Source: Vicinamibacterales bacterium (GTDB lineage Bacteria; Acidobacteriota; Vicinamibacteria; Vicinamibacterales; UBA8438). From it: a stretch of DNA of 64,000 nucleotides. The stretch covers positions 3,456,701 through 3,520,700 of the forward strand of contig OZ241843.1 in the NCBI GenBank assembly GCA_965202695.1, read 5' to 3'. The notes below the pieces were generated by a model. It worked only from the letters and a program-made list of their open reading frames with translations, did not search any database and was not told the origin of the DNA. Shown in pieces: positions 1 to 64,000 of the stretch. Numbering within the stretch: position 1 is the stretch's first letter; every line of letters starts with the position of its first letter. A program made the translations under genes and the position numbers.

Positions 1-298
1 TGTACGTGGAGGCTTGATCCTGTTGCTCGACGACGTACCGTGGTTGCAGTTCTTGATGGTGCGTCCGCGCGGCGGCGTCGGCGTGAATGACCGGCGGCGG
101 AAGCTGTTCGAACCACTCCAGTTCCGCGCCGTCGGTGACCCGGCAACGGTCGCCGGTTCCGTCCGCCGCAACCAATGCTGCGAAGAGACGGGACGGGGCC
201 GGCGGCCACTCGCCGCGGGTCAGGTTTCCGGTATTCGCGGCTCCGGTGGGGTCGCCGCGAAACGTCTCGTGGAGGAACTCCACCTGGATGGCGAGCAT
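1..298 (-). CDS. csb2: Type I-G (I-U) CRISPR-associated Cas5/Cas6 fusion (Csb2), N-terminal part only; continues past the left edge
   Basis: I translated the minus strand by hand from the ATG at 296-298: MLAIQVEFLHETFRGDPTGAANTGNLTRGEWPPAPSRLFAALVAADGTGDR... The EWPPxPxRLFxAL N-terminal block is the Csb2/Cas5u signature as I recall it. The start overlaps the upstream gene's stop by 1 nt (TGATG). It is absent from the ORF track because it is truncated. Confidence 0.55.
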   Translation of the reverse strand, partial: MLAIQVEFLHETFRGDPTGAANTGNLTRGEWPPAPSRLFAALVAADGTGDRCRVTDGAELEWFEQLPPPVIHADAAARTHHQELQPRYVVEQQDQASTY

Positions 299-1521
299 CA
301 GTCCGACAGCGGCCAGGTCGCGTGGATCGCGTCGCGGAGGTTGTCCTTGGGAGTGAGCACCGTCGGGTCCTTCGGGCCGGAGCCGTCACCCCAGCCGTCA
401 AGAGGTACCTCGACCGACTTCGCGTGTTTCAGCGCCGAGCGCAGCAGGTCTTCCGTGGTCTTTGCGTCACCCAGTTCGAAGGGCTCGTCTCCGCCGCTTT
501 TGAGCCGCGTCGCTGTCGTTTCCTTGGGTCTCAGCTCCGCGCCCGAGCGCAGGGCGAATCCCCGGCCGAAGGCAAGTACGTGGGCATGCAGGCCCATCGC
601 CACCAGCAGGGCGCGGGCCGCCTTGTCCTTGTCGGCGGCGTCGGGAACCGGTCCCAGGGTGATGCGTCTGAGCTGGGCGAACGAAACGGTGGCTCTCTGA
701 GTCACCCGAGCGAACGACACGGCTGCCGGTGTCCCGTCGTCTCCGGTCTTCATCAGGGCTTGTCCATGACCGATTTCCGAGAGCTTTTCCCTTTTGGTGT
801 TCTTGCCCTTCTTCTCGCCGGTGTCGAGTTTCCATCCCGCCAGCAGATCGTTCTCGTCGAACGTGACCTTGTCTTCGACGCTGAGGTTCAGCGGATCGCC
901 CTTGAGGCCGAGCACCCTGGTTTCGGCCGCCGCCGGCTTCCACCCTGCGATCTCCGACACCCAGGCTCGCGCGTGCTTGGCGTTGGTGCGCTTCTTGCCC
1001 AGGTGGGACTGCCAGAATCCGTAGAGCAGCGCTCCGGGGAACCATGCCATCAGCGGCCCGCACGTCTGCGCCGTGGCGCCGAAGATCGCTTTCCCGACGT
1101 CGGTCTTGGTGAAGTCATCGTCACCGAGTCGGGCATCCCGGAGGTACGCGTCGGCGTTGCGATGCGGAAACTGCCAGTTCGAGAGCGTCCGCGGCAGGTG
1201 CGCCGGCAGGTTTTCGATGCCGGAGAGATCGAGCACGATTTCGGGTACGAGCGTCGACTTTCGGTACAGGCGCAGGGCGTCTTCCAGGCGGTTGGCCTGT
1301 GACGGCACGTTGTCGATCACGATGACGGCCGTGGGCGCGTCGTCGTCGGGGCTGGCCCACCGACGATCCTGCTGGTATTTCCCGCCCTCGTAGATGGCGG
1401 GCTTGACCGGGCCGCCACGCCCCGACACGGGCTCGAGTTCCGCGTCGATGCGAATGCCGTCGTCGAAAGAGTCGTCGGCACAACCTGTGAGGAGTGCCTC
1501 GAGATCGAGCTTGCGAGCCAT
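298..1521 (-). CDS. csb1: Type I-G (I-U) CRISPR-associated Cas7 (Csb1 / GSU0053 family)
   Basis: ORF 298..1599 trimmed to the ATG at 1519-1521 (MARKLDLEALL...), with gggagg about 10 nt upstream. The blocks ELEPVSG..., SQANRLEDAL and SEIGHGQ resemble Csb1 as I recall it. A Csb2-like gene follows directly. Recall-based, no HMM run. Confidence 0.5.
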   Translation of the reverse strand: MARKLDLEALLTGCADDSFDDGIRIDAELEPVSGRGGPVKPAIYEGGKYQQDRRWASPDDDAPTAVIVIDNVPSQANRLEDALRLYRKSTLVPEIVLDLSGIENLPAHLPRTLSNWQFPHRNADAYLRDARLGDDDFTKTDVGKAIFGATAQTCGPLMAWFPGALLYGFWQSHLGKKRTNAKHARAWVSEIAGWKPAAAETRVLGLKGDPLNLSVEDKVTFDENDLLAGWKLDTGEKKGKNTKREKLSEIGHGQALMKTGDDGTPAAVSFARVTQRATVSFAQLRRITLGPVPDAADKDKAARALLVAMGLHAHVLAFGRGFALRSGAELRPKETTATRLKSGGDEPFELGDAKTTEDLLRSALKHAKSVEVPLDGWGDGSGPKDPTVLTPKDNLRDAIHATWPLSD

Positions 1522-1576
1522 ACTGGTCCTGCCTCCCACCAGACGAACAAACCGAACACCCTCGAACGAGACCGCG

Positions 1577-1592
1577 GAACAATCGCATGTTC
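1577..1592. promoter_or_regulatory. Perfect inverted repeat GAACA-N6-TGTTC upstream of csb1 (candidate operator)
   Basis: The sequence ggaacaatcgcatgttcg lies about 55-70 nt upstream of the csb1 start, inside the 310-bp intergenic region. Confidence 0.3.
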
Positions 1593-1831
1593 GTTGCAAA
1601 GGCTATCAGCGTATCACGTCGCCGTCCCGGTCGCGATAGCGCCCGAGCACACGTGCCGTGTCAACAGTTCGCGCCGACAGGACCAGCGCATCGGCCGGGC
1701 CGGTGGACTGGATCGGACCGATGGTGTCGGCAGCGTTCAGGTCGATGCGCCGGCGGAACCCGTCGAGCGACTCCGACGCGCCGCCGGGCCGGACGGGTTC
1801 TCGATGACCTCGCCGCGGCTGCCGAAGCCGT

Positions 1832-2398
1832 CTACCGTTCCATCTCCGCCCGGCGCCTCGCCAGTTCGCTCAAAATCTCGGGGGCGTCCTTCAGCGCCGC
1901 CAGCGGGCGGAGATGGGCGTCGATGTAGGCCCAGTCGAGGGCGCCGGCCTGCCGGGCGAGCACGCCGTCGACGTCGACCCAGTCGCGTCCGCGGGCGGCG
2001 AACGCCTTCAGGACGATCAGGTCTTCGGCCGAGCAGGTGCGCAGCGGCGTGTTCCCGGGGAACGTGAACGGGCTGGCCCGCGCGACGGCCGATTCCTCGA
2101 AGGGCAGCGCCCCGAGCGCGACGTCGATGCCGACGCCGGAGGCCGAGCGCAGCAGGAGCACGCGGTTGACGGCGGCGAAGCCGGGGGCGTCGTCCGTCCG
2201 TCCGGCGTACCGGTCGAGCAGGGCCTCGACGAACGGAGCTTCGCCGCCGAACCCGGTCAGCAGCGTCAGGTCGACGTCGATCGTCTCGCGCGGCTCGCCC
2301 CAGCGCTGCAGGGCGAGGCCGCCGATGAAGCAGAAGCGCCAGCGCCGGGCCTCGCAGAATGCTTGCAGGCCGGCGGCCACGCGGATCAGCTCGTTCAC
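1832..2398 (-). CDS. Small nucleotidyltransferase-fold protein (minimal NTase, DUF2204/AbiEii-like)
   Basis: 188 aa with a GTG start at 2396-2398. Carries GG-x5-G-x2-R-x-T-x-D-V-D (FIGGLALQRWGEPRETIDVDL) and a later DLIVLKAFAARGRDWVDV block. The start overlaps the upstream partner's stop (GTGA). Confidence 0.6.
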   Translation of the reverse strand: MNELIRVAAGLQAFCEARRWRFCFIGGLALQRWGEPRETIDVDLTLLTGFGGEAPFVEALLDRYAGRTDDAPGFAAVNRVLLLRSASGVGIDVALGALPFEESAVARASPFTFPGNTPLRTCSAEDLIVLKAFAARGRDWVDVDGVLARQAGALDWAYIDAHLRPLAALKDAPEILSELARRRAEMER

Positions 2399-2494
2399 CG
2401 CGGCCGGCCGCCTTCATGAACCAGCGCACTTCCGGTAGCCGCCGAGCTTGCCGTGCGCCATTCACCGCGGTCGGCCGCCTTCATGAACCAGCGC
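2394..2494. repeat. 34-bp direct repeat x2 (1 mismatch), 67-bp period, duplicating the partner/NTase gene junction
   Basis: ttcaccgcggccggccgccttcatgaaccagcgc occurs at 2394-2427 and ttcaccgcggtcggccgccttcatgaaccagcgc at 2461-2494. Confidence 0.85.
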
Positions 2495-2715
2495 TGCTGC
2501 TCGACGAGGCCGGAGGTGGGCCGGGGCGCCCGCGGGGGGACGGTGTAGTCGGCCTCGCCGCAGAGCAGGGCGATGGCCCGCCGCTGGTCGAGCCGGCGCA
2601 GCTCCGTGCGCCGCACCTGCTCCAGGCGCGGGCCGGCTTCCCGCCACGTCCGCACCCACCGCCGCGCATCGGCGATCTGTTGCGGGGTCCACCCGGCGAA
2701 TGTCGGGTCTTCCAC
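2395..2715 (-). CDS. Hypothetical small protein, partner (antitoxin-like) of the NTase
   Basis: ORF 2395..2895 trimmed to the GTG at 2713-2715 (VEDPTFAGWTPQQIADARRW...SGLVEQQRWFMKAA...). TATAAT lies 6 nt upstream. There is a 4-nt overlap with the NTase start. Confidence 0.4.
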   Translation of the reverse strand: MEDPTFAGWTPQQIADARRWVRTWREAGPRLEQVRRTELRRLDQRRAIALLCGEADYTVPPRAPRPTSGLVEQQRWFMKAADRGEWRTASSAATGSALVHEGGRPR

Positions 2716-2721
2716 CCGGCG

Positions 2722-2727
2722 ATTATA
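2722..2727 (-). promoter_or_regulatory. Consensus -10 (TATAAT) 6 nt upstream of the GTG at 2715; implies a leaderless transcript
   Basis: The minus strand reads gtcTATAATcgccggGTGgaagac. The -35 is weak. Confidence 0.35.
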
Positions 2728-2922
2728 GACGCGCCGGGTGGCGCGGCGAACGGTCCGGCCGCCCGCCCCGCGGCGCCGCGCCCGGACATGCGGCGCGCCG
2801 GGCGCAGGGGAGCCGGCGGGTCGGAGCGCACCGCCGCGGTCGGCGCGGAGCGGGGCGTTACGCTCTTGTCTTCGCTTGCCCGGCGGCGCCGCCACGGCGG
2901 TTCGCCGAGCGGGGCGGCGTGC

Positions 2923-5025
2923 TCAGCCCTCGCGGTCCAGCCGGTCCGCATCGACGCCGAGCGCCACGAGCAGGGGGCCGTAGCGCCGCTCGAAGTTGCC
3001 CATCCTGCCGCTGGAGACGGCGAGCCGGTCGTCGCCGCACCGGACCACGAGGTCGTCGGTCAGGCGTCCGCGCCGCCGGCCGAAGCGGACGGGGGCCAGG
3101 GGATGGAACTCGGCGTGGATGGGGTGGACCTCGGGCGCGCCGTCGTCGATGGCGAGTTCGTTGTCGGGGACGGCGCCGACGACGAGCTGGTCGCGGCGGA
3201 ACACGAGCCACCGCGCCCGGTCCGCGCTGGTGGTGGCGGCGGCGACGGCCAGAGCCTCGCCGCGGCCGAGGTGCCGCAGGATGGCGGGCGCGGCGTGCGG
3301 CGGCCAGGTCGAGAGGTCGGCGAGGCGCAGCCGCTCGCGTATGCGGCGGGACGCGGCGTCGAGATAGTGCTTCCACGCCGCCGCGACCTGCTTGCGCTCG
3401 GGCAGCAGCACCGACGCGCAGAGCAGCACGAGGTGGTCGTGGTCGACGGGCCAGGGCGCCGGCGCCGAGCACAGCAGGTCGGCCGCCGACGTCACCAGCG
3501 GCTCGGCCAGCCGGTCTCCGACGAGGGCCGGCGGGGGAGCGGGCAGGCGCGGTTCGCCGGGAGCGGCCCCGTGGTCGTAGGCGGCCGCCACCGCGTCGAG
3601 CAGCAGGCGTTCGGCCGCTTCGGCGTCCACCGACTGCCGCGCCCGCGCGGCGAACACGGTGCCGCGGAGCGACCGGCACGCCTCGTCGCGGCCGGCGCCC
3701 AGCCAGTCGCGCGCGAGCGCGGCGAGCAGCCCGAACCCGTCGGCCGCCCGCGCCGCTTCCGGACGGTCGGAACCGCCGAGGTCGACCGGCAGCGGCAGGC
3801 GGCGCTGCAGGGTCTCGATGGCGGCCCTCGCGGCCGGGGCCTGGAGTCCGCGCATGTCCGACAGCAGGTCGGCCAGACGTTCGGCGACCGCCTGCCGGTC
3901 GGCCGGCCGCAGCCCGTCGAGGTCGACGGCGGGGACCCCCGGCGGCGCCGGCGCGCGGTCGTCGGCGAGCGCGCGCAGCAGCGCCATCTTCGCGAACTCG
4001 TCGGGGATGGGCGCGCGCAGCACGCGGTCGAGCAGCCGCCGCCGGTTGTGGTCGACGCCGGGAATGCAGGCGTGGACGCGGACCGCCTCGACGAGCGCGG
4101 TCCAGTCGGGGCCGCGGTACGAGCGCAGCGGGTCGTAGATGCGCGCCACCCGCAGATAGACCAGCGCCACCGAGCTCTCCAGCAGCGTCTTCAGCCAGAC
4201 CTCGGCCCGCGACCGGATGAGCCGGCCGCCGACGCGCTTGGCGACCTCGGTGCCCAGCATCCAGGCCGCGACGCCGACGGGGTTCGAGCCGGCGGCGAGG
4301 CGCGCGGCGAAGAGGGCGCCGTTGACGTAGTGCTCGTAGGGCGACAGCTTCCGGTAGAGGGCCAGCCCCTGCTGCACCTGCTCGAGCTGGGCCACCACCG
4401 TCTTGATGGACCAGCCGGCGGGGTCGACGAACGGCGCCTGCCGGGCCAGGTGCAGCAGCTCGCCGAGGGCCGAGCGCGCCGCGAGCGCGATGTCGCCGGT
4501 GCGCGCCTCGAGCACCGCGTTGTCGGATTCGGCGTGGTACAGCGCCGCGACTTCCTGCACGACGTCGCGCAACTCGGCGAAGATGGCGCCGCCCGCGAGG
4601 TCGACGACGCGCCCGTCCTCGCGCCGCACGTACCGCCGGTCGCGGATGCCGTTCCACACCCGGTCGCAGCGGTCGCGGATCATCTCCCCGAGCCGGCGTT
4701 CGCGCTCGTCGAGGGTCGCGGGCGGGGCGGTCGTCCGGGCGCCGCGGCGGAGCAGGTCGTCGTAGGCCAGCTCGACCGGAAACACCCCCGCCGCGCCGAG
4801 CCGGGCGTCGAGCGCCCGCAGCTCGTCGAGCCGCCGGCCGAGCTCGGCGCTCGCCTGCGCGTCGGCCGACTCCCGGCCCCGCGCCATGGCCCCGGCGCCG
4901 ACGGCGGCGGCGCCGAGCAGGGCGAGGGCGGCGCCCGCCTCGGGCAGGGCCGAGAGCGCCAGCGCGGCCCCCGACGCCAGGGCCCCGCCCCCGCCCGCCA
5001 GCCAGATGACCGATGCATGCCTCAT
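2923..5025 (-). CDS. Hypothetical 700-aa protein with an N-terminal hydrophobic (probably 2 TM) anchor; no family recognised
   Basis: ORF 2923..5373 trimmed to the ATG at 5023-5025 (MRHASVIWLAGGGGALASGAALALSALPEAGAALALLGAAAVGAG...). The reading frame is long, non-repetitive and has coding-like composition. Confidence 0.6.
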   Translation of the reverse strand: MRHASVIWLAGGGGALASGAALALSALPEAGAALALLGAAAVGAGAMARGRESADAQASAELGRRLDELRALDARLGAAGVFPVELAYDDLLRRGARTTAPPATLDERERRLGEMIRDRCDRVWNGIRDRRYVRREDGRVVDLAGGAIFAELRDVVQEVAALYHAESDNAVLEARTGDIALAARSALGELLHLARQAPFVDPAGWSIKTVVAQLEQVQQGLALYRKLSPYEHYVNGALFAARLAAGSNPVGVAAWMLGTEVAKRVGGRLIRSRAEVWLKTLLESSVALVYLRVARIYDPLRSYRGPDWTALVEAVRVHACIPGVDHNRRRLLDRVLRAPIPDEFAKMALLRALADDRAPAPPGVPAVDLDGLRPADRQAVAERLADLLSDMRGLQAPAARAAIETLQRRLPLPVDLGGSDRPEAARAADGFGLLAALARDWLGAGRDEACRSLRGTVFAARARQSVDAEAAERLLLDAVAAAYDHGAAPGEPRLPAPPPALVGDRLAEPLVTSAADLLCSAPAPWPVDHDHLVLLCASVLLPERKQVAAAWKHYLDAASRRIRERLRLADLSTWPPHAAPAILRHLGRGEALAVAAATTSADRARWLVFRRDQLVVGAVPDNELAIDDGAPEVHPIHAEFHPLAPVRFGRRRGRLTDDLVVRCGDDRLAVSSGRMGNFERRYGPLLVALGVDADRLDREG

Positions 5026-5091
5026 GCGCCGCCGCCGTCCACCGGATGCGCGTCGGTTACGTGAGCGAGAGGGCCGCGCACCCCAGTCTAG

Positions 5092-5337
5092 CAGCCGCGG
5101 CGGACCCCTGGCGGACCCCGCGTCGCACGCGCCGCGCCCGAAGGACGCCGGCGAACGTCGCGGGCGCCGCCGGGGCCAGGGGCGCCCGCCCGGCAAGTCG
5201 TGAGGAAGACGCCCGTCGGATGTCGCGACCGCGGTCCGCGCACGGGCGGTCGCGGACCGCAAGACGGTCCGACGAACGAAGCGGTCAGGCGGAGCGCATC
5301 GCCGCTGGGAACGTCGCGGGGCTTTCCACCCGCGGCC
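5092..5337 (+). repeat. Dispersed intergenic repeat family, copy A (long form)
   Basis: Shares ggcggaccccgcgtcgcac (19 nt exact) with copy C. Shares gtcaggcg..gcgcatcgccgct..cgcgggg with copies B and E. Termini are cagccgcgg ... ccgcggcc. Confidence 0.7.
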
Positions 5338-5381
5338 GGTGCGGCCGGCGCGGCCGGGGGCACCGGTTATCATGAAGGGTT

Positions 5382-8300
5382 GTGTCCTCCGCGAAGTTCC
5401 GACGAACGGCCGCGGCCGGCCTGATCGCGGCGGCCGCCGCGGCGGCCGCTCCCGAAGCGCACGGCCAGACCCCGCCGCCGGCGGTCCGCGCCGCCGGTCC
5501 GGTCGCGGTCGCGGCCTTCGTCAACCTGTCGGGCGACCCCGCCGACGCCTGGATCGGCGACGGCATCGCCGAGACCCTGGCCGCCGACCTCGGCCGGCCG
5601 GCGGGCCGCCTTCCGGCGGGTCTGCGGGTGGACGGCGCCTACCAGCAGGTGGGCGGCCGTCTCCGCATCACCGCGCAACTGGTGGACGCCGGCAGCGGAC
5701 GGGTGGTGGCCGCGGCCCGCGTCGACGGGCCGCTCGCCGACCTCTTCGGCCTGCAGGACGATCTGGCGGCCCGTCTCGGCGCCGGGATGCGCCGCGCCGC
5801 GGCCGATCCCGCGTCGGCGGGAACCGGCCCCCGCGGTTCGCCGGGGTCGCCCGGCGGGGCGCCGGAAGCGGCGCCGGGGTCGACCGGCGGGGCCGCGTCC
5901 CGCCGCGCTTCCGCACCGTCGGCGCCGCCCGCCCGGGCGCCGGCGTGGAGCGGCGGGGCCGCGTCCCGCCGTTCTGCGGCGCAGACTCCTGCTTCTGCGC
6001 CGCCGCCGGCAGCGGCGCCGGGGTCGGCCGGCGGGGCCGCGTCCCCCGGCGGCCCCGCGCCGCCGGTCCGGGCGGAAGCGGCGCCGCCTGCGCCGGCGGC
6101 GTCCGGGACGCGCGCCGCCGCGGTCCCTCCCGTCTTCGACGCGCCGGCGGCGGCGTCCGGGCCGGGGGCGTCGGCCGCCGCGGCCCGTCCGGCCGCCGCC
6201 CCCGGTACGGGCGCGGGGTTCGCGGCCCCGGGCGCCATCGACGGGCCGCCGCCGCCCCTGCCGCCCGAGGTGGTGGCCCGCGACGCCCGCGGGCGCATGA
6301 CCCTGCGCGCCATCCGGCTCGACGCGCCGCTGCAGCTCGACGGCCGGCTCGACGAGCGCGTCTACCACGACGTGCCCCCGGTGACCGACTTCGTCCAGCA
6401 GGAGCCGAACGAGGGCGCGCCCGCGGAGGACCGGACCGAGGTGTGGGTGACGTTCGACGCCGACACCCTGTACGTGTCGGCCCGGTGCTGGAGCCGGGCG
6501 CCGGACCGCATCGTCGCCAACGAGATGAAGCGCGACAGCTACGGCATGTACGGCAACGAGACGATCTCGGTGGTGCTCGACACGTTCTACGACCGGCGCA
6601 ACGCCTTCTCCTTCACCACCAACGCCATCGGGGGCCTCTTCGATTCCCTCGTCACCGACGAGCGCAGCCAGAACATCGACTGGAACACGGTCTGGGACGT
6701 CGGCGCGGGGCGGTTCGACGACGGGTGGACGGTGGAGATCGCCATCCCCTTCAAGTCGCTCCGGTACCGGGCGGGGCCGGTCCAGGTGTGGGGCGTCAAC
6801 GTGCAGCGCCGCGTGGCGTCGACCAACGAGACCTCGTTCCTGACCCCGATCCCCGCGTCCCTCAGTTGGGCCGGGGCCTACAAGATGTCGTCGGCGGCGA
6901 CCCTCGTGGGGCTGGAGCCGCCGGCCTCGGGCACCCGGCTCGAGGTCAAGCCGTACGGCATCTCGGACGTCACCACCGACGTCGCCCGCGCCGCCGGCGA
7001 GCGCACCGCGGCCGGGGGCGACGTGGGGTTCGACGTCAAGTACGGCGTCACCCAGGGCCTGACCGCCGACTTCACGTACAACACCGACTTCGCGCAGGTC
7101 GAGGTGGACGAGCAGCAGGTGAACCTGACCCGCTTCAGCCTCTTCTTTCCCGAGAAGCGCGAGTTCTTCCTGGAAGGGCAGGGCATCTTCGACTTCGGCG
7201 GCGGCTTCACCAGCGACGCCACCGCGTTCTACTTCGGGGGCGGGCAGTTCGCGGGGACCGCGCCGATCCTGTTCTTCAGCCGGCGCATCGGGCTGCAGGA
7301 CGGCCGGACCGTCCCCATCCGGGCCGGGGGGCGGCTGACCGGCAAGGCCGGGCCCTACAGCATCGGGGTGCTGAACGTGCGGACCGAGGAGACGGACGCC
7401 GCCGCCGCGACGGACTTCTCGGTCTTCCGGGTCAAGCGCGACGTCCTGCGCCGCAGCGCGGTCGGGGCGCTGTTCACGGGCCGGTCGGTGTCTCTCGACG
7501 GCGGCGGGTCGAACCAGGTGTACGGCGTCGACGGCCTCTTCTCGTTCCACGACAACCTGAACGTCACCTCGTGGCTGGCCCAGAGCCGGCTGCCCGGCGT
7601 GAGCCCCGACGACGCCCTGAGCTACCAGGCCCGGCTGGACTACCGCGGCGACCGCTGGGGCTTCCTCGCGGAACGGCTGGCCGTCGGCGCCGACTTCCGG
7701 CCCGAGGTCGGCTTCGTCCGCCGGCGCGACTTCCGGCGCAACTTCCTGGAGGGCCGGTTCAGCCCGCGCCCGGCGTCCATCCCGGCGGTCCGCAAGTTCC
7801 TGTTCCAGGGCAGCCTCGACTACACCACCGACGGGGCCGGCCTCCCCGAGACGCGGGTGCGGCAGGGGCTGTTCGGCGTCGAGTTCGAGAACGGCGACCT
7901 GCTGTACGCCGGCGCGACCGACAGTTACGAGCGGCTGAAGCGCGCGTTCGCGATGACCCCGGACATCACCATCCCCGCCGGCGGCTACCGCTTCTTCAAC
8001 ACCCGCGTCGTGTACGCGCTGGGCCAGCAGCGCGTCGTGTCGGGGGGGCTGAGCTTCGACCGCGGCGGGTTCTTCGGGGGCGAGCGCACGGGCGTGGGCT
8101 ATACGTTCGCCCGCGTGTACCTCTCGTCGCAGTTGAACGTCGAGCCTTCCGTGTCGTTCAACTGGCTCGCCCTGCCGGAGGGCGACTTCACGACGGAGCT
8201 CGTCTCGGTCCGCACCACCTACACCGTGACCCCGCGCATGTTCGTGGCGGCGCTGGTGCAGTACAACTCGACCCTCGACTCGCTGGGCACCAACGTGCGC

Positions 8301-8435
8301 TTCCGGTGGGAGTACCAGCCCGGCAGCGAGCTGTTCGTCGTGTACACCGACGAGCGCGACACCCTGGACCCGCGGGGTCCGTTCGTCCAGAACCGCGCCT
8401 TCGTCGTCAAGGCCACGCGCCTGCTGCGTTTCTGA
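5382..8435 (+). CDS. Outer-membrane DUF5916 / CBM9-like protein with an N-terminal TolB_N-like domain and an Ala/Pro-rich linker
   Basis: GTG start with gaaggg upstream and a signal-like N-terminus. FVNLSGDPADAWIGDGIAETLAADL marks the N-terminal domain. The low-complexity linker spans ~5760-6290. The C-terminal ~700 aa (DGRLDERVY...FVQQEPNEG...WGVNVQRR...) resembles the DUF5916 beta-barrel family. Confidence 0.65.
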   Translation: MSSAKFRRTAAAGLIAAAAAAAAPEAHGQTPPPAVRAAGPVAVAAFVNLSGDPADAWIGDGIAETLAADLGRPAGRLPAGLRVDGAYQQVGGRLRITAQLVDAGSGRVVAAARVDGPLADLFGLQDDLAARLGAGMRRAAADPASAGTGPRGSPGSPGGAPEAAPGSTGGAASRRASAPSAPPARAPAWSGGAASRRSAAQTPASAPPPAAAPGSAGGAASPGGPAPPVRAEAAPPAPAASGTRAAAVPPVFDAPAAASGPGASAAAARPAAAPGTGAGFAAPGAIDGPPPPLPPEVVARDARGRMTLRAIRLDAPLQLDGRLDERVYHDVPPVTDFVQQEPNEGAPAEDRTEVWVTFDADTLYVSARCWSRAPDRIVANEMKRDSYGMYGNETISVVLDTFYDRRNAFSFTTNAIGGLFDSLVTDERSQNIDWNTVWDVGAGRFDDGWTVEIAIPFKSLRYRAGPVQVWGVNVQRRVASTNETSFLTPIPASLSWAGAYKMSSAATLVGLEPPASGTRLEVKPYGISDVTTDVARAAGERTAAGGDVGFDVKYGVTQGLTADFTYNTDFAQVEVDEQQVNLTRFSLFFPEKREFFLEGQGIFDFGGGFTSDATAFYFGGGQFAGTAPILFFSRRIGLQDGRTVPIRAGGRLTGKAGPYSIGVLNVRTEETDAAAATDFSVFRVKRDVLRRSAVGALFTGRSVSLDGGGSNQVYGVDGLFSFHDNLNVTSWLAQSRLPGVSPDDALSYQARLDYRGDRWGFLAERLAVGADFRPEVGFVRRRDFRRNFLEGRFSPRPASIPAVRKFLFQGSLDYTTDGAGLPETRVRQGLFGVEFENGDLLYAGATDSYERLKRAFAMTPDITIPAGGYRFFNTRVVYALGQQRVVSGGLSFDRGGFFGGERTGVGYTFARVYLSSQLNVEPSVSFNWLALPEGDFTTELVSVRTTYTVTPRMFVAALVQYNSTLDSLGTNVRFRWEYQPGSELFVVYTDERDTLDPRGPFVQNRAFVVKATRLLRF

Positions 8436-8592
8436 CGGCGGGCGCCCGGCCGCGGCGTCTCCGCGGGGGAGCGTCCGAGGCGTCGCGGACCGGGGCGCGG
8501 CGCTCGGCCGCGGTGACGCCCGCGGGCAGCGCGGCGTTGTCGTTCCAGCTCTGGCGGCGGGCGCCCCGCCGCGGGGGAGCGTCCGAGGCGGG

Positions 8593-9036
8593 ATGACCGA
8601 CGCGAGCGGACCGTCCGACGCCGGCCGTCATCTGCTGCTGTACGACGGCGTGTGCGGGCTCTGCGACCGCTTCGTCGGCTTCGTGCTGGCGCACGACGGC
8701 CGGCGCCGCTTCCGGTTCGCGGCCCTGCAGAGCCGGGTGGGCCGGAGCGTCGTCGCGGCGCACGGCGGCGACCCGGACCGCCTCGACACCGTCTGGGTCG
8801 TCGCCGACTATGCGTCCGGGACGGCGCGCGTGCTGCGCCGTTCGGCCGCGGCGCTGTTCGTCCTCGACCAGCTCGGACCGCCCTGGCGCCTCGCGGCCGT
8901 CCTGCGCCGGGCGCCCGCGCCGCTGCTCGACTGGCTCTACGGCCGGGTGGCGGCGCGGCGCTATCGGGTCTTCGGCCGCCGCGCCGCCTGCCCGGCCCCG
9001 CGCCCCGAGTACCGGGATCGTTTCCTCGACGCCTGA
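8593..9036 (+). CDS. Thiol-disulfide oxidoreductase DCC family (DUF393)
   Basis: YDGVCGLCDRFVGFV CxxC motif; 147 aa. Confidence 0.75.
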   Translation: MTDASGPSDAGRHLLLYDGVCGLCDRFVGFVLAHDGRRRFRFAALQSRVGRSVVAAHGGDPDRLDTVWVVADYASGTARVLRRSAAALFVLDQLGPPWRLAAVLRRAPAPLLDWLYGRVAARRYRVFGRRAACPAPRPEYRDRFLDA

Positions 9037-9181
9037 CCCCGCGGGCGCGCGGCGGGAAGCCCGACGAGCTCACGAAAATCTGCGCCGTACAGCCTGACCC
9101 CGCGGGCGCGCGGCGGGAAGGCGGGACGGCAAGGCGTACGCCTCGCTGCGCCACCTGACCCCTCGGGGGCGCGGCGGGAAG
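9031..9181. CRISPR. Orphan CRISPR-like mini-array: 3 x 29-bp repeats, 2 x 32-bp unique spacers, exact 61-bp period
   Basis: Repeats sit at 9031-9059 and 9092-9120 (identical, gcctgaccccgcgggcgcgcggcgggaag) and at 9153-9181 (3 mismatches). Spacers are cccgacgagctcacgaaaatctgcgccgtaca and gcgggacggcaaggcgtacgcctcgctgcgcc. The reverse complement CTTCCCGCCGCGCGCCCGCGGGGTCAGGC has a CCGCG/CGCGG hairpin plus an 8-nt tail, as in type I-E repeats. Confidence 0.4.
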
Positions 9182-9310
9182 CCGACGCACGACGCCCCAC
9201 GACGCCCCACGACGTCCGCCCGCGAACGAAGTACGCAATAATTGCCACGTCTGCCGGCGCGCCGGTGGCGGTTTCCGCCACGTCGACGCCTCGCCGGTCC
9301 GAGGTGGCTC

Positions 9311-9967
9311 ATGTTGCAACGTCTTCGCGCCTTCGGGGTTTCGGCAATTGCCATAGGGGGGCTGCTGGCCGCGGCCCTGTTCGCGCTCGCGCCGGCGCCG
9401 GCCGGGGCGCAGGTGGTCGAACGGGTGGTCGACGGGGACACCATCATCGTGCGGGGCGTCGGCCGGGTGCGGCTGATCGGTGTCGACACCCCCGAGACGG
9501 TGAGCCCCGGCCGGCCGGTCGAATTTTTCGGACGGGAAGCGAGCGCGTTCACGAAGCGGCTGCTCGAAGGCCGGTCCGTGCGGCTGGAGTACGACCGGGA
9601 ACGGACGGACCGGTACGGGCGGACCCTCGCCTACGTCCATCTCGCGGACGGGACGTTCGCCAACGCCGAGATCGTCCGGTGGGGCTACGGCCACGCCTAT
9701 ACGCGGTTCCCGTTCCGCTATCTCGACCAGTTCCGGCAGCTCGAGCGCGAGGCGCGGGGTGCGGGGCGCGGGCTGTGGAACCCGTCGGCTTCGGCGGCGG
9801 CGGGGCGGTCCGGCGGCGGGACGGGCGGACTGCGGTGGGACGACAACGGCAACGGCCGGGTGTCGTGCGCCGAGGCGCGGCGCCACGGCATCGCGCCGGT
9901 GCGGCGCAGCCATCCCGCCTATGCGTACATGCGCGACGGCGACGGCGACGGCGTCGTGTGCGAGTGA
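9311..9967 (+). CDS. Secreted thermonuclease (SNase family) with a C-terminal excalibur Ca-binding domain
   Basis: ATG at 9311 after gaggtgg, followed by a signal peptide. VVDGDTIIVRG..VRLIGVDTPE and DRYGRTLAYV are SNase motifs. The C-terminus carries DGDGDGVVCE. Confidence 0.8.
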   Translation: MLQRLRAFGVSAIAIGGLLAAALFALAPAPAGAQVVERVVDGDTIIVRGVGRVRLIGVDTPETVSPGRPVEFFGREASAFTKRLLEGRSVRLEYDRERTDRYGRTLAYVHLADGTFANAEIVRWGYGHAYTRFPFRYLDQFRQLEREARGAGRGLWNPSASAAAGRSGGGTGGLRWDDNGNGRVSCAEARRHGIAPVRRSHPAYAYMRDGDGDGVVCE

Positions 9968-9974
9968 ACGGCCC

Positions 9975-10496
9975 ATGACGAGCCTGCTCGAGGAAGCGCT
10001 GGAGGCGTGGGACGGCGCCCGCCAGGGCGTCATCGCCGAGGCGGCGGGCATACCGGCCCGCGACTACGGCTTCCGGCCCGCGCCGGAGGTCCGGTCGGTG
10101 GCGGAGCTGGTGGCCCACGTCGTGGCCACCGGCATGATGTGGACGAACGAGCTCACCCGGCCCACCGCCGACTTCACCCGCATGAGCTTCCCGGCGTTCA
10201 TCCGCCACTATGCCGGCGCGGCCGCCGAGCGCCGGCCGCGGGCCGAGTGGCTGCGCCTGCTGCGCAGCAGCTTCCGCCACGGCGCCGGCCAGATCCGCGC
10301 CGCCGGCGAGCTGCAGATGCTTCAGTACGTGCGGCGGTTCGACGGCGCGCGGGGGACCCGCCTGACCTGGATGCACCACGGCATCGCGCACGAGGAGTAC
10401 CACCGGGCGCAGCTCGCGCTCTATGCCCGTCTGCTGGGCCGCACGCCGGCCCTGACGCGGGCGATCGAGGCCGCCGACGCCGACCGCCCGCGGTGA
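9975..10496 (+). CDS. DinB-family protein
   Basis: Four-helix DinB-like pattern (ELVAHVV...HHGIAHEEYHRAQL); in frame within ORF 9759..10496. Confidence 0.6.
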   Translation: MTSLLEEALEAWDGARQGVIAEAAGIPARDYGFRPAPEVRSVAELVAHVVATGMMWTNELTRPTADFTRMSFPAFIRHYAGAAAERRPRAEWLRLLRSSFRHGAGQIRAAGELQMLQYVRRFDGARGTRLTWMHHGIAHEEYHRAQLALYARLLGRTPALTRAIEAADADRPR

Positions 10497-10742
10497 ACGG
10501 CCCCGCGGTATTGGAAAACCGGCGCCGCATCCCGCCGGACGGCGTCGTTCGCCGTGCCGCCTCGCGGTCCGCGGGCGCCCGGTTTGCGCCCGTTCCCGCG
10601 CCTCGTCAGGCTGACGCTCTTCCCGCCGGCCCCCTCCGGCCGCGGGCGCGCGGATTCCACGCCAAGTGTGGTACATCTATCCGCCGGAGGCGGCGGCGCG
10701 GGGCCTCGCGCGGACGACGCGCATACGCGGGAGCGAGCAGAA

Positions 10743-11645
10743 ATGACACGCAGCAGGATACTCGGCGGGATCGTGGCGGCCGGCGCGGCGTCGGTCGGCG
10801 TCAGCGGGTTCCAGACGCTCGATCGGGACGCGGTCGACGCGGCGGTCATCGAGCAGGTCAGGGACAACCTCTACGTCATCACGGGGTCGTCGCCGGTGGA
10901 CCGGTCGCGGTTCAGCGGCGGCAACGTCGGCGTCTTCGTGATGGAGGAGGGCGTGGCCGTCGTCGACACCAAGCTGCCCGGCTGGGGGCCGGTGATCCTC
11001 GAACGCATCCGGTCGGTCACCGACAAGCCCGTGGTCACCATCGTCAACACGCACACCCACGGCGACCACGTGGGCAGCAACGGGTTCTTCCCCGACACGG
11101 TGCGGATCGCGGCCCACGAGAACACGAAGGCGAACATGCGGCGCATGGACGACTTCCAGGGCGCCAACGCGCGGCACCTGCCCGACGCCACCTATTCCGA
11201 GCGGATGAGCCTCGGCTCCGGCGCGGACCGCATCGACCTGTACCACTTCGGGGCGGGGCACACCGACGGCGACACTTTCGTCGTGTATCCGGCCCTCGGC
11301 GTGCTGCAGGCCGGCGACATGTTCCCGTGGCGCGACGCGCCGTTCCTCGACACGAACAACGGCGGCAGCGGGCTCGCCCTGCCCGGGACGCTGGCCGCGG
11401 TGATCGCCAACGTCGAGGGCGTGGACGTCGTGGTTCCCGGGCACGTCCCGGTGACCACGTGGGAGAGCTTCCAGGAGTTCCAGCGCTATACCGCGGACCT
11501 GGTGGACGCGGTGCGGACCGGGAAGGGCCAGGGCCTGAGCGCCGACGAGGTGGCGGGCGCCATCGACCTGTCGCCGGGGTATCCCGAGTACGACTCCACG
11601 CGCGTCGACGCCGCGGTCCGGGTGATCTACGACGAGCTGCCGTAG
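10743..11645 (+). CDS. MBL-fold metallo-hydrolase (secreted)
   Basis: NTHTHGDHVG motif and a signal-like N-terminus. Paralog of the gene at 21855..22781. Confidence 0.75.
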   Translation: MTRSRILGGIVAAGAASVGVSGFQTLDRDAVDAAVIEQVRDNLYVITGSSPVDRSRFSGGNVGVFVMEEGVAVVDTKLPGWGPVILERIRSVTDKPVVTIVNTHTHGDHVGSNGFFPDTVRIAAHENTKANMRRMDDFQGANARHLPDATYSERMSLGSGADRIDLYHFGAGHTDGDTFVVYPALGVLQAGDMFPWRDAPFLDTNNGGSGLALPGTLAAVIANVEGVDVVVPGHVPVTTWESFQEFQRYTADLVDAVRTGKGQGLSADEVAGAIDLSPGYPEYDSTRVDAAVRVIYDELP

Positions 11646-11783
11646 CCGCCGGCCCCGTCGCCGACTCCGCCGCCGGTCCGCGGCGCGCGGAAGCGGGTCG
11701 GCTGGCCCGGCGCCGGGCGGCGCGCGGCGCTCCGCTCGGGCCGGCGGTCGCGGCGCTCCGTTCGGGGCGGCCGGCTGCGCCGG

Positions 11784-11984
11784 CTAGAGCGACTTCGGCC
11801 CCGCGACCACCCGCGCCGGGAACAGGATGATGGCGGCGAGCAGCGCGAAGACCCCGGTCACCGCGATGCCGAGGAGCCGCAACGGCAGCAGCAGCAGCCA
11901 GACGACGGGGTAGAGCAGCAGCGCGAACAGCGCCACCGGCCAGCACAGCACGAAGAGGATGCACCAGAGCAGGAATTTCGTCAT
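11784..11984 (-). CDS. Small hydrophobic membrane protein (66 aa)
   Basis: MTKFLLWCILFVLCWPVALFALLLYPVVWLLLLPLRLLGIAVTGVFALLAAIILFP; two TM-like stretches. Confidence 0.45.
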   Translation of the reverse strand: MTKFLLWCILFVLCWPVALFALLLYPVVWLLLLPLRLLGIAVTGVFALLAAIILFPARVVAGPKSL

Positions 11985-12202
11985 GGTTCTATCCGATTCT
12001 GACGCAGGACCGGCGCCGCCGGTTCCCGGCCGGGGCAAGGAGTGACGATGCCGCGTTGACCGGCCCGGTCCGCCGGTGCTCCGCTGCTGGCGGCAGGTCG
12101 AGACGGCGCCCGGGGGGCCGGCGCCCCGGTGCGGGCGGGACGTCGCCGGCTGACCGGCGCCCGGCGCCGCGGTTCGACCATGGAGACCATCGAGGAGGAG
12201 TC

Positions 12203-13510
12203 ATGACGAGATCGACGACGAGAGGGCTGGCGCTGATCGCGGTGCTGGCCGCGGCGGTACTGGCGGGGCGGGCGAACGCGCCGGCCGACCTGCCGCGGAT
12301 GGACGGCGTGCCGACCGCGGACCCCGAGGCGGTGGGCATGTCCGCCGAGCGGCTCGAGCGCCTCGACCGCGTGATGCAGGGCTACGTCGACCGCCGCGAA
12401 GTCGCCGGGGTCGTGACCCTGGTGGCGCGGCGGGGCAAGGTGGTGCACTTCTCGGCCCTGGGCCAGCGCGACGTCGAGGCCGGTGCCCCGATGACCCACG
12501 ACACCATCTTCCGCATCGCGTCGATGACCAAGCCCATCGCCTCGGTCGCGCTGATGATGCTCTACGAGGAGGGCCGCTTCCAGTTGCGCGACCCCATCGC
12601 CCGGTGGCTGCCGGAGTTCGCCGACGTGGAGGTGGCGGTTCCCGCGCCGCCGCAAGAGCGGCTGACCGGCCGCTACAAGACCGTGCCGGCGGCCCGGCCC
12701 ATCACCGTGCAGCACGTCCTGACCCACACCGCGGGGCTCGCGAACACCTACCGCGGCATCACCCAGCCCGAGTTCCAGGAGGTGGTGGCGCCGCGGAAGC
12801 CCGGCGACACGGTGGGCGACATGCTCGGGCGGCTCGCGTCCCTGCCCCTCAACTTCCACCCCGGCGACCACTGGGAGTACGGGCGGGCCACCGACGTGGT
12901 GGGCCGGCTCGTCGAAGTGATGTCGGGGCGGCGCCTCGACGAGTTCCTGCAGGAGCGGATATTCGAGCCGCTCGACATGACCGACACCCACTTCTATCTG
13001 CCCGCGTCGAAGCTCGGCCGGTTCGCCGCGCTCTACCGTCCGGACGCGGACGGGAAGATAGCGCTGGCGGAGGCCCCGACGGCCGAGAGCCGCTTCGTGG
13101 CCGGGCCCCACACCTACTTCAGCGGCGCCGGCGGGCTGGTGTCGACGGCGCGCGACTACTTCCGCTTCCACCAGATGATGCTGAACGGCGGCGAGCTCGA
13201 CGGCGCGCGCATCCTCGGCCGCAAGACGGTCGAGCTGATGACCGCCAACCACACCGGCGACAAGGGGATCTGGCTGGCCGGGCCGGGCTACGGGTTCGGC
13301 CTGGGCTACGCGGTGGTGACCGACCTCGGGCCGTCGGGCACGCCGCGCTCGGAAGGGTCCTACTACTGGGGCGGCGCGTTCGGCACCATCTTCTGGGTCG
13401 ACCCGTCGGAGGAGCTCGTCGGCATCCTGATGGAGCAGATCCGGCCGTACACCCATCTCAACGTCCGGCCGGACCTCGCGACGATGACCTACCAGGCGAT
13501 CGTCGACTGA
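12203..13510 (+). CDS. Serine hydrolase, beta-lactamase/esterase family (class C-like)
   Basis: ATG after gaggaggag, then a signal peptide. SxxK motif (IASMTKPI). Confidence 0.8.
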   Translation: MTRSTTRGLALIAVLAAAVLAGRANAPADLPRMDGVPTADPEAVGMSAERLERLDRVMQGYVDRREVAGVVTLVARRGKVVHFSALGQRDVEAGAPMTHDTIFRIASMTKPIASVALMMLYEEGRFQLRDPIARWLPEFADVEVAVPAPPQERLTGRYKTVPAARPITVQHVLTHTAGLANTYRGITQPEFQEVVAPRKPGDTVGDMLGRLASLPLNFHPGDHWEYGRATDVVGRLVEVMSGRRLDEFLQERIFEPLDMTDTHFYLPASKLGRFAALYRPDADGKIALAEAPTAESRFVAGPHTYFSGAGGLVSTARDYFRFHQMMLNGGELDGARILGRKTVELMTANHTGDKGIWLAGPGYGFGLGYAVVTDLGPSGTPRSEGSYYWGGAFGTIFWVDPSEELVGILMEQIRPYTHLNVRPDLATMTYQAIVD

Positions 13511-13641
13511 ACCGGCGCTTCCCGCGGTTCGGGCGCGCCCGGGGCGGCGGCGCCCGGGCCGCGGGCGGCCAGTCCATCGAGCCGGCCCGCCCCCGCCGCC
13601 GCGGTTCGGGCGCACCGTGCCGGCCCGGTCGGGGACCGGTG

Positions 13642-13836
13642 ATGCTGAAGTGGCTCGTTCTCGCGACGGTGGGGTGGTGGATCGGCCGCGCGCTCCTCGA
13701 CGGCCTGCGCCGGGCCGCCCACCGCCCCCCGCCACCGCGCCGGCGTTTCGACGCCTTCACCCTCGTCGCCATCCTCATCGTCGTGCTGTGGTCGCTGCCG
13801 CTCGTGCTCCCCTTCGTCAGGGACCTGCTGGACTGA
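13642..13836 (+). CDS. Small membrane protein (64 aa), hypothetical
   Basis: MLKWLVLATVGWWIGRALL...FTLVAILIVVLWSLPLVLPF; in frame at the end of shadow ORF 12604..13836. Confidence 0.35.
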   Translation: MLKWLVLATVGWWIGRALLDGLRRAAHRPPPPRRRFDAFTLVAILIVVLWSLPLVLPFVRDLLD

Positions 13837-14252
13837 CGGCCCCGGCGGATACCCCTCGCCGGTCGGGGCGGCGGCCACGCCCGGGCGCACCCGGCACGAA
13901 GCCATTCGGCGACCTCGGCCCGCGGCGCCGCCTGCGGGCGCTTGTCCACCGTCATGGGGCTGGTCGTTGTCGCCCGGGTGCGGCGGGCGCGATCTGAACG
14001 CTGACGGTGCTGGCCGACGGCATGGGGGCGCCGAGGCGGGCCGGGCTGGCGGTGGTCGCTGCGCATGCGGCCGGAGGACGCCAACGTCGGATTTCCGTTC
14101 AGACACGTGCACGCTACAATGCAACTGCAAGGCGAAAGGAGAACCCATGATCCGGCGGCCGCGTGGGCGGACAGGTTGTCGAGGGATCACACGGCGACGA
14201 AAAGAAGCCGGAGACGGTGGACGCCAGACCGAAATCGTCAGGAGCCACGACC

Positions 14253-14534
14253 ATGATGCTGACGGGCGAAACGAAAGAGCAACAGGAACGCAGACTGCGT
14301 GAAGACAACGCGTGGGCGGGCGAAGTCGGGATGGTGCTCAAGGACGAAGCGCCGGACGACGTCACGCCGGACGAGCTGGCCGGCCTGCGCCTTCAGGCGC
14401 AGGCGAAGCTGTCGCGGGAGCTGGTGGAGCTGAGCGGCACGGAACCGCGCCGAACGGCGCGAAGCTTCGAGAACTTCGAAGAGTACGAAGAGTGGAAACT
14501 GCGGGAAGGGGAGTACGTTGAAAAAGGTCGATGA
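14253..14534 (+). CDS. Small charged helical protein (93 aa), partner of the downstream NTase
   Basis: ATG at 14253 with aggag 8 nt upstream, in a lower-G+C stretch. Its last 17 nt overlap the next gene. Confidence 0.5.
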   Translation: MMLTGETKEQQERRLREDNAWAGEVGMVLKDEAPDDVTPDELAGLRLQAQAKLSRELVELSGTEPRRTARSFENFEEYEEWKLREGEYVEKGR

Positions 14535-15150
14535 GGACTTCCTGTACGTGTGCGGACTGCTGAACGAACACGGAGCGGAATACATAACGGGCGGCGCCGT
14601 GGCGATGGGTCTGCATGGGCACGTACGGGCGACGAGAGACATCGACGTGATGATACCTTCGGATCTCGAGAACACGAGAAGGGTCTTGGCGGCGCTCGAG
14701 AAGCTGCCGATGAGAGCCGCGCAGGAAATGAGTCCGGAAACGGTGAACGAGAAGGCGATAACGATAATCGGAGACGACCCCAAGGTCGATCTGATGAAGG
14801 CCATGGGACCGCTGTCGTACCGGGAAGCCGCTGAAACGGCGGAAACGAGGACGATCCGGGGAATAACGGTGCGGTACCTTTCGCTGGACGCCTTGAAGAA
14901 GGCGAAGGAGACCGGCAGGGACCAGGACCGGGTCGATCTGGAAGAACTGAAGCGGATAGAGATGCATCGCAGGGACGGAACATCCTCGAACGCCGCGGGG
15001 AGTTTCACCGCGGGCGGTCAGCGTCCGGGCGCCGCCCGGACCACCTCCAGCGCGATGCCGTCGGGACAGTCGGCCGATTCGGCCAGGCGGGCTTCGACCA
15101 CCACGTCGTCCCCCGCCGCGAGCCCGCGCCGGTCGCCGGTCAGCACGTAG
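14518..15150 (+). CDS. Small nucleotidyltransferase-fold protein (second minimal NTase); 3' end uncertain
   Basis: TTG start. Carries ITGGAVAMGLHGHVRATRDIDVMI plus LSLDALKKAKETGRDQDRVDLEEL, the same architecture as 1832..2398. The last ~45 codons are Ser/Ala/Arg-rich, high-G+C, and overlap the convergent gene. Confidence 0.55.
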   Translation: MKKVDEDFLYVCGLLNEHGAEYITGGAVAMGLHGHVRATRDIDVMIPSDLENTRRVLAALEKLPMRAAQEMSPETVNEKAITIIGDDPKVDLMKAMGPLSYREAAETAETRTIRGITVRYLSLDALKKAKETGRDQDRVDLEELKRIEMHRRDGTSSNAAGSFTAGGQRPGAARTTSSAMPSGQSADSARRASTTTSSPAASPRRSPVST

Positions 15151-15602
15151 CGCTCTCCGCCTTCGCCGCCCTCCTGCAGCACGAGGCAGCCCTCCGCGCC
15201 CTCGGTGACCCGGCCGCGGCGTTGCAGGGCGCCGTCGGGTTCGGTGACGTGGAACGGGGCGGACACCGCCAGCGGCCGGAAGTAGACGTCGACGAGGACG
15301 AAGAAGTGGGTCCGGTCGGTGGTGGCCCAGGACGGCACCTCGACGACCGTCGACATCGTGCCGAACTCGTCGGTCACGAGCCGGGCGAGGACCTCGAAGC
15401 TGGACCGGGTGGCGCCCAGGCCCAGGTAGATCGGCGTGACGGCCGGCAAGTCGGCCGTCTCCACCGTCACCGCGTCGCCGGCGGCGCCGCTGCCGGGCGA
15501 GAAGACCGGGGCCCGCGTGTGCACGGGGTCCAGCGGCTGGTTGACGCGGTTGCCCGGCGCGGGCTGCTGCATGGCCACGGGTGACTCTGCCGTGTGCGTC
15601 AT
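15018..15602 (-). CDS. Hypothetical protein (194 aa)
   Basis: ORF 15018..15854 trimmed to the ATG at 15600-15602 (MTHTAESPVAMQQ...). Composition is coding-like. The C-terminus (YVLTGD..G..VVVEARL...C.DG.ALEV) vaguely resembles DUF5818. Confidence 0.5.
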   Translation of the reverse strand: MTHTAESPVAMQQPAPGNRVNQPLDPVHTRAPVFSPGSGAAGDAVTVETADLPAVTPIYLGLGATRSSFEVLARLVTDEFGTMSTVVEVPSWATTDRTHFFVLVDVYFRPLAVSAPFHVTEPDGALQRRGRVTEGAEGCLVLQEGGEGGERYVLTGDRRGLAAGDDVVVEARLAESADCPDGIALEVVRAAPGR

Positions 15603-15765
15603 CTTATCAGCCCGCGCCGCCCGCGGCGAACCGGGAGAGCCGGGGGGCGCCGGTTCCGCCGCGACCGGCCGGGCGCCGCGACCGGCCGGAAGCCGGAGGC
15701 GAGGCGGAAGGGGCGGCGATCTGCTACACTTGCCCGGTTCAGGCCCGGCTGGTTCGAGGCGCATC

Positions 15766-18264
15766 ATGACGAGACCTCCCGCCGTTCCCGCCGCGCTCCT
15801 CGCGTTCGGGCTCGCCGCCGCCGGGGTGGTGACGGTTGCCGCCCAGGGCGCCACGAATGGCGCGGCGCCGGCGCGGCCGGCGGCCGCCGCCCAGGGCGCC
15901 GCGCCGGCGCGGCCGGCGGCCGCCCCCGGGCACGACGCGCTGAACGGCGTGGTGCGGACCTACTGTCAGCGCTGCCACAACGACCGCATGCTGACGGGCA
16001 ACTTCTCGCTGGACGGCTTCGACGTCGGGGCCGCGGGCCGCGACGCGGCATCGGCCGTCCGCGCCGAGAAGATGATCCGCAAGCTGCGGGCGAACATGAT
16101 GCCCCCGCCGGGCATGCGGCGCCCCCCGGCGGAGACCCTCCAGACCCTGGTCGAGACGCTGGAAACGGTGGTGGACGCGGCCGCCGCCGCCGACCCGAAC
16201 CCCGGGTACCGGACGTTCCAGCGCCTGAACCGCCACGAGTACGAGCAGGCCGTCCACGATCTGCTGGGGCTGCGGATAGACGCGGGCGACTATCTGCCGC
16301 TCGACACCATGAGCGCGAACTTCGACAACGTCGCCGACGTCCAGATGCTGTCGGCGACGCTGCTCGACGGCTATCTCCGGGCCGCGGCCGAGGTCAGCCA
16401 GCTCGCGGTCGGCAACCCCGACGCGGCCCCCCGGCAGACCACCTACTCCAGGTCGCGCGCGTACTCGCAGTGGGACCGGGTGGAGGGCGCCCCCTGGGGC
16501 ACCCGCGGCGGATTCTCGGTGGTGCACAACTTCCCGGCCGATGGGGACTACGTCTTCCGGATGGCGTTCCAGCACACGACGACCGGCGGCCTGTCCGGCT
16601 CGACGATCCGGAACGAGCGGATCGAGTTGTCGATAGACGGCGAGCCGGCGGCCCTGCTGGCGATGGACCAGTGGCTGCGGACCTCCGACCCCAACGGCGT
16701 GAACCTGGAGGTCGAGGCGCCGATCTTCGTGCGGGCGGGGCCCCGGCGCGTGTCCGCGGTGTTCGTCCGGCAGTTCGAAGGGCCGGTCGAAGACGTGCTG
16801 GCCCCGCACGAGTGGTCGATCGTCGACACCGAGATCGGCGACCTCGGATACGGCATCACCGCCCTGCCGCACATGCGGGACCTCGTCATCGACGGTCCCC
16901 ACGACGTCACCGGCGTGTCGGAGACCCCCAGCCGCCGCCGCATCTTCAGTTGCCGCCCCACCGCGCCGGACACCGGGCGCGCCTGCGCCGAGGACATCGT
17001 CGGGCGTCTCGCGGCCCGGGCCTATCGCCGGCCGCTGACCGGCGCCGACCTGGCGGACCTCATGGCGTTCTACGAGGCGGGCCTCGCGGAGGGCGGCTGG
17101 GAGACGGGTATCCGCACGGCCTTGCAGGCGACGCTGGCCAGCCCCGATTTCGTCTTCCGGCTGGAGCGGCCGGCCGAACCCGTCGCGCCGGGGCGGAACT
17201 ACCGGATCTCCGATGCGGCCCTGGCCTCGCGGCTCGCCTTCTTCCTCTGGGGCGGGCCGCCGGACCGGACGCTGCGGGAGCGGGCGGCGGCGGGGACGCT
17301 GTCGGACCCGGCGGCGCTCGAGGCCGAGACCCGGCGCATGCTCGCCGACCCGCGGGCGGAGTCGCTGGCCACCCGGTTCGCGGGGCTGTGGCTGCGGCTG
17401 CAGGACATGGATCAGGTGCAGCCCGACGCCTTCTGGTTCCCGAACTTCGACCGGCAGCTGGCCGACGCCATGCGCCGCGAGACCGAGCTGCTGTTCCACA
17501 GCCTCGTGCAGGAGGACCGGAGCTTCTTCGATCTCTTCACCGCCGACTACACGTTCGTGAACGAGCGGCTGGCCCGCCACTACGGCATGACGGACGTCGC
17601 GGGACCGCATTTCCGGCGCGTCGAGTACCGCGGCGACCGGCGGCGCGGCCTGTTCGGCCACGGCTCGGTGCTGATGCTGACGTCGATGGCCAACCGGACG
17701 TCGCCGGTGCTGCGGGGCAAGTGGGTGCTGGAGGTGGTGCTCGGCGTGCCGCCGCCGCCCCCGCCGCCGGCGGTGCCCGACCTCGACGAGACGGCGGCGG
17801 TCGTCGACGGCCGGGCCCTGACGACCCGCGAGCGGATGGAGGTCCACCGGACGAACCCCACCTGCAACGCCTGTCACCGGTTCATGGACCCGCTGGGGCT
17901 GGCCCTCGACAACTTCGACGTCATCGGCAGGTGGCGCATTCGCGAGAACGGCATGCCCCTGGACACGCGGGGCGAGATGTGGGACGGGACGCCGGTGTCG
18001 AGTCCGCGGGAACTGCGGGCGGCGTTGCTGAAGCTGCGGGTTCCGCTCGCCCGCACGTTCACCGAGAACCTCATGGCCTATGCCCTGGGGCGGCGGGTCG
18101 AGCACTACGACATGCCCACGGTCCGGCGCATCGTCCGCACCGCGCGGGACGACGGCTACCGCATGTCGTCGTTCATTCTCGGGGTCGTCACGAGTCCCGC
18201 GTTCCGGATGCAGCGGGCGGAGGCGCCCGCGGCCTCCGCCGGCGAGCAGGCGTCGGCGTTCTGA
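15766..18264 (+). CDS. DUF1592/DUF1588/DUF1585-family protein with cytochrome-c type CxxCH motifs (PSCyt/PSD-like)
   Basis: Signal peptide. YCQRCHNDR and TCNACHRFMDP motifs. Typical length, and paired with a DUF1552 gene. Confidence 0.75.
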   Translation: MTRPPAVPAALLAFGLAAAGVVTVAAQGATNGAAPARPAAAAQGAAPARPAAAPGHDALNGVVRTYCQRCHNDRMLTGNFSLDGFDVGAAGRDAASAVRAEKMIRKLRANMMPPPGMRRPPAETLQTLVETLETVVDAAAAADPNPGYRTFQRLNRHEYEQAVHDLLGLRIDAGDYLPLDTMSANFDNVADVQMLSATLLDGYLRAAAEVSQLAVGNPDAAPRQTTYSRSRAYSQWDRVEGAPWGTRGGFSVVHNFPADGDYVFRMAFQHTTTGGLSGSTIRNERIELSIDGEPAALLAMDQWLRTSDPNGVNLEVEAPIFVRAGPRRVSAVFVRQFEGPVEDVLAPHEWSIVDTEIGDLGYGITALPHMRDLVIDGPHDVTGVSETPSRRRIFSCRPTAPDTGRACAEDIVGRLAARAYRRPLTGADLADLMAFYEAGLAEGGWETGIRTALQATLASPDFVFRLERPAEPVAPGRNYRISDAALASRLAFFLWGGPPDRTLRERAAAGTLSDPAALEAETRRMLADPRAESLATRFAGLWLRLQDMDQVQPDAFWFPNFDRQLADAMRRETELLFHSLVQEDRSFFDLFTADYTFVNERLARHYGMTDVAGPHFRRVEYRGDRRRGLFGHGSVLMLTSMANRTSPVLRGKWVLEVVLGVPPPPPPPAVPDLDETAAVVDGRALTTRERMEVHRTNPTCNACHRFMDPLGLALDNFDVIGRWRIRENGMPLDTRGEMWDGTPVSSPRELRAALLKLRVPLARTFTENLMAYALGRRVEHYDMPTVRRIVRTARDDGYRMSSFILGVVTSPAFRMQRAEAPAASAGEQASAF

Positions 18265-18338
18265 CCCGGGGAACGGCGGGGCCCGAGGAGAGCCGGGCCG
18301 CGGCGGCGCATTCAGGAGACAGGCTGGGAGACAGACTC

Positions 18339-19727
18339 ATGTTCATCACCGGAAAGCACCTTCCTCGCCGGACGTTTCTCCGTGACGTGGGGACCGCGAC
18401 GCTGGCCCTGCCGTTCCTCGACGCGATGCGTCCGGCGGGGCGGGTCTCGGCGGCGGCCGCCGCTGCGCTCGATCCGACCCGCCTGATCTGCATCGAGATG
18501 GTGCACGGGGCGGCCGGGTCGAACGCGTGGGGAGGCACGCAGCACCTGTGGAGTCCGGCCGAGGCCGGCCGCGGCTTCGACCTGGGCGCCGGGGCGCTGA
18601 GCCCGCTGGAGCCGTATCGCGACCACCTGACGATCGTCAGCGACACCGACGTGGGGATGGCGGAGGCGTTCTCGCCCCCCGAGATCGGCGGCGACCACTT
18701 CCGGACCAGCTCGGTCTTCCTGACCCAGTCGCATCCCCGGCAGACCCAGGGGTCGGACGTCTTCGCGGGGACCTCGATGGACCAGCTGCATGCGCAGCGG
18801 TTCGGTCAGGACACGCCGATCCCGTCGATGCAGCTCTGCATCGAGAACGTCGACCAGGCCGGCGGCTGCGCCTACGGCTACACGTGCGTCTACACCGACT
18901 CGATCAGCTGGGCGTCGCCGACCGATCCGCTGCCGGTGACGCGGTCGCCGCGGGTCGCCTTCGAGCAGCTTTTCGGGGTCGGGGGCACGGCCGAAGAGCG
19001 CGCGGCGCGCCGGCGGACCGACGCGAGCATCCTCGACTGGATGACCACGCGGGTGTCGCAGTTGACGCGCGAGCTGGGGCCGGCGGACCGGCGGCGCATG
19101 GAACGCTACCTGGACGACATCCGCGAGGTCGAGCGGCGCATCCAGCGGGTCGAGGCCCGGAACCTGAGCGGCGAACCGCGGGAGTTGCCGGCGGCGCCGG
19201 CCGGCGTGCCCGATTCGTTCGACGAGCACGTGAAGCTGATGTTCGACGTGCAGGCCATCGCCTTCGAGAGCGACGTGACCCGGGTGTTCTCGTTCAAGAT
19301 GGGCCGCGACGCCTCGGGCCGGGTCTTCCCGCTGAGCGGGAGCGACCGGCCGTTCCATTCGGCGTCGCACCACGGCGGCAAGGAGGACGCGGTCCTCGAG
19401 TTCAACAAGATCAACCGCTATCACGTGAGCCTGCTGCCGTACCTGCTCGACAAGCTGAAGGCCACGACGGAAGGCGACGCCGATCTGCTGGAGAAGAGCG
19501 TGGTCCTCTACGGTTCGGGCATGGGCGACCCGAACCTGCACAACCACAAGCGCTGTCCGCTCATCGTCCTCGGCCACGCCAACGGCCGGCTCGCGGGCGG
19601 GGTCCACGTGAAGGCGGCGGCGGGGACGCCGATGGCGAACGCCATGCTCGGCCTGCTGCACGCGCTCGGCCACGACGACCGCGCGAGCTTCGGCGACAGC
19701 ACCGGCGCGCTCGCGCTCGACGTCTGA
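18339..19727 (+). CDS. DUF1552-family protein with a twin-arginine signal
   Basis: MFITGKHLPRRTFLRDVGTATLALPFL; in frame at the end of the 1377-aa ORF 15594..19727. Confidence 0.75.
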   Translation: MFITGKHLPRRTFLRDVGTATLALPFLDAMRPAGRVSAAAAAALDPTRLICIEMVHGAAGSNAWGGTQHLWSPAEAGRGFDLGAGALSPLEPYRDHLTIVSDTDVGMAEAFSPPEIGGDHFRTSSVFLTQSHPRQTQGSDVFAGTSMDQLHAQRFGQDTPIPSMQLCIENVDQAGGCAYGYTCVYTDSISWASPTDPLPVTRSPRVAFEQLFGVGGTAEERAARRRTDASILDWMTTRVSQLTRELGPADRRRMERYLDDIREVERRIQRVEARNLSGEPRELPAAPAGVPDSFDEHVKLMFDVQAIAFESDVTRVFSFKMGRDASGRVFPLSGSDRPFHSASHHGGKEDAVLEFNKINRYHVSLLPYLLDKLKATTEGDADLLEKSVVLYGSGMGDPNLHNHKRCPLIVLGHANGRLAGGVHVKAAAGTPMANAMLGLLHALGHDDRASFGDSTGALALDV

Positions 19728-19742
19728 GCGGGGGGGAGGACC

Positions 19743-21539
19743 ATGAGTCCGTCAATGCGCGCGGGAGCGGTCGTGGCGGTGCTGGCGGCGCTGGGCGGGG
19801 CGCCGTCTCCGTGGCCGGCGGCGATGGCGGCGGCCGATTCCCCGGTCGCCGACGCCGCGGTCCGGGGCGACGCCGAGGCGGTGCGGGACCTGCTCGCACG
19901 CGGCGCCGACGTGCAGACGGCGCGGCCGGACGGCATGACCGCGCTGCACTGGGCGGCGTTGCGGAGCGACGTCGAGATGGCCGGGATGCTCCTCTACGCC
20001 GGTGCGAACCTCGAAGCGACGACCCGCATCGGCCGGCATACGCCGTTGCACGTCGCGGCGCGGAGCGGTCGGGCGCCGGTGGTGCGGGCGCTGCTCGAGG
20101 CGGGCGCCGACCCGCGCGCGGAGTCGGCGAGCGGGGCGACCCCGCTCCATCTGGCCGCGCAGGCGGGCAGCGCCGCCGCCGCCGCCGCCCTCGTCGACCA
20201 CGGGGCGGACGTGGACGCCCGCGAGCGGACCTGGGGGCAGACCCCGCTGATGTTCGCGGCCGCGTCCAACCGGCTCGGACCCGTCAACGTGCTGATGGAG
20301 CGCGGCGCGGACCTCGAGATCGCCACGAAGGTGGTCGACCTCCCCGCGCTCGACGCGATGGACCGCGCCGCCGCCGCGCGGCGCCAGGAGGTGCTGGACC
20401 GGTTCCGGGCGGCGGTCCCGCCCGACGAGCGGCAGGGGTGGCGGCCCACCGCCAGTCAGGTCCAGGCCGCGGTCCGGGCCGCGCGGGCCGTGCAGGCCCT
20501 CGCCGACCTCCCGGCCGGCGGGGACGGTTCGGGGCTGGAGCGCGGCACGCCGCGCGCCTACACCGAGCGGGTCGGCGTGCAGGGCGGGCTGACGGCCCTG
20601 CTGCACGCGGCCCGCCAGGGGCACGCCGAGGTGGCGATGGCCCTGGTCCGCGCGGGTGCGGACGTCAACCGGGTGAGCGGCGACGGTACCAGCCCGCTGC
20701 AGATCGCGACCATGAACGGCCACTTCGACCTCGCGTTGCGGCTCCTCGAACGCGGCGCCGACCCCGACGTCGCCACCGACGCGGGGGCCGCGCCGCTGTT
20801 CGCGGCCCTCAACCTCCAGTGGGCGCCGCGGGCGCGCTACCCGCAGCCCCGCGCCCACGACCAGCAGGAGGCCACCTACCTCGACGTCATGAAGGCGCTG
20901 CTCGAGGCGGGGGCGGACCCGAACGTGCGTCTGAAGAAGCACCTGTGGTACATGTCCTACAACCACTGCTGCTCGGAGAGCGTCGACGGGGCGACGCCCT
21001 TCTGGCGCGCCGCCTACGCGACCGACGTCCAGGCGATGCGGCTTCTCCGGGCGTACGGCGCGGATCCGCACGTGCCGACGCGCGCCCCCGCCCCGCGCCG
21101 GAACGGGGCCGCCGCCGCCGAGGCGCCGCCCGACCCCTCGGGGTTGCCGCCGGTGGAACCGGGCGGGCCGGGGGTCTGGCCGATCCACGCGGCGTCCGGC
21201 GTCGGTTACGGCGAGGGCTTCGAATCGAACGCGCACCGGCACGTGCCCGACGGCTGGCTGCCGTCCGTCAAGTACCTGGTGGAAGACGTCGGCGTCGACG
21301 TCGACGCCCGGGACCACGAAGGCTACACCGCGCTCCATCACGCCGCCGCCCGCGGCGACACCGCGCTGGCGCGCTATCTCGTGGAGCAGGGCGCCGACGT
21401 GATGGCCGTCAGCCGCCGCGGCCAGACCACCGCGGACATGGCGAACGGCCCCTACCAGCGGACGTTGCCGTTTCCCGAGACCCTGGCCTTCCTCGAGGGC
21501 CTGGGCGCCGTGAACAACGGCAACTGCGTGTCGTGCTGA
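19743..21539 (+). CDS. Secreted ankyrin-repeat protein
   Basis: gggagga RBS and a signal peptide. Multiple G-x-TPLH-x-AA / GADVxA ankyrin units. Confidence 0.8.
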   Translation: MSPSMRAGAVVAVLAALGGAPSPWPAAMAAADSPVADAAVRGDAEAVRDLLARGADVQTARPDGMTALHWAALRSDVEMAGMLLYAGANLEATTRIGRHTPLHVAARSGRAPVVRALLEAGADPRAESASGATPLHLAAQAGSAAAAAALVDHGADVDARERTWGQTPLMFAAASNRLGPVNVLMERGADLEIATKVVDLPALDAMDRAAAARRQEVLDRFRAAVPPDERQGWRPTASQVQAAVRAARAVQALADLPAGGDGSGLERGTPRAYTERVGVQGGLTALLHAARQGHAEVAMALVRAGADVNRVSGDGTSPLQIATMNGHFDLALRLLERGADPDVATDAGAAPLFAALNLQWAPRARYPQPRAHDQQEATYLDVMKALLEAGADPNVRLKKHLWYMSYNHCCSESVDGATPFWRAAYATDVQAMRLLRAYGADPHVPTRAPAPRRNGAAAAEAPPDPSGLPPVEPGGPGVWPIHAASGVGYGEGFESNAHRHVPDGWLPSVKYLVEDVGVDVDARDHEGYTALHHAAARGDTALARYLVEQGADVMAVSRRGQTTADMANGPYQRTLPFPETLAFLEGLGAVNNGNCVSC

Positions 21540-21602
21540 TCTTGCGCCGGCCGCCGCGGCGGTGACCGGCGCGGCGGCGCCGGCCGCCCCGTGCGCGGCG
21601 GT

Positions 21603-21754
21603 CCGTGGTGGAACCGGCGAACGCCGAGGGCGCTGGCGGACAGAACGCCCGGCGGACAAGGTGTGAGAAGGGCGCAAATCGGGCAATTTTCACAACGCAG
21701 TCAGGCGTGGCGCATCGCCGCTCGCAATGCAGCGGGGACTTCCGCCACGGGCTG
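21603..21754 (+). repeat. Dispersed intergenic repeat family, copy B
   Basis: Shares ccggcgaacgccgagggcgctg (22 nt exact), cggacaagg.gtgagaagggcgca and cgctcgcaatgca with copy C. The 3' end ccgccacgggctg is the exact reverse complement of the 5' end of copy C (cagcccgtggcgg). Confidence 0.8.
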
Positions 21755-21854
21755 GCGGGCGCCGGCGTGATTCGAGGGGCGCAGACCGGCTCGCAATGGG
21801 CGGCTGGCAGGGGGTGTCGCCGCTCCGAGGGCCGGCGCAGTGAGTGAGGTGGAC

Positions 21855-22781
21855 ATGAGACGCGGCGGATATCTGGGCATGCTCACGGTGGTCGGCGTGG
21901 TCCTGACGGGGGCGACGTACCAGGCGCGGCAGGAGGGTCGGGCGAGCCTCGAGGTGCAGGAGATAACCGACAACCTCTACGTGCTGGCGAACGCACCGTC
22001 GGTGCAGGGGATGGGCGGCGGCGGGAACACCGCGATCTTCGTGGCCACCGACGGCGTCGCGCTCGTCGATACGAAGATCAACGGCTACGGCCAGGACATC
22101 ATCGCCCACGTGCGAGAGCTGACCGACAAGCCGATCACGACCGTCATCAACACCCACACCCACTTCGACCACAGCGGCGGCAACACCGAGCTGCCCGACA
22201 CCGTGAACTTCGTCGTGCACGAGAACACGCTGGCGCAGATGTCGCGCGAGACCTGCCAGCCGGTGACCAACTGCGACGCCTTCAAGGGCGAGAACGCGAA
22301 GTACCTTCCGAAGACCAGCTACTCCGAGCGGATGTCGCTCTTCAACGGTCCGGACCGCATCGACCTCTACCACTTCGGCCGCGGCCACACCGACGGAGAC
22401 ACCTTCGTGGTCTTCCGCGCCGCGCGCACCATGCACACCGGCGACATGTTCCAGCGCAAGGCCCTGCCGTTCATCGACGTCGCCAACGGCAACGGCAGCG
22501 CCAGCGCTTTCGGCGAGACGCTGAAGAAGGCGGTGGCCGGGATCTCCGGCGTCGACACCGTGATTCCGGGGCACAACCCCACTCCGGTGACCTGGAGCGA
22601 GTTCGTCGAGTTCAGCGGGTTCTTCAACGACGTCGTGAGCAAGGCGCAGCACGGAAAGGCGGCCGGGCTGTCGGTGGACGAGGTGGTCGCCGCGTACAGC
22701 GTGCCGGAACAGTACGGCGACTTCCAGGCGCCGGAGGGGAGCCTCCGGACGACCGTGCAGCACGTCTACGACGGCAACTGA
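21855..22781 (+). CDS. MBL-fold metallo-hydrolase (paralog of 10743..11645)
   Basis: ATG at 21855 preceded by gaggtgg; the track ORF starts at the GTG at 21840. NTHTHFDHSGG motif. Confidence 0.75.
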   Translation: MRRGGYLGMLTVVGVVLTGATYQARQEGRASLEVQEITDNLYVLANAPSVQGMGGGGNTAIFVATDGVALVDTKINGYGQDIIAHVRELTDKPITTVINTHTHFDHSGGNTELPDTVNFVVHENTLAQMSRETCQPVTNCDAFKGENAKYLPKTSYSERMSLFNGPDRIDLYHFGRGHTDGDTFVVFRAARTMHTGDMFQRKALPFIDVANGNGSASAFGETLKKAVAGISGVDTVIPGHNPTPVTWSEFVEFSGFFNDVVSKAQHGKAAGLSVDEVVAAYSVPEQYGDFQAPEGSLRTTVQHVYDGN

Positions 22782-22869
22782 GCCGGGAACCGGGGTGCGT
22801 TCGCGGCCGCGCGTCCCCGGCCCCGGTCGGGCGGTGCGGCCGGCGCCGATTCGGGGCGCTCACGGCGAT

Positions 22870-22913
22870 GGCTTGTCGGTCAGCTCGCGCACGTGGACGA
22901 TGACGTCCTGGCC
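22870..22913 (-). pseudogene. Inverted 44-nt copy of an internal segment of the adjacent MBL gene (22089..22132)
   Basis: The reverse complement of 22870..22913 matches 22089..22132 at 41 of 44 positions (by eye). It would encode GQDV/IIxHVRELTDKP. No further homology flanks it. Confidence 0.6.
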
Positions 22914-23110
22914 GCGGCAGGGCGTCCCCGACCCCGGTTCGTTCCGCGCTGCTCGTCGGCGGCAAGACCCCGACGCCCTTTCGTTTCTGAACCGGGTCGC
23001 GGCGGGTGCGCTGCCGGCTCGCGCTGCTCGGCCGGAGACGCACGCGGTTTCGTTGCGGGCCGTCGCCTGAGATCGCGTCTCATTCTCAGACGTGCTATGA
23101 TGCGGTCGGC

Positions 23111-23353
23111 ATGGAGAGCGTGGAACGGGAAGACGTCGTTTGCGCGTGCCTGCAGGTGACCGAGCGCCAGTTGCGCGCGGCCGTCGAGCGGAGCGGCATC
23201 CAGACCGTCCGGGAGCTGATGCGGGCGACGGGAGCCGGCGCTGGCTGCACGGCCTGCCACCGCCGGATCGAGGGCTGTCTGACCCGTTGGGCGAGCCCGC
23301 CTCCGCCCCCGCGCCCCTCCGATCCGCCTCCTGAAACCTGGCGGCCCGCCTGA
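23111..23353 (+). CDS. bfd: Bacterioferritin-associated ferredoxin (BFD-like [2Fe-2S])
   Basis: MESVEREDVVCACLQVTERQL...TGAGAGCTACH Cys pattern; trimmed from ORF 23006..23353. Confidence 0.75.
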   Translation: MESVEREDVVCACLQVTERQLRAAVERSGIQTVRELMRATGAGAGCTACHRRIEGCLTRWASPPPPPRPSDPPPETWRPA

Positions 23354-23424
23354 CGCTTCCCCGGCGCACGACCGCGCGCAGCAGGCGGCTTCGTGAAACC
23401 TGCCCCGCCCGCCCGGAATCACCG

Positions 23425-23508
23425 CCCCCGACCGTCACTTGATCCCCCGACCGTCACTTGATCCCCCGACCGTCACTTGACCCCCTGACCGTCACTTGAC
23501 CCCCCGAC
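23425..23508. repeat. Tandem repeat, 19-bp unit x ~4.4 (cccccgaccgtcacttgat)
   Basis: Copies begin at 23425, 23444, 23463 and 23482, with a partial copy at 23501. It lies in the convergent bfd/bfr intergenic region. Confidence 0.9.
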
Positions 23509-23620
23509 AGAGGCGGATCGCCACGTGCGGTGCGATCTCCCCGGTTCGGTCAGCGGCCGGCCGTCATCCGAGTCCCCCTGATGGAGGTGGACCGCCTTGC
23601 GCGGTGCGACCTCCCGGCGG

Positions 23621-24100
23621 TCAGCGCTCGTGGCCTCCCATCTGCTCGGTCAGGTAGTTCTCGATGCCGACCTTCTCGATGCGGAACAACTGGGTCTCGG
23701 CCCAGTCGACGTGCTCTTCCGACTCGGCGAGAATCGGCTCCAGGATCTCCCGGGTGCCGTGGTCCCCGAGCCGGGTGCACAGGGCGATGGCGTCGTTGTA
23801 GTGCTTGACGCCGCCCAGCTCCAGCCGCAGGTCGTTCTCGAGCTGTTCCTTGACGTCGGCGCCCACCCGGATGACGTCGTAGCGGGCGATCTCCGGGGTC
23901 CCTTCGAGGAACAGGATGCGGTCGATGAGCTGCTCGGCGTGCTTCATCTCGCCGACCGACTCTTCGTAGTGCTTCTTCGCGAGGTGGTGGAACCCCCAGT
24001 TGGCGCACATCTTCGCCTGGCAGAAGTACTGGTTTATCGCGGTCAGTTCGATGGTCAGCGCGCGGTTCAGCGCGTCGATCACCTGGGTGTCTCCCTGCAT
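23621..24100 (-). CDS. bfr: Bacterioferritin
   Basis: 159 aa: MQGDTQVIDALNRALTIELTAINQYFCQAKMCANWGF...EEHVDWAETQL. These are the classic Bfr di-iron and heme-Met features. It is the C-terminal part of shadow-extended ORF 23621..26935. Confidence 0.9.
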   Translation of the reverse strand: MQGDTQVIDALNRALTIELTAINQYFCQAKMCANWGFHHLAKKHYEESVGEMKHAEQLIDRILFLEGTPEIARYDVIRVGADVKEQLENDLRLELGGVKHYNDAIALCTRLGDHGTREILEPILAESEEHVDWAETQLFRIEKVGIENYLTEQMGGHER

Positions 24101-24228
24101 GGCTGCCTCCGTTCCGTGACGCGGCGGGCGGCGGTTCCGGCCGTCCCCGCCCGTTTCCAGTATACGCGCCCCGATCCGCCGCGCCGCGGCCGGCTTGCCG
24201 TCGGGGGCGCGGTCGCGGTCCGCCGCCG

Positions 24229-26769
24229 CTACAGGCTGAACCGCACCTCGCCCACCACCGTGCGCCGCAGGATGTCGCCGAAGATGTGCTGCTGGATGTC
24301 CTGGTTGAACAGGTTCGTCACCTTCAGCAGGGTGGTGACGGCGCCGCCGCTCCACCGCACGCCGAAGCTGCCGTTCACCAGGGTGTAGCCCTCCGACCAG
24401 CCGTGGAACTCCGGCGTGAGCACGTCGGACCAGAACGCGCGGGTGGCCGTGCTCACCGACGCGTTCCCGACGAACCGCGAGCCGTTCAGCGACGCGCCCA
24501 CGTTCACCCGGTGGGTGGGAGGCAGGCCGAGTTCCGTCGGCGGGAACGGGTTGTCCGCGTCGTCCAGGATCCGCGGCTCGCCCTGCCACGAGTAGTTGAA
24601 CCAGACCGAGGCCGCGCGCGAGACCCGCTGGTCGAACCACAGCTCGGCGCCCGGTTGCCGGACCGGCCCCAGGTTGACGTAGGTGAACGCGGTCCGCGGG
24701 AGCAGGATGCCCTGCGTCGCCATGAACGACAGCGCCGCCGGCGGGAGCAGCCATCCCGGCGGCGGGTCCTCCGCCGTGTACGGATCGGCGGTGGCGGGCA
24801 GGCCCACGAAGTTGATCGAGTCGTCGCGGCGGTTGAGGTAGACGGCGCCCCCGGCCGTCGTTCCGCGGCCGAACGACCCCGTGTAGCTCAGCTCCCAGGC
24901 GGTCAGCGACTCCTCGGTGACCCCGGTGCGCGGCGCCGCGCCGAGCGGCACGTCGCTGCCGGCGGCCCGGACCACCAGCGGGAACGGCTGGGCCGTCGTC
25001 GCGTCGAGCTGCTGCTCCAGTTGCAGAACGGCGCCCTGGGCCACCGCCGGCGGCAGCCCGGGCGGCAGCAGCGCCGGCAGCAGGGGCCGGAACGCCGCGA
25101 GCCCGCTCAGGTCGACGCGCCGCAGGATGTTCATGTCGAGGAAGTTGTTGATGATCGACGGCGACCGGAACGCGCGGTTGTACGAGGCGGTCACGGAATG
25201 GTCGGCGCCCGGCTTGAACATCACCGACAGCCGCGGCGAGAAGGCCGGCGTGGACAGGTTGCCGAACTTGTCGACCCGCCCGCCGAGGACGAGACGGACG
25301 CGATCGAAGAATATCTCGTCCTGCAGGTACGCGCCGAACTCGAGACGGTCGTCGGCGGCCGGGGCGATGGTGACGTCGAAGGTGTTCCGCCGCACGTTGC
25401 CGCCGTAGGTCAGCAGGTTGCGGTCGCCGACGAACGTCGAGTGGCCGACCTCGGCGTCGAACGTCCTGCTCTTGAACCCGAGCTGCACCGGCTGGAGGGT
25501 CGCGGGGTCGGCCAGCAGGAGGTTCGGCGCGTCGCCGTCCATGACGTTGGTGAAGAACTGGAACCGGAAGTCGCCTTGCGTGTAGCCCAGCTTGCCGTAA
25601 CCGAAGTACGACCCGCGCTGGATGTCGAACGGCCCGACGCCGCTGTGCGACAGGCCCTCGGTGCCGGCGACCCCGCCGGAGTACGAGAACTGGCCGCCGT
25701 TCGACAACTCCTGGTCGACCCGCACGTCGAACTTGGGCTGGCTGGTGCCCCGGTTCGCGAACGCGGCGCCGAACGGACCGGCGCCGTCCAGCGGATACGT
25801 CGCGCCGCCCACCATCCCGTCCGGGACGCGCGGGTCGGCGACGACCGGCACCCGGCCGGTGGGCCGGGGGAACGCGTCGGACTGGAAGTAGCCGGCGCTG
25901 ACGCGGTAGGCGAGCGAGTCGCTCGGCGCCCGCGTGACCGTCGCGTTGGCGCCGAACATCGTCCCCGCGCCCTGCCCGGCCGTCGAACCCGCGTCCCGGT
26001 CGAGCCAGCCGCCGCTCATGGTCACCGTGGTGCCGACCGATTCCCGCGGCGTCCTGGTGATGACGTTGACGGCGCCGGTCATCGCGTTCGCGCCCCAGGT
26101 GGCCGAGGCCGGCCCGCGGACGACCTCGATCTGCTCGATGTCGCCCTGGTTGATCGGCAGTGCGTCCCAGAGGACCATGCCGAAGAAGTCGAGGTAGACG
26201 CTGCGGCCGTCCACCAGCACGAGCTGGGAGTTGGCCAGCGTGCCGGTGGACTGCCGGCTCGTCACCTGGACGTCGCGCGCCGAGAGCTGGATGACGTTGA
26301 CGCCGGGCACGGAGCGGAGGACTTCGCCGACGTTCGAGCTGGCCGTGGTCTCCAGCGTCGCCGCCGGAACCACCGACGTGGAGACCGGCGCGTCGACCAC
26401 CCGGACCTCGGTGCGCGAGGCGGTGACCACCACGGTGTCGCCGAAGCTGGCGATGGACAGCGTCAGCAGCGGGGCCTCGACGGCGCCGTCGGCGACGGCG
26501 ATCCCGTCGAGGGCCGCGTCCGAGAATCCGGGCAGCGCGGCCGTCAGGGAATAGTCGCCGGGGGCCAGGGCCGGAAACGCGTAGTCGCCGTTGCCGTCCG
26601 ACGCGGTGACGCGCGCTTCTCCCGGACCCCGCAGCGTGATCGTCGCGCCCGGCAGCACGGCCCCCGTCTCGTCGGCGACGCGGCCGGCGATTGCGCCGTC
26701 CTGCGCCGCCGCCGGAGCCGCCGACCATGCCAGCAGCAGCAGGATGAATGCACCCTTGTTCTGAATCAC
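24229..26769 (-). CDS. TonB-dependent receptor with an N-terminal CarboxypepD_reg-like domain
   Basis: GTG at 26767-26769 after ggagga. Signal peptide (AFILLLLAWSAAPAAAQ). AGRVADETGAVLPGATITL marks the N-terminal domain, and the plug carries IEVVRGPASATWGANAMTGAVNVITR. Confidence 0.8.
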   Translation of the reverse strand: MIQNKGAFILLLLAWSAAPAAAQDGAIAGRVADETGAVLPGATITLRGPGEARVTASDGNGDYAFPALAPGDYSLTAALPGFSDAALDGIAVADGAVEAPLLTLSIASFGDTVVVTASRTEVRVVDAPVSTSVVPAATLETTASSNVGEVLRSVPGVNVIQLSARDVQVTSRQSTGTLANSQLVLVDGRSVYLDFFGMVLWDALPINQGDIEQIEVVRGPASATWGANAMTGAVNVITRTPRESVGTTVTMSGGWLDRDAGSTAGQGAGTMFGANATVTRAPSDSLAYRVSAGYFQSDAFPRPTGRVPVVADPRVPDGMVGGATYPLDGAGPFGAAFANRGTSQPKFDVRVDQELSNGGQFSYSGGVAGTEGLSHSGVGPFDIQRGSYFGYGKLGYTQGDFRFQFFTNVMDGDAPNLLLADPATLQPVQLGFKSRTFDAEVGHSTFVGDRNLLTYGGNVRRNTFDVTIAPAADDRLEFGAYLQDEIFFDRVRLVLGGRVDKFGNLSTPAFSPRLSVMFKPGADHSVTASYNRAFRSPSIINNFLDMNILRRVDLSGLAAFRPLLPALLPPGLPPAVAQGAVLQLEQQLDATTAQPFPLVVRAAGSDVPLGAAPRTGVTEESLTAWELSYTGSFGRGTTAGGAVYLNRRDDSINFVGLPATADPYTAEDPPPGWLLPPAALSFMATQGILLPRTAFTYVNLGPVRQPGAELWFDQRVSRAASVWFNYSWQGEPRILDDADNPFPPTELGLPPTHRVNVGASLNGSRFVGNASVSTATRAFWSDVLTPEFHGWSEGYTLVNGSFGVRWSGGAVTTLLKVTNLFNQDIQQHIFGDILRRTVVGEVRFSL

Positions 26770-26844
26770 GCTTGTCCTCCAGATGGTGTCGAGAAATCGT
26801 GCGCGCCGGACGACCGGCGGCGACCTTCGCGGCCTTCCGGCCTG

Positions 26845-26942
26845 GCCGCCCGTGTTGAAACGCCCGCGGCATTCGAGCGGCGATCGGCGTTCGCCGGCGC
26901 CCTTCGGGGGCGGCGCGGCGCGGGGGGGCCGCCACGGGCGGT
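26845..26942 (-). repeat. Dispersed intergenic repeat family, copy F (short form, minus strand, upstream of the TonB receptor)
   Basis: The minus strand reads gaccgcccgtggcggccccc..gaagggcgccggcgaacgccgatcgccgctcgaatgccgcgggcgtttcaacacgggcgg. It has modules 1, 2, 4 and 5 of the family, and its termini are inverted (ccgcccgtgg / cacgggcgg). Confidence 0.65.
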
Positions 26943-27038
26943 CGGCGCGCCGCGGCCGTGCCCGCCGCCGGGCTTCGGGGGCGGCCGGCCGACGTCCGCC
27001 GGCCCGAAGGCGCCGTCCCGCGGCTCCGCCGGCCGCCG

Positions 27039-27488
27039 TCATCCGCGCATCCGCTGCATGAACCACCAGTGGTGTCCCTCGGGATCCCGGGCCTGGTAGG
27101 TTCGGTCGGCCCAGTAGTCGCCGCCGTAGTCCTGGGTCTCGGGCTCGGCGACGATGGCGGCGCCGGCCGCGCGCGCCCGTTCGCAGTGGGCGTCGACGTC
27201 GTCCACGTACACGGCGAGCGCCTGCGTGTTCGCGCCGCCGACGGCCCGCGGCGACTTCACGTACGGCCGGTCCGGCGACAGGCCGGCCTGCCCGACCATG
27301 ACGAGCCCGCCGTTCAGGGTGAGCTGCGAATGCGCTATCCGCCCCTGGTCGTTCTCGACCCGCTCGCGCACCGTGAACCCGAAGGCGCGGGCAAGCCAGT
27401 CGATCGCCGCCGCGGCGTCGTCGTAGAACACCGAGGGCGAGATTCTCGGCCAACCGTCAGGCGGGTCCTTCATGCGGTCCTCGGTCAT
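27039..27488 (-). CDS. VOC/glyoxalase-family protein (PhnB/YjdN-like)
   Basis: 149 aa with a typical pattern: ISPSVFYDDAAAAIDWLARAFGF...HSQL...GHHWWF. Confidence 0.7.
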   Translation of the reverse strand: MTEDRMKDPPDGWPRISPSVFYDDAAAAIDWLARAFGFTVRERVENDQGRIAHSQLTLNGGLVMVGQAGLSPDRPYVKSPRAVGGANTQALAVYVDDVDAHCERARAAGAAIVAEPETQDYGGDYWADRTYQARDPEGHHWWFMQRMRG

Positions 27489-27643
27489 GCGGTCCTCGGT
27501 CTCCGGGCCGGCCCCGCGCGGGCCGCCCGCCGGGGCGGCCGCGCATTCGTCATCGGCGTCGGCCCGCCATCGTACTCCATTGCGGGCGGTTGCCGGCGCC
27601 GGCCGCCTTCATCGGGGCCGGTTCCGGCGTCGTTTCCGGCCGC

Positions 27644-27668
27644 CGGCGCGGGTTCCGAACCCGCGCCG
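27644..27668 (-). terminator. GC-rich hairpin (11-bp stem, 3-nt loop) downstream of the DUF418 gene; no U-tract
   Basis: The sequence is cggcgcgggtt-ccg-aacccgcgccg. Confidence 0.25.
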
Positions 27669-27828
27669 CGCCCTCGTTCCCGCGCGACGGTTCCGCCCCG
27701 GCCGCCGCCGCGGCCCGGCCGCGCCGCCGCGGTCGATCGCGGCGCCGGCGGCCGCGTCAGCGCGCGGAGGAATGCCGCGGGCGCCGGGCGGGGGCGGCGG
27801 CGGGCTGACGGAAGATCCGCCGCCCGCG

Positions 27829-29073
27829 TCAGCGCGCGGAGGAACGCCGCAGGGGCTGGGCCGCGCCGTAGGTGAGCGACCGCCAGGCCCACTCGGCGGG
27901 CCCGATGCGGAACCGGCGCAGCCACCACGGCGAGGCGGCGAGCTGCAGCGCCCAGACGCCGGCCGCCACGCCGATCTGCCCCACGCGATCGACCGACCCG
28001 AACCAGCCGAGCCCGTGGCCGTAGAAGATCGTCGTGCACACGACGGTCTGCAGCAGGTAGTTCGTCAGGGCGGTCCGTCCGACGGCGGCGAAGGGACGGG
28101 TGACCCGGCGCAGCGCGGCCGTCCGGCAGGCGAGCATCACGAGCCCGACGTAGCCGAGGCTGACGGCGACGCTCGGCCAGTAGTTGAACTGCATGCCCAC
28201 GAAGAAGGACCAGGCGGGCCATCCGCGTTCGAAGTCGAGAGACGCGCCGTACGCCTGCAGCGGCAGGCCGACCGCCGCCGCCGTCCCGATCAGCCCCGCG
28301 TAGAAGCCCGGTGAACGCCGCGCGCTGAACACGCCGTGCTTGAAGAGGGCCATCCCGATCAGCATCAGGCCCGCCGCGCGCCAGAAGCCCCAGACGATCA
28401 GGAGGACCGTCTCGAACGCGAGGGCGTTCGCGGACCGGACGGGTAGCTGATCGAACCAGCCGCCGCGAAAGGCCGCGAGCTCGGCGTCGATCACCTCCGG
28501 CGCCGGCCGCCACGCCTCGGCCGTGAACGCGGTCAGCTCCTCCTCGGGCCAGTACGGCAGCGACAGGCCCGCCCCGAGGGTGACGGCCGAGGCGACGGCC
28601 AGCAGGATCGTTCCGAGCGCCGCCAGCCGCCCCGGCGCCAGACGGCGCAACGGATAGACCAGCATGCCGCAGACCGCGTAGAGGAAGAGGATGTCGCCGT
28701 GCCACAGCAGGTGGGCGTGGAGCAGTCCGATGACCGCCAGCCACGCCATCCGCCGGTAGTGCAAACGGCCGGCGCCGCCGCGCGCTTCGGCGCGCCCCGC
28801 CATCAGGACGATGCCCGCGCCGAACAGCATCGAGAAGATCGTCATGAACTTCTGGTCGGCGAGCATCCGTCCCGCCAGCCAGACGTAGAGGTTCGCGCCT
28901 TCGAGGTCGCCGTAGGCGGTCGGGTTGAAGTAGGCGGCCTGCGGCATCGCGAACGCCTGGACGTTCATGACGAGGATGCCGAGGAGGGCGGCGCCGCGCA
29001 GGACGTCGATGGCGTCGATGCGCGCGTTCTCGGTGACGGGGCCGGCGTCCGGCCGGTCAGCGGGACTGATCAC
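27829..29073 (-). CDS. DUF418-domain membrane protein (YeiB-like)
   Basis: RIDAIDVLRGAALLGILVMN... followed by multiple TM segments; 414 aa. Confidence 0.75.
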   Translation of the reverse strand: MISPADRPDAGPVTENARIDAIDVLRGAALLGILVMNVQAFAMPQAAYFNPTAYGDLEGANLYVWLAGRMLADQKFMTIFSMLFGAGIVLMAGRAEARGGAGRLHYRRMAWLAVIGLLHAHLLWHGDILFLYAVCGMLVYPLRRLAPGRLAALGTILLAVASAVTLGAGLSLPYWPEEELTAFTAEAWRPAPEVIDAELAAFRGGWFDQLPVRSANALAFETVLLIVWGFWRAAGLMLIGMALFKHGVFSARRSPGFYAGLIGTAAAVGLPLQAYGASLDFERGWPAWSFFVGMQFNYWPSVAVSLGYVGLVMLACRTAALRRVTRPFAAVGRTALTNYLLQTVVCTTIFYGHGLGWFGSVDRVGQIGVAAGVWALQLAASPWWLRRFRIGPAEWAWRSLTYGAAQPLRRSSAR

Positions 29074-29145
29074 GTGTGGGTCTCGCCCCTGCGTGCGGGT
29101 CGGGCGCCGATCCGGTCGACGATCCCCGCAAGTCGCCGATGGGGT

Positions 29146-29221
29146 TGGAGCCGGCGAGCGGACTCGAACCGCTGACCTGCTGATTACGAATCAGCTGCTC
29201 TACCAACTGAGCTACGCCGGC
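29146..29221 (-). tRNA. tRNA-Thr (anticodon CGU), CCA encoded
   Basis: The minus strand reads GCCGGCGTAGCTCAGTTGGTAGAGCAGCTGATTCGTAATCAGGAGGTCAGCGGTTCGAGTCCGCTCGCCGGCTCCA. It folds as a cloverleaf with a 7-bp acceptor stem, a GTTCGAGTC T-arm and a TT-CGT-AA anticodon loop. Confidence 0.9.
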
Positions 29222-29500
29222 GTCACCGCGGAACCCATGACCCGCGATCGCCTGGAAGCGCCGCCGACCCGTTCCGGCCGCCGGCGGGGCAGGGCAACGG
29301 GGCCTGCCGCCTCCGGAGCACGCCATGACCGGTCCCGGCTTCGCGGCCGCGACGTTCCCTATTGTAGTCCCTTTCCGGCGTGGGCGCGACTCCCGGGTGG
29401 AGCCCGCCGCGGCCGGTGTTCACGATTCGCCGGCCCCGATGGCGTGCGCGGCCGGCGAGCGCCGCCGCTGCGCGGGTCGTCGTCCGCTCGCCGTCGAGGC

Positions 29501-29757
29501 GTGCGCCCGTACGGCGCCCGATCCGCGCCCGCCAGCCGCCCCCGCGGTCGTCGTGCGTGCGCCCGTACGGCGCCCGATCCGCGCCCGCCAGCCGCCCCCG
29601 CGGTCGTCGTGCGTGCGCCCGTACGGCGCCCGATCCGCGCCCGCCAGCCGCCCCCGCGGTCGTCGTGCGTGCGCCCGTACGGCGCCAGGTTCGGGTGCGG
29701 CCTCGGCGGGCGGCTCCGCCCGCGGTCGTCGTGCGTGCGCCCGTACGGCGCCCGGAC
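29501..29757. repeat. Tandem repeat, 56-bp unit x ~4.5, each unit containing the inverted repeat GCGCC-N5-GGCGC
   Basis: Units begin at 29501, 29557 and 29613 (near-identical), 29669 (66 bp, divergent centre) and 29735 (partial). The unit is gtgcgcccgtacggcgcccgatccgcgcccgccagccgcccccgcggtcgtcgtgc. Confidence 0.9.
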
Positions 29758-29868
29758 CGCGACCGGCGCTGGTCGCATCGGACCGCCCGCGGGCCGGCCT
29801 CGCGGCGCGTCGATCGCCGCCCGGGCGGCGCCGCAAGTCCGGGCGCCGCTCACGGACGCGTTATCATC

Positions 29869-29916
29869 GACAGCCCGTGGTGGAATCCCCGCGTCGCACC
29901 GCGCCCGCGGGCTGTC
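29869..29916 (+). repeat. Dispersed intergenic repeat family, copy D (48-bp minimal hairpin form)
   Basis: gACAGCCCGtggtggaatccccgcgtcgcaccgcgcccgCGGGCTGTc has perfect 9-bp inverted termini. It shares cagcccgtgg and ccccgcgtcgcaccgcg (17 nt) with copy C. TATCAT lies directly upstream. Confidence 0.7.
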
Positions 29917-29984
29917 AAGCGCGTGATGCCGCCCGCGCGTCTTCCGCCGGGTCCCACCGGTCGGCGACCGGGCGCCCTGACGGG

Positions 29985-31322
29985 ATGTCGTCCTTTCTGC
30001 GCCGGTTGAACGTCTTCGTGCGGCGCCGGATTCAGCCGGCCTGGTGGCATCTCCACGGCGCGATGCGGAGCCTTCGGGCACGCGTCGGATCGCGGTCGGC
30101 GGACGGAACGCGGGACGGGTCCGCGGTCGTCTTCGATCTGCGCGGCTACAACCCGATCGGCTGGCGGCGCGACGCCGGCGGCGTGGCGGCGCTGGGGCCG
30201 CCGCGGCGGCTGCCGCCCGGCGTCGAAGCGGAACGCGTCGTCCGGCGGCGCAGCCTGCGCCGGCTGCGCCGGGTCCACCACCTGGAGGACGTCTCGGCGT
30301 TCCACCCGGACGTCGTCACGCGGGCCCGCGACCTCGCCCGTCTGGCCGCGGCGGGCGCCCTGGTGCGCGTGGCGGATGGAGACCGGCGGCTCCGGCCGTT
30401 GCTCGGCGACCGCCTCTACCGGTTGATGACCACGGACATGCGCGGTCTCGACGACGACACGCGCGAGCAGCTCGGCGTCCGGATGCGCCGCGCCGCCCTC
30501 CGCGAACATTCGTCGTGGGCCCGCGCCCGGCGGGTCGGTCCGGAAGCGCTGCCCCTGCTGTCCATTCTGCTGGCGACCCGGCGTCCCCGCTTCCTGCCGT
30601 GGGCGCTGGCCAACGTGGCGAGACAGACCTATCCGCGGGTGGAGCTGGTGCTGGCGCTGCACGGCGCGGGGTTCGCCGAGGTCGAGCCGCGGGCGGCCGT
30701 GGCGGCGCACGCGACGAAGGTGCTGCGGGCGCCGGCGAGCGAACCGCTCGGCGCCGTGCTCGACGCCGCGGTCGAGGCATCGAGCGGAACGCTGCTGACC
30801 AAGATGGACGACGACGACGCATACGGCGCCGACCATCTGTGGGACCTCGTGCTGGCGCGGGAGTACTCGGGCGCGCAACTGGTCGGCAAATGGCTGGAAT
30901 TCGTCTATCTGGCCGCGTCGGACCGCACCATGCGCTGGTTCAACGGGCGCAGCGAGCGCTACCAGGCGTCGGTCCTGGCCGGGGGCACGCTGCTCGTTTC
31001 GCGCCGCGATCTCGACCGCGCCGGCGGCTGGCGAAAGGCGCCGCGAGGCGTCGATACGGCGCTGGCGGCGGACGTCCTGCAGGCCGGCGGGCGGATCTAC
31101 CGCACCCACGCCGCCGGCTTCATGATGGTCCGACACGGTTGCGGCCATACCTGGAACGACGCCGACGGGTCGGACGACAGCTTTCTCGCCAGGGCCGACC
31201 GCGTATGGCCCGGGTTCCAGCCGGGCCGGGCCGGCGTCGAAGCCCCGCGCATCCCGCATCCGGCGCTGTCCCCGTCCGCGGATCGGACACCGCCGGGGGC
31301 CCATCCGGCGGACGACCCCTGA
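29985..31322 (+). CDS. Glycosyltransferase family 2 (GT-A domain in the C-terminal half) with a ~170-aa N-terminal extension
   Basis: LLSILLATRRPRFLPWALANVARQTYPRVELVL...KMDDDDAY (DxD motif); trimmed from ORF 29325..31322. Confidence 0.7.
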   Translation: MSSFLRRLNVFVRRRIQPAWWHLHGAMRSLRARVGSRSADGTRDGSAVVFDLRGYNPIGWRRDAGGVAALGPPRRLPPGVEAERVVRRRSLRRLRRVHHLEDVSAFHPDVVTRARDLARLAAAGALVRVADGDRRLRPLLGDRLYRLMTTDMRGLDDDTREQLGVRMRRAALREHSSWARARRVGPEALPLLSILLATRRPRFLPWALANVARQTYPRVELVLALHGAGFAEVEPRAAVAAHATKVLRAPASEPLGAVLDAAVEASSGTLLTKMDDDDAYGADHLWDLVLAREYSGAQLVGKWLEFVYLAASDRTMRWFNGRSERYQASVLAGGTLLVSRRDLDRAGGWRKAPRGVDTALAADVLQAGGRIYRTHAAGFMMVRHGCGHTWNDADGSDDSFLARADRVWPGFQPGRAGVEAPRIPHPALSPSADRTPPGAHPADDP

Positions 31323-31602
31323 CAATGCCGGCGTCGAAGCCCGGGCGTCCCCGCATCCGGCGCCGTCCCGTCCGCCGCGCGTGGACCGGCCGCCGGTCTG
31401 CGGTTACAATATACGCGCCAATGGCTGGACTTCGGGTCCGCGAGGCGTCGCCGGGTATCGTCGCGCCGGGCGCGGCCGACGAGGCCGCACGTCTGCGGCG
31501 GCGGCTCGACCGCCGCAACGAACAGGCGCCCGGGCCGCGCCGGAGCCGGTTCGGGAGCTCCCGGAACCCCGGCCTCGTGCGCATGAGGGAGACGACACGA
31601 AC

Positions 31603-32565
31603 ATGAGCGAGTCCGAGCAAATCGACGCGTTCCAGGTGTTTCTGCGCATCCAGCGCGCGCGCGCCGCGAAGGGCCCTCTCTCGCTCGTTCGACTCAATGA
31701 CGCGGAAGGCACCATGCTCGGCTATCCGCGCTTCACCAACCGTGACGACGTGAACGCGCACATGTACGTCTGGTTCGGCACGAGGTCCGGCGCGAGGTCG
31801 TCGAGGTGGCAGCGCCGCATATACATGAGTTCCAGACTCAAGCGGCTCGGCCGCTTCACCAGGACGTGGCCGGAAAGGGAAGTCCTCGCGCTGGCGGACG
31901 GCCTGAAGCACGCCGTGGCGACCGCCGACGTCGTCGGCCTGCCCCTGAAGAAGCACGTGGAGGCGAGTCCCCAGATGGCCGCGGTCGAAAAATCGCTGAC
32001 GGCGTTCCGCCTGACCGGCGAATCGACGGCGCTGACGAGCGCGGCGGTTCACCGGTTCCTGAACAGCGCCCTGCTGTATCGACCGATGCTGAAGGACGCG
32101 GACTTCGTGGGGGTCGTTTCCAGCCGGGACGTCGTGGAGAAGCTGCGGCGGCTGTTCGGCGCCGGGGAGATTCGCTGGTATCCGACGAGAGCCGAGCCGG
32201 ATTGTCCCAACGACGTTGCGATGCCGCACTGGCCGGACGGGTTCAACCGGATCCGGGAAACTCTGGAAGTTCCGTATCCTGGAGCGCTGTTCCTGGTCGG
32301 CGCCGGTATATGCGGCAAGATATATTGTCAGTGGATAAAGGAACGCGGAGGGGTTGCGGTCGACATCGGTTCGATGTTCGACTCCTGGGCCGGGGTGGGC
32401 CGGACCGGAAGTCCGGTGCGCAACCTCGACGTGTACGAAAGGTACCCGCGGATCGGCCGGACGGAGGCGATGGTCCGTTACAACACCATCGCCGAGGCAT
32501 TGAACGACGGCGTGCGCGTGGACGCCGGCGCCGGCTACGTCGCCGATCTCCCGGAGTACTGGTAA
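31603..32565 (+). CDS. Hypothetical protein, possibly a GT-D-fold glycosyltransferase (DUF1792-like)
   Basis: LVRLNDAEGTML near the N-terminus and LFLVGAGICGKIYCQWIKERGGVAVDIGSMFDSW resemble the GDGE and Rossmann blocks of DUF1792 as I recall them. The gene call is solid; the function call is weak. Confidence 0.4.
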   Translation: MSESEQIDAFQVFLRIQRARAAKGPLSLVRLNDAEGTMLGYPRFTNRDDVNAHMYVWFGTRSGARSSRWQRRIYMSSRLKRLGRFTRTWPEREVLALADGLKHAVATADVVGLPLKKHVEASPQMAAVEKSLTAFRLTGESTALTSAAVHRFLNSALLYRPMLKDADFVGVVSSRDVVEKLRRLFGAGEIRWYPTRAEPDCPNDVAMPHWPDGFNRIRETLEVPYPGALFLVGAGICGKIYCQWIKERGGVAVDIGSMFDSWAGVGRTGSPVRNLDVYERYPRIGRTEAMVRYNTIAEALNDGVRVDAGAGYVADLPEYW

Positions 32566-32603
32566 TCCGGCGTTTCACCACGGCGGTCAAGGAACAAGCG
32601 GTC

Positions 32604-33524
32604 GTGACGTACGAGACCGTCATCGGCGGGAAGCCCATCGTGTCGGTGCGTTGGCTCTGGAAGACTTTCCGGCTCGCCTGGAACCTCCGTTGCGATCCGG
32701 GTCGGGCGCGGGACATCGGCCGCGAATTGTTGCGAGGGAGATTTGCCCGGGCGGGCCGCATGGTCCGGACGGCGTCGCGCTCCCCCAAGGTCCGCAACGA
32801 AGCCGTCGCTTCGCGGAAGTTCCGGTGTCTCTGGCTCCCCAACTCCAAGGTGGCGTCGCGGAGCGTCAGGGTCGTCCTGCACGAAGCGGATCCGGATGCG
32901 GTGACCTTTGTCGACAAGTCCGTCGCCGAAATCTGCGCCGACCACCCGGAAGTGATGGACTACTACAGTTTCGCGTTCATCAGGCATCCTTTCGAGAGGG
33001 CGCTGTCGTTCTATGCGCACCTGTTTCTTCTTTCTCTGGAAAGCTACCCGGAAGACCAGTTTTCCTTCAGCATGGCGATCCGCCGTGAAGTCTTTCGCCA
33101 TTTTCACGGGCTGGAGGACGTGCGCAGTTTCGACGACTATTGCGACTGGCTGAACACGCCCTGGGGCTCCGATCGGTTCGCCGACCGTCACTTCCGGTCG
33201 CAGCACGTGCAGATACGCTTGCCGGACGGCCGCCTGCCGGATTTCGTCGGCAGACTGGAGAACATCGGCGACGACTTCGAACGCGTTGCGGGGCAAGTCG
33301 GCATGCCGAGGCCGACGTTGCCGATGCGGGGCACGAGAGCCGGGTGGTCGGCGCCGCCGGCCGCGGTGGAGTCGGCCAGAGCGGCGATGCGCGCTCATTT
33401 GACCGCCCGGAACCGGGCGCTGCTGGCGGCCAGGTACGAGGGTGACCTGACGCTGTACCGGAGCCTGTGCGGGGAGCGTCCGGCGTTGCCGGCGGCGGCG
33501 CGCTGTCTTCCAATCACGGGATGA
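32604..33524 (+). CDS. Carbohydrate sulfotransferase-like protein (Sulfotransfer_2 / CHST-like), copy 1
   Basis: FRCLWLPNSKVASRS is 5'-PSB-like and YSFAFIRHPFERALSFY is 3'-PB-like. Paralog of 35284.. and 43654... The GTG start at 32604 is tentative. Confidence 0.65.
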   Translation: MTYETVIGGKPIVSVRWLWKTFRLAWNLRCDPGRARDIGRELLRGRFARAGRMVRTASRSPKVRNEAVASRKFRCLWLPNSKVASRSVRVVLHEADPDAVTFVDKSVAEICADHPEVMDYYSFAFIRHPFERALSFYAHLFLLSLESYPEDQFSFSMAIRREVFRHFHGLEDVRSFDDYCDWLNTPWGSDRFADRHFRSQHVQIRLPDGRLPDFVGRLENIGDDFERVAGQVGMPRPTLPMRGTRAGWSAPPAAVESARAAMRAHLTARNRALLAARYEGDLTLYRSLCGERPALPAAARCLPITG

Positions 33525-35263
33525 ACTTGAAATTCCCGCGGCTGCGCCACCTCTCGGCGGCCGGACCGGCCATCGGCAGGTGTTCTTCACGGAGCACGAT
33601 CGAGGGCGCGGCGCCTGGGCGCAGCCGGGCCGGAAAACCCGTTCCGCGGACGAATGTCCGCGGCCTGCATCGGCGCCTGCGGCGTGCGGCGCGCATCGCC
33701 CTGCGCGTCGATCGGGGCATCGCCGAGCGCTATCTCGCGGGAACCCCGCGGCCCAAACTGCACGTGGGCTGCGGCGGTCACGTGCTGGAAGGCTGGCTGA
33801 ACTCCGACCTGTTCCCCGGCTCCACCAACGTCCTTGGCCTGGATGCGACGAATCCATTTCCCTTTTCGGCGGACACCTTCGCATACGTGTACAGCGAGCA
33901 CGTGATTGGGAGCCTGTCTTTCGAGGGTGCGGCCCTCATGCTGGACGAGTGCTTTCGGGTGCTTGCTCCGGGCGGCAAGCTGCGCATCGTCACTCCTGAC
34001 CTGGCCTTCCTGACGGACTTGTACGGGCGGAATCTCTCGGAGACGCAGAAACGGTACGTCGAGTGGTTCGGTGCTGAAACCGGGTCGCCGCGTGGGGAGA
34101 TCGGTTTCGTGGTCAACGGCTACATGCGCGCGTGGGGGCTTCAGGTCGTGTATGACGCCCGCATGCTGTGCGGCGCGCTCGACGCCGCCGGCTTCTCCGA
34201 CGTGACGCGGCGCGGCCTGAACGAAAGCGACGACGGCGCGCTGCGCAATCTGGCGAACGAACGGCGGCTGCCGGAGGACCTTCTGCGGTTGGAGTCGCTC
34301 ACGGTCGAAGGGAGCAAGCCGAACCCGAGTTCGCGGGACGGCGGCGAGCGGGGTTCCCACGGTCGGCATGCGATCCGCGGCCGCTCGGGCGCGGCGGCCG
34401 TCGGGGGCGGCGGCCGAGGCGTCGCCGCCGCGGTCGGGCGTTCGGTTTCGGCGCGGGGCCGATGCTGGTTGCAGAGGCTGGTCCACGGCGGACGCCAGCT
34501 GCGGCGGCGCGCGTCGCGCATCGTGCGGCGCACGGAACGACGCATCGTCGAGAGCTATCTCGCGGAGACCCGCGAACCGAAGTTGCACCTCGGCTGCTAC
34601 GAGGAGATCTTCGACGGCTGGTTGAACGCCGATCTGGCGCCGCGCTTCGCGGAAGTGATGCGCGTCGATGCGGAGCGTCCGTTGCCCTTTCCGAACGACA
34701 CGTTCGTATACGTGTACAGCGAGTACATGCTGGGTTCCGTCGCCTTTCGGAGAGTGCCGGCCATGTTGCAGGAATGCTTCCGGGTGCTGGCCCCCGGCGG
34801 CAAGTTGCGAATCGCGACGACCGACATGGCTTTTCTCGCCCGTCTGTGCGGTCCGGAACGCTCTCCCTTGCAGCAGCGGTACATGCGGTGGGTGGGCGAC
34901 CGTCGCCTGATGCGGTGCCGGCACGGTCTGTGCCGCGAGTGGCGGCGGCCGCGGGGCGCGCGAACCCCCAGGGGAACCGCGCGCCGACCGCGGCCGGTCG
35001 AACCCGGCGTCTTCTTCAACCATCACCTCCATGCGGACTCGGAGCGGTTCATTTACGACGCGCCGGTCCTGGGCGGGATGCTCGAAGGCGCCGGGTTTTC
35101 GAACGTCGTGCGATGCGGACTGAACCGGAGCGACGATTCGGCGCTGTGCGGCCTGGCGAACGAGAAGCGGATGCCGGACGGTTTTCTCGATATGGAATGT
35201 CTGGTCCTGGAAGCCACCAAGCCGGTCGAGCACGGCCTTGCGGAGTCCACCGGTCGGTATTGA
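33521..35263 (+). CDS. Tandem-fused double SAM-dependent methyltransferase (two Methyltransf_11/23-like modules in one ORF)
   Basis: Module 1 carries KLHVGCGGHVLEGWLNSDL...ECFRVLAPGGKLRIVTPD. Module 2 carries KLHLGCYEEIFDGWLNADL...ECFRVLAPGGKLRIATTD. The start forms an ATGA overlap with the upstream stop. Confidence 0.7.
   Translation: MNLKFPRLRHLSAAGPAIGRCSSRSTIEGAAPGRSRAGKPVPRTNVRGLHRRLRRAARIALRVDRGIAERYLAGTPRPKLHVGCGGHVLEGWLNSDLFPGSTNVLGLDATNPFPFSADTFAYVYSEHVIGSLSFEGAALMLDECFRVLAPGGKLRIVTPDLAFLTDLYGRNLSETQKRYVEWFGAETGSPRGEIGFVVNGYMRAWGLQVVYDARMLCGALDAAGFSDVTRRGLNESDDGALRNLANERRLPEDLLRLESLTVEGSKPNPSSRDGGERGSHGRHAIRGRSGAAAVGGGGRGVAAAVGRSVSARGRCWLQRLVHGGRQLRRRASRIVRRTERRIVESYLAETREPKLHLGCYEEIFDGWLNADLAPRFAEVMRVDAERPLPFPNDTFVYVYSEYMLGSVAFRRVPAMLQECFRVLAPGGKLRIATTDMAFLARLCGPERSPLQQRYMRWVGDRRLMRCRHGLCREWRRPRGARTPRGTARRPRPVEPGVFFNHHLHADSERFIYDAPVLGGMLEGAGFSNVVRCGLNRSDDSALCGLANEKRMPDGFLDMECLVLEATKPVEHGLAESTGRY
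34947..34995. repeat. 49-bp near-perfect palindrome embedded in frame in methyltransferase module 2
   Basis: ggccgcgg-ggcgcgcg-aacccccaggggaac-cgcgcgcc-ga-ccgcggcc. It encodes the Arg-rich insert RRPRGARTPRGTARRPRP, which module 1 lacks. Confidence 0.8.
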
Positions 35264-35283
35264 CGACGGCGGCATGGAGGCGG

Positions 35284-36156
35284 ATGTCGACCAGACACCG
35301 GTTGAAGGCGGCGGTTGAACTCGTTCGAATGTCGCTGCGTCATCGGGGCGTCGCGCGGGACGTCGTGGACGCGCTGGCGCGCGGGAGAGGTCGGGACCTG
35401 CGCTGCCTGGCGCGCCACGCGCGGCGAACGCCGGACGTCAGAGCGGAAAAGGTCGTGTCCCGGAAGTTCCGGTATCTCTGGATCTGCAATCCGAAGGTGG
35501 CGTCGCGGAGCATCATGTCCGCGCTGTTGTCCGTGGACCCGGATGCGGACGTCATCTTCGGAAAAACGGCCTCGGAAGTTCATGCGGCGCACCCGGAAGC
35601 GAGGAGCTACTACAGCTTCGCGTTCATCAGGCACCCCTTCGACCGCGCGCTCTCGTGGCATGTGAACATGCGTTTCTCCCGGGAGCGCGTCGAGGGAGTA
35701 ATGCACCACGTCGCCCTGCTGAGACAGAAGCAGAACCTTGCGGAGTCCTTTTACGGACTGGCGGAGGTGGATGGTTTCGACGACTTCTGCGCGTGGTTGA
35801 ACACGCCTTACGGTTCGGATGCATTCGCCGACAGGCATTTCTTGTCCCAGAAAGCGCAGATAAGTCTCGAAGACGGCCGCCTGCCCGATTTCATCGGCTG
35901 TCTGGAGAACGTCGAAGACGACTGGCGGCGCGTGGCGGCCCGGCTGGCCCTCCCGGTCTCGGAACTGCCGAGATTGAACACGATGGCCGGATGGCGGGCG
36001 CCGTCGCGGCAGGCGCTGCAGGCGGCGCGCGCGGCGGCGCGCGTTCTTCTGACGGAGCGGAACGAGGCGTTGCTGAGAAGACGGTATGCGGCCGACCTGG
36101 AGCTTTATGAGAGCGTTTCGAAGGCCGGAAATCGTGGGCGGGAGCGCCGGCCATGA
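35284..36156 (+). CDS. Carbohydrate sulfotransferase-like protein (Sulfotransfer_2 / CHST-like), copy 2
   Basis: FRYLWICNPKVASRS and YYSFAFIRHPFDRALS motifs. It aligns end-to-end with 43654..44526. Confidence 0.7.
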   Translation: MSTRHRLKAAVELVRMSLRHRGVARDVVDALARGRGRDLRCLARHARRTPDVRAEKVVSRKFRYLWICNPKVASRSIMSALLSVDPDADVIFGKTASEVHAAHPEARSYYSFAFIRHPFDRALSWHVNMRFSRERVEGVMHHVALLRQKQNLAESFYGLAEVDGFDDFCAWLNTPYGSDAFADRHFLSQKAQISLEDGRLPDFIGCLENVEDDWRRVAARLALPVSELPRLNTMAGWRAPSRQALQAARAAARVLLTERNEALLRRRYAADLELYESVSKAGNRGRERRP

Positions 36157-37295
36157 ACGTCCTCGTGGATCTGCTTTTCATCGTGCCGGGAAGGAACCGG
36201 GGGGTCAGAACCTATGTGGACAACCTGCTGACGGAGATGAGGGACGTGCCCGGTACGAACGTCACGTGCCTCACCAATCGGCGCAACCACGACTATTATC
36301 GGAACGAGCTGCGGTTTCGATGCCGCGCCGCTCCGGTCGGGGGCGGCAACCGGGGCATCCGGTTGCTGTACCAACAGGTCGGGACCGGACTCGCGGCGAA
36401 GAGAATCGGGGCGGACGTGCTCTTCTGCCCGGGATTTTTTGCCCCGGTCCTTGCCGGTCTTCCCACCGTCGTGACTGTCCACGACGTGGGTTTCGAGGAC
36501 ATTTCGGCGTCGGCGCCGGCGGCGCACCGGTTGGTCCAGAGGCTGTTGATTCCCCCGGGCGTCCGTTCCGCGTCGCGGATCGTCACGGTTTCCCGGTTTT
36601 CGAAGGACCGCATCATGGAGGAGCTGGGCATCGCCGAGGACCGGATTGCCGTGATCCACAACGGACCTCCGTTGAACCTCGACGCGTCCGCGGAGAGCGA
36701 CTGGCCGCGCCTTCGACGGGAACACGGGGTGCGCGGCCGGTTCTTTCTTTCCATTTCCGACGGCCGTCCGCACAAGAACGTCGCGCGGCTGGTTCGCGCA
36801 TTCGTGAAGATGAAGAAGGTGTGCGGCGGCGACTGGCAGCTCGTTCTCGTGGGCCACGAGCTGGACGGAGAGACCCGGGCGCACATGGTGCGAGAGGGTT
36901 TCGGCGACGACGTGATCGCGACCGGGTTCGTGAGCGAAGCGGAGAAGATCTCGTTCTTGAGAAATGGTTTCGCCCATGTCTTTCCGTCCTTGCACGAAGG
37001 GTTCGGTCTGCCCGCGCTCGAGGCGCAGTCGTGCGGCCTGCCGCTGGCGTCGTCGAGATACGGCAGCCTTCCGGAAGTATGCGGTGAAGGGGCGGTCTAT
37101 TTCGATGCGACGTCGGTCGAGAGCATTGCCGCCGTCTTGATCGAACTCTGCCGGAACGCCGCTTTGCGGGAAAGGATCGTCAAGAAGGGGTACGAAAACG
37201 CGGGTCGTTTTTCGTGGAGACGGGCGGCGATTGCAACGGCGGCGGTTCTGGAAAGCGCCGCCCGAGGGGAGCCGAAGCGCGGCGGTCATGGCTGA
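36153..37295 (+). CDS. Glycosyltransferase family 4 (GT-B)
   Basis: FPSLHEGFGLPALEAQSCGLP (E-x7-E region); ATGA overlap with the upstream stop. Confidence 0.8.
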   Translation: MNVLVDLLFIVPGRNRGVRTYVDNLLTEMRDVPGTNVTCLTNRRNHDYYRNELRFRCRAAPVGGGNRGIRLLYQQVGTGLAAKRIGADVLFCPGFFAPVLAGLPTVVTVHDVGFEDISASAPAAHRLVQRLLIPPGVRSASRIVTVSRFSKDRIMEELGIAEDRIAVIHNGPPLNLDASAESDWPRLRREHGVRGRFFLSISDGRPHKNVARLVRAFVKMKKVCGGDWQLVLVGHELDGETRAHMVREGFGDDVIATGFVSEAEKISFLRNGFAHVFPSLHEGFGLPALEAQSCGLPLASSRYGSLPEVCGEGAVYFDATSVESIAAVLIELCRNAALRERIVKKGYENAGRFSWRRAAIATAAVLESAARGEPKRGGHG

Positions 37296-37322
37296 CCGGG
37301 GTCGGTCGCGGCCGCGCTACGC

Positions 37323-40151
37323 ATGGACCGCAACGGGGCCTGTCCGTTGACTGCGAAAGCCGTTCCGCGGCCGAACGCCGTTCGATACAACGACTGGCGC
37401 GAAGTCGGCGTCGAAGCCCTGGACGTCTTCACGCCGTCCCTGCCGGTGAGCGTCGTCGTTCCGTGCTGGCAGACGCCGGACAGGACGCTGGCCGTGACCC
37501 TGGCGGGGTTGGAAAGGCAGTCGTATCCGCGCCGCCTGTTCGAGGTGGTCCTCGTCGACGACGGTTCGCGGCCGCCGCTGCGAGCGCCGGCCGTGACGCC
37601 GCTCGACCTGAAGGTCGTGCGTCAGGAGCGCCGCGGATTCGGGCTGGCGCGGGCGCGGAACGCGGGCGCCCGCGCGGCCGCCCACGACGTCCTTCTGTTT
37701 CTGGACAGCGACGTTCTCGTGGAGAAGGACTGGATCGCGGCGCACGCGCGGTGGCATCATGCCGTCTCCGACGTCGTGACGACGGGGCACGTGGCCCACG
37801 TGGGTATGGACGGCGTCGATCCGGAGACCATTCGGCTCCGGGGCGGGGCGTTGCGGGAGCTGTTTTCGGACCGGGCGACGAGGAACCCCGGGATAGAGAG
37901 CCACCTGGCGGCGACCGGTGGTCTGACGTCGCGGCGGGACGATCCGTTCCGGATGACGTCCGGCGGGAATCTGGGTGTGGGCAAGGCGTACTACGAGCTG
38001 GTGGGCGGGTACGACGAATCGTTTGCGCGCTGGGGATTCGAGGATACGGAGTTCGGCTACCGGGCGTACTGCCGCGGCGGACTGCTGGTGCCGGAACCGG
38101 ATGCCTTCGCGTGGCATCAGGGCGTCTGGAGGGAGGAAAGGGAAGCCAAGGCGCGGAGCCATCAGATCCAGCGTGGAAAGGCGGCGCACCTGATTGCCCA
38201 TCCCGATTTTCGCAGCGATCAACCCGGCCGCTTTTTCGCGGTGCCCCAGTTCGTGGTGACCGTCGTCGATTCCGCTGCGAAGCGGCGCTCGACCAGCTCG
38301 GTCGTACGGGCGGTGGCGAACGTCCTCGCCGACCGGGTGCACGACCTCGTGGTGAGGATCGAAACGGACGCCGGGGACGGCGGCGAGCGGGTGGCGCGGC
38401 TTCGGGAAGAGTTCGCTCCCGACCCGCGGGTGCGCGTGGTCCCCGCGCGCCCGGCCCTCGACGAGTTTCCGGTGTCGCCGTTCCAGGTCGTGCTTCCCGC
38501 CGTCGGGTTTGCGAGGGGCGTGGTGCATCGTCTCCGCGCCCGGCTGGGGGACGCGGTCACGGCGACCGCGGATCTCGCCGACGGAAGCGCGGTTTCGATA
38601 ACCCGCGCGTGGGCGTTGCACCGGGCGCGCCGCACGGGCCGGCGCGCAAGCGACTTCGGCGATGCGCGAACGGTGCCCGTCTGGGCGTTGAAGCTCGATG
38701 CGGCCGGCCGGCGGAGCGCCGCGGACGCTCCGGAGTCGGAATGCTATCCTGATACGCGGGAGCGGCTGTTGGCGAGGGCGCGAAACGTCCGCGGTCCGGG
38801 CGACGCCTGGGCGTTTCTGGGCTGGCTGGGCGAAACCGGACGCCGGAAGGCGGATACGGCCTGGCGCGCGGCCGGTCAGCGTCTCCGGCTCGCGAGGCGA
38901 AGCCGCCGCGGAACGGCGCGGTCGGCGGCCCCGGGACGCCGGATGCCGAAGGAACGTCCGCCGTTCGGCGTCCGGCGGGTCGTGTTCGTCGCGAACGGGC
39001 TGTCGGCCGGGGGCGTCGAGCGGGACATCGTCAACCTCGCCGCCGGTCTGGAACGTCGGCGCCAGCACGTCGAGGTGCTGAAGTATGCGCCGGAGGATTT
39101 CTTCGCCGCGGATCTGGCGGCCGCCGGCGTTCCCGTGGCGGACGTCCATGCCCGCGGCCGGCTCGGGTTGATCTTCGCCATGCGCAGGGCCATTCGAAGC
39201 CGCCGGCCCGACGTGGTCGTCGCCTTCGACTGGGGACCGAACAAGCTGGCGGTCCTGGCGGGTCTGCCCCGGCGCGAGTTCGCGGTCATCGTGTCGGAAC
39301 GCAGTCTCGACGCGTCCGGCCGAAGCATGAAGCGGAGGCGCCTGCACTATGCCCTGCACCTGCTCGCCGACGCCGTGGTGACGAATTCCCACGCGCAGCA
39401 GGGGCGTATGATGGAGCGGGCGCCGTATCTGGCGAAACGCATTCGGGTCATCGTCAACGGCGTCGATCTGGAGCGGTTCTCGCCACGTTCCGATGACGGG
39501 CGCCGGCCGGAGAGCGCGGACCGCCTGCGAGTGCTGGCCCCGTCGCGGATACGCGAGGAGAAGAATCCCATCGGATTGCTGGAAGCGGTGGACGTCGTCC
39601 GCCGGGAACGGCCGTCGCTGCGCCTGACGATAGACTGGTACGGGAATCCGGTGGCCGCGGACGAGGGACGCGTGCCCGGATGGGAGCTTCGCTCCCGCCG
39701 GCGTTCCGCGGGGTACCACCGTCGCCTGCGGCAGGCCATCGCCGAGCGTGGCTTGCAGGACCGGTTCCGCCTGCATCCGGCCGCAAGAGACGTGACGCCG
39801 CTTTACCGGGCGGCGGACGCCGTCTGTCTGCCGTCGTTCTTCGAGGGGACCTCCAACGTCGTTTGCGAGGCCATGGCCTGCGGCGTTCCGCTGCTGGTCA
39901 GCCGGGTCGGCGACAACCCGCGCCTGGTGCGGGACGGCCGCAACGGACTGCTGTTCGACCCGGAGTCGCCGCGGGACATCGCCGATGCGATCCTGCGCTT
40001 CGCCGACACGCCGGCCGACGGCCGGCGCCGCATGGGGATGGAGAGCCGCCGCATCGCGGAAGCGACGTTGTCGGAGAGCGTGTTCGTGGACCGCTACGTG
40101 AAGCTGATGGACCAGCTGTGCCGCTCGGGCGAACGGAGAGTCGCTCCATGA
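37323..40151 (+). CDS. Bifunctional fusion: N-terminal GT2 module (+ accessory domain) and C-terminal GT4 module
   Basis: The N-terminal half carries VSVVVPCWQT...VLVDDGS...GFGLARARNAG...WGFEDTEFGYR. The C-terminal half carries VVFVANGLSAGGVERDIV...LPSFFEGTSNVVCEAMACGVP. Confidence 0.75.
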   Translation: MDRNGACPLTAKAVPRPNAVRYNDWREVGVEALDVFTPSLPVSVVVPCWQTPDRTLAVTLAGLERQSYPRRLFEVVLVDDGSRPPLRAPAVTPLDLKVVRQERRGFGLARARNAGARAAAHDVLLFLDSDVLVEKDWIAAHARWHHAVSDVVTTGHVAHVGMDGVDPETIRLRGGALRELFSDRATRNPGIESHLAATGGLTSRRDDPFRMTSGGNLGVGKAYYELVGGYDESFARWGFEDTEFGYRAYCRGGLLVPEPDAFAWHQGVWREEREAKARSHQIQRGKAAHLIAHPDFRSDQPGRFFAVPQFVVTVVDSAAKRRSTSSVVRAVANVLADRVHDLVVRIETDAGDGGERVARLREEFAPDPRVRVVPARPALDEFPVSPFQVVLPAVGFARGVVHRLRARLGDAVTATADLADGSAVSITRAWALHRARRTGRRASDFGDARTVPVWALKLDAAGRRSAADAPESECYPDTRERLLARARNVRGPGDAWAFLGWLGETGRRKADTAWRAAGQRLRLARRSRRGTARSAAPGRRMPKERPPFGVRRVVFVANGLSAGGVERDIVNLAAGLERRRQHVEVLKYAPEDFFAADLAAAGVPVADVHARGRLGLIFAMRRAIRSRRPDVVVAFDWGPNKLAVLAGLPRREFAVIVSERSLDASGRSMKRRRLHYALHLLADAVVTNSHAQQGRMMERAPYLAKRIRVIVNGVDLERFSPRSDDGRRPESADRLRVLAPSRIREEKNPIGLLEAVDVVRRERPSLRLTIDWYGNPVAADEGRVPGWELRSRRRSAGYHRRLRQAIAERGLQDRFRLHPAARDVTPLYRAADAVCLPSFFEGTSNVVCEAMACGVPLLVSRVGDNPRLVRDGRNGLLFDPESPRDIADAILRFADTPADGRRRMGMESRRIAEATLSESVFVDRYVKLMDQLCRSGERRVAP

Positions 40152-41179
40152 AACTCGCGCACGTCGTCGTCACGATTTTCTGCGTTCGGACGCGGGACAT
40201 GTTCAGGCACGTGCACGGACCGGTCTGGAGCGAGCGCGACCCGTTGCGGCGCCGCTACGTGAATTATCGCCTGAAACTTCTCGAAACGATCTGTCTGCCG
40301 AGCATCCTGGCCCAGAGCTGCCGGGACTTCACGTGGGTGATTCTCGTGGACGGCGACCTCGACGCGGTCTCCCGGGAGAGACTCGAGCGCGTGGTTCGTC
40401 CGGGCCGCGCGGACGCGCGGATCAGGCTGCGCGAGTACCGTCCGGGCGACGGGCGCGGGATGGAGAAGCTGGGCTGGTTGAAACCGTATCTGGCGGAGCG
40501 GCCGGATTACGTCGTCACCACGGCCTGCGACAGCGACGAAGCGTTGCCGCGGCGTTTCGTCGAGACGGTTCGCACCCACGTCGACGGCCTCGCGGCGCGG
40601 GGCGCGTTGCCCCTGGTCCAGATCATGGGAATGAAGAAGGCGTCGATCTGGGACATGCTGTTCACGCGCGAGGCGCCTTTTGGATGGGTTCGGGACGACC
40701 ACCGGTTGCCGCACGTCGGGAGCAGCGGTTTCGCCCTGTTGTCGCGTTACTCTTGCGACGTCAGCGTCATGGGCATGAGGCATACGCGGGCCGAAGCCTA
40801 TTTCGGAAACGGCCCTGGGAACCGGCATCTGGACTTCTACCGGCGGAGGTTCCGGGAAACGCTCGGACCGGCGGTTCCGACGCCCGACGAGGGGTTCTTC
40901 GACGTAAGCTCGGCCGGTGGCACGCTGGTCACCAATCACGGGGCCAACGTGGAACTCTCGCAGTGGCGCCCGGCCGTCAACTCGCGATTGGCCAACGGTG
41001 TCGTCTGGGAAATGTTCAAGGGCGCGCCGCCCGGGCGCCGCAAGGTCACGGAGGCCGAAACGTTTCAAGACTTCGCGATAGATTGGAACAAGCTCCGGCT
41101 CCACGCTCGGGATTTCAACCGTTGGCGGGTTGCGCTCAGGACCATCGAGCGGAAGTTTCACCCGTCCAACTCCAGTTGA
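40148..41179 (+). CDS. Putative rhamnosyltransferase-like protein (Rhamno_transf / PF11316-like)
   Basis: HVVVTIFCVRTR...RLKLLETICLPSILAQSCRDFTWVILVD resembles the N-terminal signature of that family as I recall it. ATGA overlap with the upstream stop. Confidence 0.45.
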   Translation: MKLAHVVVTIFCVRTRDMFRHVHGPVWSERDPLRRRYVNYRLKLLETICLPSILAQSCRDFTWVILVDGDLDAVSRERLERVVRPGRADARIRLREYRPGDGRGMEKLGWLKPYLAERPDYVVTTACDSDEALPRRFVETVRTHVDGLAARGALPLVQIMGMKKASIWDMLFTREAPFGWVRDDHRLPHVGSSGFALLSRYSCDVSVMGMRHTRAEAYFGNGPGNRHLDFYRRRFRETLGPAVPTPDEGFFDVSSAGGTLVTNHGANVELSQWRPAVNSRLANGVVWEMFKGAPPGRRKVTEAETFQDFAIDWNKLRLHARDFNRWRVALRTIERKFHPSNSS

Positions 41180-41368
41180 ACACCGGGAACCTTTGCCTCG
41201 GACCGCCGGTTCCCGCGGACGTGTGATCGCGCGGCCGCCAGCGGAAGTCGCCCGGGAGGAGACGATCCGTCCCGACCGAGCAGGACCGGGGGGCGGGACC
41301 TGGTCTGGATCCGATTCGGAAGGATGCATCGACGTCCAGGCGACGGGAACCTCGAACCAGGACCGAAG

Positions 41369-42892
41369 ATGGACCCGCGACCCAATTCCGTCTGGTACAA
41401 CGACTGGCGGCAGGTGGACGTGGAGCCGCTGGAGACCTTCACGCCGGCCCTGCCGGTCAGCATCATAGTTCCCTGCTACCAGACGCCGGCCGCGGCGCTG
41501 GAGAGGACCCTGGCTTCGCTCGAAGGCCAGACCTATCCGCGGAAGATGTTCGAGGTGATACTCGTCGACGACGGTTCCGATCCGCCGCTGGCGCGGCCGC
41601 CTTCGACGCCGCTGGACGTGAAGGTCGTACGGAGGGAAAGAGGCGTATCGGGAAACACCCTGATGCGCAGCACCGCCGGCCAGGCGCGCGGCGCCGGCGT
41701 TCGGGCCGCGGCCCACGACATACTGCTCTTCGTCGACAGCGCCATGCTGGTCGAAGCCGGCTGGATGGCGGCGCACGCCCGTTGGCATCACGCGGTTTCC
41801 GACGCCCTCACCGTGGGCGTTCGCGCGCACGTGGACGTGTCGGACCTCGACGCGGAGTTGATTCGGAGCCGGCCGGGAACGCTGCGGGAACTGTTTTCGG
41901 ACCGGCCCACCGACCCGCCGCGGTATGAACGCCAACTGGCCGAAACCGATGATCTGACGTCGCGGGCGGACGATCCGTTTCAAATGGTCGTCGCAGGAAA
42001 TCTCGGGATACGCAAGCGTTTCTACCGGGCGCTGGGGGGGTTCAACGAGTCGTTCACGTTCTGGGGGCTCGAAGACGTCGAACTCGGCTACCGGGCCTAT
42101 ATTCGCGGCGGGCTGCTGGTGCCGGTTCGGCATCCCGGCGCCTGGCGTCAGGGCCGCTGGGACGACGACCGCGTCGCCAAGCGCCGAAGCACGCGGATCC
42201 AGCGTGGGATAGCGGCTCAATTCATCGCCGACCCGTGGTGCCGCGGTGACCGGCCCGGTCGGATCTTCACGGTGCCGCGGTACGTGGTGACCATCGACGC
42301 GGGACGATGTCCGGTTCACCGGGTCATCAGGGCGGTCGATGACGTTCTGACCGACCGCGCGCATGATCTGGTCGTGAGAATCGAAATGGATGCGAGCGAG
42401 GACGACGAACGATTCGTACGGCTGCGGGCGGAGTTCGGTCGAGACCCGCGGGTGCGCGTCGCTCCCGAGCGCGACGCCCTCGACGCCTTTTCCGCGTCGC
42501 CGTTTCACGTCAGGCTTCCCGCGGCGGTGGTCGCCAGGAACCTGGTGCATCGTCTGCGCAAGAAGCTGGGCGATGCGGCCACCGCGGTCTCCATTCTGCC
42601 GGGGGGCGGCACGGTGTCGATCACCCGGGCGTGGGCGCTTCACCGGGCGCGCCGCACCGGAAAGGACGTCGCCGTCTTCGGCGAGGCGCGGACGATACCC
42701 GCCGCCGCATTGAGGCTTGCGGTTGCCGGACGGACGGACGGCGCGGATCGCGGCGGGAGGGCGCCGGCCGGGGGCCGCGCGGCCCGTTGGCGCCGCGGGA
42801 CGGGGAACCTCGGTGGTTTCAGCGAGGCGTGGACGGTCCTGAAGCGCTGGAAGATTTCGGCGTGGCGGCGAGTGGTCGAGAAATTGCAATGA
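41369..42892 (+). CDS. Glycosyltransferase family 2 (+ accessory domain), paralog of the N-terminal half of 37323..40151
   Basis: Shared blocks are YNDWRxV, VSIIVPCYQT, AAHARWHHAVSD and SITRAWALHRARRTG. The usual GFG-x-ARN block is replaced by VSGNTLMRSTAGQARG. Confidence 0.7.
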   Translation: MDPRPNSVWYNDWRQVDVEPLETFTPALPVSIIVPCYQTPAAALERTLASLEGQTYPRKMFEVILVDDGSDPPLARPPSTPLDVKVVRRERGVSGNTLMRSTAGQARGAGVRAAAHDILLFVDSAMLVEAGWMAAHARWHHAVSDALTVGVRAHVDVSDLDAELIRSRPGTLRELFSDRPTDPPRYERQLAETDDLTSRADDPFQMVVAGNLGIRKRFYRALGGFNESFTFWGLEDVELGYRAYIRGGLLVPVRHPGAWRQGRWDDDRVAKRRSTRIQRGIAAQFIADPWCRGDRPGRIFTVPRYVVTIDAGRCPVHRVIRAVDDVLTDRAHDLVVRIEMDASEDDERFVRLRAEFGRDPRVRVAPERDALDAFSASPFHVRLPAAVVARNLVHRLRKKLGDAATAVSILPGGGTVSITRAWALHRARRTGKDVAVFGEARTIPAAALRLAVAGRTDGADRGGRAPAGGRAARWRRGTGNLGGFSEAWTVLKRWKISAWRRVVEKLQ

Positions 42893-43653
42893 TAGTATCT
42901 CACCGGCATGAATTCATATTCGTGCGCCCGCGCAAGGCCGCCGGCACCAGCATTCAGCTTTCGTTGGCCCGCGTGTGCGGCGAGCACGACGAAATCGACG
43001 GCGCGGACGTATTCGATCCGCGCGTGGACACCGATTGTTTCGGCCCGATGGAAGTGCGGAATCGCCGATCTGTTTCAGTGGATCGATGGGGGCACGTTCT
43101 GCCGGGTGCGGTCCGCGAGTCGGTCGGCGCCAGGATATGGGACAACTATTTCAAGTTCACCGTACTCAGAAATCCGTTCGACCTGATCGTGTCCTATATC
43201 TACTTCAAGTTCACGGCCGACTGGGTGGGGATCCTGGGACGGAACCCGTACCTGTTCCGCAGGCCGCGCTACGCTTTTCGACGCCTGGATCTGGCTCGGA
43301 CGCGCCGCTTGTTTCTGCAGGGCCGCCGCCGGGAAAGCGTCGAACGGATTCTGAAAAGGGCATTTTACAGGAATATTCACGAAGTTCCGATGTTCTACTT
43401 CCTGGACGGACAGGAATATGCGGATTACTACGTGCGCTACGAAAACTTGCAGGACGATTACGACGAATTGTGTCGACGGTTGCAGATTCCTTCGCAGAAA
43501 CTTCCCAGAACCAAGGACAAGTTGAGAGAGGCAGGTGACGATTATCGCGATTATTATTCGGACTGGTCGTGGGAATATGTCGCGGATTTGTGCCGGGACG
43601 TGATAATGAACTGGTATCCTGAACTTCAGACCCGTCGCTTCCGTCTTCCTTGA
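42889..43653 (+). CDS. Divergent sulfotransferase-like protein (copy 4), in a visibly lower-G+C segment
   Basis: FIFVRPRKAAGTSIQ is P-loop-like (5'-PSB) and FTVLRNPFDLIVSYIY is 3'-PB-like. ATGA overlap with the upstream stop. Confidence 0.5.
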   Translation: MIVSHRHEFIFVRPRKAAGTSIQLSLARVCGEHDEIDGADVFDPRVDTDCFGPMEVRNRRSVSVDRWGHVLPGAVRESVGARIWDNYFKFTVLRNPFDLIVSYIYFKFTADWVGILGRNPYLFRRPRYAFRRLDLARTRRLFLQGRRRESVERILKRAFYRNIHEVPMFYFLDGQEYADYYVRYENLQDDYDELCRRLQIPSQKLPRTKDKLREAGDDYRDYYSDWSWEYVADLCRDVIMNWYPELQTRRFRLP

Positions 43654-44526
43654 ATGAATGTCCTGGCGTCGACGAATCGCCGACTGGGCGCGGCGTCCGC
43701 GCTCGCCGTGGCGCCGTTTCGGCATCGCGGCGTCGCCTCGGGCATCGCTGGCGCGCTGGCGCGCGGGCGGTTCCGGGACGCCCGACGCATGGCGCGCACG
43801 GCGTCGAAGTCGGCGGATCGCGGGGCGGAAAAGATCGTGTCGCGGAAACTCCGCTGTCTCTGGATGTGCAACCCCAAGGCGGCGTCGCGGAGCATCATGT
43901 CGGCGCTGCTTTGCCTGGACCCGGACGCGGAAGTCATCGAGGGAAGGGCCGTCGCCGACGTTTGCGCGATGCGCCCGGAAGCGAGGGACTACTACAGCTT
44001 CGCGTTCATCAGGCATCCTTTCGACCGCGCGCTCTCGCTGTATGCCGAGATGCGTTTCTTTCGGAAGCGCTACGAGGGAATGCACCGCCTTCTGAAGGCG
44101 AGGCGGCAGCGGTACCTTGACGATTCGTTCTTCGGGCTGGCGGAGGTGGGCAGTTTCGACGACTACTGCGCGTGGCTGAACACTCCGTGGGGCTCCGATG
44201 CGTTCGCCAACGGACATTTCCTGTCGCAGAACGTCCAGATACGTCTCGAAGACGGCCGCTTGCCCGATTTCGTCGGCCGCCTGGAGAACATCGAGGAAGA
44301 CTGGCGGCGCGTGGCGGCGCGGCTGTCCGTCCCGGCGCCGGAGCTGCTGACGTTGAACACGATGGCGGGATGGCGGGCGCCGTCGCGGCCGGCGCTGGAG
44401 GCGGCCCGCGGGGAGATGCGCGTCCTTCTGACGGAGCGGAACAGGACGCTGCTGCGCAGACGCTACGCGGCGGACCTGGAACTGTACGCCGGGGTTGCGA
44501 AGGGCGATGCGCGGGACGGGCGGTGA
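43654..44526 (+). CDS. Carbohydrate sulfotransferase-like protein (Sulfotransfer_2 / CHST-like), copy 3
   Basis: LRCLWMCNPKAASRS and YYSFAFIRHPFDRALS motifs. The start abuts the previous stop (TGAATG). Confidence 0.7.
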   Translation: MNVLASTNRRLGAASALAVAPFRHRGVASGIAGALARGRFRDARRMARTASKSADRGAEKIVSRKLRCLWMCNPKAASRSIMSALLCLDPDAEVIEGRAVADVCAMRPEARDYYSFAFIRHPFDRALSLYAEMRFFRKRYEGMHRLLKARRQRYLDDSFFGLAEVGSFDDYCAWLNTPWGSDAFANGHFLSQNVQIRLEDGRLPDFVGRLENIEEDWRRVAARLSVPAPELLTLNTMAGWRAPSRPALEAARGEMRVLLTERNRTLLRRRYAADLELYAGVAKGDARDGR

Positions 44527-44676
44527 GGCCGCCGCCCCCGTGCTCATCGGCGCGACGGCCAGGTTGCGAAGGGCGGCGCGCGGGCGTGCGATGAGGCGTC
44601 GGCGCGGGACGCGCGGACCCGCGGCGGTTCGCATCGCCGAAGTGCGGGGCGCGGCGCGGTCGGACCGGGGGCGCCG

Positions 44677-45699
44677 ATGAAGCTCGTGCGCGGGAAGACG
44701 GCGTGGGATCTGGCGTACCGCAGCGGGCTCTCGGCGGCGATCGGGCGCCGTTACGGCGGCATCGGCTCCGTCTTCCTGTTTCACCACGTCGTGCGCGACG
44801 TTTCAGTTCACTTGAACGACGATCTGTACGTCAGTGCGGGGTTCCTGGAAGCGTGGCTGATCGCGCTGCGCCGGGCCCGGGTCGACGTGATTTCCCTTGA
44901 CGAGGCGGTCGAGCGCATCCGGGACCCGGGCCGCGGCCGCGCCGGGCGGCGTTTCGTCGTCATCACCTTCGACGACGGATACGCCGACAACTTCGAGTGC
45001 GCCCTGCCGGTGCTGGAGAGGCTGGAGGCGCCCTTCACGGTGTACGTCACGACGGACCTGGTCGAGGGCGGCGGCCGCTTGTGGTGGATCGGTCTGGAGC
45101 GGCTGATCGAGGAGAACGACGTGGTCGACGTGGCGCCCATGGGGCGGCGGTTCCCGACCGCGTCGTTCCGGGAGAAGGCGGATGCGCTCGAGGCCGTGAC
45201 CCGTTGGGTGTGGACGGACGTCGGTCGGCGCGCGCCGCGGTTGCGCGCGGTCTTCGAACGCCACGGCCTGTCCTCGAGCGCGGCGGGCCTGTCGCGGGAG
45301 CAGCTTCGCGTGCTCGGCCGCCACCCGCTGGCGACCATCGGCGGCCATACGTCGGGCCACGCATGGCTGGCGGGTCTGAGCGAACCGGAGGCGTACCGTG
45401 AAATGTCGGACAACAAGACGTTTCTCGAGAACGTCTGCGGGCGCCCGGTCGACCACTTCGCCTATCCCCACGGCGCCGGCGGCGCGCGGGAAGCGGCGCT
45501 GGCCGAACGGGCCGGTTTCGAGACGGCGGTCACGAACCGGGTCGGTTGCCTGTTCCCCGCGCATCGGGACCACCTCCGGTCGTTGCCGCGCCATCCGTGC
45601 GGAGGTTCCAGAATGTGGCTGAGCTTCATGCACGCGCAACGGCACGGCATGCGGCGTTTCGTCGAGAGCCGCGGCGGACGTCCGGTGGTCACGCTCTGA
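44677..45699 (+). CDS. Polysaccharide deacetylase (NodB-homology, CE4)
   Basis: VVITFDDGYADN, then ...HTSGH... and ...FAYPHG blocks. Confidence 0.75.
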   Translation: MKLVRGKTAWDLAYRSGLSAAIGRRYGGIGSVFLFHHVVRDVSVHLNDDLYVSAGFLEAWLIALRRARVDVISLDEAVERIRDPGRGRAGRRFVVITFDDGYADNFECALPVLERLEAPFTVYVTTDLVEGGGRLWWIGLERLIEENDVVDVAPMGRRFPTASFREKADALEAVTRWVWTDVGRRAPRLRAVFERHGLSSSAAGLSREQLRVLGRHPLATIGGHTSGHAWLAGLSEPEAYREMSDNKTFLENVCGRPVDHFAYPHGAGGAREAALAERAGFETAVTNRVGCLFPAHRDHLRSLPRHPCGGSRMWLSFMHAQRHGMRRFVESRGGRPVVTL

Positions 45700-45835
45700 T
45701 CCGCGGCCGCGCGGCGATGCGCACGGACGCACGCCCCCGGGTCCGCCGGTTGGACGGCGGGCCGGGCGCGCGGTACACTGGCGCGTCGCGGCGCCGCCCG
45801 CGGCGCGTCCACTTCTCGCGGGCGGCCGCTCTCGC

Positions 45836-48754
45836 ATGTCAGAAGCCGCAGCCGGAAACGGGCGTCTCGTCATTCGGGGCGCTCGTACGCACAACCTCAA
45901 GAACGTCGATCTGACCCTGCCCGCGGGCCGGCTGATCATCGTCACCGGGGTCAGCGGGTCGGGCAAGTCGTCGCTCGCCTTCGACACCATCTACGCCGAG
46001 GGACAGCGCCGCTACGTCGAGTCGCTGTCGGCCTACGCCCGACAGTTCCTCGAGCGGATGGAAAAGCCGGACGTCGACCACATCGACGGCATCTGTCCGG
46101 CGATTGCGATTCGGCAGAAGAACAGCGTGCGCAATCCGCGGTCGACGGTGGGCACCACCACCGAGATCCACGACTATCTGCGCCTGTTCTTCGCCCGGGT
46201 CGGCCGCACCGTCTGCCGGCAGTGCGGCCGCGAAGTCGTCCGCGAACCGCCGGACGCAGCGGCTCGGCGGCTCGCGGCCCTGCCGGAAGGGACCCGGCTG
46301 CTGCTGGGGTTCGACTGCCCGGTGGGCGCAGCCGAGGCCGGCGTTCCCGGCGGCGCTGCGGACGCGGAACCGCCGGAGGCCGGGGGCCGCGCCGCGGCCG
46401 GGGGCGATCCGGCGGCGGCGGCGGTCGCCGACCTGCGCAAGCGCGGATTCGTCCGCATGGTCGTCTCCGACGGGGACGGTCCGCATGGCGCGGCGGGCCG
46501 CGTCGTCCGCCTCGACGAGATCGACCCGGCGCAGCTCGCGGGACGGCGGACGCTGCGCATCGTGGTGGACCGGCTGCAGGTGCGCCCGGACGCGCTGGGG
46601 CGCCTGACGGACTCGATGGAGACGGCGTATCGCGAGGGCGGCGGTTCGGCGTTCGCGCTGGAGGCGGGGGCGGGGGGGAGCCCGGCCGACGCGGCGCCGC
46701 ACCGGTTCAGCGAACGGTTCGAGTGCCGGGCGTGCGGCCTCGGCTACGAGCCGCCCGAGCCGCGCCTCTTCTCGTTCAACAACCCGTTCGGGGCGTGCCC
46801 CACCTGCCACGGCTTCGGCAACGTGATCGAGCTCGACCTGAACCGGGTGGTGCCGGACACGGCGAAGTCGATCCGGCGGCAGGCCATCGAGCCGTGGAGC
46901 AGGGCCGAGTACCGGCCCCAACTGGCCCGGCTGACGCGCGCGGCGCGGGGCGGCGCGGTCCGGCTGGACGTTCCCTGGCGCGAACTGACCGACGCGGAGC
47001 GCGATTTCGTGGTCGAGGGCGACGGGGCCGGCTATCCGGGCGTCCGGGGGTTCTTCGGCGCCCTCGAGCAGAAGAAGTACAAGATGCAGGTCCGGGTGTT
47101 CCTGAGCCGCTACCGCGGTTACGTGACCTGCCCCGGCTGCGGCGGAACCCGGCTGCGGCCGGAGGCCCGCGGGGTCCAGGTCGCGGGACGGACCATCGAC
47201 GAGGTCTGCGCCTTTACGGTGGACGAGGCGGCCGGGTTCTTCGACGGGCTCGCGCTGACCGAGAGCGAGCGGACGATCGCGGACCGGCTGGTGCGCGAGA
47301 TCCGGCGGCGGCTGTCGTTCCTGCGCGACGTCGGCCTGGAATACCTGACCCTCGATCGCCTGTCGTCGACCCTCTCGGGCGGCGAGGCGCAGCGCATCAA
47401 CCTGGCCACGGCCCTGGGGTCGGCCCTCGTCGGCACGCTCTACGTGCTCGACGAGCCGTCGGTCGGCCTGCATCCGCGGGACAACGAGCGGCTCATCGCC
47501 ATCCTGCGGCAACTGCGCGACCAGGGCAACACGGTGCTGGTGGTGGAGCACGACGCCGACACCATCCGGACCGCCGACGTCGTGGTCGATCTGGGGCTGG
47601 GGGCGGGCGAGGAGGGCGGAAGGGTCGTCCATGCCGGTTCGTTCGACGCCCTGCTGGACGAACCGCGGTCGCTGACCGCGAAGTACCTGCGGGGCGAACT
47701 GACGATACCGCTCCCGGCGCGCCGCCGGAAGCCCGCGCCGGCGGCCATACGGGTCACCGGCGCCCGCGAGCACAACCTGCGGGGGATCGACGTCGAGGTT
47801 CCCCTGAACACGCTGACCTGCGTCACCGGGGTCAGCGGGTCGGGCAAGTCGACGCTGGTGCACGACGTCCTCTACGCCGCCATCAAGCGGCAGAAGGGGG
47901 CCTGGGACAAGCGCGTCGGGCTGCACGACCGTCTCGACGGCGCCGAGCTGGTGACCGACGTCACCCTGGTCGACCAGACCCCGATCGGGCGGACCCCGCG
48001 GTCGAACCCGGTCACCTACCTGAAGGCTCTCGACCCCGTGCGCGAGCTGTTCTCGCGGACCCGGGACGCCCGCGCCGCCGGCCTGACCCCCGGCCACTTC
48101 TCGTTCAACGTGCCGGGCGGCCGATGCGACGGATGCGAGGGCGAGGGCGTGGTGCGGGTCGAGATGCAGTTCCTCGCCGACGTGTTCGTGCCCTGCGACG
48201 AGTGCGGCGGACGCCGGTTCAAGCCCCAGGTGCTGGACGTGCGGTACCACGGCCGCGGCATCGACGACGTGCTCGCCATGACGGTGATCGAGGCCTTGTC
48301 GTTCTTCGCGGGGTCGGCGAAGATCTGCCGGCGCCTGCGCCTGCTCGACGAGATCGGGCTGGGCTATCTGCGGCTCGGCCAACCCGCGACGACCCTCTCG
48401 GGGGGCGAGGCGCAGCGCATCAAGATCGCGTCGCACCTCGCCGCGCGCCGGTCCGACCGCACCCTGTACATCCTCGACGAGCCGACGACGGGGCTGCACT
48501 TCGACGACGTCGCCAAGCTGCTGGCCGCGTTCCGCAAGCTGCTGCAGGCGGGGAACAGCATTCTCGTCATCGAGCACAACCTCGACGTCATCAAGTCGGC
48601 CGACTGGGTCATCGATCTCGGACCGGAGGGCGGCGAGGGCGGGGGACGGGTCGTCGCCGCCGGCGCCCCCGAACGGATCGCGGAGGCCGGCGGGTCGCAC
48701 ACCGGCCGCCACCTGCGCCCGGTCCTCGCCGCCGCGCCGGCCCCGGGCGGGTGA
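45836..48754 (+). CDS. uvrA: Excinuclease ABC subunit A
   Basis: GVSGSGKSSLAFDTIYAEGQRRYVESLSAYARQFL, two ABC modules and Zn-finger Cys pairs. Confidence 0.95.
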   Translation: MSEAAAGNGRLVIRGARTHNLKNVDLTLPAGRLIIVTGVSGSGKSSLAFDTIYAEGQRRYVESLSAYARQFLERMEKPDVDHIDGICPAIAIRQKNSVRNPRSTVGTTTEIHDYLRLFFARVGRTVCRQCGREVVREPPDAAARRLAALPEGTRLLLGFDCPVGAAEAGVPGGAADAEPPEAGGRAAAGGDPAAAAVADLRKRGFVRMVVSDGDGPHGAAGRVVRLDEIDPAQLAGRRTLRIVVDRLQVRPDALGRLTDSMETAYREGGGSAFALEAGAGGSPADAAPHRFSERFECRACGLGYEPPEPRLFSFNNPFGACPTCHGFGNVIELDLNRVVPDTAKSIRRQAIEPWSRAEYRPQLARLTRAARGGAVRLDVPWRELTDAERDFVVEGDGAGYPGVRGFFGALEQKKYKMQVRVFLSRYRGYVTCPGCGGTRLRPEARGVQVAGRTIDEVCAFTVDEAAGFFDGLALTESERTIADRLVREIRRRLSFLRDVGLEYLTLDRLSSTLSGGEAQRINLATALGSALVGTLYVLDEPSVGLHPRDNERLIAILRQLRDQGNTVLVVEHDADTIRTADVVVDLGLGAGEEGGRVVHAGSFDALLDEPRSLTAKYLRGELTIPLPARRRKPAPAAIRVTGAREHNLRGIDVEVPLNTLTCVTGVSGSGKSTLVHDVLYAAIKRQKGAWDKRVGLHDRLDGAELVTDVTLVDQTPIGRTPRSNPVTYLKALDPVRELFSRTRDARAAGLTPGHFSFNVPGGRCDGCEGEGVVRVEMQFLADVFVPCDECGGRRFKPQVLDVRYHGRGIDDVLAMTVIEALSFFAGSAKICRRLRLLDEIGLGYLRLGQPATTLSGGEAQRIKIASHLAARRSDRTLYILDEPTTGLHFDDVAKLLAAFRKLLQAGNSILVIEHNLDVIKSADWVIDLGPEGGEGGGRVVAAGAPERIAEAGGSHTGRHLRPVLAAAPAPGG

Positions 48755-48839
48755 CCGCGGCGGTTATGGTACGATCCGGGCGTTCGCTTCGCGGGTTCAC
48801 CGGACCTCCGCGCGGGCCGATGCGCGGGCCGCGCGCCGC

Positions 48840-49412
48840 ATGGTCGTCATGGAATCGATTCAGGCTACCCGTTTGCGCAAGGGCATGCTCGTCAAGCACA
48901 ACGGCGATCTCCACCGCGTGATGGACGTCACGCACCTGACTCCCGGCAAGGGGAAGGCGTTCGTGCAGTCGCGGATGCGGAACGTCCGGGCCGGCACCCT
49001 GCTCGACCACAAGTTCCGGTCCGCCGACGTCGTCGAGCGGGCGGTCGTCGACGATCGCGAGATGCAGTTCACGTACCGTGACGGCGACGCGTTCCACTTC
49101 ATGGATCTCGAGACCTTCGAGCAGATCGAGATGACCGCCGACACCCTCGGCGACTCGGTCAACTATCTGCTGCCGGAGGCGACCATACGGGTCTCGACGT
49201 TCGAGGGGGAGGCGGTCGGTCTGGACCTGCCGATGACCGTCGAGCTCGCCGTGCGGGAGACGGCGCCGGCCATCAAGGGGGCCACCGCGAACGCGCAGCT
49301 CAAGCCCGCGACCCTCGAGACGGGGCTGGTCGTGCAGGTGCCGCCGTTCATCAGCAACGGCGATCGCATCCGGGTGAGCACCGAGACCGGCGAGTATCAG
49401 TCGCGGGCGTGA
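48840..49412 (+). CDS. efp: Elongation factor P
   Basis: LRKGMLVKHNGDLHRVMDVTHLTPGKGKAFVQSRMRN...; the true start could be the ATG at 48849. Confidence 0.9.
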   Translation: MVVMESIQATRLRKGMLVKHNGDLHRVMDVTHLTPGKGKAFVQSRMRNVRAGTLLDHKFRSADVVERAVVDDREMQFTYRDGDAFHFMDLETFEQIEMTADTLGDSVNYLLPEATIRVSTFEGEAVGLDLPMTVELAVRETAPAIKGATANAQLKPATLETGLVVQVPPFISNGDRIRVSTETGEYQSRA

Positions 49413-49436
49413 CGGCCTGCGGCCGGGGGCGGAGCC

Positions 49437-50021
49437 GTGGGTGGCGGGGAGCTGTTCTCCAGTTTCGTCGATTCGATCCTGCCGGTCTCGCTGCAGTTGC
49501 TGGGCGCGGGGTTCCTGGTCGCCAATCTCCGCTTGCTGGGGCGGTTCCTGCGGTTCCTGCGCGTCCGTTCGACCGCGGTCCTGACGTGGCCCGGCCCGCG
49601 CCCGTCCGCCTACGGGGTGTCGCTCGGCCTCGGGATCCTGTTCGGCGCCCTCCTGTTCATGAAGATCGTCGTACGGAACCGTCCGCTGGCCGACGCCTTC
49701 GGCGAGGCGATGATGTTCATCTACTACGCCTATGCCTTCCCCCTGAGCCTGCGCATCGGGCGCGGGTTCTACGACGCCGGGGTCTGGTCCGACGAGGGGC
49801 TCGTGCCGTACGGGCGGATCGGAGGCCTGTCGTGGCAGGGAGACCCTGGTCCGCGGCTGGTGTTCATCGACCGCGTGCGCAACCTGGTGCGGCATCTCGA
49901 CGTGCCGCGGGAGCACTACGGCGAGGTGCGCCGCCTCCTGCGCGACAAGATCGCGGCCCACGACATCCGCTTCGCGGGCAAGGGACTCGATCTCGGTTCC
50001 GACGAACGCGAAGTGGTGTGA
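49437..50021 (+). CDS. Hypothetical membrane protein (194 aa)
   Basis: GTG start, three or four hydrophobic segments, coding-like composition. Confidence 0.5.
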   Translation: MGGGELFSSFVDSILPVSLQLLGAGFLVANLRLLGRFLRFLRVRSTAVLTWPGPRPSAYGVSLGLGILFGALLFMKIVVRNRPLADAFGEAMMFIYYAYAFPLSLRIGRGFYDAGVWSDEGLVPYGRIGGLSWQGDPGPRLVFIDRVRNLVRHLDVPREHYGEVRRLLRDKIAAHDIRFAGKGLDLGSDEREVV

Positions 50022-50034
50022 GCCGCGGACGCGC

Positions 50035-51384
50035 CTATCTCGACAGGAAGCGGTAGAATCCGGCCTTCGCGGCGCGGTGCGCGGCCGAATCCGGCCGGAG
50101 CAGGTTCTTGCAGCGGAGCGAGAACTGCATCAGCAGGAAGTCCAGGGGGGCGCGTCTCCGGTACTCCGCCATGTACGCCTTCACCTCCTGCTTCGTGCGG
50201 GCGCCTCCGTTGTCGGCGTACTTCGCCACCCAGGGGGTGAAGTGCGGCCACAGGCCGCGCGTCGAGCCGTGCAGCGTGGTGCGCATGTAGTTGCCGATGA
50301 GCAGGTCGTCGAAGACGCGGCCCCGTATCGCGGTCACGAGGGAGTGCCGCGGCGCTTCGAACGTCAGGCCGCGTTTCCGGCCCCGGTTCAGGTCTATCAG
50401 GTTGTCCTTGCCGCCGACCCGGAGATTGACGAAATCGTACGCGTCGCGCAGGTGCTCGATCGCCTTGAAATAGCGGGCGGCTTCCTGCGCGTCGTCCTTC
50501 TCGAGTTCGTCGGTCCAGTTGTCTCCGAATTCCTCGGGTTCGTGGACGGCCGGCGCGCTGGGCAAGGGGCGCAGTTCCTCGAACCTGTCGGTCGCGCAGC
50601 AATACCGGATGAAGGCCGGGTACATCTCCCTGCCTCCCTTTCTTTCGGGCCGGCCGTACTCGTCCAGTCGGACCGCATGTTCCTGGGCCCAGACGCTGTC
50701 CGTCCTCTGATACCGGTGCAACGAGCTGAAGGGGATGAAGCCTCCGGCGCCGAACACGTCCATCTGTCTCCGGATGTCGCCGTCCAGCGGGGGTTTCTCG
50801 ACGAGCCGGTTCGGCAGCATCAGGCGGCCCTCCTCGTCGCGGACGTTGATCATGTCGGCGTCGCCGTGGTTCGTGAGATGCAGCAGAAACGACTTGTCGA
50901 AGCGCTTCACGACCCCGCGGATGAACGAGAGCCCTCCGTGCGTCCAGTTCGCGTCGTTCATGTTGATCAGGAGCCGCCCGTTGACGTCGATGAGCAGGAT
51001 GCCGTCCTGGTTGTAGTTGGCCAGGCAGACCACGCGGATCCGGTCCGACAACCGGTGCCAGACGCGGTCCTTCAGGACGGCGACGTCGAATCCGGCCTCC
51101 TGGAAGCCCCTGCGGATGCGCCCGCCCGCGTGGTCCGGCAGCAGGATCTTCTTGTCGAGGTAATACGACTCGGAGTCGGCGTTCAGGTGGTCGGGATGAC
51201 CGTGCGAGATCCACACGTACTCGCAGTTCCTGACCGCCTCCGCCTGCTCGTCGGGGACCTCGTGCGACAGCCCCCAGCTTCCGAAGTACGCGTTTCCGAC
51301 GATCCACGGGTCCGTCACCAGGATCGGGCCCCGGTCGTAACAGATCAGGGTCGCGTTCCCGATGGTGTCGAAACCGACGTCCAT
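50035..51384 (-). CDS. MBL-fold hydrolase-like protein with a ~250-aa C-terminal extension of unknown function
   Basis: ATG at 51382-51384 (MDVGFDTIGNATL...) and WISHGHPDH. G+C is visibly lower than in the flanks. Confidence 0.65.
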   Translation of the reverse strand: MDVGFDTIGNATLICYDRGPILVTDPWIVGNAYFGSWGLSHEVPDEQAEAVRNCEYVWISHGHPDHLNADSESYYLDKKILLPDHAGGRIRRGFQEAGFDVAVLKDRVWHRLSDRIRVVCLANYNQDGILLIDVNGRLLINMNDANWTHGGLSFIRGVVKRFDKSFLLHLTNHGDADMINVRDEEGRLMLPNRLVEKPPLDGDIRRQMDVFGAGGFIPFSSLHRYQRTDSVWAQEHAVRLDEYGRPERKGGREMYPAFIRYCCATDRFEELRPLPSAPAVHEPEEFGDNWTDELEKDDAQEAARYFKAIEHLRDAYDFVNLRVGGKDNLIDLNRGRKRGLTFEAPRHSLVTAIRGRVFDDLLIGNYMRTTLHGSTRGLWPHFTPWVAKYADNGGARTKQEVKAYMAEYRRRAPLDFLLMQFSLRCKNLLRPDSAAHRAAKAGFYRFLSR

Positions 51385-51624
51385 CCGTCCATCTCCTCGC
51401 CGCGTTCGGACGATCGGTCCGCCCGGCGCGCGCCGGGCGGCGGCGTGGTCCGGGCGGGCATCGACCTCGCCGGCGGCGAATGGACCCCACCCGTGGTCAT
51501 TGTGACCGCCCGCGGCGGTCGATGGCAAACGCACGGAATCGCGGGCGGCGGCCGTCCGCGCCCGGCCGCCGCGCTTCCGAGGTTCCGGGCGGGGTCCGTC
51601 GCCGGTACGGAACGTTCGCGGCCC

Positions 51625-51822
51625 CTACCGGAGTCGTTCGAGGATGAGGCCGACGAGGCCGGGGCCGCTGGCCGTGGGGTCGCCGAGCCAGTCGGGCGGA
51701 GTGAGCCACACGAACGCGAGGATCGCGATGACCATGAGATCGTACTGCCACGTGCCCCGGTCGAACGTCCAGAACAGGGCGTGCCGGACCGCCCGCGCCG
51801 GCAGCGTCAGGAGCCGCTTCAC
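51625..51822 (-). CDS. Small membrane protein (65 aa), translationally coupled to the upstream phosphatidyltransferase
   Basis: The GTG start overlaps the upstream stop (GTGA). YDLMVIAILAFVWLTPPDW is a TM segment. Confidence 0.4.
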   Translation of the reverse strand: MKRLLTLPARAVRHALFWTFDRGTWQYDLMVIAILAFVWLTPPDWLGDPTASGPGLVGLILERLR

Positions 51823-52418
51823 CGCGCCCCCGCTTCCCGGGGCCGGAGCGCCCGCCACGTGAAGTAGATCCGGTCGGCGACGGTGACGATGGACAGCACC
51901 AGGATCACCCAGAGGACGGCGCCCATCCGGTTCGTGAACGCCCCGATCATCACCAGGACGATCCGTTCGGGACGCTCCATGAACCCGACCTTGCACTTGT
52001 CGATCATCGACTCGGCGCGGGCCCGCGTATAGCTGGTCATGACCGAGAACATCATCGCGAAGGCGGCGACCATGACGTAGTCGGTACGCCCGAGCTGGGC
52101 ATAGAGATAGATGACGCCGATGAACAGCGACAGGTCCGAGAAGCGGTCCATCACCGAGTCCCAGAACCCGCCGAACCGCGACGTCAGCTTCGTCGCCTCG
52201 GCCACCTTCCCGTCGATGAAGTCGAAGATGTTGGCGGCGAGCATGATGAAACCGGCGGTGACGAACGCCCCCTGCGCGAAGTGCCAGGCCGCGATGAAGT
52301 TGATGAACACGCCGACCACCGTGAGCACGTTCGGGTGGATGCGCAACGCCACGCACGCCCGTATGATGGAGCGGAGAGGGAACATGCAGGCGGCGCCGAT
52401 GGCACCTGTGAACGTCAT
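51819..52418 (-). CDS. CDP-alcohol phosphatidyltransferase family protein (PgsA-like)
   Basis: DFIDGKVAEATKLTSRFGGFWDSVMDRFSD matches D-x2-DG-x2-AR...G-x3-D-x3-D. The start was chosen at 52416-52418 because longer starts would overlap uvrC. Confidence 0.7.
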   Translation of the reverse strand: MTFTGAIGAACMFPLRSIIRACVALRIHPNVLTVVGVFINFIAAWHFAQGAFVTAGFIMLAANIFDFIDGKVAEATKLTSRFGGFWDSVMDRFSDLSLFIGVIYLYAQLGRTDYVMVAAFAMMFSVMTSYTRARAESMIDKCKVGFMERPERIVLVMIGAFTNRMGAVLWVILVLSIVTVADRIYFTWRALRPREAGAR

Positions 52419-52506
52419 GGCGGGATGCGGCGCGGCGATCGCGGGGTCGGTGCGCCGGCCCTTGGTGCGGCGCCCCTTCGACGGCACGAACCCCACAGTG
52501 TAAACC

Positions 52507-54396
52507 ATGCCCCTTCGTGATCTCAAGAAGCGCATCGCGGCGCTGCCGGAGCAGCCGGGGGTCTACCTGTACCTCGACGACGCCGGCGAGACCCTCTACG
52601 TGGGCCGGGCCCGTTCGTTGCGGGCGCGCGTGCGCAGCTACCTGGGAGCCGGCGGGTCGAGCCCCAAGACCGACGCGCTGCTCGACGAGGTGACCCGGCT
52701 GGAGGTCATCGTCACCGATTCGCTGGTCGAGGCCCTCGCCCTCGAAGCGCATCTCATCAAGCAGCGCTCGCCGCGGTTCAACATCCTGCTCCGCGACGAC
52801 AAGAACTACCCGTACCTGCAGTTGACGACCGGCGAGGCGTTCCCGCGGGTGCTCGTGGCGCGCCGGGTGGCCCGCGACGGACACACCTACGCGGGGCCGT
52901 TCCTGCCCGCGGCCCTGGCGCGGAAGACGATGTCGCTGACCCACAAGCTGTTCGGCATCCGTTCGTGCAACGAGGTCATCAACGGCCGCCGGGGGCGGGC
53001 GTGCCTCGAGTACGACATCAAGCGGTGCATCGCGCCCTGCGTCGACACCCTGTGCGGGCCGCGGCAGTACGCCGAGGCCGTCGAGCACACGAAGCTGTTC
53101 CTGGAGGGGCGGAACGACGAGCTGATCGCCGATCTGAAGCGGCGGATGCGCGAGGCTTCGGACGGTCTCCGGTACGAGGAGGCGGCCCAGACCCGCGACG
53201 CGATCCGGACCATCGAGACGCTGCGGGACCGGCAGCAGAAGATGTCGTCGGTGCGCCTGGGCGACCGCGACGCCTTCGGGGCCCGGGTCGGGCCGTCCGG
53301 CGCGGTCATCCAGGTGTTCCAGATGCGGGGCGGGCGGGTCATCGAGCGGGTCGAGCTGGCCGCCGACCTGCCGGCGGGGGCCGGACCGCCGGAACGGGAG
53401 ACGGTGCAGGCGGCGGTGCAGCAGTTCTACGAGGCGCGGACCGCCCCCCCCGAGGTCCATCTGCCGGTCGAGATCGACGAGCCGGAGGCGCTGGCGTGCT
53501 GGCTGAGCGAGCGGGCGGGGCGGAAGGTGCGCATCACCGTCCCGAAGCGGGGGGAGAAGCGGGGGCTGCTCGATCTTGCGACCCGCAACGCCGCCCTCGC
53601 CTACCGGTCGCGGTACAGCGACGAGGCGCGCGCCGGCGCCGCCGCCCTCGACGAGCTGCGGCGGGCGCTGAAGCTGCCGGCCGCGCCCCGGCGCATCGAG
53701 TGCTTCGACGTCTCCACCTTGCAGGGGGCGGAAACCGTCGGCTCGATGGTCGTCTGCGAGGACGGCCGGGCGGTCCGCAAGGAGTACCGGAAGTACCGCG
53801 TGCGGGGCGAGGAGCGCACCGCGCCCCCGGGCCGCCGGCGCGGGAAGGGCGGGGCGGCCGGCGCCGGCGCCGACGCCCGTCTGCTGGACGACTTCGCGGC
53901 GATGCGCGAGGTGGTCGGCCGCCGGTATCGCCGGCTGCTCGACGACGGGGGCCCCCTGCCCGACCTGGTGGTCGTCGACGGGGGGCGCGGGCAACTGTCG
54001 TCGGCCTACGAGGCGTTCGCGTCGCTCGGCTTGTCGAACCTCGTGGCGGTGGGGTTGGCGAAGCAGGAGGAACTGGTCTTCACGCGGGACGCCGCCGAAC
54101 CCATCGCCCTCGACCGGGCCAGCCCCGCGCTGCTCCTGCTGCAGCGGATGCGCGACGAGGCCCACCGCTTCGCGGTCTCCTACCACCGGAGCGCGCGGTC
54201 CCGCCGCGACTTCCGGTCGGCCCTCGACGGCATCCCCGGGGTGGGGCCCCGCCGCCGGCGGGTGCTGCTGACGCGGTTCGGGAGCGTCGCCAACGTCCGC
54301 CGGGCGACCCGCGAAGAGCTCGTGCCGGTGGTCGGGGCCAAGGTGGCCGACGCGGTGCTGGCGTGGTTCGCCTCCGGGGCGGCTCCGGCGGCGTAG
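52507..54396 (+). CDS. uvrC: Excinuclease ABC subunit C
   Basis: GIY-YIG N-terminus (PGVYLYLDDAGETLYVGRARSLRARV), a UVR domain and a C-terminal HhH. Confidence 0.95.
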   Translation: MPLRDLKKRIAALPEQPGVYLYLDDAGETLYVGRARSLRARVRSYLGAGGSSPKTDALLDEVTRLEVIVTDSLVEALALEAHLIKQRSPRFNILLRDDKNYPYLQLTTGEAFPRVLVARRVARDGHTYAGPFLPAALARKTMSLTHKLFGIRSCNEVINGRRGRACLEYDIKRCIAPCVDTLCGPRQYAEAVEHTKLFLEGRNDELIADLKRRMREASDGLRYEEAAQTRDAIRTIETLRDRQQKMSSVRLGDRDAFGARVGPSGAVIQVFQMRGGRVIERVELAADLPAGAGPPERETVQAAVQQFYEARTAPPEVHLPVEIDEPEALACWLSERAGRKVRITVPKRGEKRGLLDLATRNAALAYRSRYSDEARAGAAALDELRRALKLPAAPRRIECFDVSTLQGAETVGSMVVCEDGRAVRKEYRKYRVRGEERTAPPGRRRGKGGAAGAGADARLLDDFAAMREVVGRRYRRLLDDGGPLPDLVVVDGGRGQLSSAYEAFASLGLSNLVAVGLAKQEELVFTRDAAEPIALDRASPALLLLQRMRDEAHRFAVSYHRSARSRRDFRSALDGIPGVGPRRRRVLLTRFGSVANVRRATREELVPVVGAKVADAVLAWFASGAAPAA

Positions 54397-54410
54397 CCGC
54401 CCTTGCGGGG

Positions 54411-54462
54411 GTCAGGCGGGGCGCATCGCCGATCGGTAGCGCGGGGTTTCGCCGCGGACCGG
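54411..54462 (+). repeat. Dispersed intergenic repeat family, copy E (3'-half only)
   Basis: gtcaggcggggcgcatcgccgatcggtagcgcggggtttcgccgcggaccgg aligns with the 3' modules of copies A and B. Confidence 0.6.
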
Positions 54463-54583
54463 CGCCGCCGCGGCGCGAGCGCGAAACAGCGGACCGGCCC
54501 GTGCGGGCAGGGGCGGGGGAGCGGAGCCGCGGGCGTGCGCGAGACTTGCAGTGACCCCGCTCGTCATTCTATGCTGTTGAACC

Positions 54584-55219
54584 TTGCCCGACATCGGCCA
54601 GCTCGTCGTCATCCTCCCGGTCCTGCTCCTGTCCCTGACGATCCACGAGACGGCCCACGCGGTGACGGCGGACTGGTACGGCGACCCCACGGCCCGCCGA
54701 CTCGGCCGGATCTCCTTGAACCCGGCGGCGCACGTCGACCCGGTCGGCACGGTGATCCTGCCCCTGGCGGGCATCCTGGCCGGCGGGTTCGTGTTCGGCT
54801 GGGCCAAACCGGTGCCCGTCAACCCCGCCAACCTGCGCCATCCCCGCCGCGACTTCCTGGTGATCGCGGCGGCGGGGCCGGCCAGCAACGTCCTGCTCGC
54901 GATCGGGGCGTCGTGGCTGCTCGGCGTCGTGCCGGACGGCCTGGAGGCGTACGGCGGTTGGGCCGGCGCCCTCGCCGCGTTCGCGTTCGCGATGCTGCAG
55001 TTGAACCTGCTGCTGGCGGTGTTCAACATGCTCCCCGTGCCGCCGCTCGACGGCGGTAACGTGCTGGCGGGGCTGCTGCCGGCGGCGGCGGCCGAGTCCT
55101 TCGATCGGCTCGTCAGGCCGTACGGGTTCCTGATTCTTCTGGTTCTGATGGCGACCGGCGGGCTGTACCGGCTGATCGGGCCGCCGCTGTCGCTGCTGAT
55201 GGGATGGTTGCTGCCGTGA
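54584..55219 (+). CDS. Site-2 protease family (peptidase M50) membrane metalloprotease
   Basis: LTIHETAHAV (HExxH). TTG start per the track. Confidence 0.75.
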   Translation: MPDIGQLVVILPVLLLSLTIHETAHAVTADWYGDPTARRLGRISLNPAAHVDPVGTVILPLAGILAGGFVFGWAKPVPVNPANLRHPRRDFLVIAAAGPASNVLLAIGASWLLGVVPDGLEAYGGWAGALAAFAFAMLQLNLLLAVFNMLPVPPLDGGNVLAGLLPAAAAESFDRLVRPYGFLILLVLMATGGLYRLIGPPLSLLMGWLLP

Positions 55220-56208
55220 AACCGCGCGTCGTCTCCGGCATGCGTCCGACCGGCCGGCTGCACCTCGGCCATCTGGTCGGTGCGCTGCAGCAGTGGGCCC
55301 GCCTGCAGGACGACTACGACTGCATGTACTTCGTGGCGGACTGGCATGCCCTGACCAGCGAGTACTCCGACACCGGCAGGCTGACCGAGTACGCCTGCGA
55401 CAACGCCGCGGACTGGATTGCCGCCGGCGTGGACCCGGATCGGAGCACGTTGTTCATCCAGTCGCAGGTGCCCGAGCACGCCGAGCTCTACCTGCTCCTG
55501 CAGATGGTGGTGCCGATTCCCTGGCTCGAACGGGTGCCCACCTACAAGGAACAGATCGCCCATCTCGCCGACCGGGACCTGTCGACCCTCGGGTTCCTCG
55601 GCTATCCGCTTCTGCAGGGCGCCGACGTGATCGTCTACAAGGCCGACTACGTGCCGGTGGGCGACGACCAGGTCCCGCATCTCGAGCTCGACCGCGAGGT
55701 GGTGCGGCGGTTCCACGGGTTCTTCGGCGCGATCTTCCCCGAGCCGCGGCCGTTGCTCACGAGCTTTCCGCGGCTGCCCGGCATCGACAACCGCAAGATG
55801 AGCAAGAGCTACGACAACGCCATCAACCTGTCGGACGACGCCGCGGCCGTGAAGAAGAAGGTCATGCGGATGTACACGGACCCGAAACGGATCCGCGCCG
55901 ACGTTCCCGGCGCCGTCGAGGGCAATCCGGTGTTCACGTACCACGACGCGTTCAATCCCGACGCCGCCGAGGTCGACGATCTGAAGGCCCGCTACCGCGC
56001 CGGGCGGGTGGGGGACGTCGAGGTCAAGCAGAAGCTGGCCCGCGCCCTCGATGCCGCCCTGGCGCCGTTGCGCGAGCGCCGGGCCGAGGTCCTGGCCCGT
56101 CCGGGGCGGGTGCGCGAGATCCTGATGGACGGGTCGCTTCGAGCGCGCCGCATCGCCCGGGAAACGATGCGGGAGGTCCGGGAGGCGGTCGGGCTGGCGT
56201 ACCGATGA
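55216..56208 (+). CDS. trpS: Tryptophan--tRNA ligase
   Basis: SGMRPTGRLHLGHLVG (HIGH motif) and KMSKS. The GTG at 55216 forms a GTGA overlap with the M50 stop; the ATG at 55204 is an alternative start. Confidence 0.9.
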   Translation: MKPRVVSGMRPTGRLHLGHLVGALQQWARLQDDYDCMYFVADWHALTSEYSDTGRLTEYACDNAADWIAAGVDPDRSTLFIQSQVPEHAELYLLLQMVVPIPWLERVPTYKEQIAHLADRDLSTLGFLGYPLLQGADVIVYKADYVPVGDDQVPHLELDREVVRRFHGFFGAIFPEPRPLLTSFPRLPGIDNRKMSKSYDNAINLSDDAAAVKKKVMRMYTDPKRIRADVPGAVEGNPVFTYHDAFNPDAAEVDDLKARYRAGRVGDVEVKQKLARALDAALAPLRERRAEVLARPGRVREILMDGSLRARRIARETMREVREAVGLAYR

Positions 56209-57098
56209 CGAACCGGGCCGCGGAGCAGACCGGGCGGGGGCCGGACGGCGCCGGCCGGACCGGCGAGTTCGAGTCGGTCCTCGAGGACTATCCGGTCCGC
56301 CTCGACAACTTCGAAGGGCCGCTGGACCTCCTGCTGCACCTCATCCGGAAGAACGAAATCGACATCTACGACATTCCGATCGTGCTCGTCACGCAGCAGT
56401 ATCTCGAGTACATCGAGCTGATGAAGGAGCTCGACCTCGACACCGCCGGCGAATTCCTGGTGATGGCGGCGACCCTGATCCACATCAAGGCGCGGACTCT
56501 GGTCCCCCGGCCGGAGACCGGGGGCGGGGACGCGGAGGAGCCGGAGGACCCGCGCGAGGCGCTCGTCCGGCGCCTCGTCGAGCACCGGAGGTTCAAGGCC
56601 GCGGCCGAGCTGCTGCACGAACGGCAGACCGTGCGCAGCGCGCAGTGGGGACTTGCCGAGGAGCGGCTGGCCGACCTCGCCGGCGAGCCGTTCGAGCGGG
56701 AGCTCGAGGTCGACCTGTTCGGACTGCTGCAGGCGTTCCGGACGGTCCTCGAGCGCGCGCGGACGCGGCCGGGGGTGCCGCTGCCGGCGGCGGAGGTGTC
56801 CATCGAGACCCGCGCGCGGCAGTTGATGGAGCGGTTCGCCCACGTCGAGGCGTGCGGGTTCGAGGAGCTCTTCGCGGAGGACGGCAGCCGCGGCGAGCTC
56901 GTCACGACGTTCCTCGCGGTGCTGGAGATGATTCGCCTGAAGCTGATACGTGTGTTTCAATCCGGGTCGGACGGCCCGATCCGGGTGTATCGCCGCGAGC
57001 CCCCGCGGGATGCGCCGAAGCCGATCGGGTCGCCCGCCGGCCGCGGGTCGGGGCCGGGTGACGGAGGGGTGGCGCCGGCCCGGGGGGCGGAACGGTGA
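56205..57098 (+). CDS. scpA: Segregation and condensation protein A
   Basis: FEGPLDLLLHLIRKNEIDIYDIPI; ATGA overlap with the trpS stop. Confidence 0.85.
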   Translation: MTNRAAEQTGRGPDGAGRTGEFESVLEDYPVRLDNFEGPLDLLLHLIRKNEIDIYDIPIVLVTQQYLEYIELMKELDLDTAGEFLVMAATLIHIKARTLVPRPETGGGDAEEPEDPREALVRRLVEHRRFKAAAELLHERQTVRSAQWGLAEERLADLAGEPFERELEVDLFGLLQAFRTVLERARTRPGVPLPAAEVSIETRARQLMERFAHVEACGFEELFAEDGSRGELVTTFLAVLEMIRLKLIRVFQSGSDGPIRVYRREPPRDAPKPIGSPAGRGSGPGDGGVAPARGAER

Positions 57099-57143
57099 GC
57101 GGACCGCCGCCGCGGGCGGCCTTGCGGCCGGGGACGACCAGCC

Positions 57144-57779
57144 ATGCCTGACGACGTCAAAGCGGTTCTGGAGGCCCTGATATTCGCGTCGCCGGATCCG
57201 CTGACGCCGGCGACGCTGTTCGAGCTGCTCGACGAGACGCCGAAGGAGGACGTCGAGCAGGCGCTGGCGGCGTTGCAGGCGGAGTACGACCAGCGGGGCG
57301 GTCTGCAGATGGTGCGGGTGGCCGGCGGCTACCAGATATGCACGCGGCCCGAGCTGCACGAGTGGGTGCGGCGGCTGTTCCACCAGCCCTCGAAGCAGCG
57401 CCTGTCGGGGCAGGCGCTGGAGACGCTCGCGGTCATCGCCTACAAGCAGCCCATCACGAGCGCGGAGATCGCGGAGATCCGGGGCGTGAACGTGTCGGGG
57501 GTGGTCGGGACGCTGCTCGACCGCCAGCTCGTGAAGGTGGTCGGCCGCAAGCAGGTGGTGGGGCGGCCCTTCCTCTACGCGACGACGCGGGAGTTCCTGA
57601 ACCGGTTCGGTCTGAGCGATCTCGGCGACCTGCCGAAGGTCGAGGAGATGGCCGAGGCGCTCGGCATGGAGGTGCCGCCGGCGCTCGCGGACGAGCCGCG
57701 GGTCCAGTCGCCGCCGTTCGACGAACTGGCGGAGACCGCGGGAGACCCGGGGACTCCACCGTCCGGGCAGGTGCACTAG
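57144..57779 (+). CDS. scpB: Segregation and condensation protein B
   Basis: LEALIFASPDPLT...LSGQALETLAVIAYKQPITSAEIAEIRGV. Confidence 0.85.
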   Translation: MPDDVKAVLEALIFASPDPLTPATLFELLDETPKEDVEQALAALQAEYDQRGGLQMVRVAGGYQICTRPELHEWVRRLFHQPSKQRLSGQALETLAVIAYKQPITSAEIAEIRGVNVSGVVGTLLDRQLVKVVGRKQVVGRPFLYATTREFLNRFGLSDLGDLPKVEEMAEALGMEVPPALADEPRVQSPPFDELAETAGDPGTPPSGQVH

Positions 57780-57800
57780 CTGGCGGGCAGGTTCACCGGG

Positions 57801-58604
57801 ATGAGACCCCCCGCGGCCCGGGACGGAGTACGGCTGCAGAAGCTGATCGCCGCGGCCGGCGTCGCGTCGCGCCGGGCCGCGGAGTCGCTGATGCGCGAGG
57901 GCCGGGTCACCGTCAACGGCGCGGTGGTGACGACCCCCGGCGCGAAGGCGGACCCCGCCGACGACGTCCGGGTCGACGGGCGCCGGGTCGGCGCCGGGGG
58001 GCGGCGGCGGTACCTGTTGCTGAACAAGCCGCGCGGCGTGGTGACGACCCGGGACGATCCGGAGCGGCGGCGCACGGTCATGCACCTCCTGTCGGGGATC
58101 CGCGAATCGGTCTATCCGGTGGGACGGCTGGACTACGACAGCGAGGGGCTGCTGCTGCTCACCAACGACGGCGAGCTCGCGGCTCGCCTGACCCATCCGC
58201 GGCACCGCGTGGAACGGGTGTACGAGGCGCGGGTGCGGGGCGTGCCGGACTCCTCGGCGTTGAAGCGGCTGGCCGGCGGGGTGGTGGTCGACGGCCGCCG
58301 GACGGCGCCGGCGACGGCCAGTCTGGTGTCCGCGGGACGCGGCCGCGCCGGAGATCAGTCGTTGATCCGGATCGGCGTCGCCGAGGGCCGCAAGCGCCAG
58401 ATCCGGCGCATGTGCGAGTCGGTCGGACACCCGGTGGTGCGGCTGCGCCGGGTGGCGATCGGGCCGATCCGCGACCGGACCCTGCGCCCGGGCGCGTTCC
58501 GGGACCTGACGCCGGGCGAGGTGGCGGCCCTGCGCCGCGCGGTCGAGGCGGCCGCCGGCGGCGGGGCGCAGGCGGTTCCGGGCGGCCGGCGGGGGCGTCG
58601 ATGA
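57801..58604 (+). CDS. rluB: Pseudouridine synthase, RsuA/RluB family
   Basis: S4 domain followed by PVGRLDYDSEGLLLLTNDGEL. Confidence 0.8.
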   Translation: MRPPAARDGVRLQKLIAAAGVASRRAAESLMREGRVTVNGAVVTTPGAKADPADDVRVDGRRVGAGGRRRYLLLNKPRGVVTTRDDPERRRTVMHLLSGIRESVYPVGRLDYDSEGLLLLTNDGELAARLTHPRHRVERVYEARVRGVPDSSALKRLAGGVVVDGRRTAPATASLVSAGRGRAGDQSLIRIGVAEGRKRQIRRMCESVGHPVVRLRRVAIGPIRDRTLRPGAFRDLTPGEVAALRRAVEAAAGGGAQAVPGGRRGRR

Positions 58605-59308
58605 AACCGAGCGGGTCCCCGGCTCGCATCACCCCGGTGATCGCGATCGACGGACCCTCGGGGGCCGGCAAGGGGAGCGTCTCCCGCGCGATCGCGGAGG
58701 CGCTGGGATGCCGTTACGTCGACACCGGTGCGATGTACCGGGCGGTCGCCTGGCTGGCGTCTCACCGGGGGCTCGCGCTCGACGACGAGCCGGCGGTGCG
58801 TCGCCTGGCGGAGCGGGTCGCGCTGACCCAGGACCGGGGAACCGTGACCGTCGCCGGCCACGACGTGACCCACAAGATCCGCAATGCGGCCATCGACGCC
58901 GCGGCGGCCCGCGTGGCCCGCATGCCGTCGGTGCGGGCGGCGCTCGTGGGCCGGCAGCGGGCCTGCGCATCGGCCGGCGGACTGGTGATGGAGGGCCGCG
59001 ACATCGGCACGACGGTGTTTCCGGACGCCGACGTGAAGATCTACCTGGATGCGGCCCCGGAAGAGCGCGCGGCGCGGCGCGCCGCGGATCCGGCGCACGG
59101 TCTGGGCCGCGCCGCGGCGACCTTGTCCGACGTCGCGAACGCGCTCGAGGAGAGAGACCATTCCGACCGCACCCGCGACAGTTCGCCCCTCGTGATGGCC
59201 GGCGACGCGGTGCGCGTCGACACGACGGGGCTGCGGCTCGATGCGGTGATCGAGCGCGTGCTGGCCATCGTGCGCGGCCGGCTGGCGGTGCGCGGGCGGT
59301 CAGAGTGA
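58601..59308 (+). CDS. cmk: Cytidylate kinase
   Basis: IAIDGPSGAGKGSVSRAIA; ATGA overlap with the rluB stop. Confidence 0.85.
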   Translation: MKPSGSPARITPVIAIDGPSGAGKGSVSRAIAEALGCRYVDTGAMYRAVAWLASHRGLALDDEPAVRRLAERVALTQDRGTVTVAGHDVTHKIRNAAIDAAAARVARMPSVRAALVGRQRACASAGGLVMEGRDIGTTVFPDADVKIYLDAAPEERAARRAADPAHGLGRAAATLSDVANALEERDHSDRTRDSSPLVMAGDAVRVDTTGLRLDAVIERVLAIVRGRLAVRGRSE

Positions 59309-59326
59309 TCGCCCCGTCGGCGGCTG

Positions 59327-59355
59327 TTGACGCGTTCCGGTAACTGTAATATAGT
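59327..59355 (+). promoter_or_regulatory. Sigma-70-type promoter candidate for rpsA (TTGACG-N17-TATAGT)
   Basis: ttgacg lies at 59327-59332 and tatagt at 59350-59355, about 120 nt upstream of the rpsA start. Confidence 0.45.
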
Positions 59356-59473
59356 CGGCCGCTTATCGCCAATCGGTGCGTTCGGCCGCGGCGGGCGGAC
59401 GCCGCGGCGGCCGGGCATCGAAGGCCGCGCCGCGGGGACCGCGCCGGGTACTTGCAGGAGGATGCGCAATTCC

Positions 59474-61234
59474 ATGACGAAGGCAGAAGACGTCGAGGTG
59501 GACCGCTCGGAGAAGACCGCACGACCCGCTCCCATGATGGTCATGGCGGATCAGGACGACGACGAGCCGTCGCGGCGGGAGGAATACGAGCGGTTGCTCC
59601 GGATGTACGAGGGCAGCTTCCGCAACATCGCCGAAGGCGAGGTGATTACCGGCACGGTGCTGAAGGTGTCCTCGTCGGAGGTGGTGGTCGACGTCGGATA
59701 CAAGTCGGAGGGAATGATCGCCCTCCAGGAGTTCCTCGACGAGAACGGCGAGTGCATCGTCCGGCCCGGCGATGCCGTCGACGTCCTGCTCGAGCGCACC
59801 GAGGACCGGGACGGCCACATCGTGCTCTCGCGCGAGAAGGCCGAGAAGATGAAGATCTGGGACGACGTCGAGAAGGCCTACGACGAGCAGAAGGTCGTCA
59901 TCGGCCGCGTCATCGAGCGGATCAAGGGCGGGCTGGCCGTCGACATCGGGGTGCGGGCGTTCCTGCCCGGCTCGCAGGTGGACGTGCGTCCGGTGCGCAA
60001 TCTCGACGCGTTGCGCGGTCAGGAACTGCGCATGCGCGTCATCAAGGTGAACAAGAAGCGGGGCAACATCGTGCTGTCCCGCAAGGCGTTGCTCGAGGAG
60101 GAGAACGCCGAGAAGAAGAAGCACACGCTGGCGACCCTCGAAGAGGGCAAGGTGTTCCGGGGAGTGGTCAAGAACCTCACGGACTACGGCGCCTTCATCG
60201 ATCTGGGCGGGCTCGACGGGCTGCTGCACGTGACGGACATGTCGTGGGGCCGCGCCGCGCATCCGTCGGAGCTCTTCAAGGTGAACGACGAGGTCGACGT
60301 GGTCGTGCTCAAGTTCGACCGTGCGAGCGAACGGGTGTCGCTCGGCTACAAGCAGCTCCACGCCGACCCGTGGACGGCGGTCGAGGAACGCTACCAGGTC
60401 GGCATGCGGCTCGGCGGCAAGGTCGTCAGCCTGACCGACTACGGGGCGTTCATCGAGCTCGAGCCGGGCGTCGAGGGACTGATCCACGTGTCGGAGATGT
60501 CCTGGAGCAAACGGGTCAAGCATCCGTCGAAGCTCCTCACGGTGGGCGACACCGTCGAGTCGATGGTGCTCGGCGTCGATCCGCAGGCGCGCCGCATTTC
60601 GCTCGGGCTGAAGCAGATCGAGTCGAACCCGTGGCATCAGCTCGCCGACAAGTACCCGATCGGGTCGCGGTTGTCGGGGCGCGTCCGCAATCTGACCGAG
60701 TTCGGCGCGTTCGTCGAAGTCGAAGAGGGCATCGACGGGCTCATCCACATTTCGGACATGTCCTGGAGCAAGCGCCTCAAGCATCCGTCGGAGGTCGTGA
60801 AGAAGGGCGACGAGGTCGAGGCGATGGTCCTCAACGTCGATCCGGACAACCAGCGGCTGTCGCTGGGCCTCAAGCAGTTGGCGACCGACGTCTGGGACGA
60901 GTTCTTCGAGAAGCACAAGGTCGGATCGGTGGTCGAGGGCAAGGTGGTCCGCATCACGAACTTCGGCGCCTTCGTGGAGCTGGCCGAGGGCATCGAGGGG
61001 CTCATCCACGTCTCGGAGTTCGACGACGACAAGGGCCGCGACAAGGTCGAGCTGAAGGTCGACGAGGTCACCAGCATGAAGATCATCAAGCTGAGCCCCT
61101 CGGAGAGGAAGATCGGCCTCAGCATCCGGGCCCTGAAGTCGGACGACTACGAGGCGGACTGGGAGGCCTACGGGGCGGCGGCGTCCGGATCGCCGGAAGT
61201 GACTCTCGGCGACCACTTCAAGCACCAGACCTGA
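59474..61234 (+). CDS. rpsA: 30S ribosomal protein S1
   Basis: Six S1 repeats (G.V..V...G..VD.G..EG.I). The start could be the ATG at 59474 or at 59462. Confidence 0.9.
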   Translation: MTKAEDVEVDRSEKTARPAPMMVMADQDDDEPSRREEYERLLRMYEGSFRNIAEGEVITGTVLKVSSSEVVVDVGYKSEGMIALQEFLDENGECIVRPGDAVDVLLERTEDRDGHIVLSREKAEKMKIWDDVEKAYDEQKVVIGRVIERIKGGLAVDIGVRAFLPGSQVDVRPVRNLDALRGQELRMRVIKVNKKRGNIVLSRKALLEEENAEKKKHTLATLEEGKVFRGVVKNLTDYGAFIDLGGLDGLLHVTDMSWGRAAHPSELFKVNDEVDVVVLKFDRASERVSLGYKQLHADPWTAVEERYQVGMRLGGKVVSLTDYGAFIELEPGVEGLIHVSEMSWSKRVKHPSKLLTVGDTVESMVLGVDPQARRISLGLKQIESNPWHQLADKYPIGSRLSGRVRNLTEFGAFVEVEEGIDGLIHISDMSWSKRLKHPSEVVKKGDEVEAMVLNVDPDNQRLSLGLKQLATDVWDEFFEKHKVGSVVEGKVVRITNFGAFVELAEGIEGLIHVSEFDDDKGRDKVELKVDEVTSMKIIKLSPSERKIGLSIRALKSDDYEADWEAYGAAASGSPEVTLGDHFKHQT

Positions 61235-61362
61235 CGCGCCCGTGGCGGCGCGGCGCGGGCGGGATGCGGCGCCGTTCGAGTACGGCGGGCTTCCGCCGGG
61301 GGCCTGGCGCCTTCGCCGCGCCCGGCGCGGCTCATGGAGCGGGGGGAATCCTGGTGGCAGGC

Positions 61363-61725
61363 GTGACCAAGGCGGCGCTCGTCGAGGAGGTGTCGCGCGC
61401 CGCCGATCTGACCAAGAGGCACTCCGAGGTCATCGTCGATACGGTGTTCCGCAGCATCGTGACCGCGCTGCACCGGGGCGAGAAGATCGAACTGCGGGGC
61501 TTCGGCAGTTTCCGCCTCCGGCAGCGCGAACCGAGAAGGGGCCGCAATCCGAAGACCGGAGATCGGGTGGACGTCCCCCCCAAGCGGGTTCCGTACTTCA
61601 AGCCGGGCAAGGAACTCAGGGAGCTGATAAACCAGGAGCCCGCCCCGGGTGCGGACCTCGCGGCCGGCCCGGCGCGGGGCGGGCCGGCGGCGCTGCCGGC
61701 GCGGGGCGGGACCGCGGGCTGCTGA
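61363..61725 (+). CDS. HU/IHF-family DNA-binding protein (IHF-beta-like) with a C-terminal Ala/Pro/Gly tail
   Basis: RGFGSFRLRQREPRRGRNPKTGDRVDVPPKRVPYFKPGKELR; the GTG start is tentative. Confidence 0.75.
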   Translation: MTKAALVEEVSRAADLTKRHSEVIVDTVFRSIVTALHRGEKIELRGFGSFRLRQREPRRGRNPKTGDRVDVPPKRVPYFKPGKELRELINQEPAPGADLAAGPARGGPAALPARGGTAGC

Positions 61726-61839
61726 TCCGGCCGGTCGATGCCCGCCGGGGGCCGCCCCGGCCGCCGCCGTCCGCCTGACGCACTGCGACGGCCGGTCGAT
61801 GCCCGCCGGGGGCCGCCCGTCCGGGTGATCGGGTTCGCC

Positions 61840-62349
61840 ATGGAACGGCTCTGGTCCCCCTGGAGACTCGACTACGTGAGCGGCACCGGCGCCGCCGGGG
61901 GCGAATGCGTGTTCTGCGCCGCCCTCACCGGCGCGGAGACCTCGCGGCCGGGTTCGTCGCTGATCGTCGCGCGCGCCGATACGTGCTTCGTCATTCTCAA
62001 CCTCTACCCGTACAACAACGGTCACGTCATGGTGGTGCCGAATCGGCACGTCGGATCGCTGGCCGAGGCGTCGGCGACCGAGCTCGGCGAGCTGATGACG
62101 ATGGCGCAGCGGGCCGAGATCGCCCTGACCGAGGCGTATCGGCCCCACGGCATGAACCTCGGGATCAACCTGGGGCGGCCGGCCGGGGCGGGCATCCCGG
62201 GCCATCTGCATCTGCACGTGGTGCCCCGTTGGGACGGCGACACCAACTTCATGACCGTCGTCGGGGCGACCCGGGTCGTGCCCGAGACCCCTCCGCGGAC
62301 CCGGGAACGGCTGGCGCCGATCTTCGAGCGCCTCGCGGCCGGCGCGTAG
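61840..62349 (+). CDS. HIT-family nucleotide hydrolase/transferase
   Basis: PYNNGHVMVVP and GHLHLHVVPRW (histidine triad). Confidence 0.8.
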   Translation: MERLWSPWRLDYVSGTGAAGGECVFCAALTGAETSRPGSSLIVARADTCFVILNLYPYNNGHVMVVPNRHVGSLAEASATELGELMTMAQRAEIALTEAYRPHGMNLGINLGRPAGAGIPGHLHLHVVPRWDGDTNFMTVVGATRVVPETPPRTRERLAPIFERLAAGA

Positions 62350-62419
62350 CCGCGCGGGCCGGGTGCGGCGGTCGGCTCCGCCTGGGGCCGAACCGAACTT
62401 CCAGGAGTCCGCGCCCGTT

Positions 62420-63568
62420 CTACGGCGTCTCGGCGAGCAGGTGGGCGGCGATCACCATGCGCTGCACTTCCGAGGTGCCCTGGTATATCTCGGTCGCCCG
62501 GACGTCCCGAAAGAGTCGCTCGACCGTCGAGCCCCGGCGGTAGCCGGCCGAGGCCAGGATCTGCATCGCCCGGTCGGCGGCCCGGTGCGCCGCTTCCGAG
62601 GCGTAGAGCTTGGCCATCGCGGCCTCGGCGGCGCTGCGCTCCTGCGTCTGCCGGGCCGCGGCGCTCCTATACACCAGCAGACGCGCCGCGTCCATCTCCG
62701 TGGCCATGTCCGCGAGCATCCACTGCACGGCCTGGTACCGGGCGATGGGGCGGCCGAAGGTCTGCCGGCGCCGGGCATGGGCCAGCGCTTCGTCGAAGGC
62801 GGCCTGACCGATGCCGACGGCCTGGGCGGCAATCGCCACCCGGCCGCCGTCGAGCGCCCACAGGGCGATGCGGAATCCGCCGCCGGCGTCGCCGAGCATC
62901 GCGCCGGCCGGGACCGGCACCGCCTCGAGGTCGAGATCCCGGCATCCGAGACCGCGTACGCCGAGGGTGTCGGGGGTGGGGGACGCGCGCAGACCCGGCG
63001 CGCCGGCGGGAACCAGGAACGCCGAGACGCCCCGCCCCCCGATGTCCGGCTCGGTGGCCGCGAACACGATGAATACGCGGGCGGCGGCCCCGTTGGCCAC
63101 CCACACCTTGCGCCCCGTCAGGCGGTATCCGTCGCCGTCCGGGACGGCGCGGGTCCGCTGATTGGCGGCGTCGGTGCCGGCGTCGGGTTCGGAGAGGGCG
63201 AAGGCGCCGACGGCGGCGCCGCTCGCGAGAGGCCGGATCCAGGTCTCGCGCTGGGTCGGCGACCCGAAACGGGCGACGACCTCGGCCACCAGCGAGTTGT
63301 TGACCGACAGGATGGCGGCGAGGGTGGCGCTGGCCCCCGCGATCGCCTCGATCGCGGCCGCGTAGCTGACGTGGTCGCGGCCGGCGCCGCCCGCGGCGAC
63401 GGGAATGGTGACCCCCATCAGCCCCTGCCGGCCGGCCCGGTCGACGAGATCGGCGGGAAAGCGGCCGCTGGCGTCGATTTCCTGCGCCCGCGGCCGTACC
63501 TCCGCGTCTGCGAACCGCTGCGCCGAGGCGCGGAACGCTTCCTGTTCGGGAGTGAGATCGAGGCGCAT
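62420..63568 (-). CDS. Acyl-CoA dehydrogenase
   Basis: 382 aa with LSEPDAGTDA and YQGTSEVQR blocks. Confidence 0.9.
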   Translation of the reverse strand: MRLDLTPEQEAFRASAQRFADAEVRPRAQEIDASGRFPADLVDRAGRQGLMGVTIPVAAGGAGRDHVSYAAAIEAIAGASATLAAILSVNNSLVAEVVARFGSPTQRETWIRPLASGAAVGAFALSEPDAGTDAANQRTRAVPDGDGYRLTGRKVWVANGAAARVFIVFAATEPDIGGRGVSAFLVPAGAPGLRASPTPDTLGVRGLGCRDLDLEAVPVPAGAMLGDAGGGFRIALWALDGGRVAIAAQAVGIGQAAFDEALAHARRRQTFGRPIARYQAVQWMLADMATEMDAARLLVYRSAAARQTQERSAAEAAMAKLYASEAAHRAADRAMQILASAGYRRGSTVERLFRDVRATEIYQGTSEVQRMVIAAHLLAETP

Positions 63569-63666
63569 GGCGCACGCCGGTCCGGAAGCCGAGGCCGGGC
63601 GCCGCGCGGCTCGCCGCCGCCGCCCGGAGTCGTGTCCCGCGGGGTTGCGGACGCCCGCCGATCATA

Positions 63667-63864
63667 ACAGCCCGTGGCGGACCCCGCGTCGCACCGCGTC
63701 CGAAGGGGGCCGGCGAACGCCGAGGGCGCTGCGGACAGAGAACTTCCGGCGGGCAAGGAACGCCCGCCGGACAAGGCGTGAGAAGGGCGCACGTCGAGCA
63801 TGTCCGACCGACGGACGACGCGGTCGGCCCGCTCGCAATGCAACGGGGCGTTCGCCGCGGGCTG
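63667..63864 (+). repeat. Dispersed intergenic repeat family, copy C (long form, best-preserved termini)
   Basis: The 5' end is acagcccgtggcgg and the 3' end is ccgcgggctg. Internal blocks are shared with A, B, D and F. ggcgaacgcc (63713-22) is complementary to ggcgttcgcc (63846-55). Confidence 0.8.
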
Positions 63865-63977
63865 ACGAGCGAACGGCGCCCCGTCGGCGGAGAGCGGGCC
63901 CCGCGGCCGGGACCGGGCGCGCGGGTCCGAGTGGTATGATCGCAGCCGGCGTCTCTCTGGCGCGAGGAGGAGGCGGG

Positions 63978-64000
63978 CATGTCGAGCAGTCGATGGCGCG
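63978..64000 (+). CDS. Start of an unidentified gene (MSSSRWR...), truncated by the window edge
   Basis: ATG preceded by gaggaggagg. Only ~7 codons are visible. Confidence 0.3.

Follow-up and report, generated by a model that had tools for sequence, protein, structure and literature searches.

A twelve-gene cluster with four sulfotransferases in a relative of Vicinamibacterales: a putative operon for a sulfated glycan, with no membrane machinery of its own

Introduction

What would be produced by a cluster of twelve apparently soluble enzymes, four of them sulfotransferases, and how would the product cross the membrane, if it does so at all? The cluster lies in a 64 kb stretch of DNA, referred to below as the window, from a soil-type host related to Vicinamibacterales (Acidobacteriota). 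A first-pass annotation, made from the letters alone, had described it as a set of tailoring enzymes with the acceptor and the export route left open.

Organization of the locus

The GC3 frame plot and the ORF tables delineate an operon-like cluster of 12 co-directional plus-strand genes (29985-45699), and the border calls place it between tRNA-Thr and uvrA, as first annotated. The features are as follows.

29146-29221, minus strand: tRNA-Thr(cgt), left border (ARAGORN; Rfam RF00005, 73 bits)
29499-29765, no strand: 56-bp tandem repeat, 4.6 copies (TRF score 381, 87% matches)
29985-31322, plus strand: G1, divergent GT2-like protein, 445 aa
31603-32565, plus strand: G2, GT-D-fold-like glycosyltransferase (PF22882)
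32604-33524, plus strand: G3, sulfotransferase (PF03567)
33521-35263, plus strand: G4, fused double SAM-methyltransferase
35284-36156, plus strand: G5, sulfotransferase (PF03567); with TTG at 35260 as the start instead, the gene would overlap the stop of G4
36153-37295, plus strand: G6, GT4 glycosyltransferase
37323-40151, plus strand: G7, bifunctional GT2 (7C-type) and GT4 protein
40148-41179, plus strand: G8, 'putative rhamnosyl transferase'-type protein (PF11316)
41324-42892, plus strand: G9, GT2 with Glyco_transf_7C; alternative ATG start at 41369
42889-43653, plus strand: G10, divergent sulfotransferase (PF03567)
43654-44526, plus strand: G11, sulfotransferase (PF03567)
44677-45699, plus strand: G12, CE4 deacetylase (PF01522, Polysacc_deac_1)
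45836-48754: uvrA, to the right of the cluster
50038-51384, minus strand: protein of 447 aa, soluble, with an HGHPDH motif but without a Pfam match, possibly linked to the cluster

In total, the cluster encodes seven glycosyltransferase domains, the double methyltransferase, four PF03567 sulfotransferases and the CE4 deacetylase. The order of families proposed earlier agrees with Pfam, with the reservation that G1 scores under the GT2 cut-off. The genes are tightly packed, the ORF tables showing overlaps and short intergenic gaps; in particular, the four ATGA overlaps (33521, 36153, 40148, 42889) and the start abutting the preceding stop (43654) are all present as claimed. Terminator-like sites in the cluster show no excess over shuffled sequence. 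In two related loci (L001 and L088), a homologue of the possibly linked protein at 50038-51384 (84-87% identity) immediately precedes the G7-like gene.

It is the 5' end of the tRNA-Thr gene that faces the cluster, so the arrangement does not match integration at a tRNA 3' end of the classical type. The tandem repeat lies inside the leader of 760 bp that separates tRNA-Thr from G1, where it possibly plays a regulatory role. The cluster was compared with L081, a syntenic 14-gene variant with one-to-one orthologues of all 12 genes (70-90% identity); it lacks the repeat array, and positions 29395-29915 of the window fail to align to it.

Glycosyltransferases, methyltransferase and deacetylase

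The G1 protein scores 19.2 bits against GT2 (Pfam cut-off 23.3), with the GT2-like domain in its C-terminal half, and its orthologues score above the cut-off (26.5 and 39.5 bits). G1 is 63-71% identical to homologues in L001, L002, L082-L085 and L088, a G1-like gene being present throughout the wider cassette family described below. G2 (PF22882, 48.7 bits; NF040628, 33 bits, below the cut-off; 84% identity to the L081 orthologue) is restricted, among the loci compared, to the uvrA-adjacent cluster type. G6 (Glycos_transf_1, 88 bits; Glyco_transf_4, 63 bits) is also specific to this type, with no homologue found in other cassette loci at E<=1e-10. G8 matches PF11316 with 51.5 bits and has three paralogues in L081.

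Among solved structures, the GT2 domains in G7 and G9 are closest to the E. coli K4 chondroitin polymerase KfoC/K4CP (PDB 2Z86; E=1.9e-22 for G7 and 1.9e-17 for G9), followed by polypeptide GalNAc-transferases. G7 is 78-81% identical to its L001/L088 counterparts, and G9 and the N-terminal domain of G7 are paralogous (54-59% identity). The similarity is distant and covers about 330-390 residues in the N-terminal half of the polymerase, which we take to be its hexosaminyl-transferase (A1) domain. The second, glucuronyl-transferase GT2 domain of K4CP has no counterpart here, G7 having a GT4 fusion instead, and, in contrast to the K4 system, the cluster has no kps-type ABC export genes. The best PDB match of the G7 GT4 domain is 3c4q/3c48 (E=7e-15), deposited as 'Predicted glycosyltransferases' and presumably MshA, which would make this domain MshA-like. 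Taken together, the solved relatives of these three domains hint at hexosamine in the glycan, sugar specificities being deduced here from distant similarity.

G4 contains Methyltransf_23 at residues 76-228 and Methyltransf_11/25 at residues 377-430, while its initial ~60 residues are what remains, at the C-terminal end, of a Rhamno_transf paralogue lost by deletion (44 aa align with L081 k5 at 64% identity). G12 (PF01522, 66 bits) retains the CE4 metal and catalytic motifs TFDDG and HTSGH and is probably cytoplasmic, since it has neither a signal peptide nor a transmembrane segment (maximum hydropathy 0.98). The tailoring content noted at first is thus real, but the label is too narrow, as seven glycosyltransferase domains indicate a glycan-assembly operon.

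Membrane functions and related loci

As the first-pass annotation had noted, no transmembrane segments were found by a hydropathy scan in any of the 12 proteins, which are therefore probably soluble. The sole stretch over the threshold (G6 residues 85-103, 1.72) is read as buried core within the N-terminal GT4 domain matched there. About 30 flanking genes were scanned with Pfam, with a few short or doubtful ORFs left out, and the result agrees with the earlier statement that the window lacks assembly and export functions: no initiating phosphoglycosyltransferase (PGT), Wzx/Wzy, polysaccharide ABC/Wza, nucleotide-sugar or PAPS-synthesis genes were detected in the gene set called over the 64 kb. 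Similarly, the 21 kb examined of the 38.6 kb L081 contig yielded neither a PGT nor a flippase, polymerase, ligase or exporter.

Outside this syntenic type, a common core comprising a chondroitin-synthase-like GT2 (7C-type), a G1-like GT2, a sulfotransferase and usually a methyltransferase and CE4 is found in many uncultured bacteria, several of the relatives being Dehalococcoidia. All seven non-syntenic loci examined that carry this sulfotransferase subfamily have a membrane partner: a Polysacc_synt (Wzx/MOP) flippase in L002, L082, L083 and L085, an ABC exporter in L084, and a conserved polytopic protein, denoted X, in L001, L002, L085 and L088. Such regularity suggests a lipid-linked pathway with the membrane steps encoded in trans in this genome. 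The relatives' flippases and protein X have no tblastn match in the whole window even at E<=1, so the membrane steps are assumed, not observed, for this genome. A further point against a lipid-linked route is that the relatives' loci, too, show no recognisable PGT within 10 kb. Our preferred reading, held with moderate confidence, is that the cluster assembles and tailors, at the cytoplasmic face, a lipid-linked, hexosamine-containing, multiply sulfated glycan, with the membrane steps encoded elsewhere. The export route, left open in the first-pass annotation, is not wholly so, given the route suggested by the relatives' membrane partners.

The lipid-linked product may instead be an oligosaccharide for protein or en-bloc glycosylation, rather than EPS or O-antigen made by polymerisation; after flipping, the oligosaccharide with its sulfates and methyl groups would be handed over in a single step to an acceptor, either a protein or an envelope component, by a transferase of the GT-C fold, a homologue of protein X encoded elsewhere in the genome. 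We consider this unlikely. Among the membrane partners of the cassette, X shows the strongest conservation (54-57% identity across phyla), and in all four loci that have it, it directly adjoins the G1 homologue; the top three PDB matches of its model are PglB (Foldseek probability 0.96-0.98), the GT-C enzyme AftD ranking 16th. Moreover, no Wzy_C, PCP or OPX families are reported in any relative's locus, and the presence of Dehalococcoidia among the relatives points in the same direction. However, the X model is of low confidence (pLDDT 58.5, pTM 0.56), its Foldseek matches have E ~0.02 and TM-scores of 0.28-0.35, sequence searches with X give no match in Pfam, NCBIfam or the PDB, and it is not found in the window. 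The gene ahead of X in L001 and L088 encodes a GT2 with transmembrane helices at its C-terminus, an arrangement that fits single-sugar periplasmic decoration and en-bloc transfer equally well.

Little probability is also assigned to a product made with neither a polyprenyl carrier nor a dedicated exporter. In that case, the enzymes would decorate a glycolipid, a small molecule or a soluble glycan resembling polymethylated polysaccharides, the acceptor being either cytoplasmic or embedded in the membrane. Such a product would explain the lack of membrane machinery, which extends to all 12 proteins, the window and the examined part of L081, this arrangement being stable under purifying selection in two diverged lineages. 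Some bacterial sulfotransferases do modify glycolipids, for instance Stf0 and NodH. Both are cited in PMC11625862. On the other hand, each more distant cassette sharing the core has a flippase, exporter or polytopic partner, seven glycosyltransferase domains with a CE4 enzyme are typical for envelope glycan repeat units, and Pfam identifies no lipid-synthesis, acyltransferase or aglycone-synthesis gene in the cluster.

Conservation of the cluster

Three contigs from independent metagenome assemblies (L089, L086, L087) are 99.4-99.5% identical to the cluster at the nucleotide level and gap-free, hence the cluster is not an assembly artefact. In comparison with L081, dN/dS is 0.17-0.66 overall and 0.17-0.44 in 11 of the 12 genes. 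Conservation and dN/dS show that the cluster is under purifying selection.

These data bear on whether the locus is what is left, silent or in decay, of a once complete cassette, having lost its membrane genes and no longer making the product. The absence of the relatives' membrane genes, the deletion scar left by the Rhamno_transf relic fused to G4, the relaxed constraint on G3 and the split of the double-methyltransferase orthologue into two ORFs in the L090 variant could be read this way, but none of the 12 ORFs is disrupted in the window, in the three near-identical assemblies or, as orthologues, in L081, the cofactor-binding residues are invariant, and the translational-coupling overlaps are kept, so that decay is very improbable.

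Sulfotransferases

All four sulfotransferases exceed the Sulfotransfer_2 (PF03567) cut-off of 22 bits (G3, 50.1; G5, 53.2; G10, 33.5; G11, 43.7), and they share, without variation, the Lys/Ser of the 5'-PSB and the Arg-x7-Ser of the 3'-PB. The PSB lysine and the PB Arg-x7-Ser define the PAPS site of the family (PMC11625862). The motifs reported at first are therefore confirmed, with the PAPS-binding residues intact.

Each sulfotransferase pairs with its own L081 orthologue. G3 is the most relaxed paralogue (70% identity, dN/dS 0.66); G5 (77% identity) has an AlphaFold model with pLDDT 85. G10, with large insertions, is only 23% identical to G3 yet keeps the invariant K, S and R-x7-S, and has dN/dS of 0.17. 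Of the four, G11 is the nearest to the sulfotransferases of the other cassette loci examined (62-68% identity to L001, L002, L085 and L088), and has no tblastn match among 72,556 PLSDB plasmids.

Eukaryotic carbohydrate sulfotransferases (HS 2-O-ST and the CHST8-14/HNK-1 ST group) belong to the same Pfam family, sharing the PAPS-binding strand-loop-helix lysine and the 3'-phosphate Arg...Ser helix. Outside the PAPS site the likeness is marginal (E~1), the substrate-binding regions being unrelated. The bacterial enzymes are soluble, and three of the four (all but G10) have an N-terminal three-helix extension where the eukaryotic ones have a Golgi transmembrane anchor. There is no significant sequence match between the window enzymes and solved sulfotransferases, of which the profile reaches only HS 2-O-ST, at E~1, the alignment spanning the two PAPS motifs; the best Foldseek match is a bacterial sulfotransferase (E=0.018, low TM-score, not significant). 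That the four proteins use another nucleotide-linked donor or are non-catalytic, as this weak fold match, the lack of sequence matches and the absence of a PAPS-synthesis gene nearby might suggest, is hardly credible given the Pfam scores, the retained PAPS-site residues and a weak Foldseek list consisting mostly of sulfotransferases.

The earlier remark that bacterial carbohydrate sulfotransferases are uncommon, and four per locus unusual, holds for characterised bacteria only: this subfamily comprises at least 405 clusters at 90% identity and 110 clusters at 50% identity (E<=1e-30), and L081 and L084 carry 4-5 sulfotransferase domains each.

Proposed pathway and comparison with known clusters

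According to our preferred reading, that of a lipid-linked glycan, six glycosyltransferase proteins with seven catalytic domains, two of them resembling the hexosaminyl-transferase domain of chondroitin polymerase, would extend the glycan at the cytoplasmic face of the inner membrane, most likely on a polyprenyl-diphosphate lipid. The CE4 enzyme would strip N-acetyl groups from hexosamine residues, the double methyltransferase may add up to two methyl groups, and the four PAPS-dependent sulfotransferases up to four sulfates, each probably targeting a different position, since each is retained as a separate orthologue. Because PAPS and SAM are cytoplasmic, these modifications would precede membrane crossing, in an order that can only be proposed. 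Genes beyond the 64 kb would provide for PAPS supply, priming and flipping, for either polymerisation or transfer to the final acceptor, and for export (presumably to the cell surface). The sulfated, O-methylated, partly de-N-acetylated glycan suggested at first is still the most reasonable product from the gene content, its chemistry being predicted only.

Polysaccharide loci bearing sulfotransferases are already known. The synechan cluster xss, located on megaplasmid pSYSM of Synechocystis sp. PCC 6803, encodes eight glycosyltransferases and two sulfotransferases for an octasaccharide repeat; the latter act within the Wzx/Wzy pathway, and the enzyme numbers match the sugar/sulfate stoichiometry (PMC8205485). 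As in the window, many glycosyltransferases and sulfotransferases are encoded in a single locus, and the xss sulfotransferases work on a lipid-linked repeat before export, as is proposed here. However, xss encodes its own Wzx, Wzy, PCP and regulators XssQRS, none of which are present in the window, and the window cluster comes from another phylum, with four sulfotransferases of one Pfam family, CE4 and a double methyltransferase. According to the authors of the synechan study, many cyanobacterial clusters with sulfotransferases (PF00685, PF03567, PF13469) constitute 'partial' export systems (PMC8205485).

The predicted clusters wps-1 of Actinoplanes missouriensis (PMC13390465) and of Pontiella sulfatireligans (PMC7356697), whose proposed products are sulfated EPS or GAG-like polymers, combine GT2/GT4, sulfotransferase(s) and a methyltransferase, as the window does. 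They encode two and one sulfotransferases, respectively, versus four here; the Pontiella sulfotransferase table lists proteins with the PF13469 domain, as opposed to PF03567; wps-1 encodes Wzx, Wzy and Wzz, unlike the window cluster; and the polysaccharide deacetylase found here is not described for either. What is unusual about the present cluster is that it lacks a membrane flippase or transferase of its own, unlike all seven non-syntenic relatives examined.

Gene content of the cluster

The G+C content of the window is about 72%, and hence its raw ORF lists are noisy; a GC3 frame plot resolved twelve plus-strand genes (G1-G12) at 29985-45699. Inspection of start codons reproduced the compact organization described in the first-pass annotation, with ATGA start/stop overlaps at 33521, 36153, 40148 and 42889, and a start abutting the preceding stop at 43654. 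As had been claimed, the cluster is flanked by tRNA-Thr(cgt) (29146-29221, minus strand) and uvrA (start at 45836). The Pfam check bore out the gene content, including the four sulfotransferases.

Pfam assignments of the cluster genes. For the sulfotransferases, the orthologue in L081, a syntenic 14-gene locus, is given with its identity.
G1: weak GT2, 19.2 bits, below the cut-off
G2: GT-D-like
G3: Sulfotransfer_2 (PF03567), 50.1 bits (gathering threshold 22); L081 orthologue k3, 70%
G4: two methyltransferase domains
G5: Sulfotransfer_2 (PF03567), 53.2 bits (gathering threshold 22); L081 orthologue k7, 77%
G6: GT4
G7: GT2 + GT4
G8: Rhamno_transf (PF11316)
G9: GT2 with Glyco_transf_7C
G10: Sulfotransfer_2 (PF03567), 33.5 bits (gathering threshold 22); L081 orthologue k12, 85%
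G11: Sulfotransfer_2 (PF03567), 43.7 bits (gathering threshold 22); L081 orthologue k13, 89%
G12: CE4, Polysacc_deac_1 (PF01522), 66 bits (cut-off 23.1)

Orthologues of G1 pass the GT2 cut-off, and G12 contains both CE4 metal/catalytic motifs, TFDDG (Asp-Asp) and HTSGH (H-[ST]-x-x-H). An exact-protein look-up found no record identical to G7. A defence-system reading of the cluster, based on weak GT4-conflict matches, was ruled out, as general GT4 models score far higher.

The absence of obvious membrane segments, noticed from the sequence, held in a 19-residue Kyte-Doolittle scan: none of the twelve proteins has a transmembrane or signal-like segment, and the same scan picked up those of neighbouring membrane proteins. 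All twelve proteins are probably cytoplasmic.

Cassette family and its membrane partners

According to Pfam, the approximately 30 flanking genes are defence, beta-lactamase-fold, TonB-receptor, DNA-repair and housekeeping genes, and, consistent with the first-pass annotation, none of them encodes an initiating phosphoglycosyltransferase, flippase, polymerase, polysaccharide exporter, nucleotide-sugar or PAPS enzyme. In particular, no phosphoglycosyltransferase of the Bac_transf or WecA type was found among about 42 scanned window proteins, and there is no Pfam match in the window to MOP flippases (Polysacc_synt) or UDP-glucose dehydrogenase. Wzy polymerase, PCP and OPX were found by Pfam neither in the window nor recognised in the loci of relatives. 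No ABC exporter was found in the window, the sole ABC-type protein detected there being UvrA.

The best genome match of G7 is in a Vicinamibacterales MAG chromosome (L001, 81%), followed by Dehalococcoidia MAGs (L002-L005, 54-56%). The sulfotransferase subfamily is large, with at least 405 clusters at 90% identity and no functional name from any source; at 50% identity, a search of 1.84 billion representatives yielded 110 (E<=1e-30), 3,430 (E<=1e-10) and 16,750 (E<=1e-3) clusters. We defined the cassette family by a G1-like GT2, a 7C-type GT2 and a PF03567 sulfotransferase, usually accompanied by a methyltransferase and CE4. Homologues of G1, G9 and G11 occur together in the window, in L081 and in all seven non-syntenic sulfotransferase-bearing loci (L001, L088, L002, L082-L085), five of which have CE4 and three a methyltransferase.

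Each of these seven loci carries membrane machinery inside the cassette. This is a Polysacc_synt/MOP flippase in L002, L082, L083 and L085 (44-58% mutual identity), a fused ABC exporter in L084, and a conserved polytopic membrane protein, here called protein X, in L001, L088, L002 and L085. Protein X is 54-57% identical across phyla, and adjoins the G1-like gene in all four loci:
L001, 15770-17773: protein X
L002, 9398-11068: protein X
L085, 8388-10001: protein X
L088, 10001-11746: protein X

At least 1818 homologues make up the protein X family; those listed have neither a name nor a Pfam domain, and protein X itself has no Pfam, NCBIfam or PDB-sequence match. Its AlphaFold model (pLDDT 58.5) has the oligosaccharyltransferase PglB as the best Foldseek match (probability 0.96-0.98, E~0.02), which is a hint only, since the model is of low confidence. 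Directly upstream of protein X, and overlapping it, L088 encodes a 337-aa GT2 with two to three C-terminal transmembrane helices (8998-10011; approximately 15025-16032 in L001). GtrB, ArnC and other polyprenyl-phosphate sugar synthases are built in this way, which suggests that loci of the L001/L088 type may include a periplasmic glycosylation step.

The clusters of the window and L081 have no such embedded partner: protein X, a MOP flippase and an ABC exporter are all absent. The four flippases of relatives retrieved nothing from the window by tblastn even at E<=1, and neither did the other membrane proteins named above; thus, the window/L081 type is a membrane-gene-free variant of a family in which membrane partners are normally part of the cassette.

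Another member, L084 (4381-17912), from a different environmental genome, has five PF03567 domains within about 11 kb, one of them fused to a Caps_synth glycosyltransferase. Its other genes encode an epimerase, a transposase, part of a UDP-glucose dehydrogenase and the fused exporter. The count of four sulfotransferases in the window, initially regarded as unusual, stands, but given L084, multi-sulfotransferase loci are not unique to the window.

Candidate pathway

Nucleotide sugars, PAPS and SAM are cytoplasmic donors, and, as the twelve proteins are probably cytoplasmic too, all steps would have to precede membrane translocation. We suggest that the glycosyltransferases, with seven domains in the cluster, may assemble a lipid-linked hetero-oligosaccharide at the cytoplasmic face, which would be de-N-acetylated (as the putative CE4 substrate), methylated at up to two sites and sulfated at up to four. 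The finished oligosaccharide would be passed to flipping and transfer or polymerisation machinery encoded in trans. The carrier, sugar identities, sequence of reactions, type of sulfation (N- or O-) and final location of the product are inferred, and all functional statements on the cluster are likewise predictions from sequence.

For the GT2 domains of G7 (E=1.9e-22) and G9 (E=1.9e-17), the best solved relative is E. coli K4 chondroitin polymerase, of which the N-terminal half is matched; we take this half to be its hexosaminyl-transferase (A1) domain. Polypeptide GalNAc-transferases come next. The GT4 domain of G7 is nearest to 3c4q/3c48, presumably MshA, a GlcNAc transferase. These relatives weakly hint at a hexosamine-rich glycan, which fits the presence of CE4. 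Synthases of the K4CP/PmCS type have two tandem GT2 domains and transfer HexNAc and GlcA alternately. The similarity of the window GT2s is confined to the N-terminal half of K4CP, and the second domain of G7 is GT4.

The product could instead be a precursor for protein or en-bloc glycosylation, the one observation in favour being the PglB-like matches of the low-confidence protein X model; we consider this unlikely. A product that is not exported, or is not built on polyprenyl, has a similarly low probability: it would account for the missing membrane genes, but contradicts the context of the family.

Conservation and mosaic history

Three contigs (L089, L086, L087), which derive from further samples of a single metagenome series and from one SRA run, match the cluster with 99.4-99.5% identity and no gaps over up to 12.7 kb. 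The more distant L081 has the same flanks (DUF418 ... uvrA) and 14 genes, being orthologues of all twelve at 70-90% identity and two additional Rhamno_transf paralogues; this variant is also present on a second contig, L090. Each sulfotransferase pairs with its own L081 orthologue, and hence the duplications are older than the split between the window and L081, both of which retain all four copies. Eleven genes have dN/dS ratios (Nei-Gojobori, window against L081) of 0.17-0.44; that of G3 is 0.66. Values below 1, together with intact ORFs in four assemblies, make it very unlikely that the cluster is a decaying remnant.

The two additional Rhamno_transf genes have been deleted in the window lineage. 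Residues 2-63 of G4 (33521-33710) derive from the C-terminus of one of these Rhamno_transf paralogues of L081/L090; this relic, joined in frame to the methyltransferase, is a deletion scar, and the deletion probably also created the ATGA overlap at 33521. In L090, the orthologue of the double methyltransferase (6028-7658) is called as two ORFs of 364 and 168 aa, which reflects either a frameshift/pseudogene of the strain or a misassembly.

The G+C content of the cluster (32000-44000) is 0.64-0.67, compared to 0.70-0.77 in the flanks, and its dS relative to L081 is 0.16-0.55, which is 2-6 times that of the flanking DUF418 gene (0.08). Both features typically mark surface-glycan loci and DNA of foreign or mosaic origin, and suggest that the cluster may have such an origin. 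Moreover, G7 (78-81% identity) is the only gene of the cluster that is specially close to L001 and L088, both from Vicinamibacterales, and so is the nearby 447-aa HGHPDH protein (84-87%); G1, the sulfotransferases and CE4 are roughly equally distant from all relatives, and G2, G6, G8 and G10 were seen, among the loci examined, in the window/L081 type only. Low G+C, raised synonymous divergence and the closeness of G7 to L001/L088 indicate a recombinant, mosaic history. A classical tRNA island was ruled out: it is the 5' end of tRNA-Thr that lies towards the cluster, and L081 has the same flanks.

Leader and flanking regions

The 760-bp leader between tRNA-Thr and G1 contains a tandem repeat that is absent from L081, the latter failing to align across 29395-29915. 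Promoter and terminator scans gave counts not above those in shuffled sequence, and the leader has no riboswitch, the tRNA being the sole Rfam match. The following features were observed in the leader and further away:
298-2398, minus strand (left end): Cas_GSU0053-family CRISPR-associated protein and AbiEii toxin-like nucleotidyltransferase
15436-19743: region with a 942-aa protein having the full planctomycete-type PSD domain set (DUF1587/1592/1595/1588/1585); the 1.5 kb or so following it (18264-19743) yielded no plus-strand ORF whose GC3 pattern looks coding
27626-27711, plus strand: 86-nt tRNA-Arg(ccg), anticodon at position 30 (ARAGORN); probably a false positive, as it is absent from the Rfam tRNA model output at the gathering threshold
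29499-29765: 56-bp G+C-rich tandem repeat, 4.6 copies, 87% matches
50038-51384, minus strand: soluble 447-aa HGHPDH protein with a metallo-beta-lactamase-like motif and no Pfam match

The HGHPDH protein has 84-87% identical homologues in L001 and L088, each encoded just upstream of the gene resembling G7. It may be functionally linked to the glycan pathway; one might speculate about a hydrolase or sulfatase role.

Sulfotransferases

The proposal that G3, G5, G10 and G11 are sulfotransferases agrees with their PF03567 scores above the threshold and with the retained PAPS-binding residues. The family-defining residues are the Lys of the 5'-phosphosulfate-binding strand-loop-helix and the Arg and Ser of the 3'-phosphate-binding strand-turn-helix (2024 review, PMC11625862). 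The 5'-phosphosulfate-binding loops of the four proteins are PKVASRS, PKAASRS, SKVASRS and RKAAGTS, with Lys and the downstream Ser invariant in alignments of 6 and 22 sequences that include relatives. The 3'-phosphate-binding motif is R-H-P-F-x-R-A-L-S in G3, G5 and G11, within the stretch FIRHPFxRALS, Arg-x7-Ser being invariant in the alignment; G10 has R-N-P-F-D-L-I-V-S, which keeps R-x7-S and lacks the inner Arg of PxxRxxS.

In the comparison with the sulfotransferase (P-loop-like alpha/beta) fold, the AlphaFold model of G5 (pLDDT 85) has the bacterial sulfotransferase 3rnl as its best, non-significant Foldseek match (E=0.018, TM ~0.2), in a list enriched in sulfotransferases, none of them significant, and neither G5 nor the sulfotransferase profile has a significant match among PDB sequences. 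This weak fold and PDB-sequence evidence would suit a different function, but the Pfam scores and the invariant PAPS-site residues make it extremely improbable that these proteins are not sulfotransferases. A tblastn search with G11 found no match among PLSDB plasmids, so that a tie to plasmid-borne characterised sulfotransferases is not demonstrable.

Known systems and implications

The closest characterised precedent for the proposed pathway is synechan, for which eight glycosyltransferases and two sulfotransferases match an octasaccharide with two sulfates (PMC8205485). Sulfotransferase-bearing polysaccharide clusters have been described or predicted in marine gammaproteobacteria, cyanobacteria (PMC8205485), Actinoplanes (PMC13390465) and Pontiella (PMC7356697), and therefore this kind of cluster is known. 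What is new is the phylum, Acidobacteriota; the combination of four PF03567 paralogues, a double methyltransferase and a cytoplasmic CE4 in one operon; the membership of a large uncharacterised cassette family that Dehalococcoidia also carry; and the absence of the usual membrane partners of this family. The literature search found no paper naming both Vicinamibacter and sulfotransferase. Sulfated polysaccharides are still regarded as rare in bacteria other than cyanobacteria (PMC13390465, 2026; PMC8205485), and chemical surveys of sludge and biofilm matrices have detected polymers of a sulfated, GAG-like type, whose pathways they call "not well known" (PMC10483923).

A broader reading, which we consider quite unlikely, is that the cluster and its relatives are the genetic basis of a GAG-like glycan, MOP-flipped and transferred by a PglB-like enzyme, the window cluster being a membrane-gene-free offshoot. 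A hexosamine-rich chain would then be de-N-acetylated by CE4 and subsequently sulfated, following the heparan-sulfate logic, and would also be O-methylated. Most lineages would use a MOP flippase and a new family of GT-C-fold (PglB-like) enzymes, and the Vicinamibacterales version would be hyper-sulfating, with its four sulfotransferases, and rely on machinery encoded elsewhere. If true, this would reveal which organisms and genes produce the "sulfated GAG-like" polymers chemically detected in environmental biofilms.

The split of cytoplasmic chemistry from membrane steps raises the question of how such modules are shuffled and re-plugged, and the compact set of twelve soluble enzymes might lend itself to making defined sulfated oligosaccharides in a heterologous host. 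For the wide, wholly uncharacterised cassette family, which Dehalococcoidia share, the analysis yields candidate genes and a testable pathway. The conserved, selected four-sulfotransferase operon may represent such a pathway in Acidobacteriota, an abundant soil phylum, and is a concrete, testable candidate for the production of sulfated glycans by soil-type bacteria.
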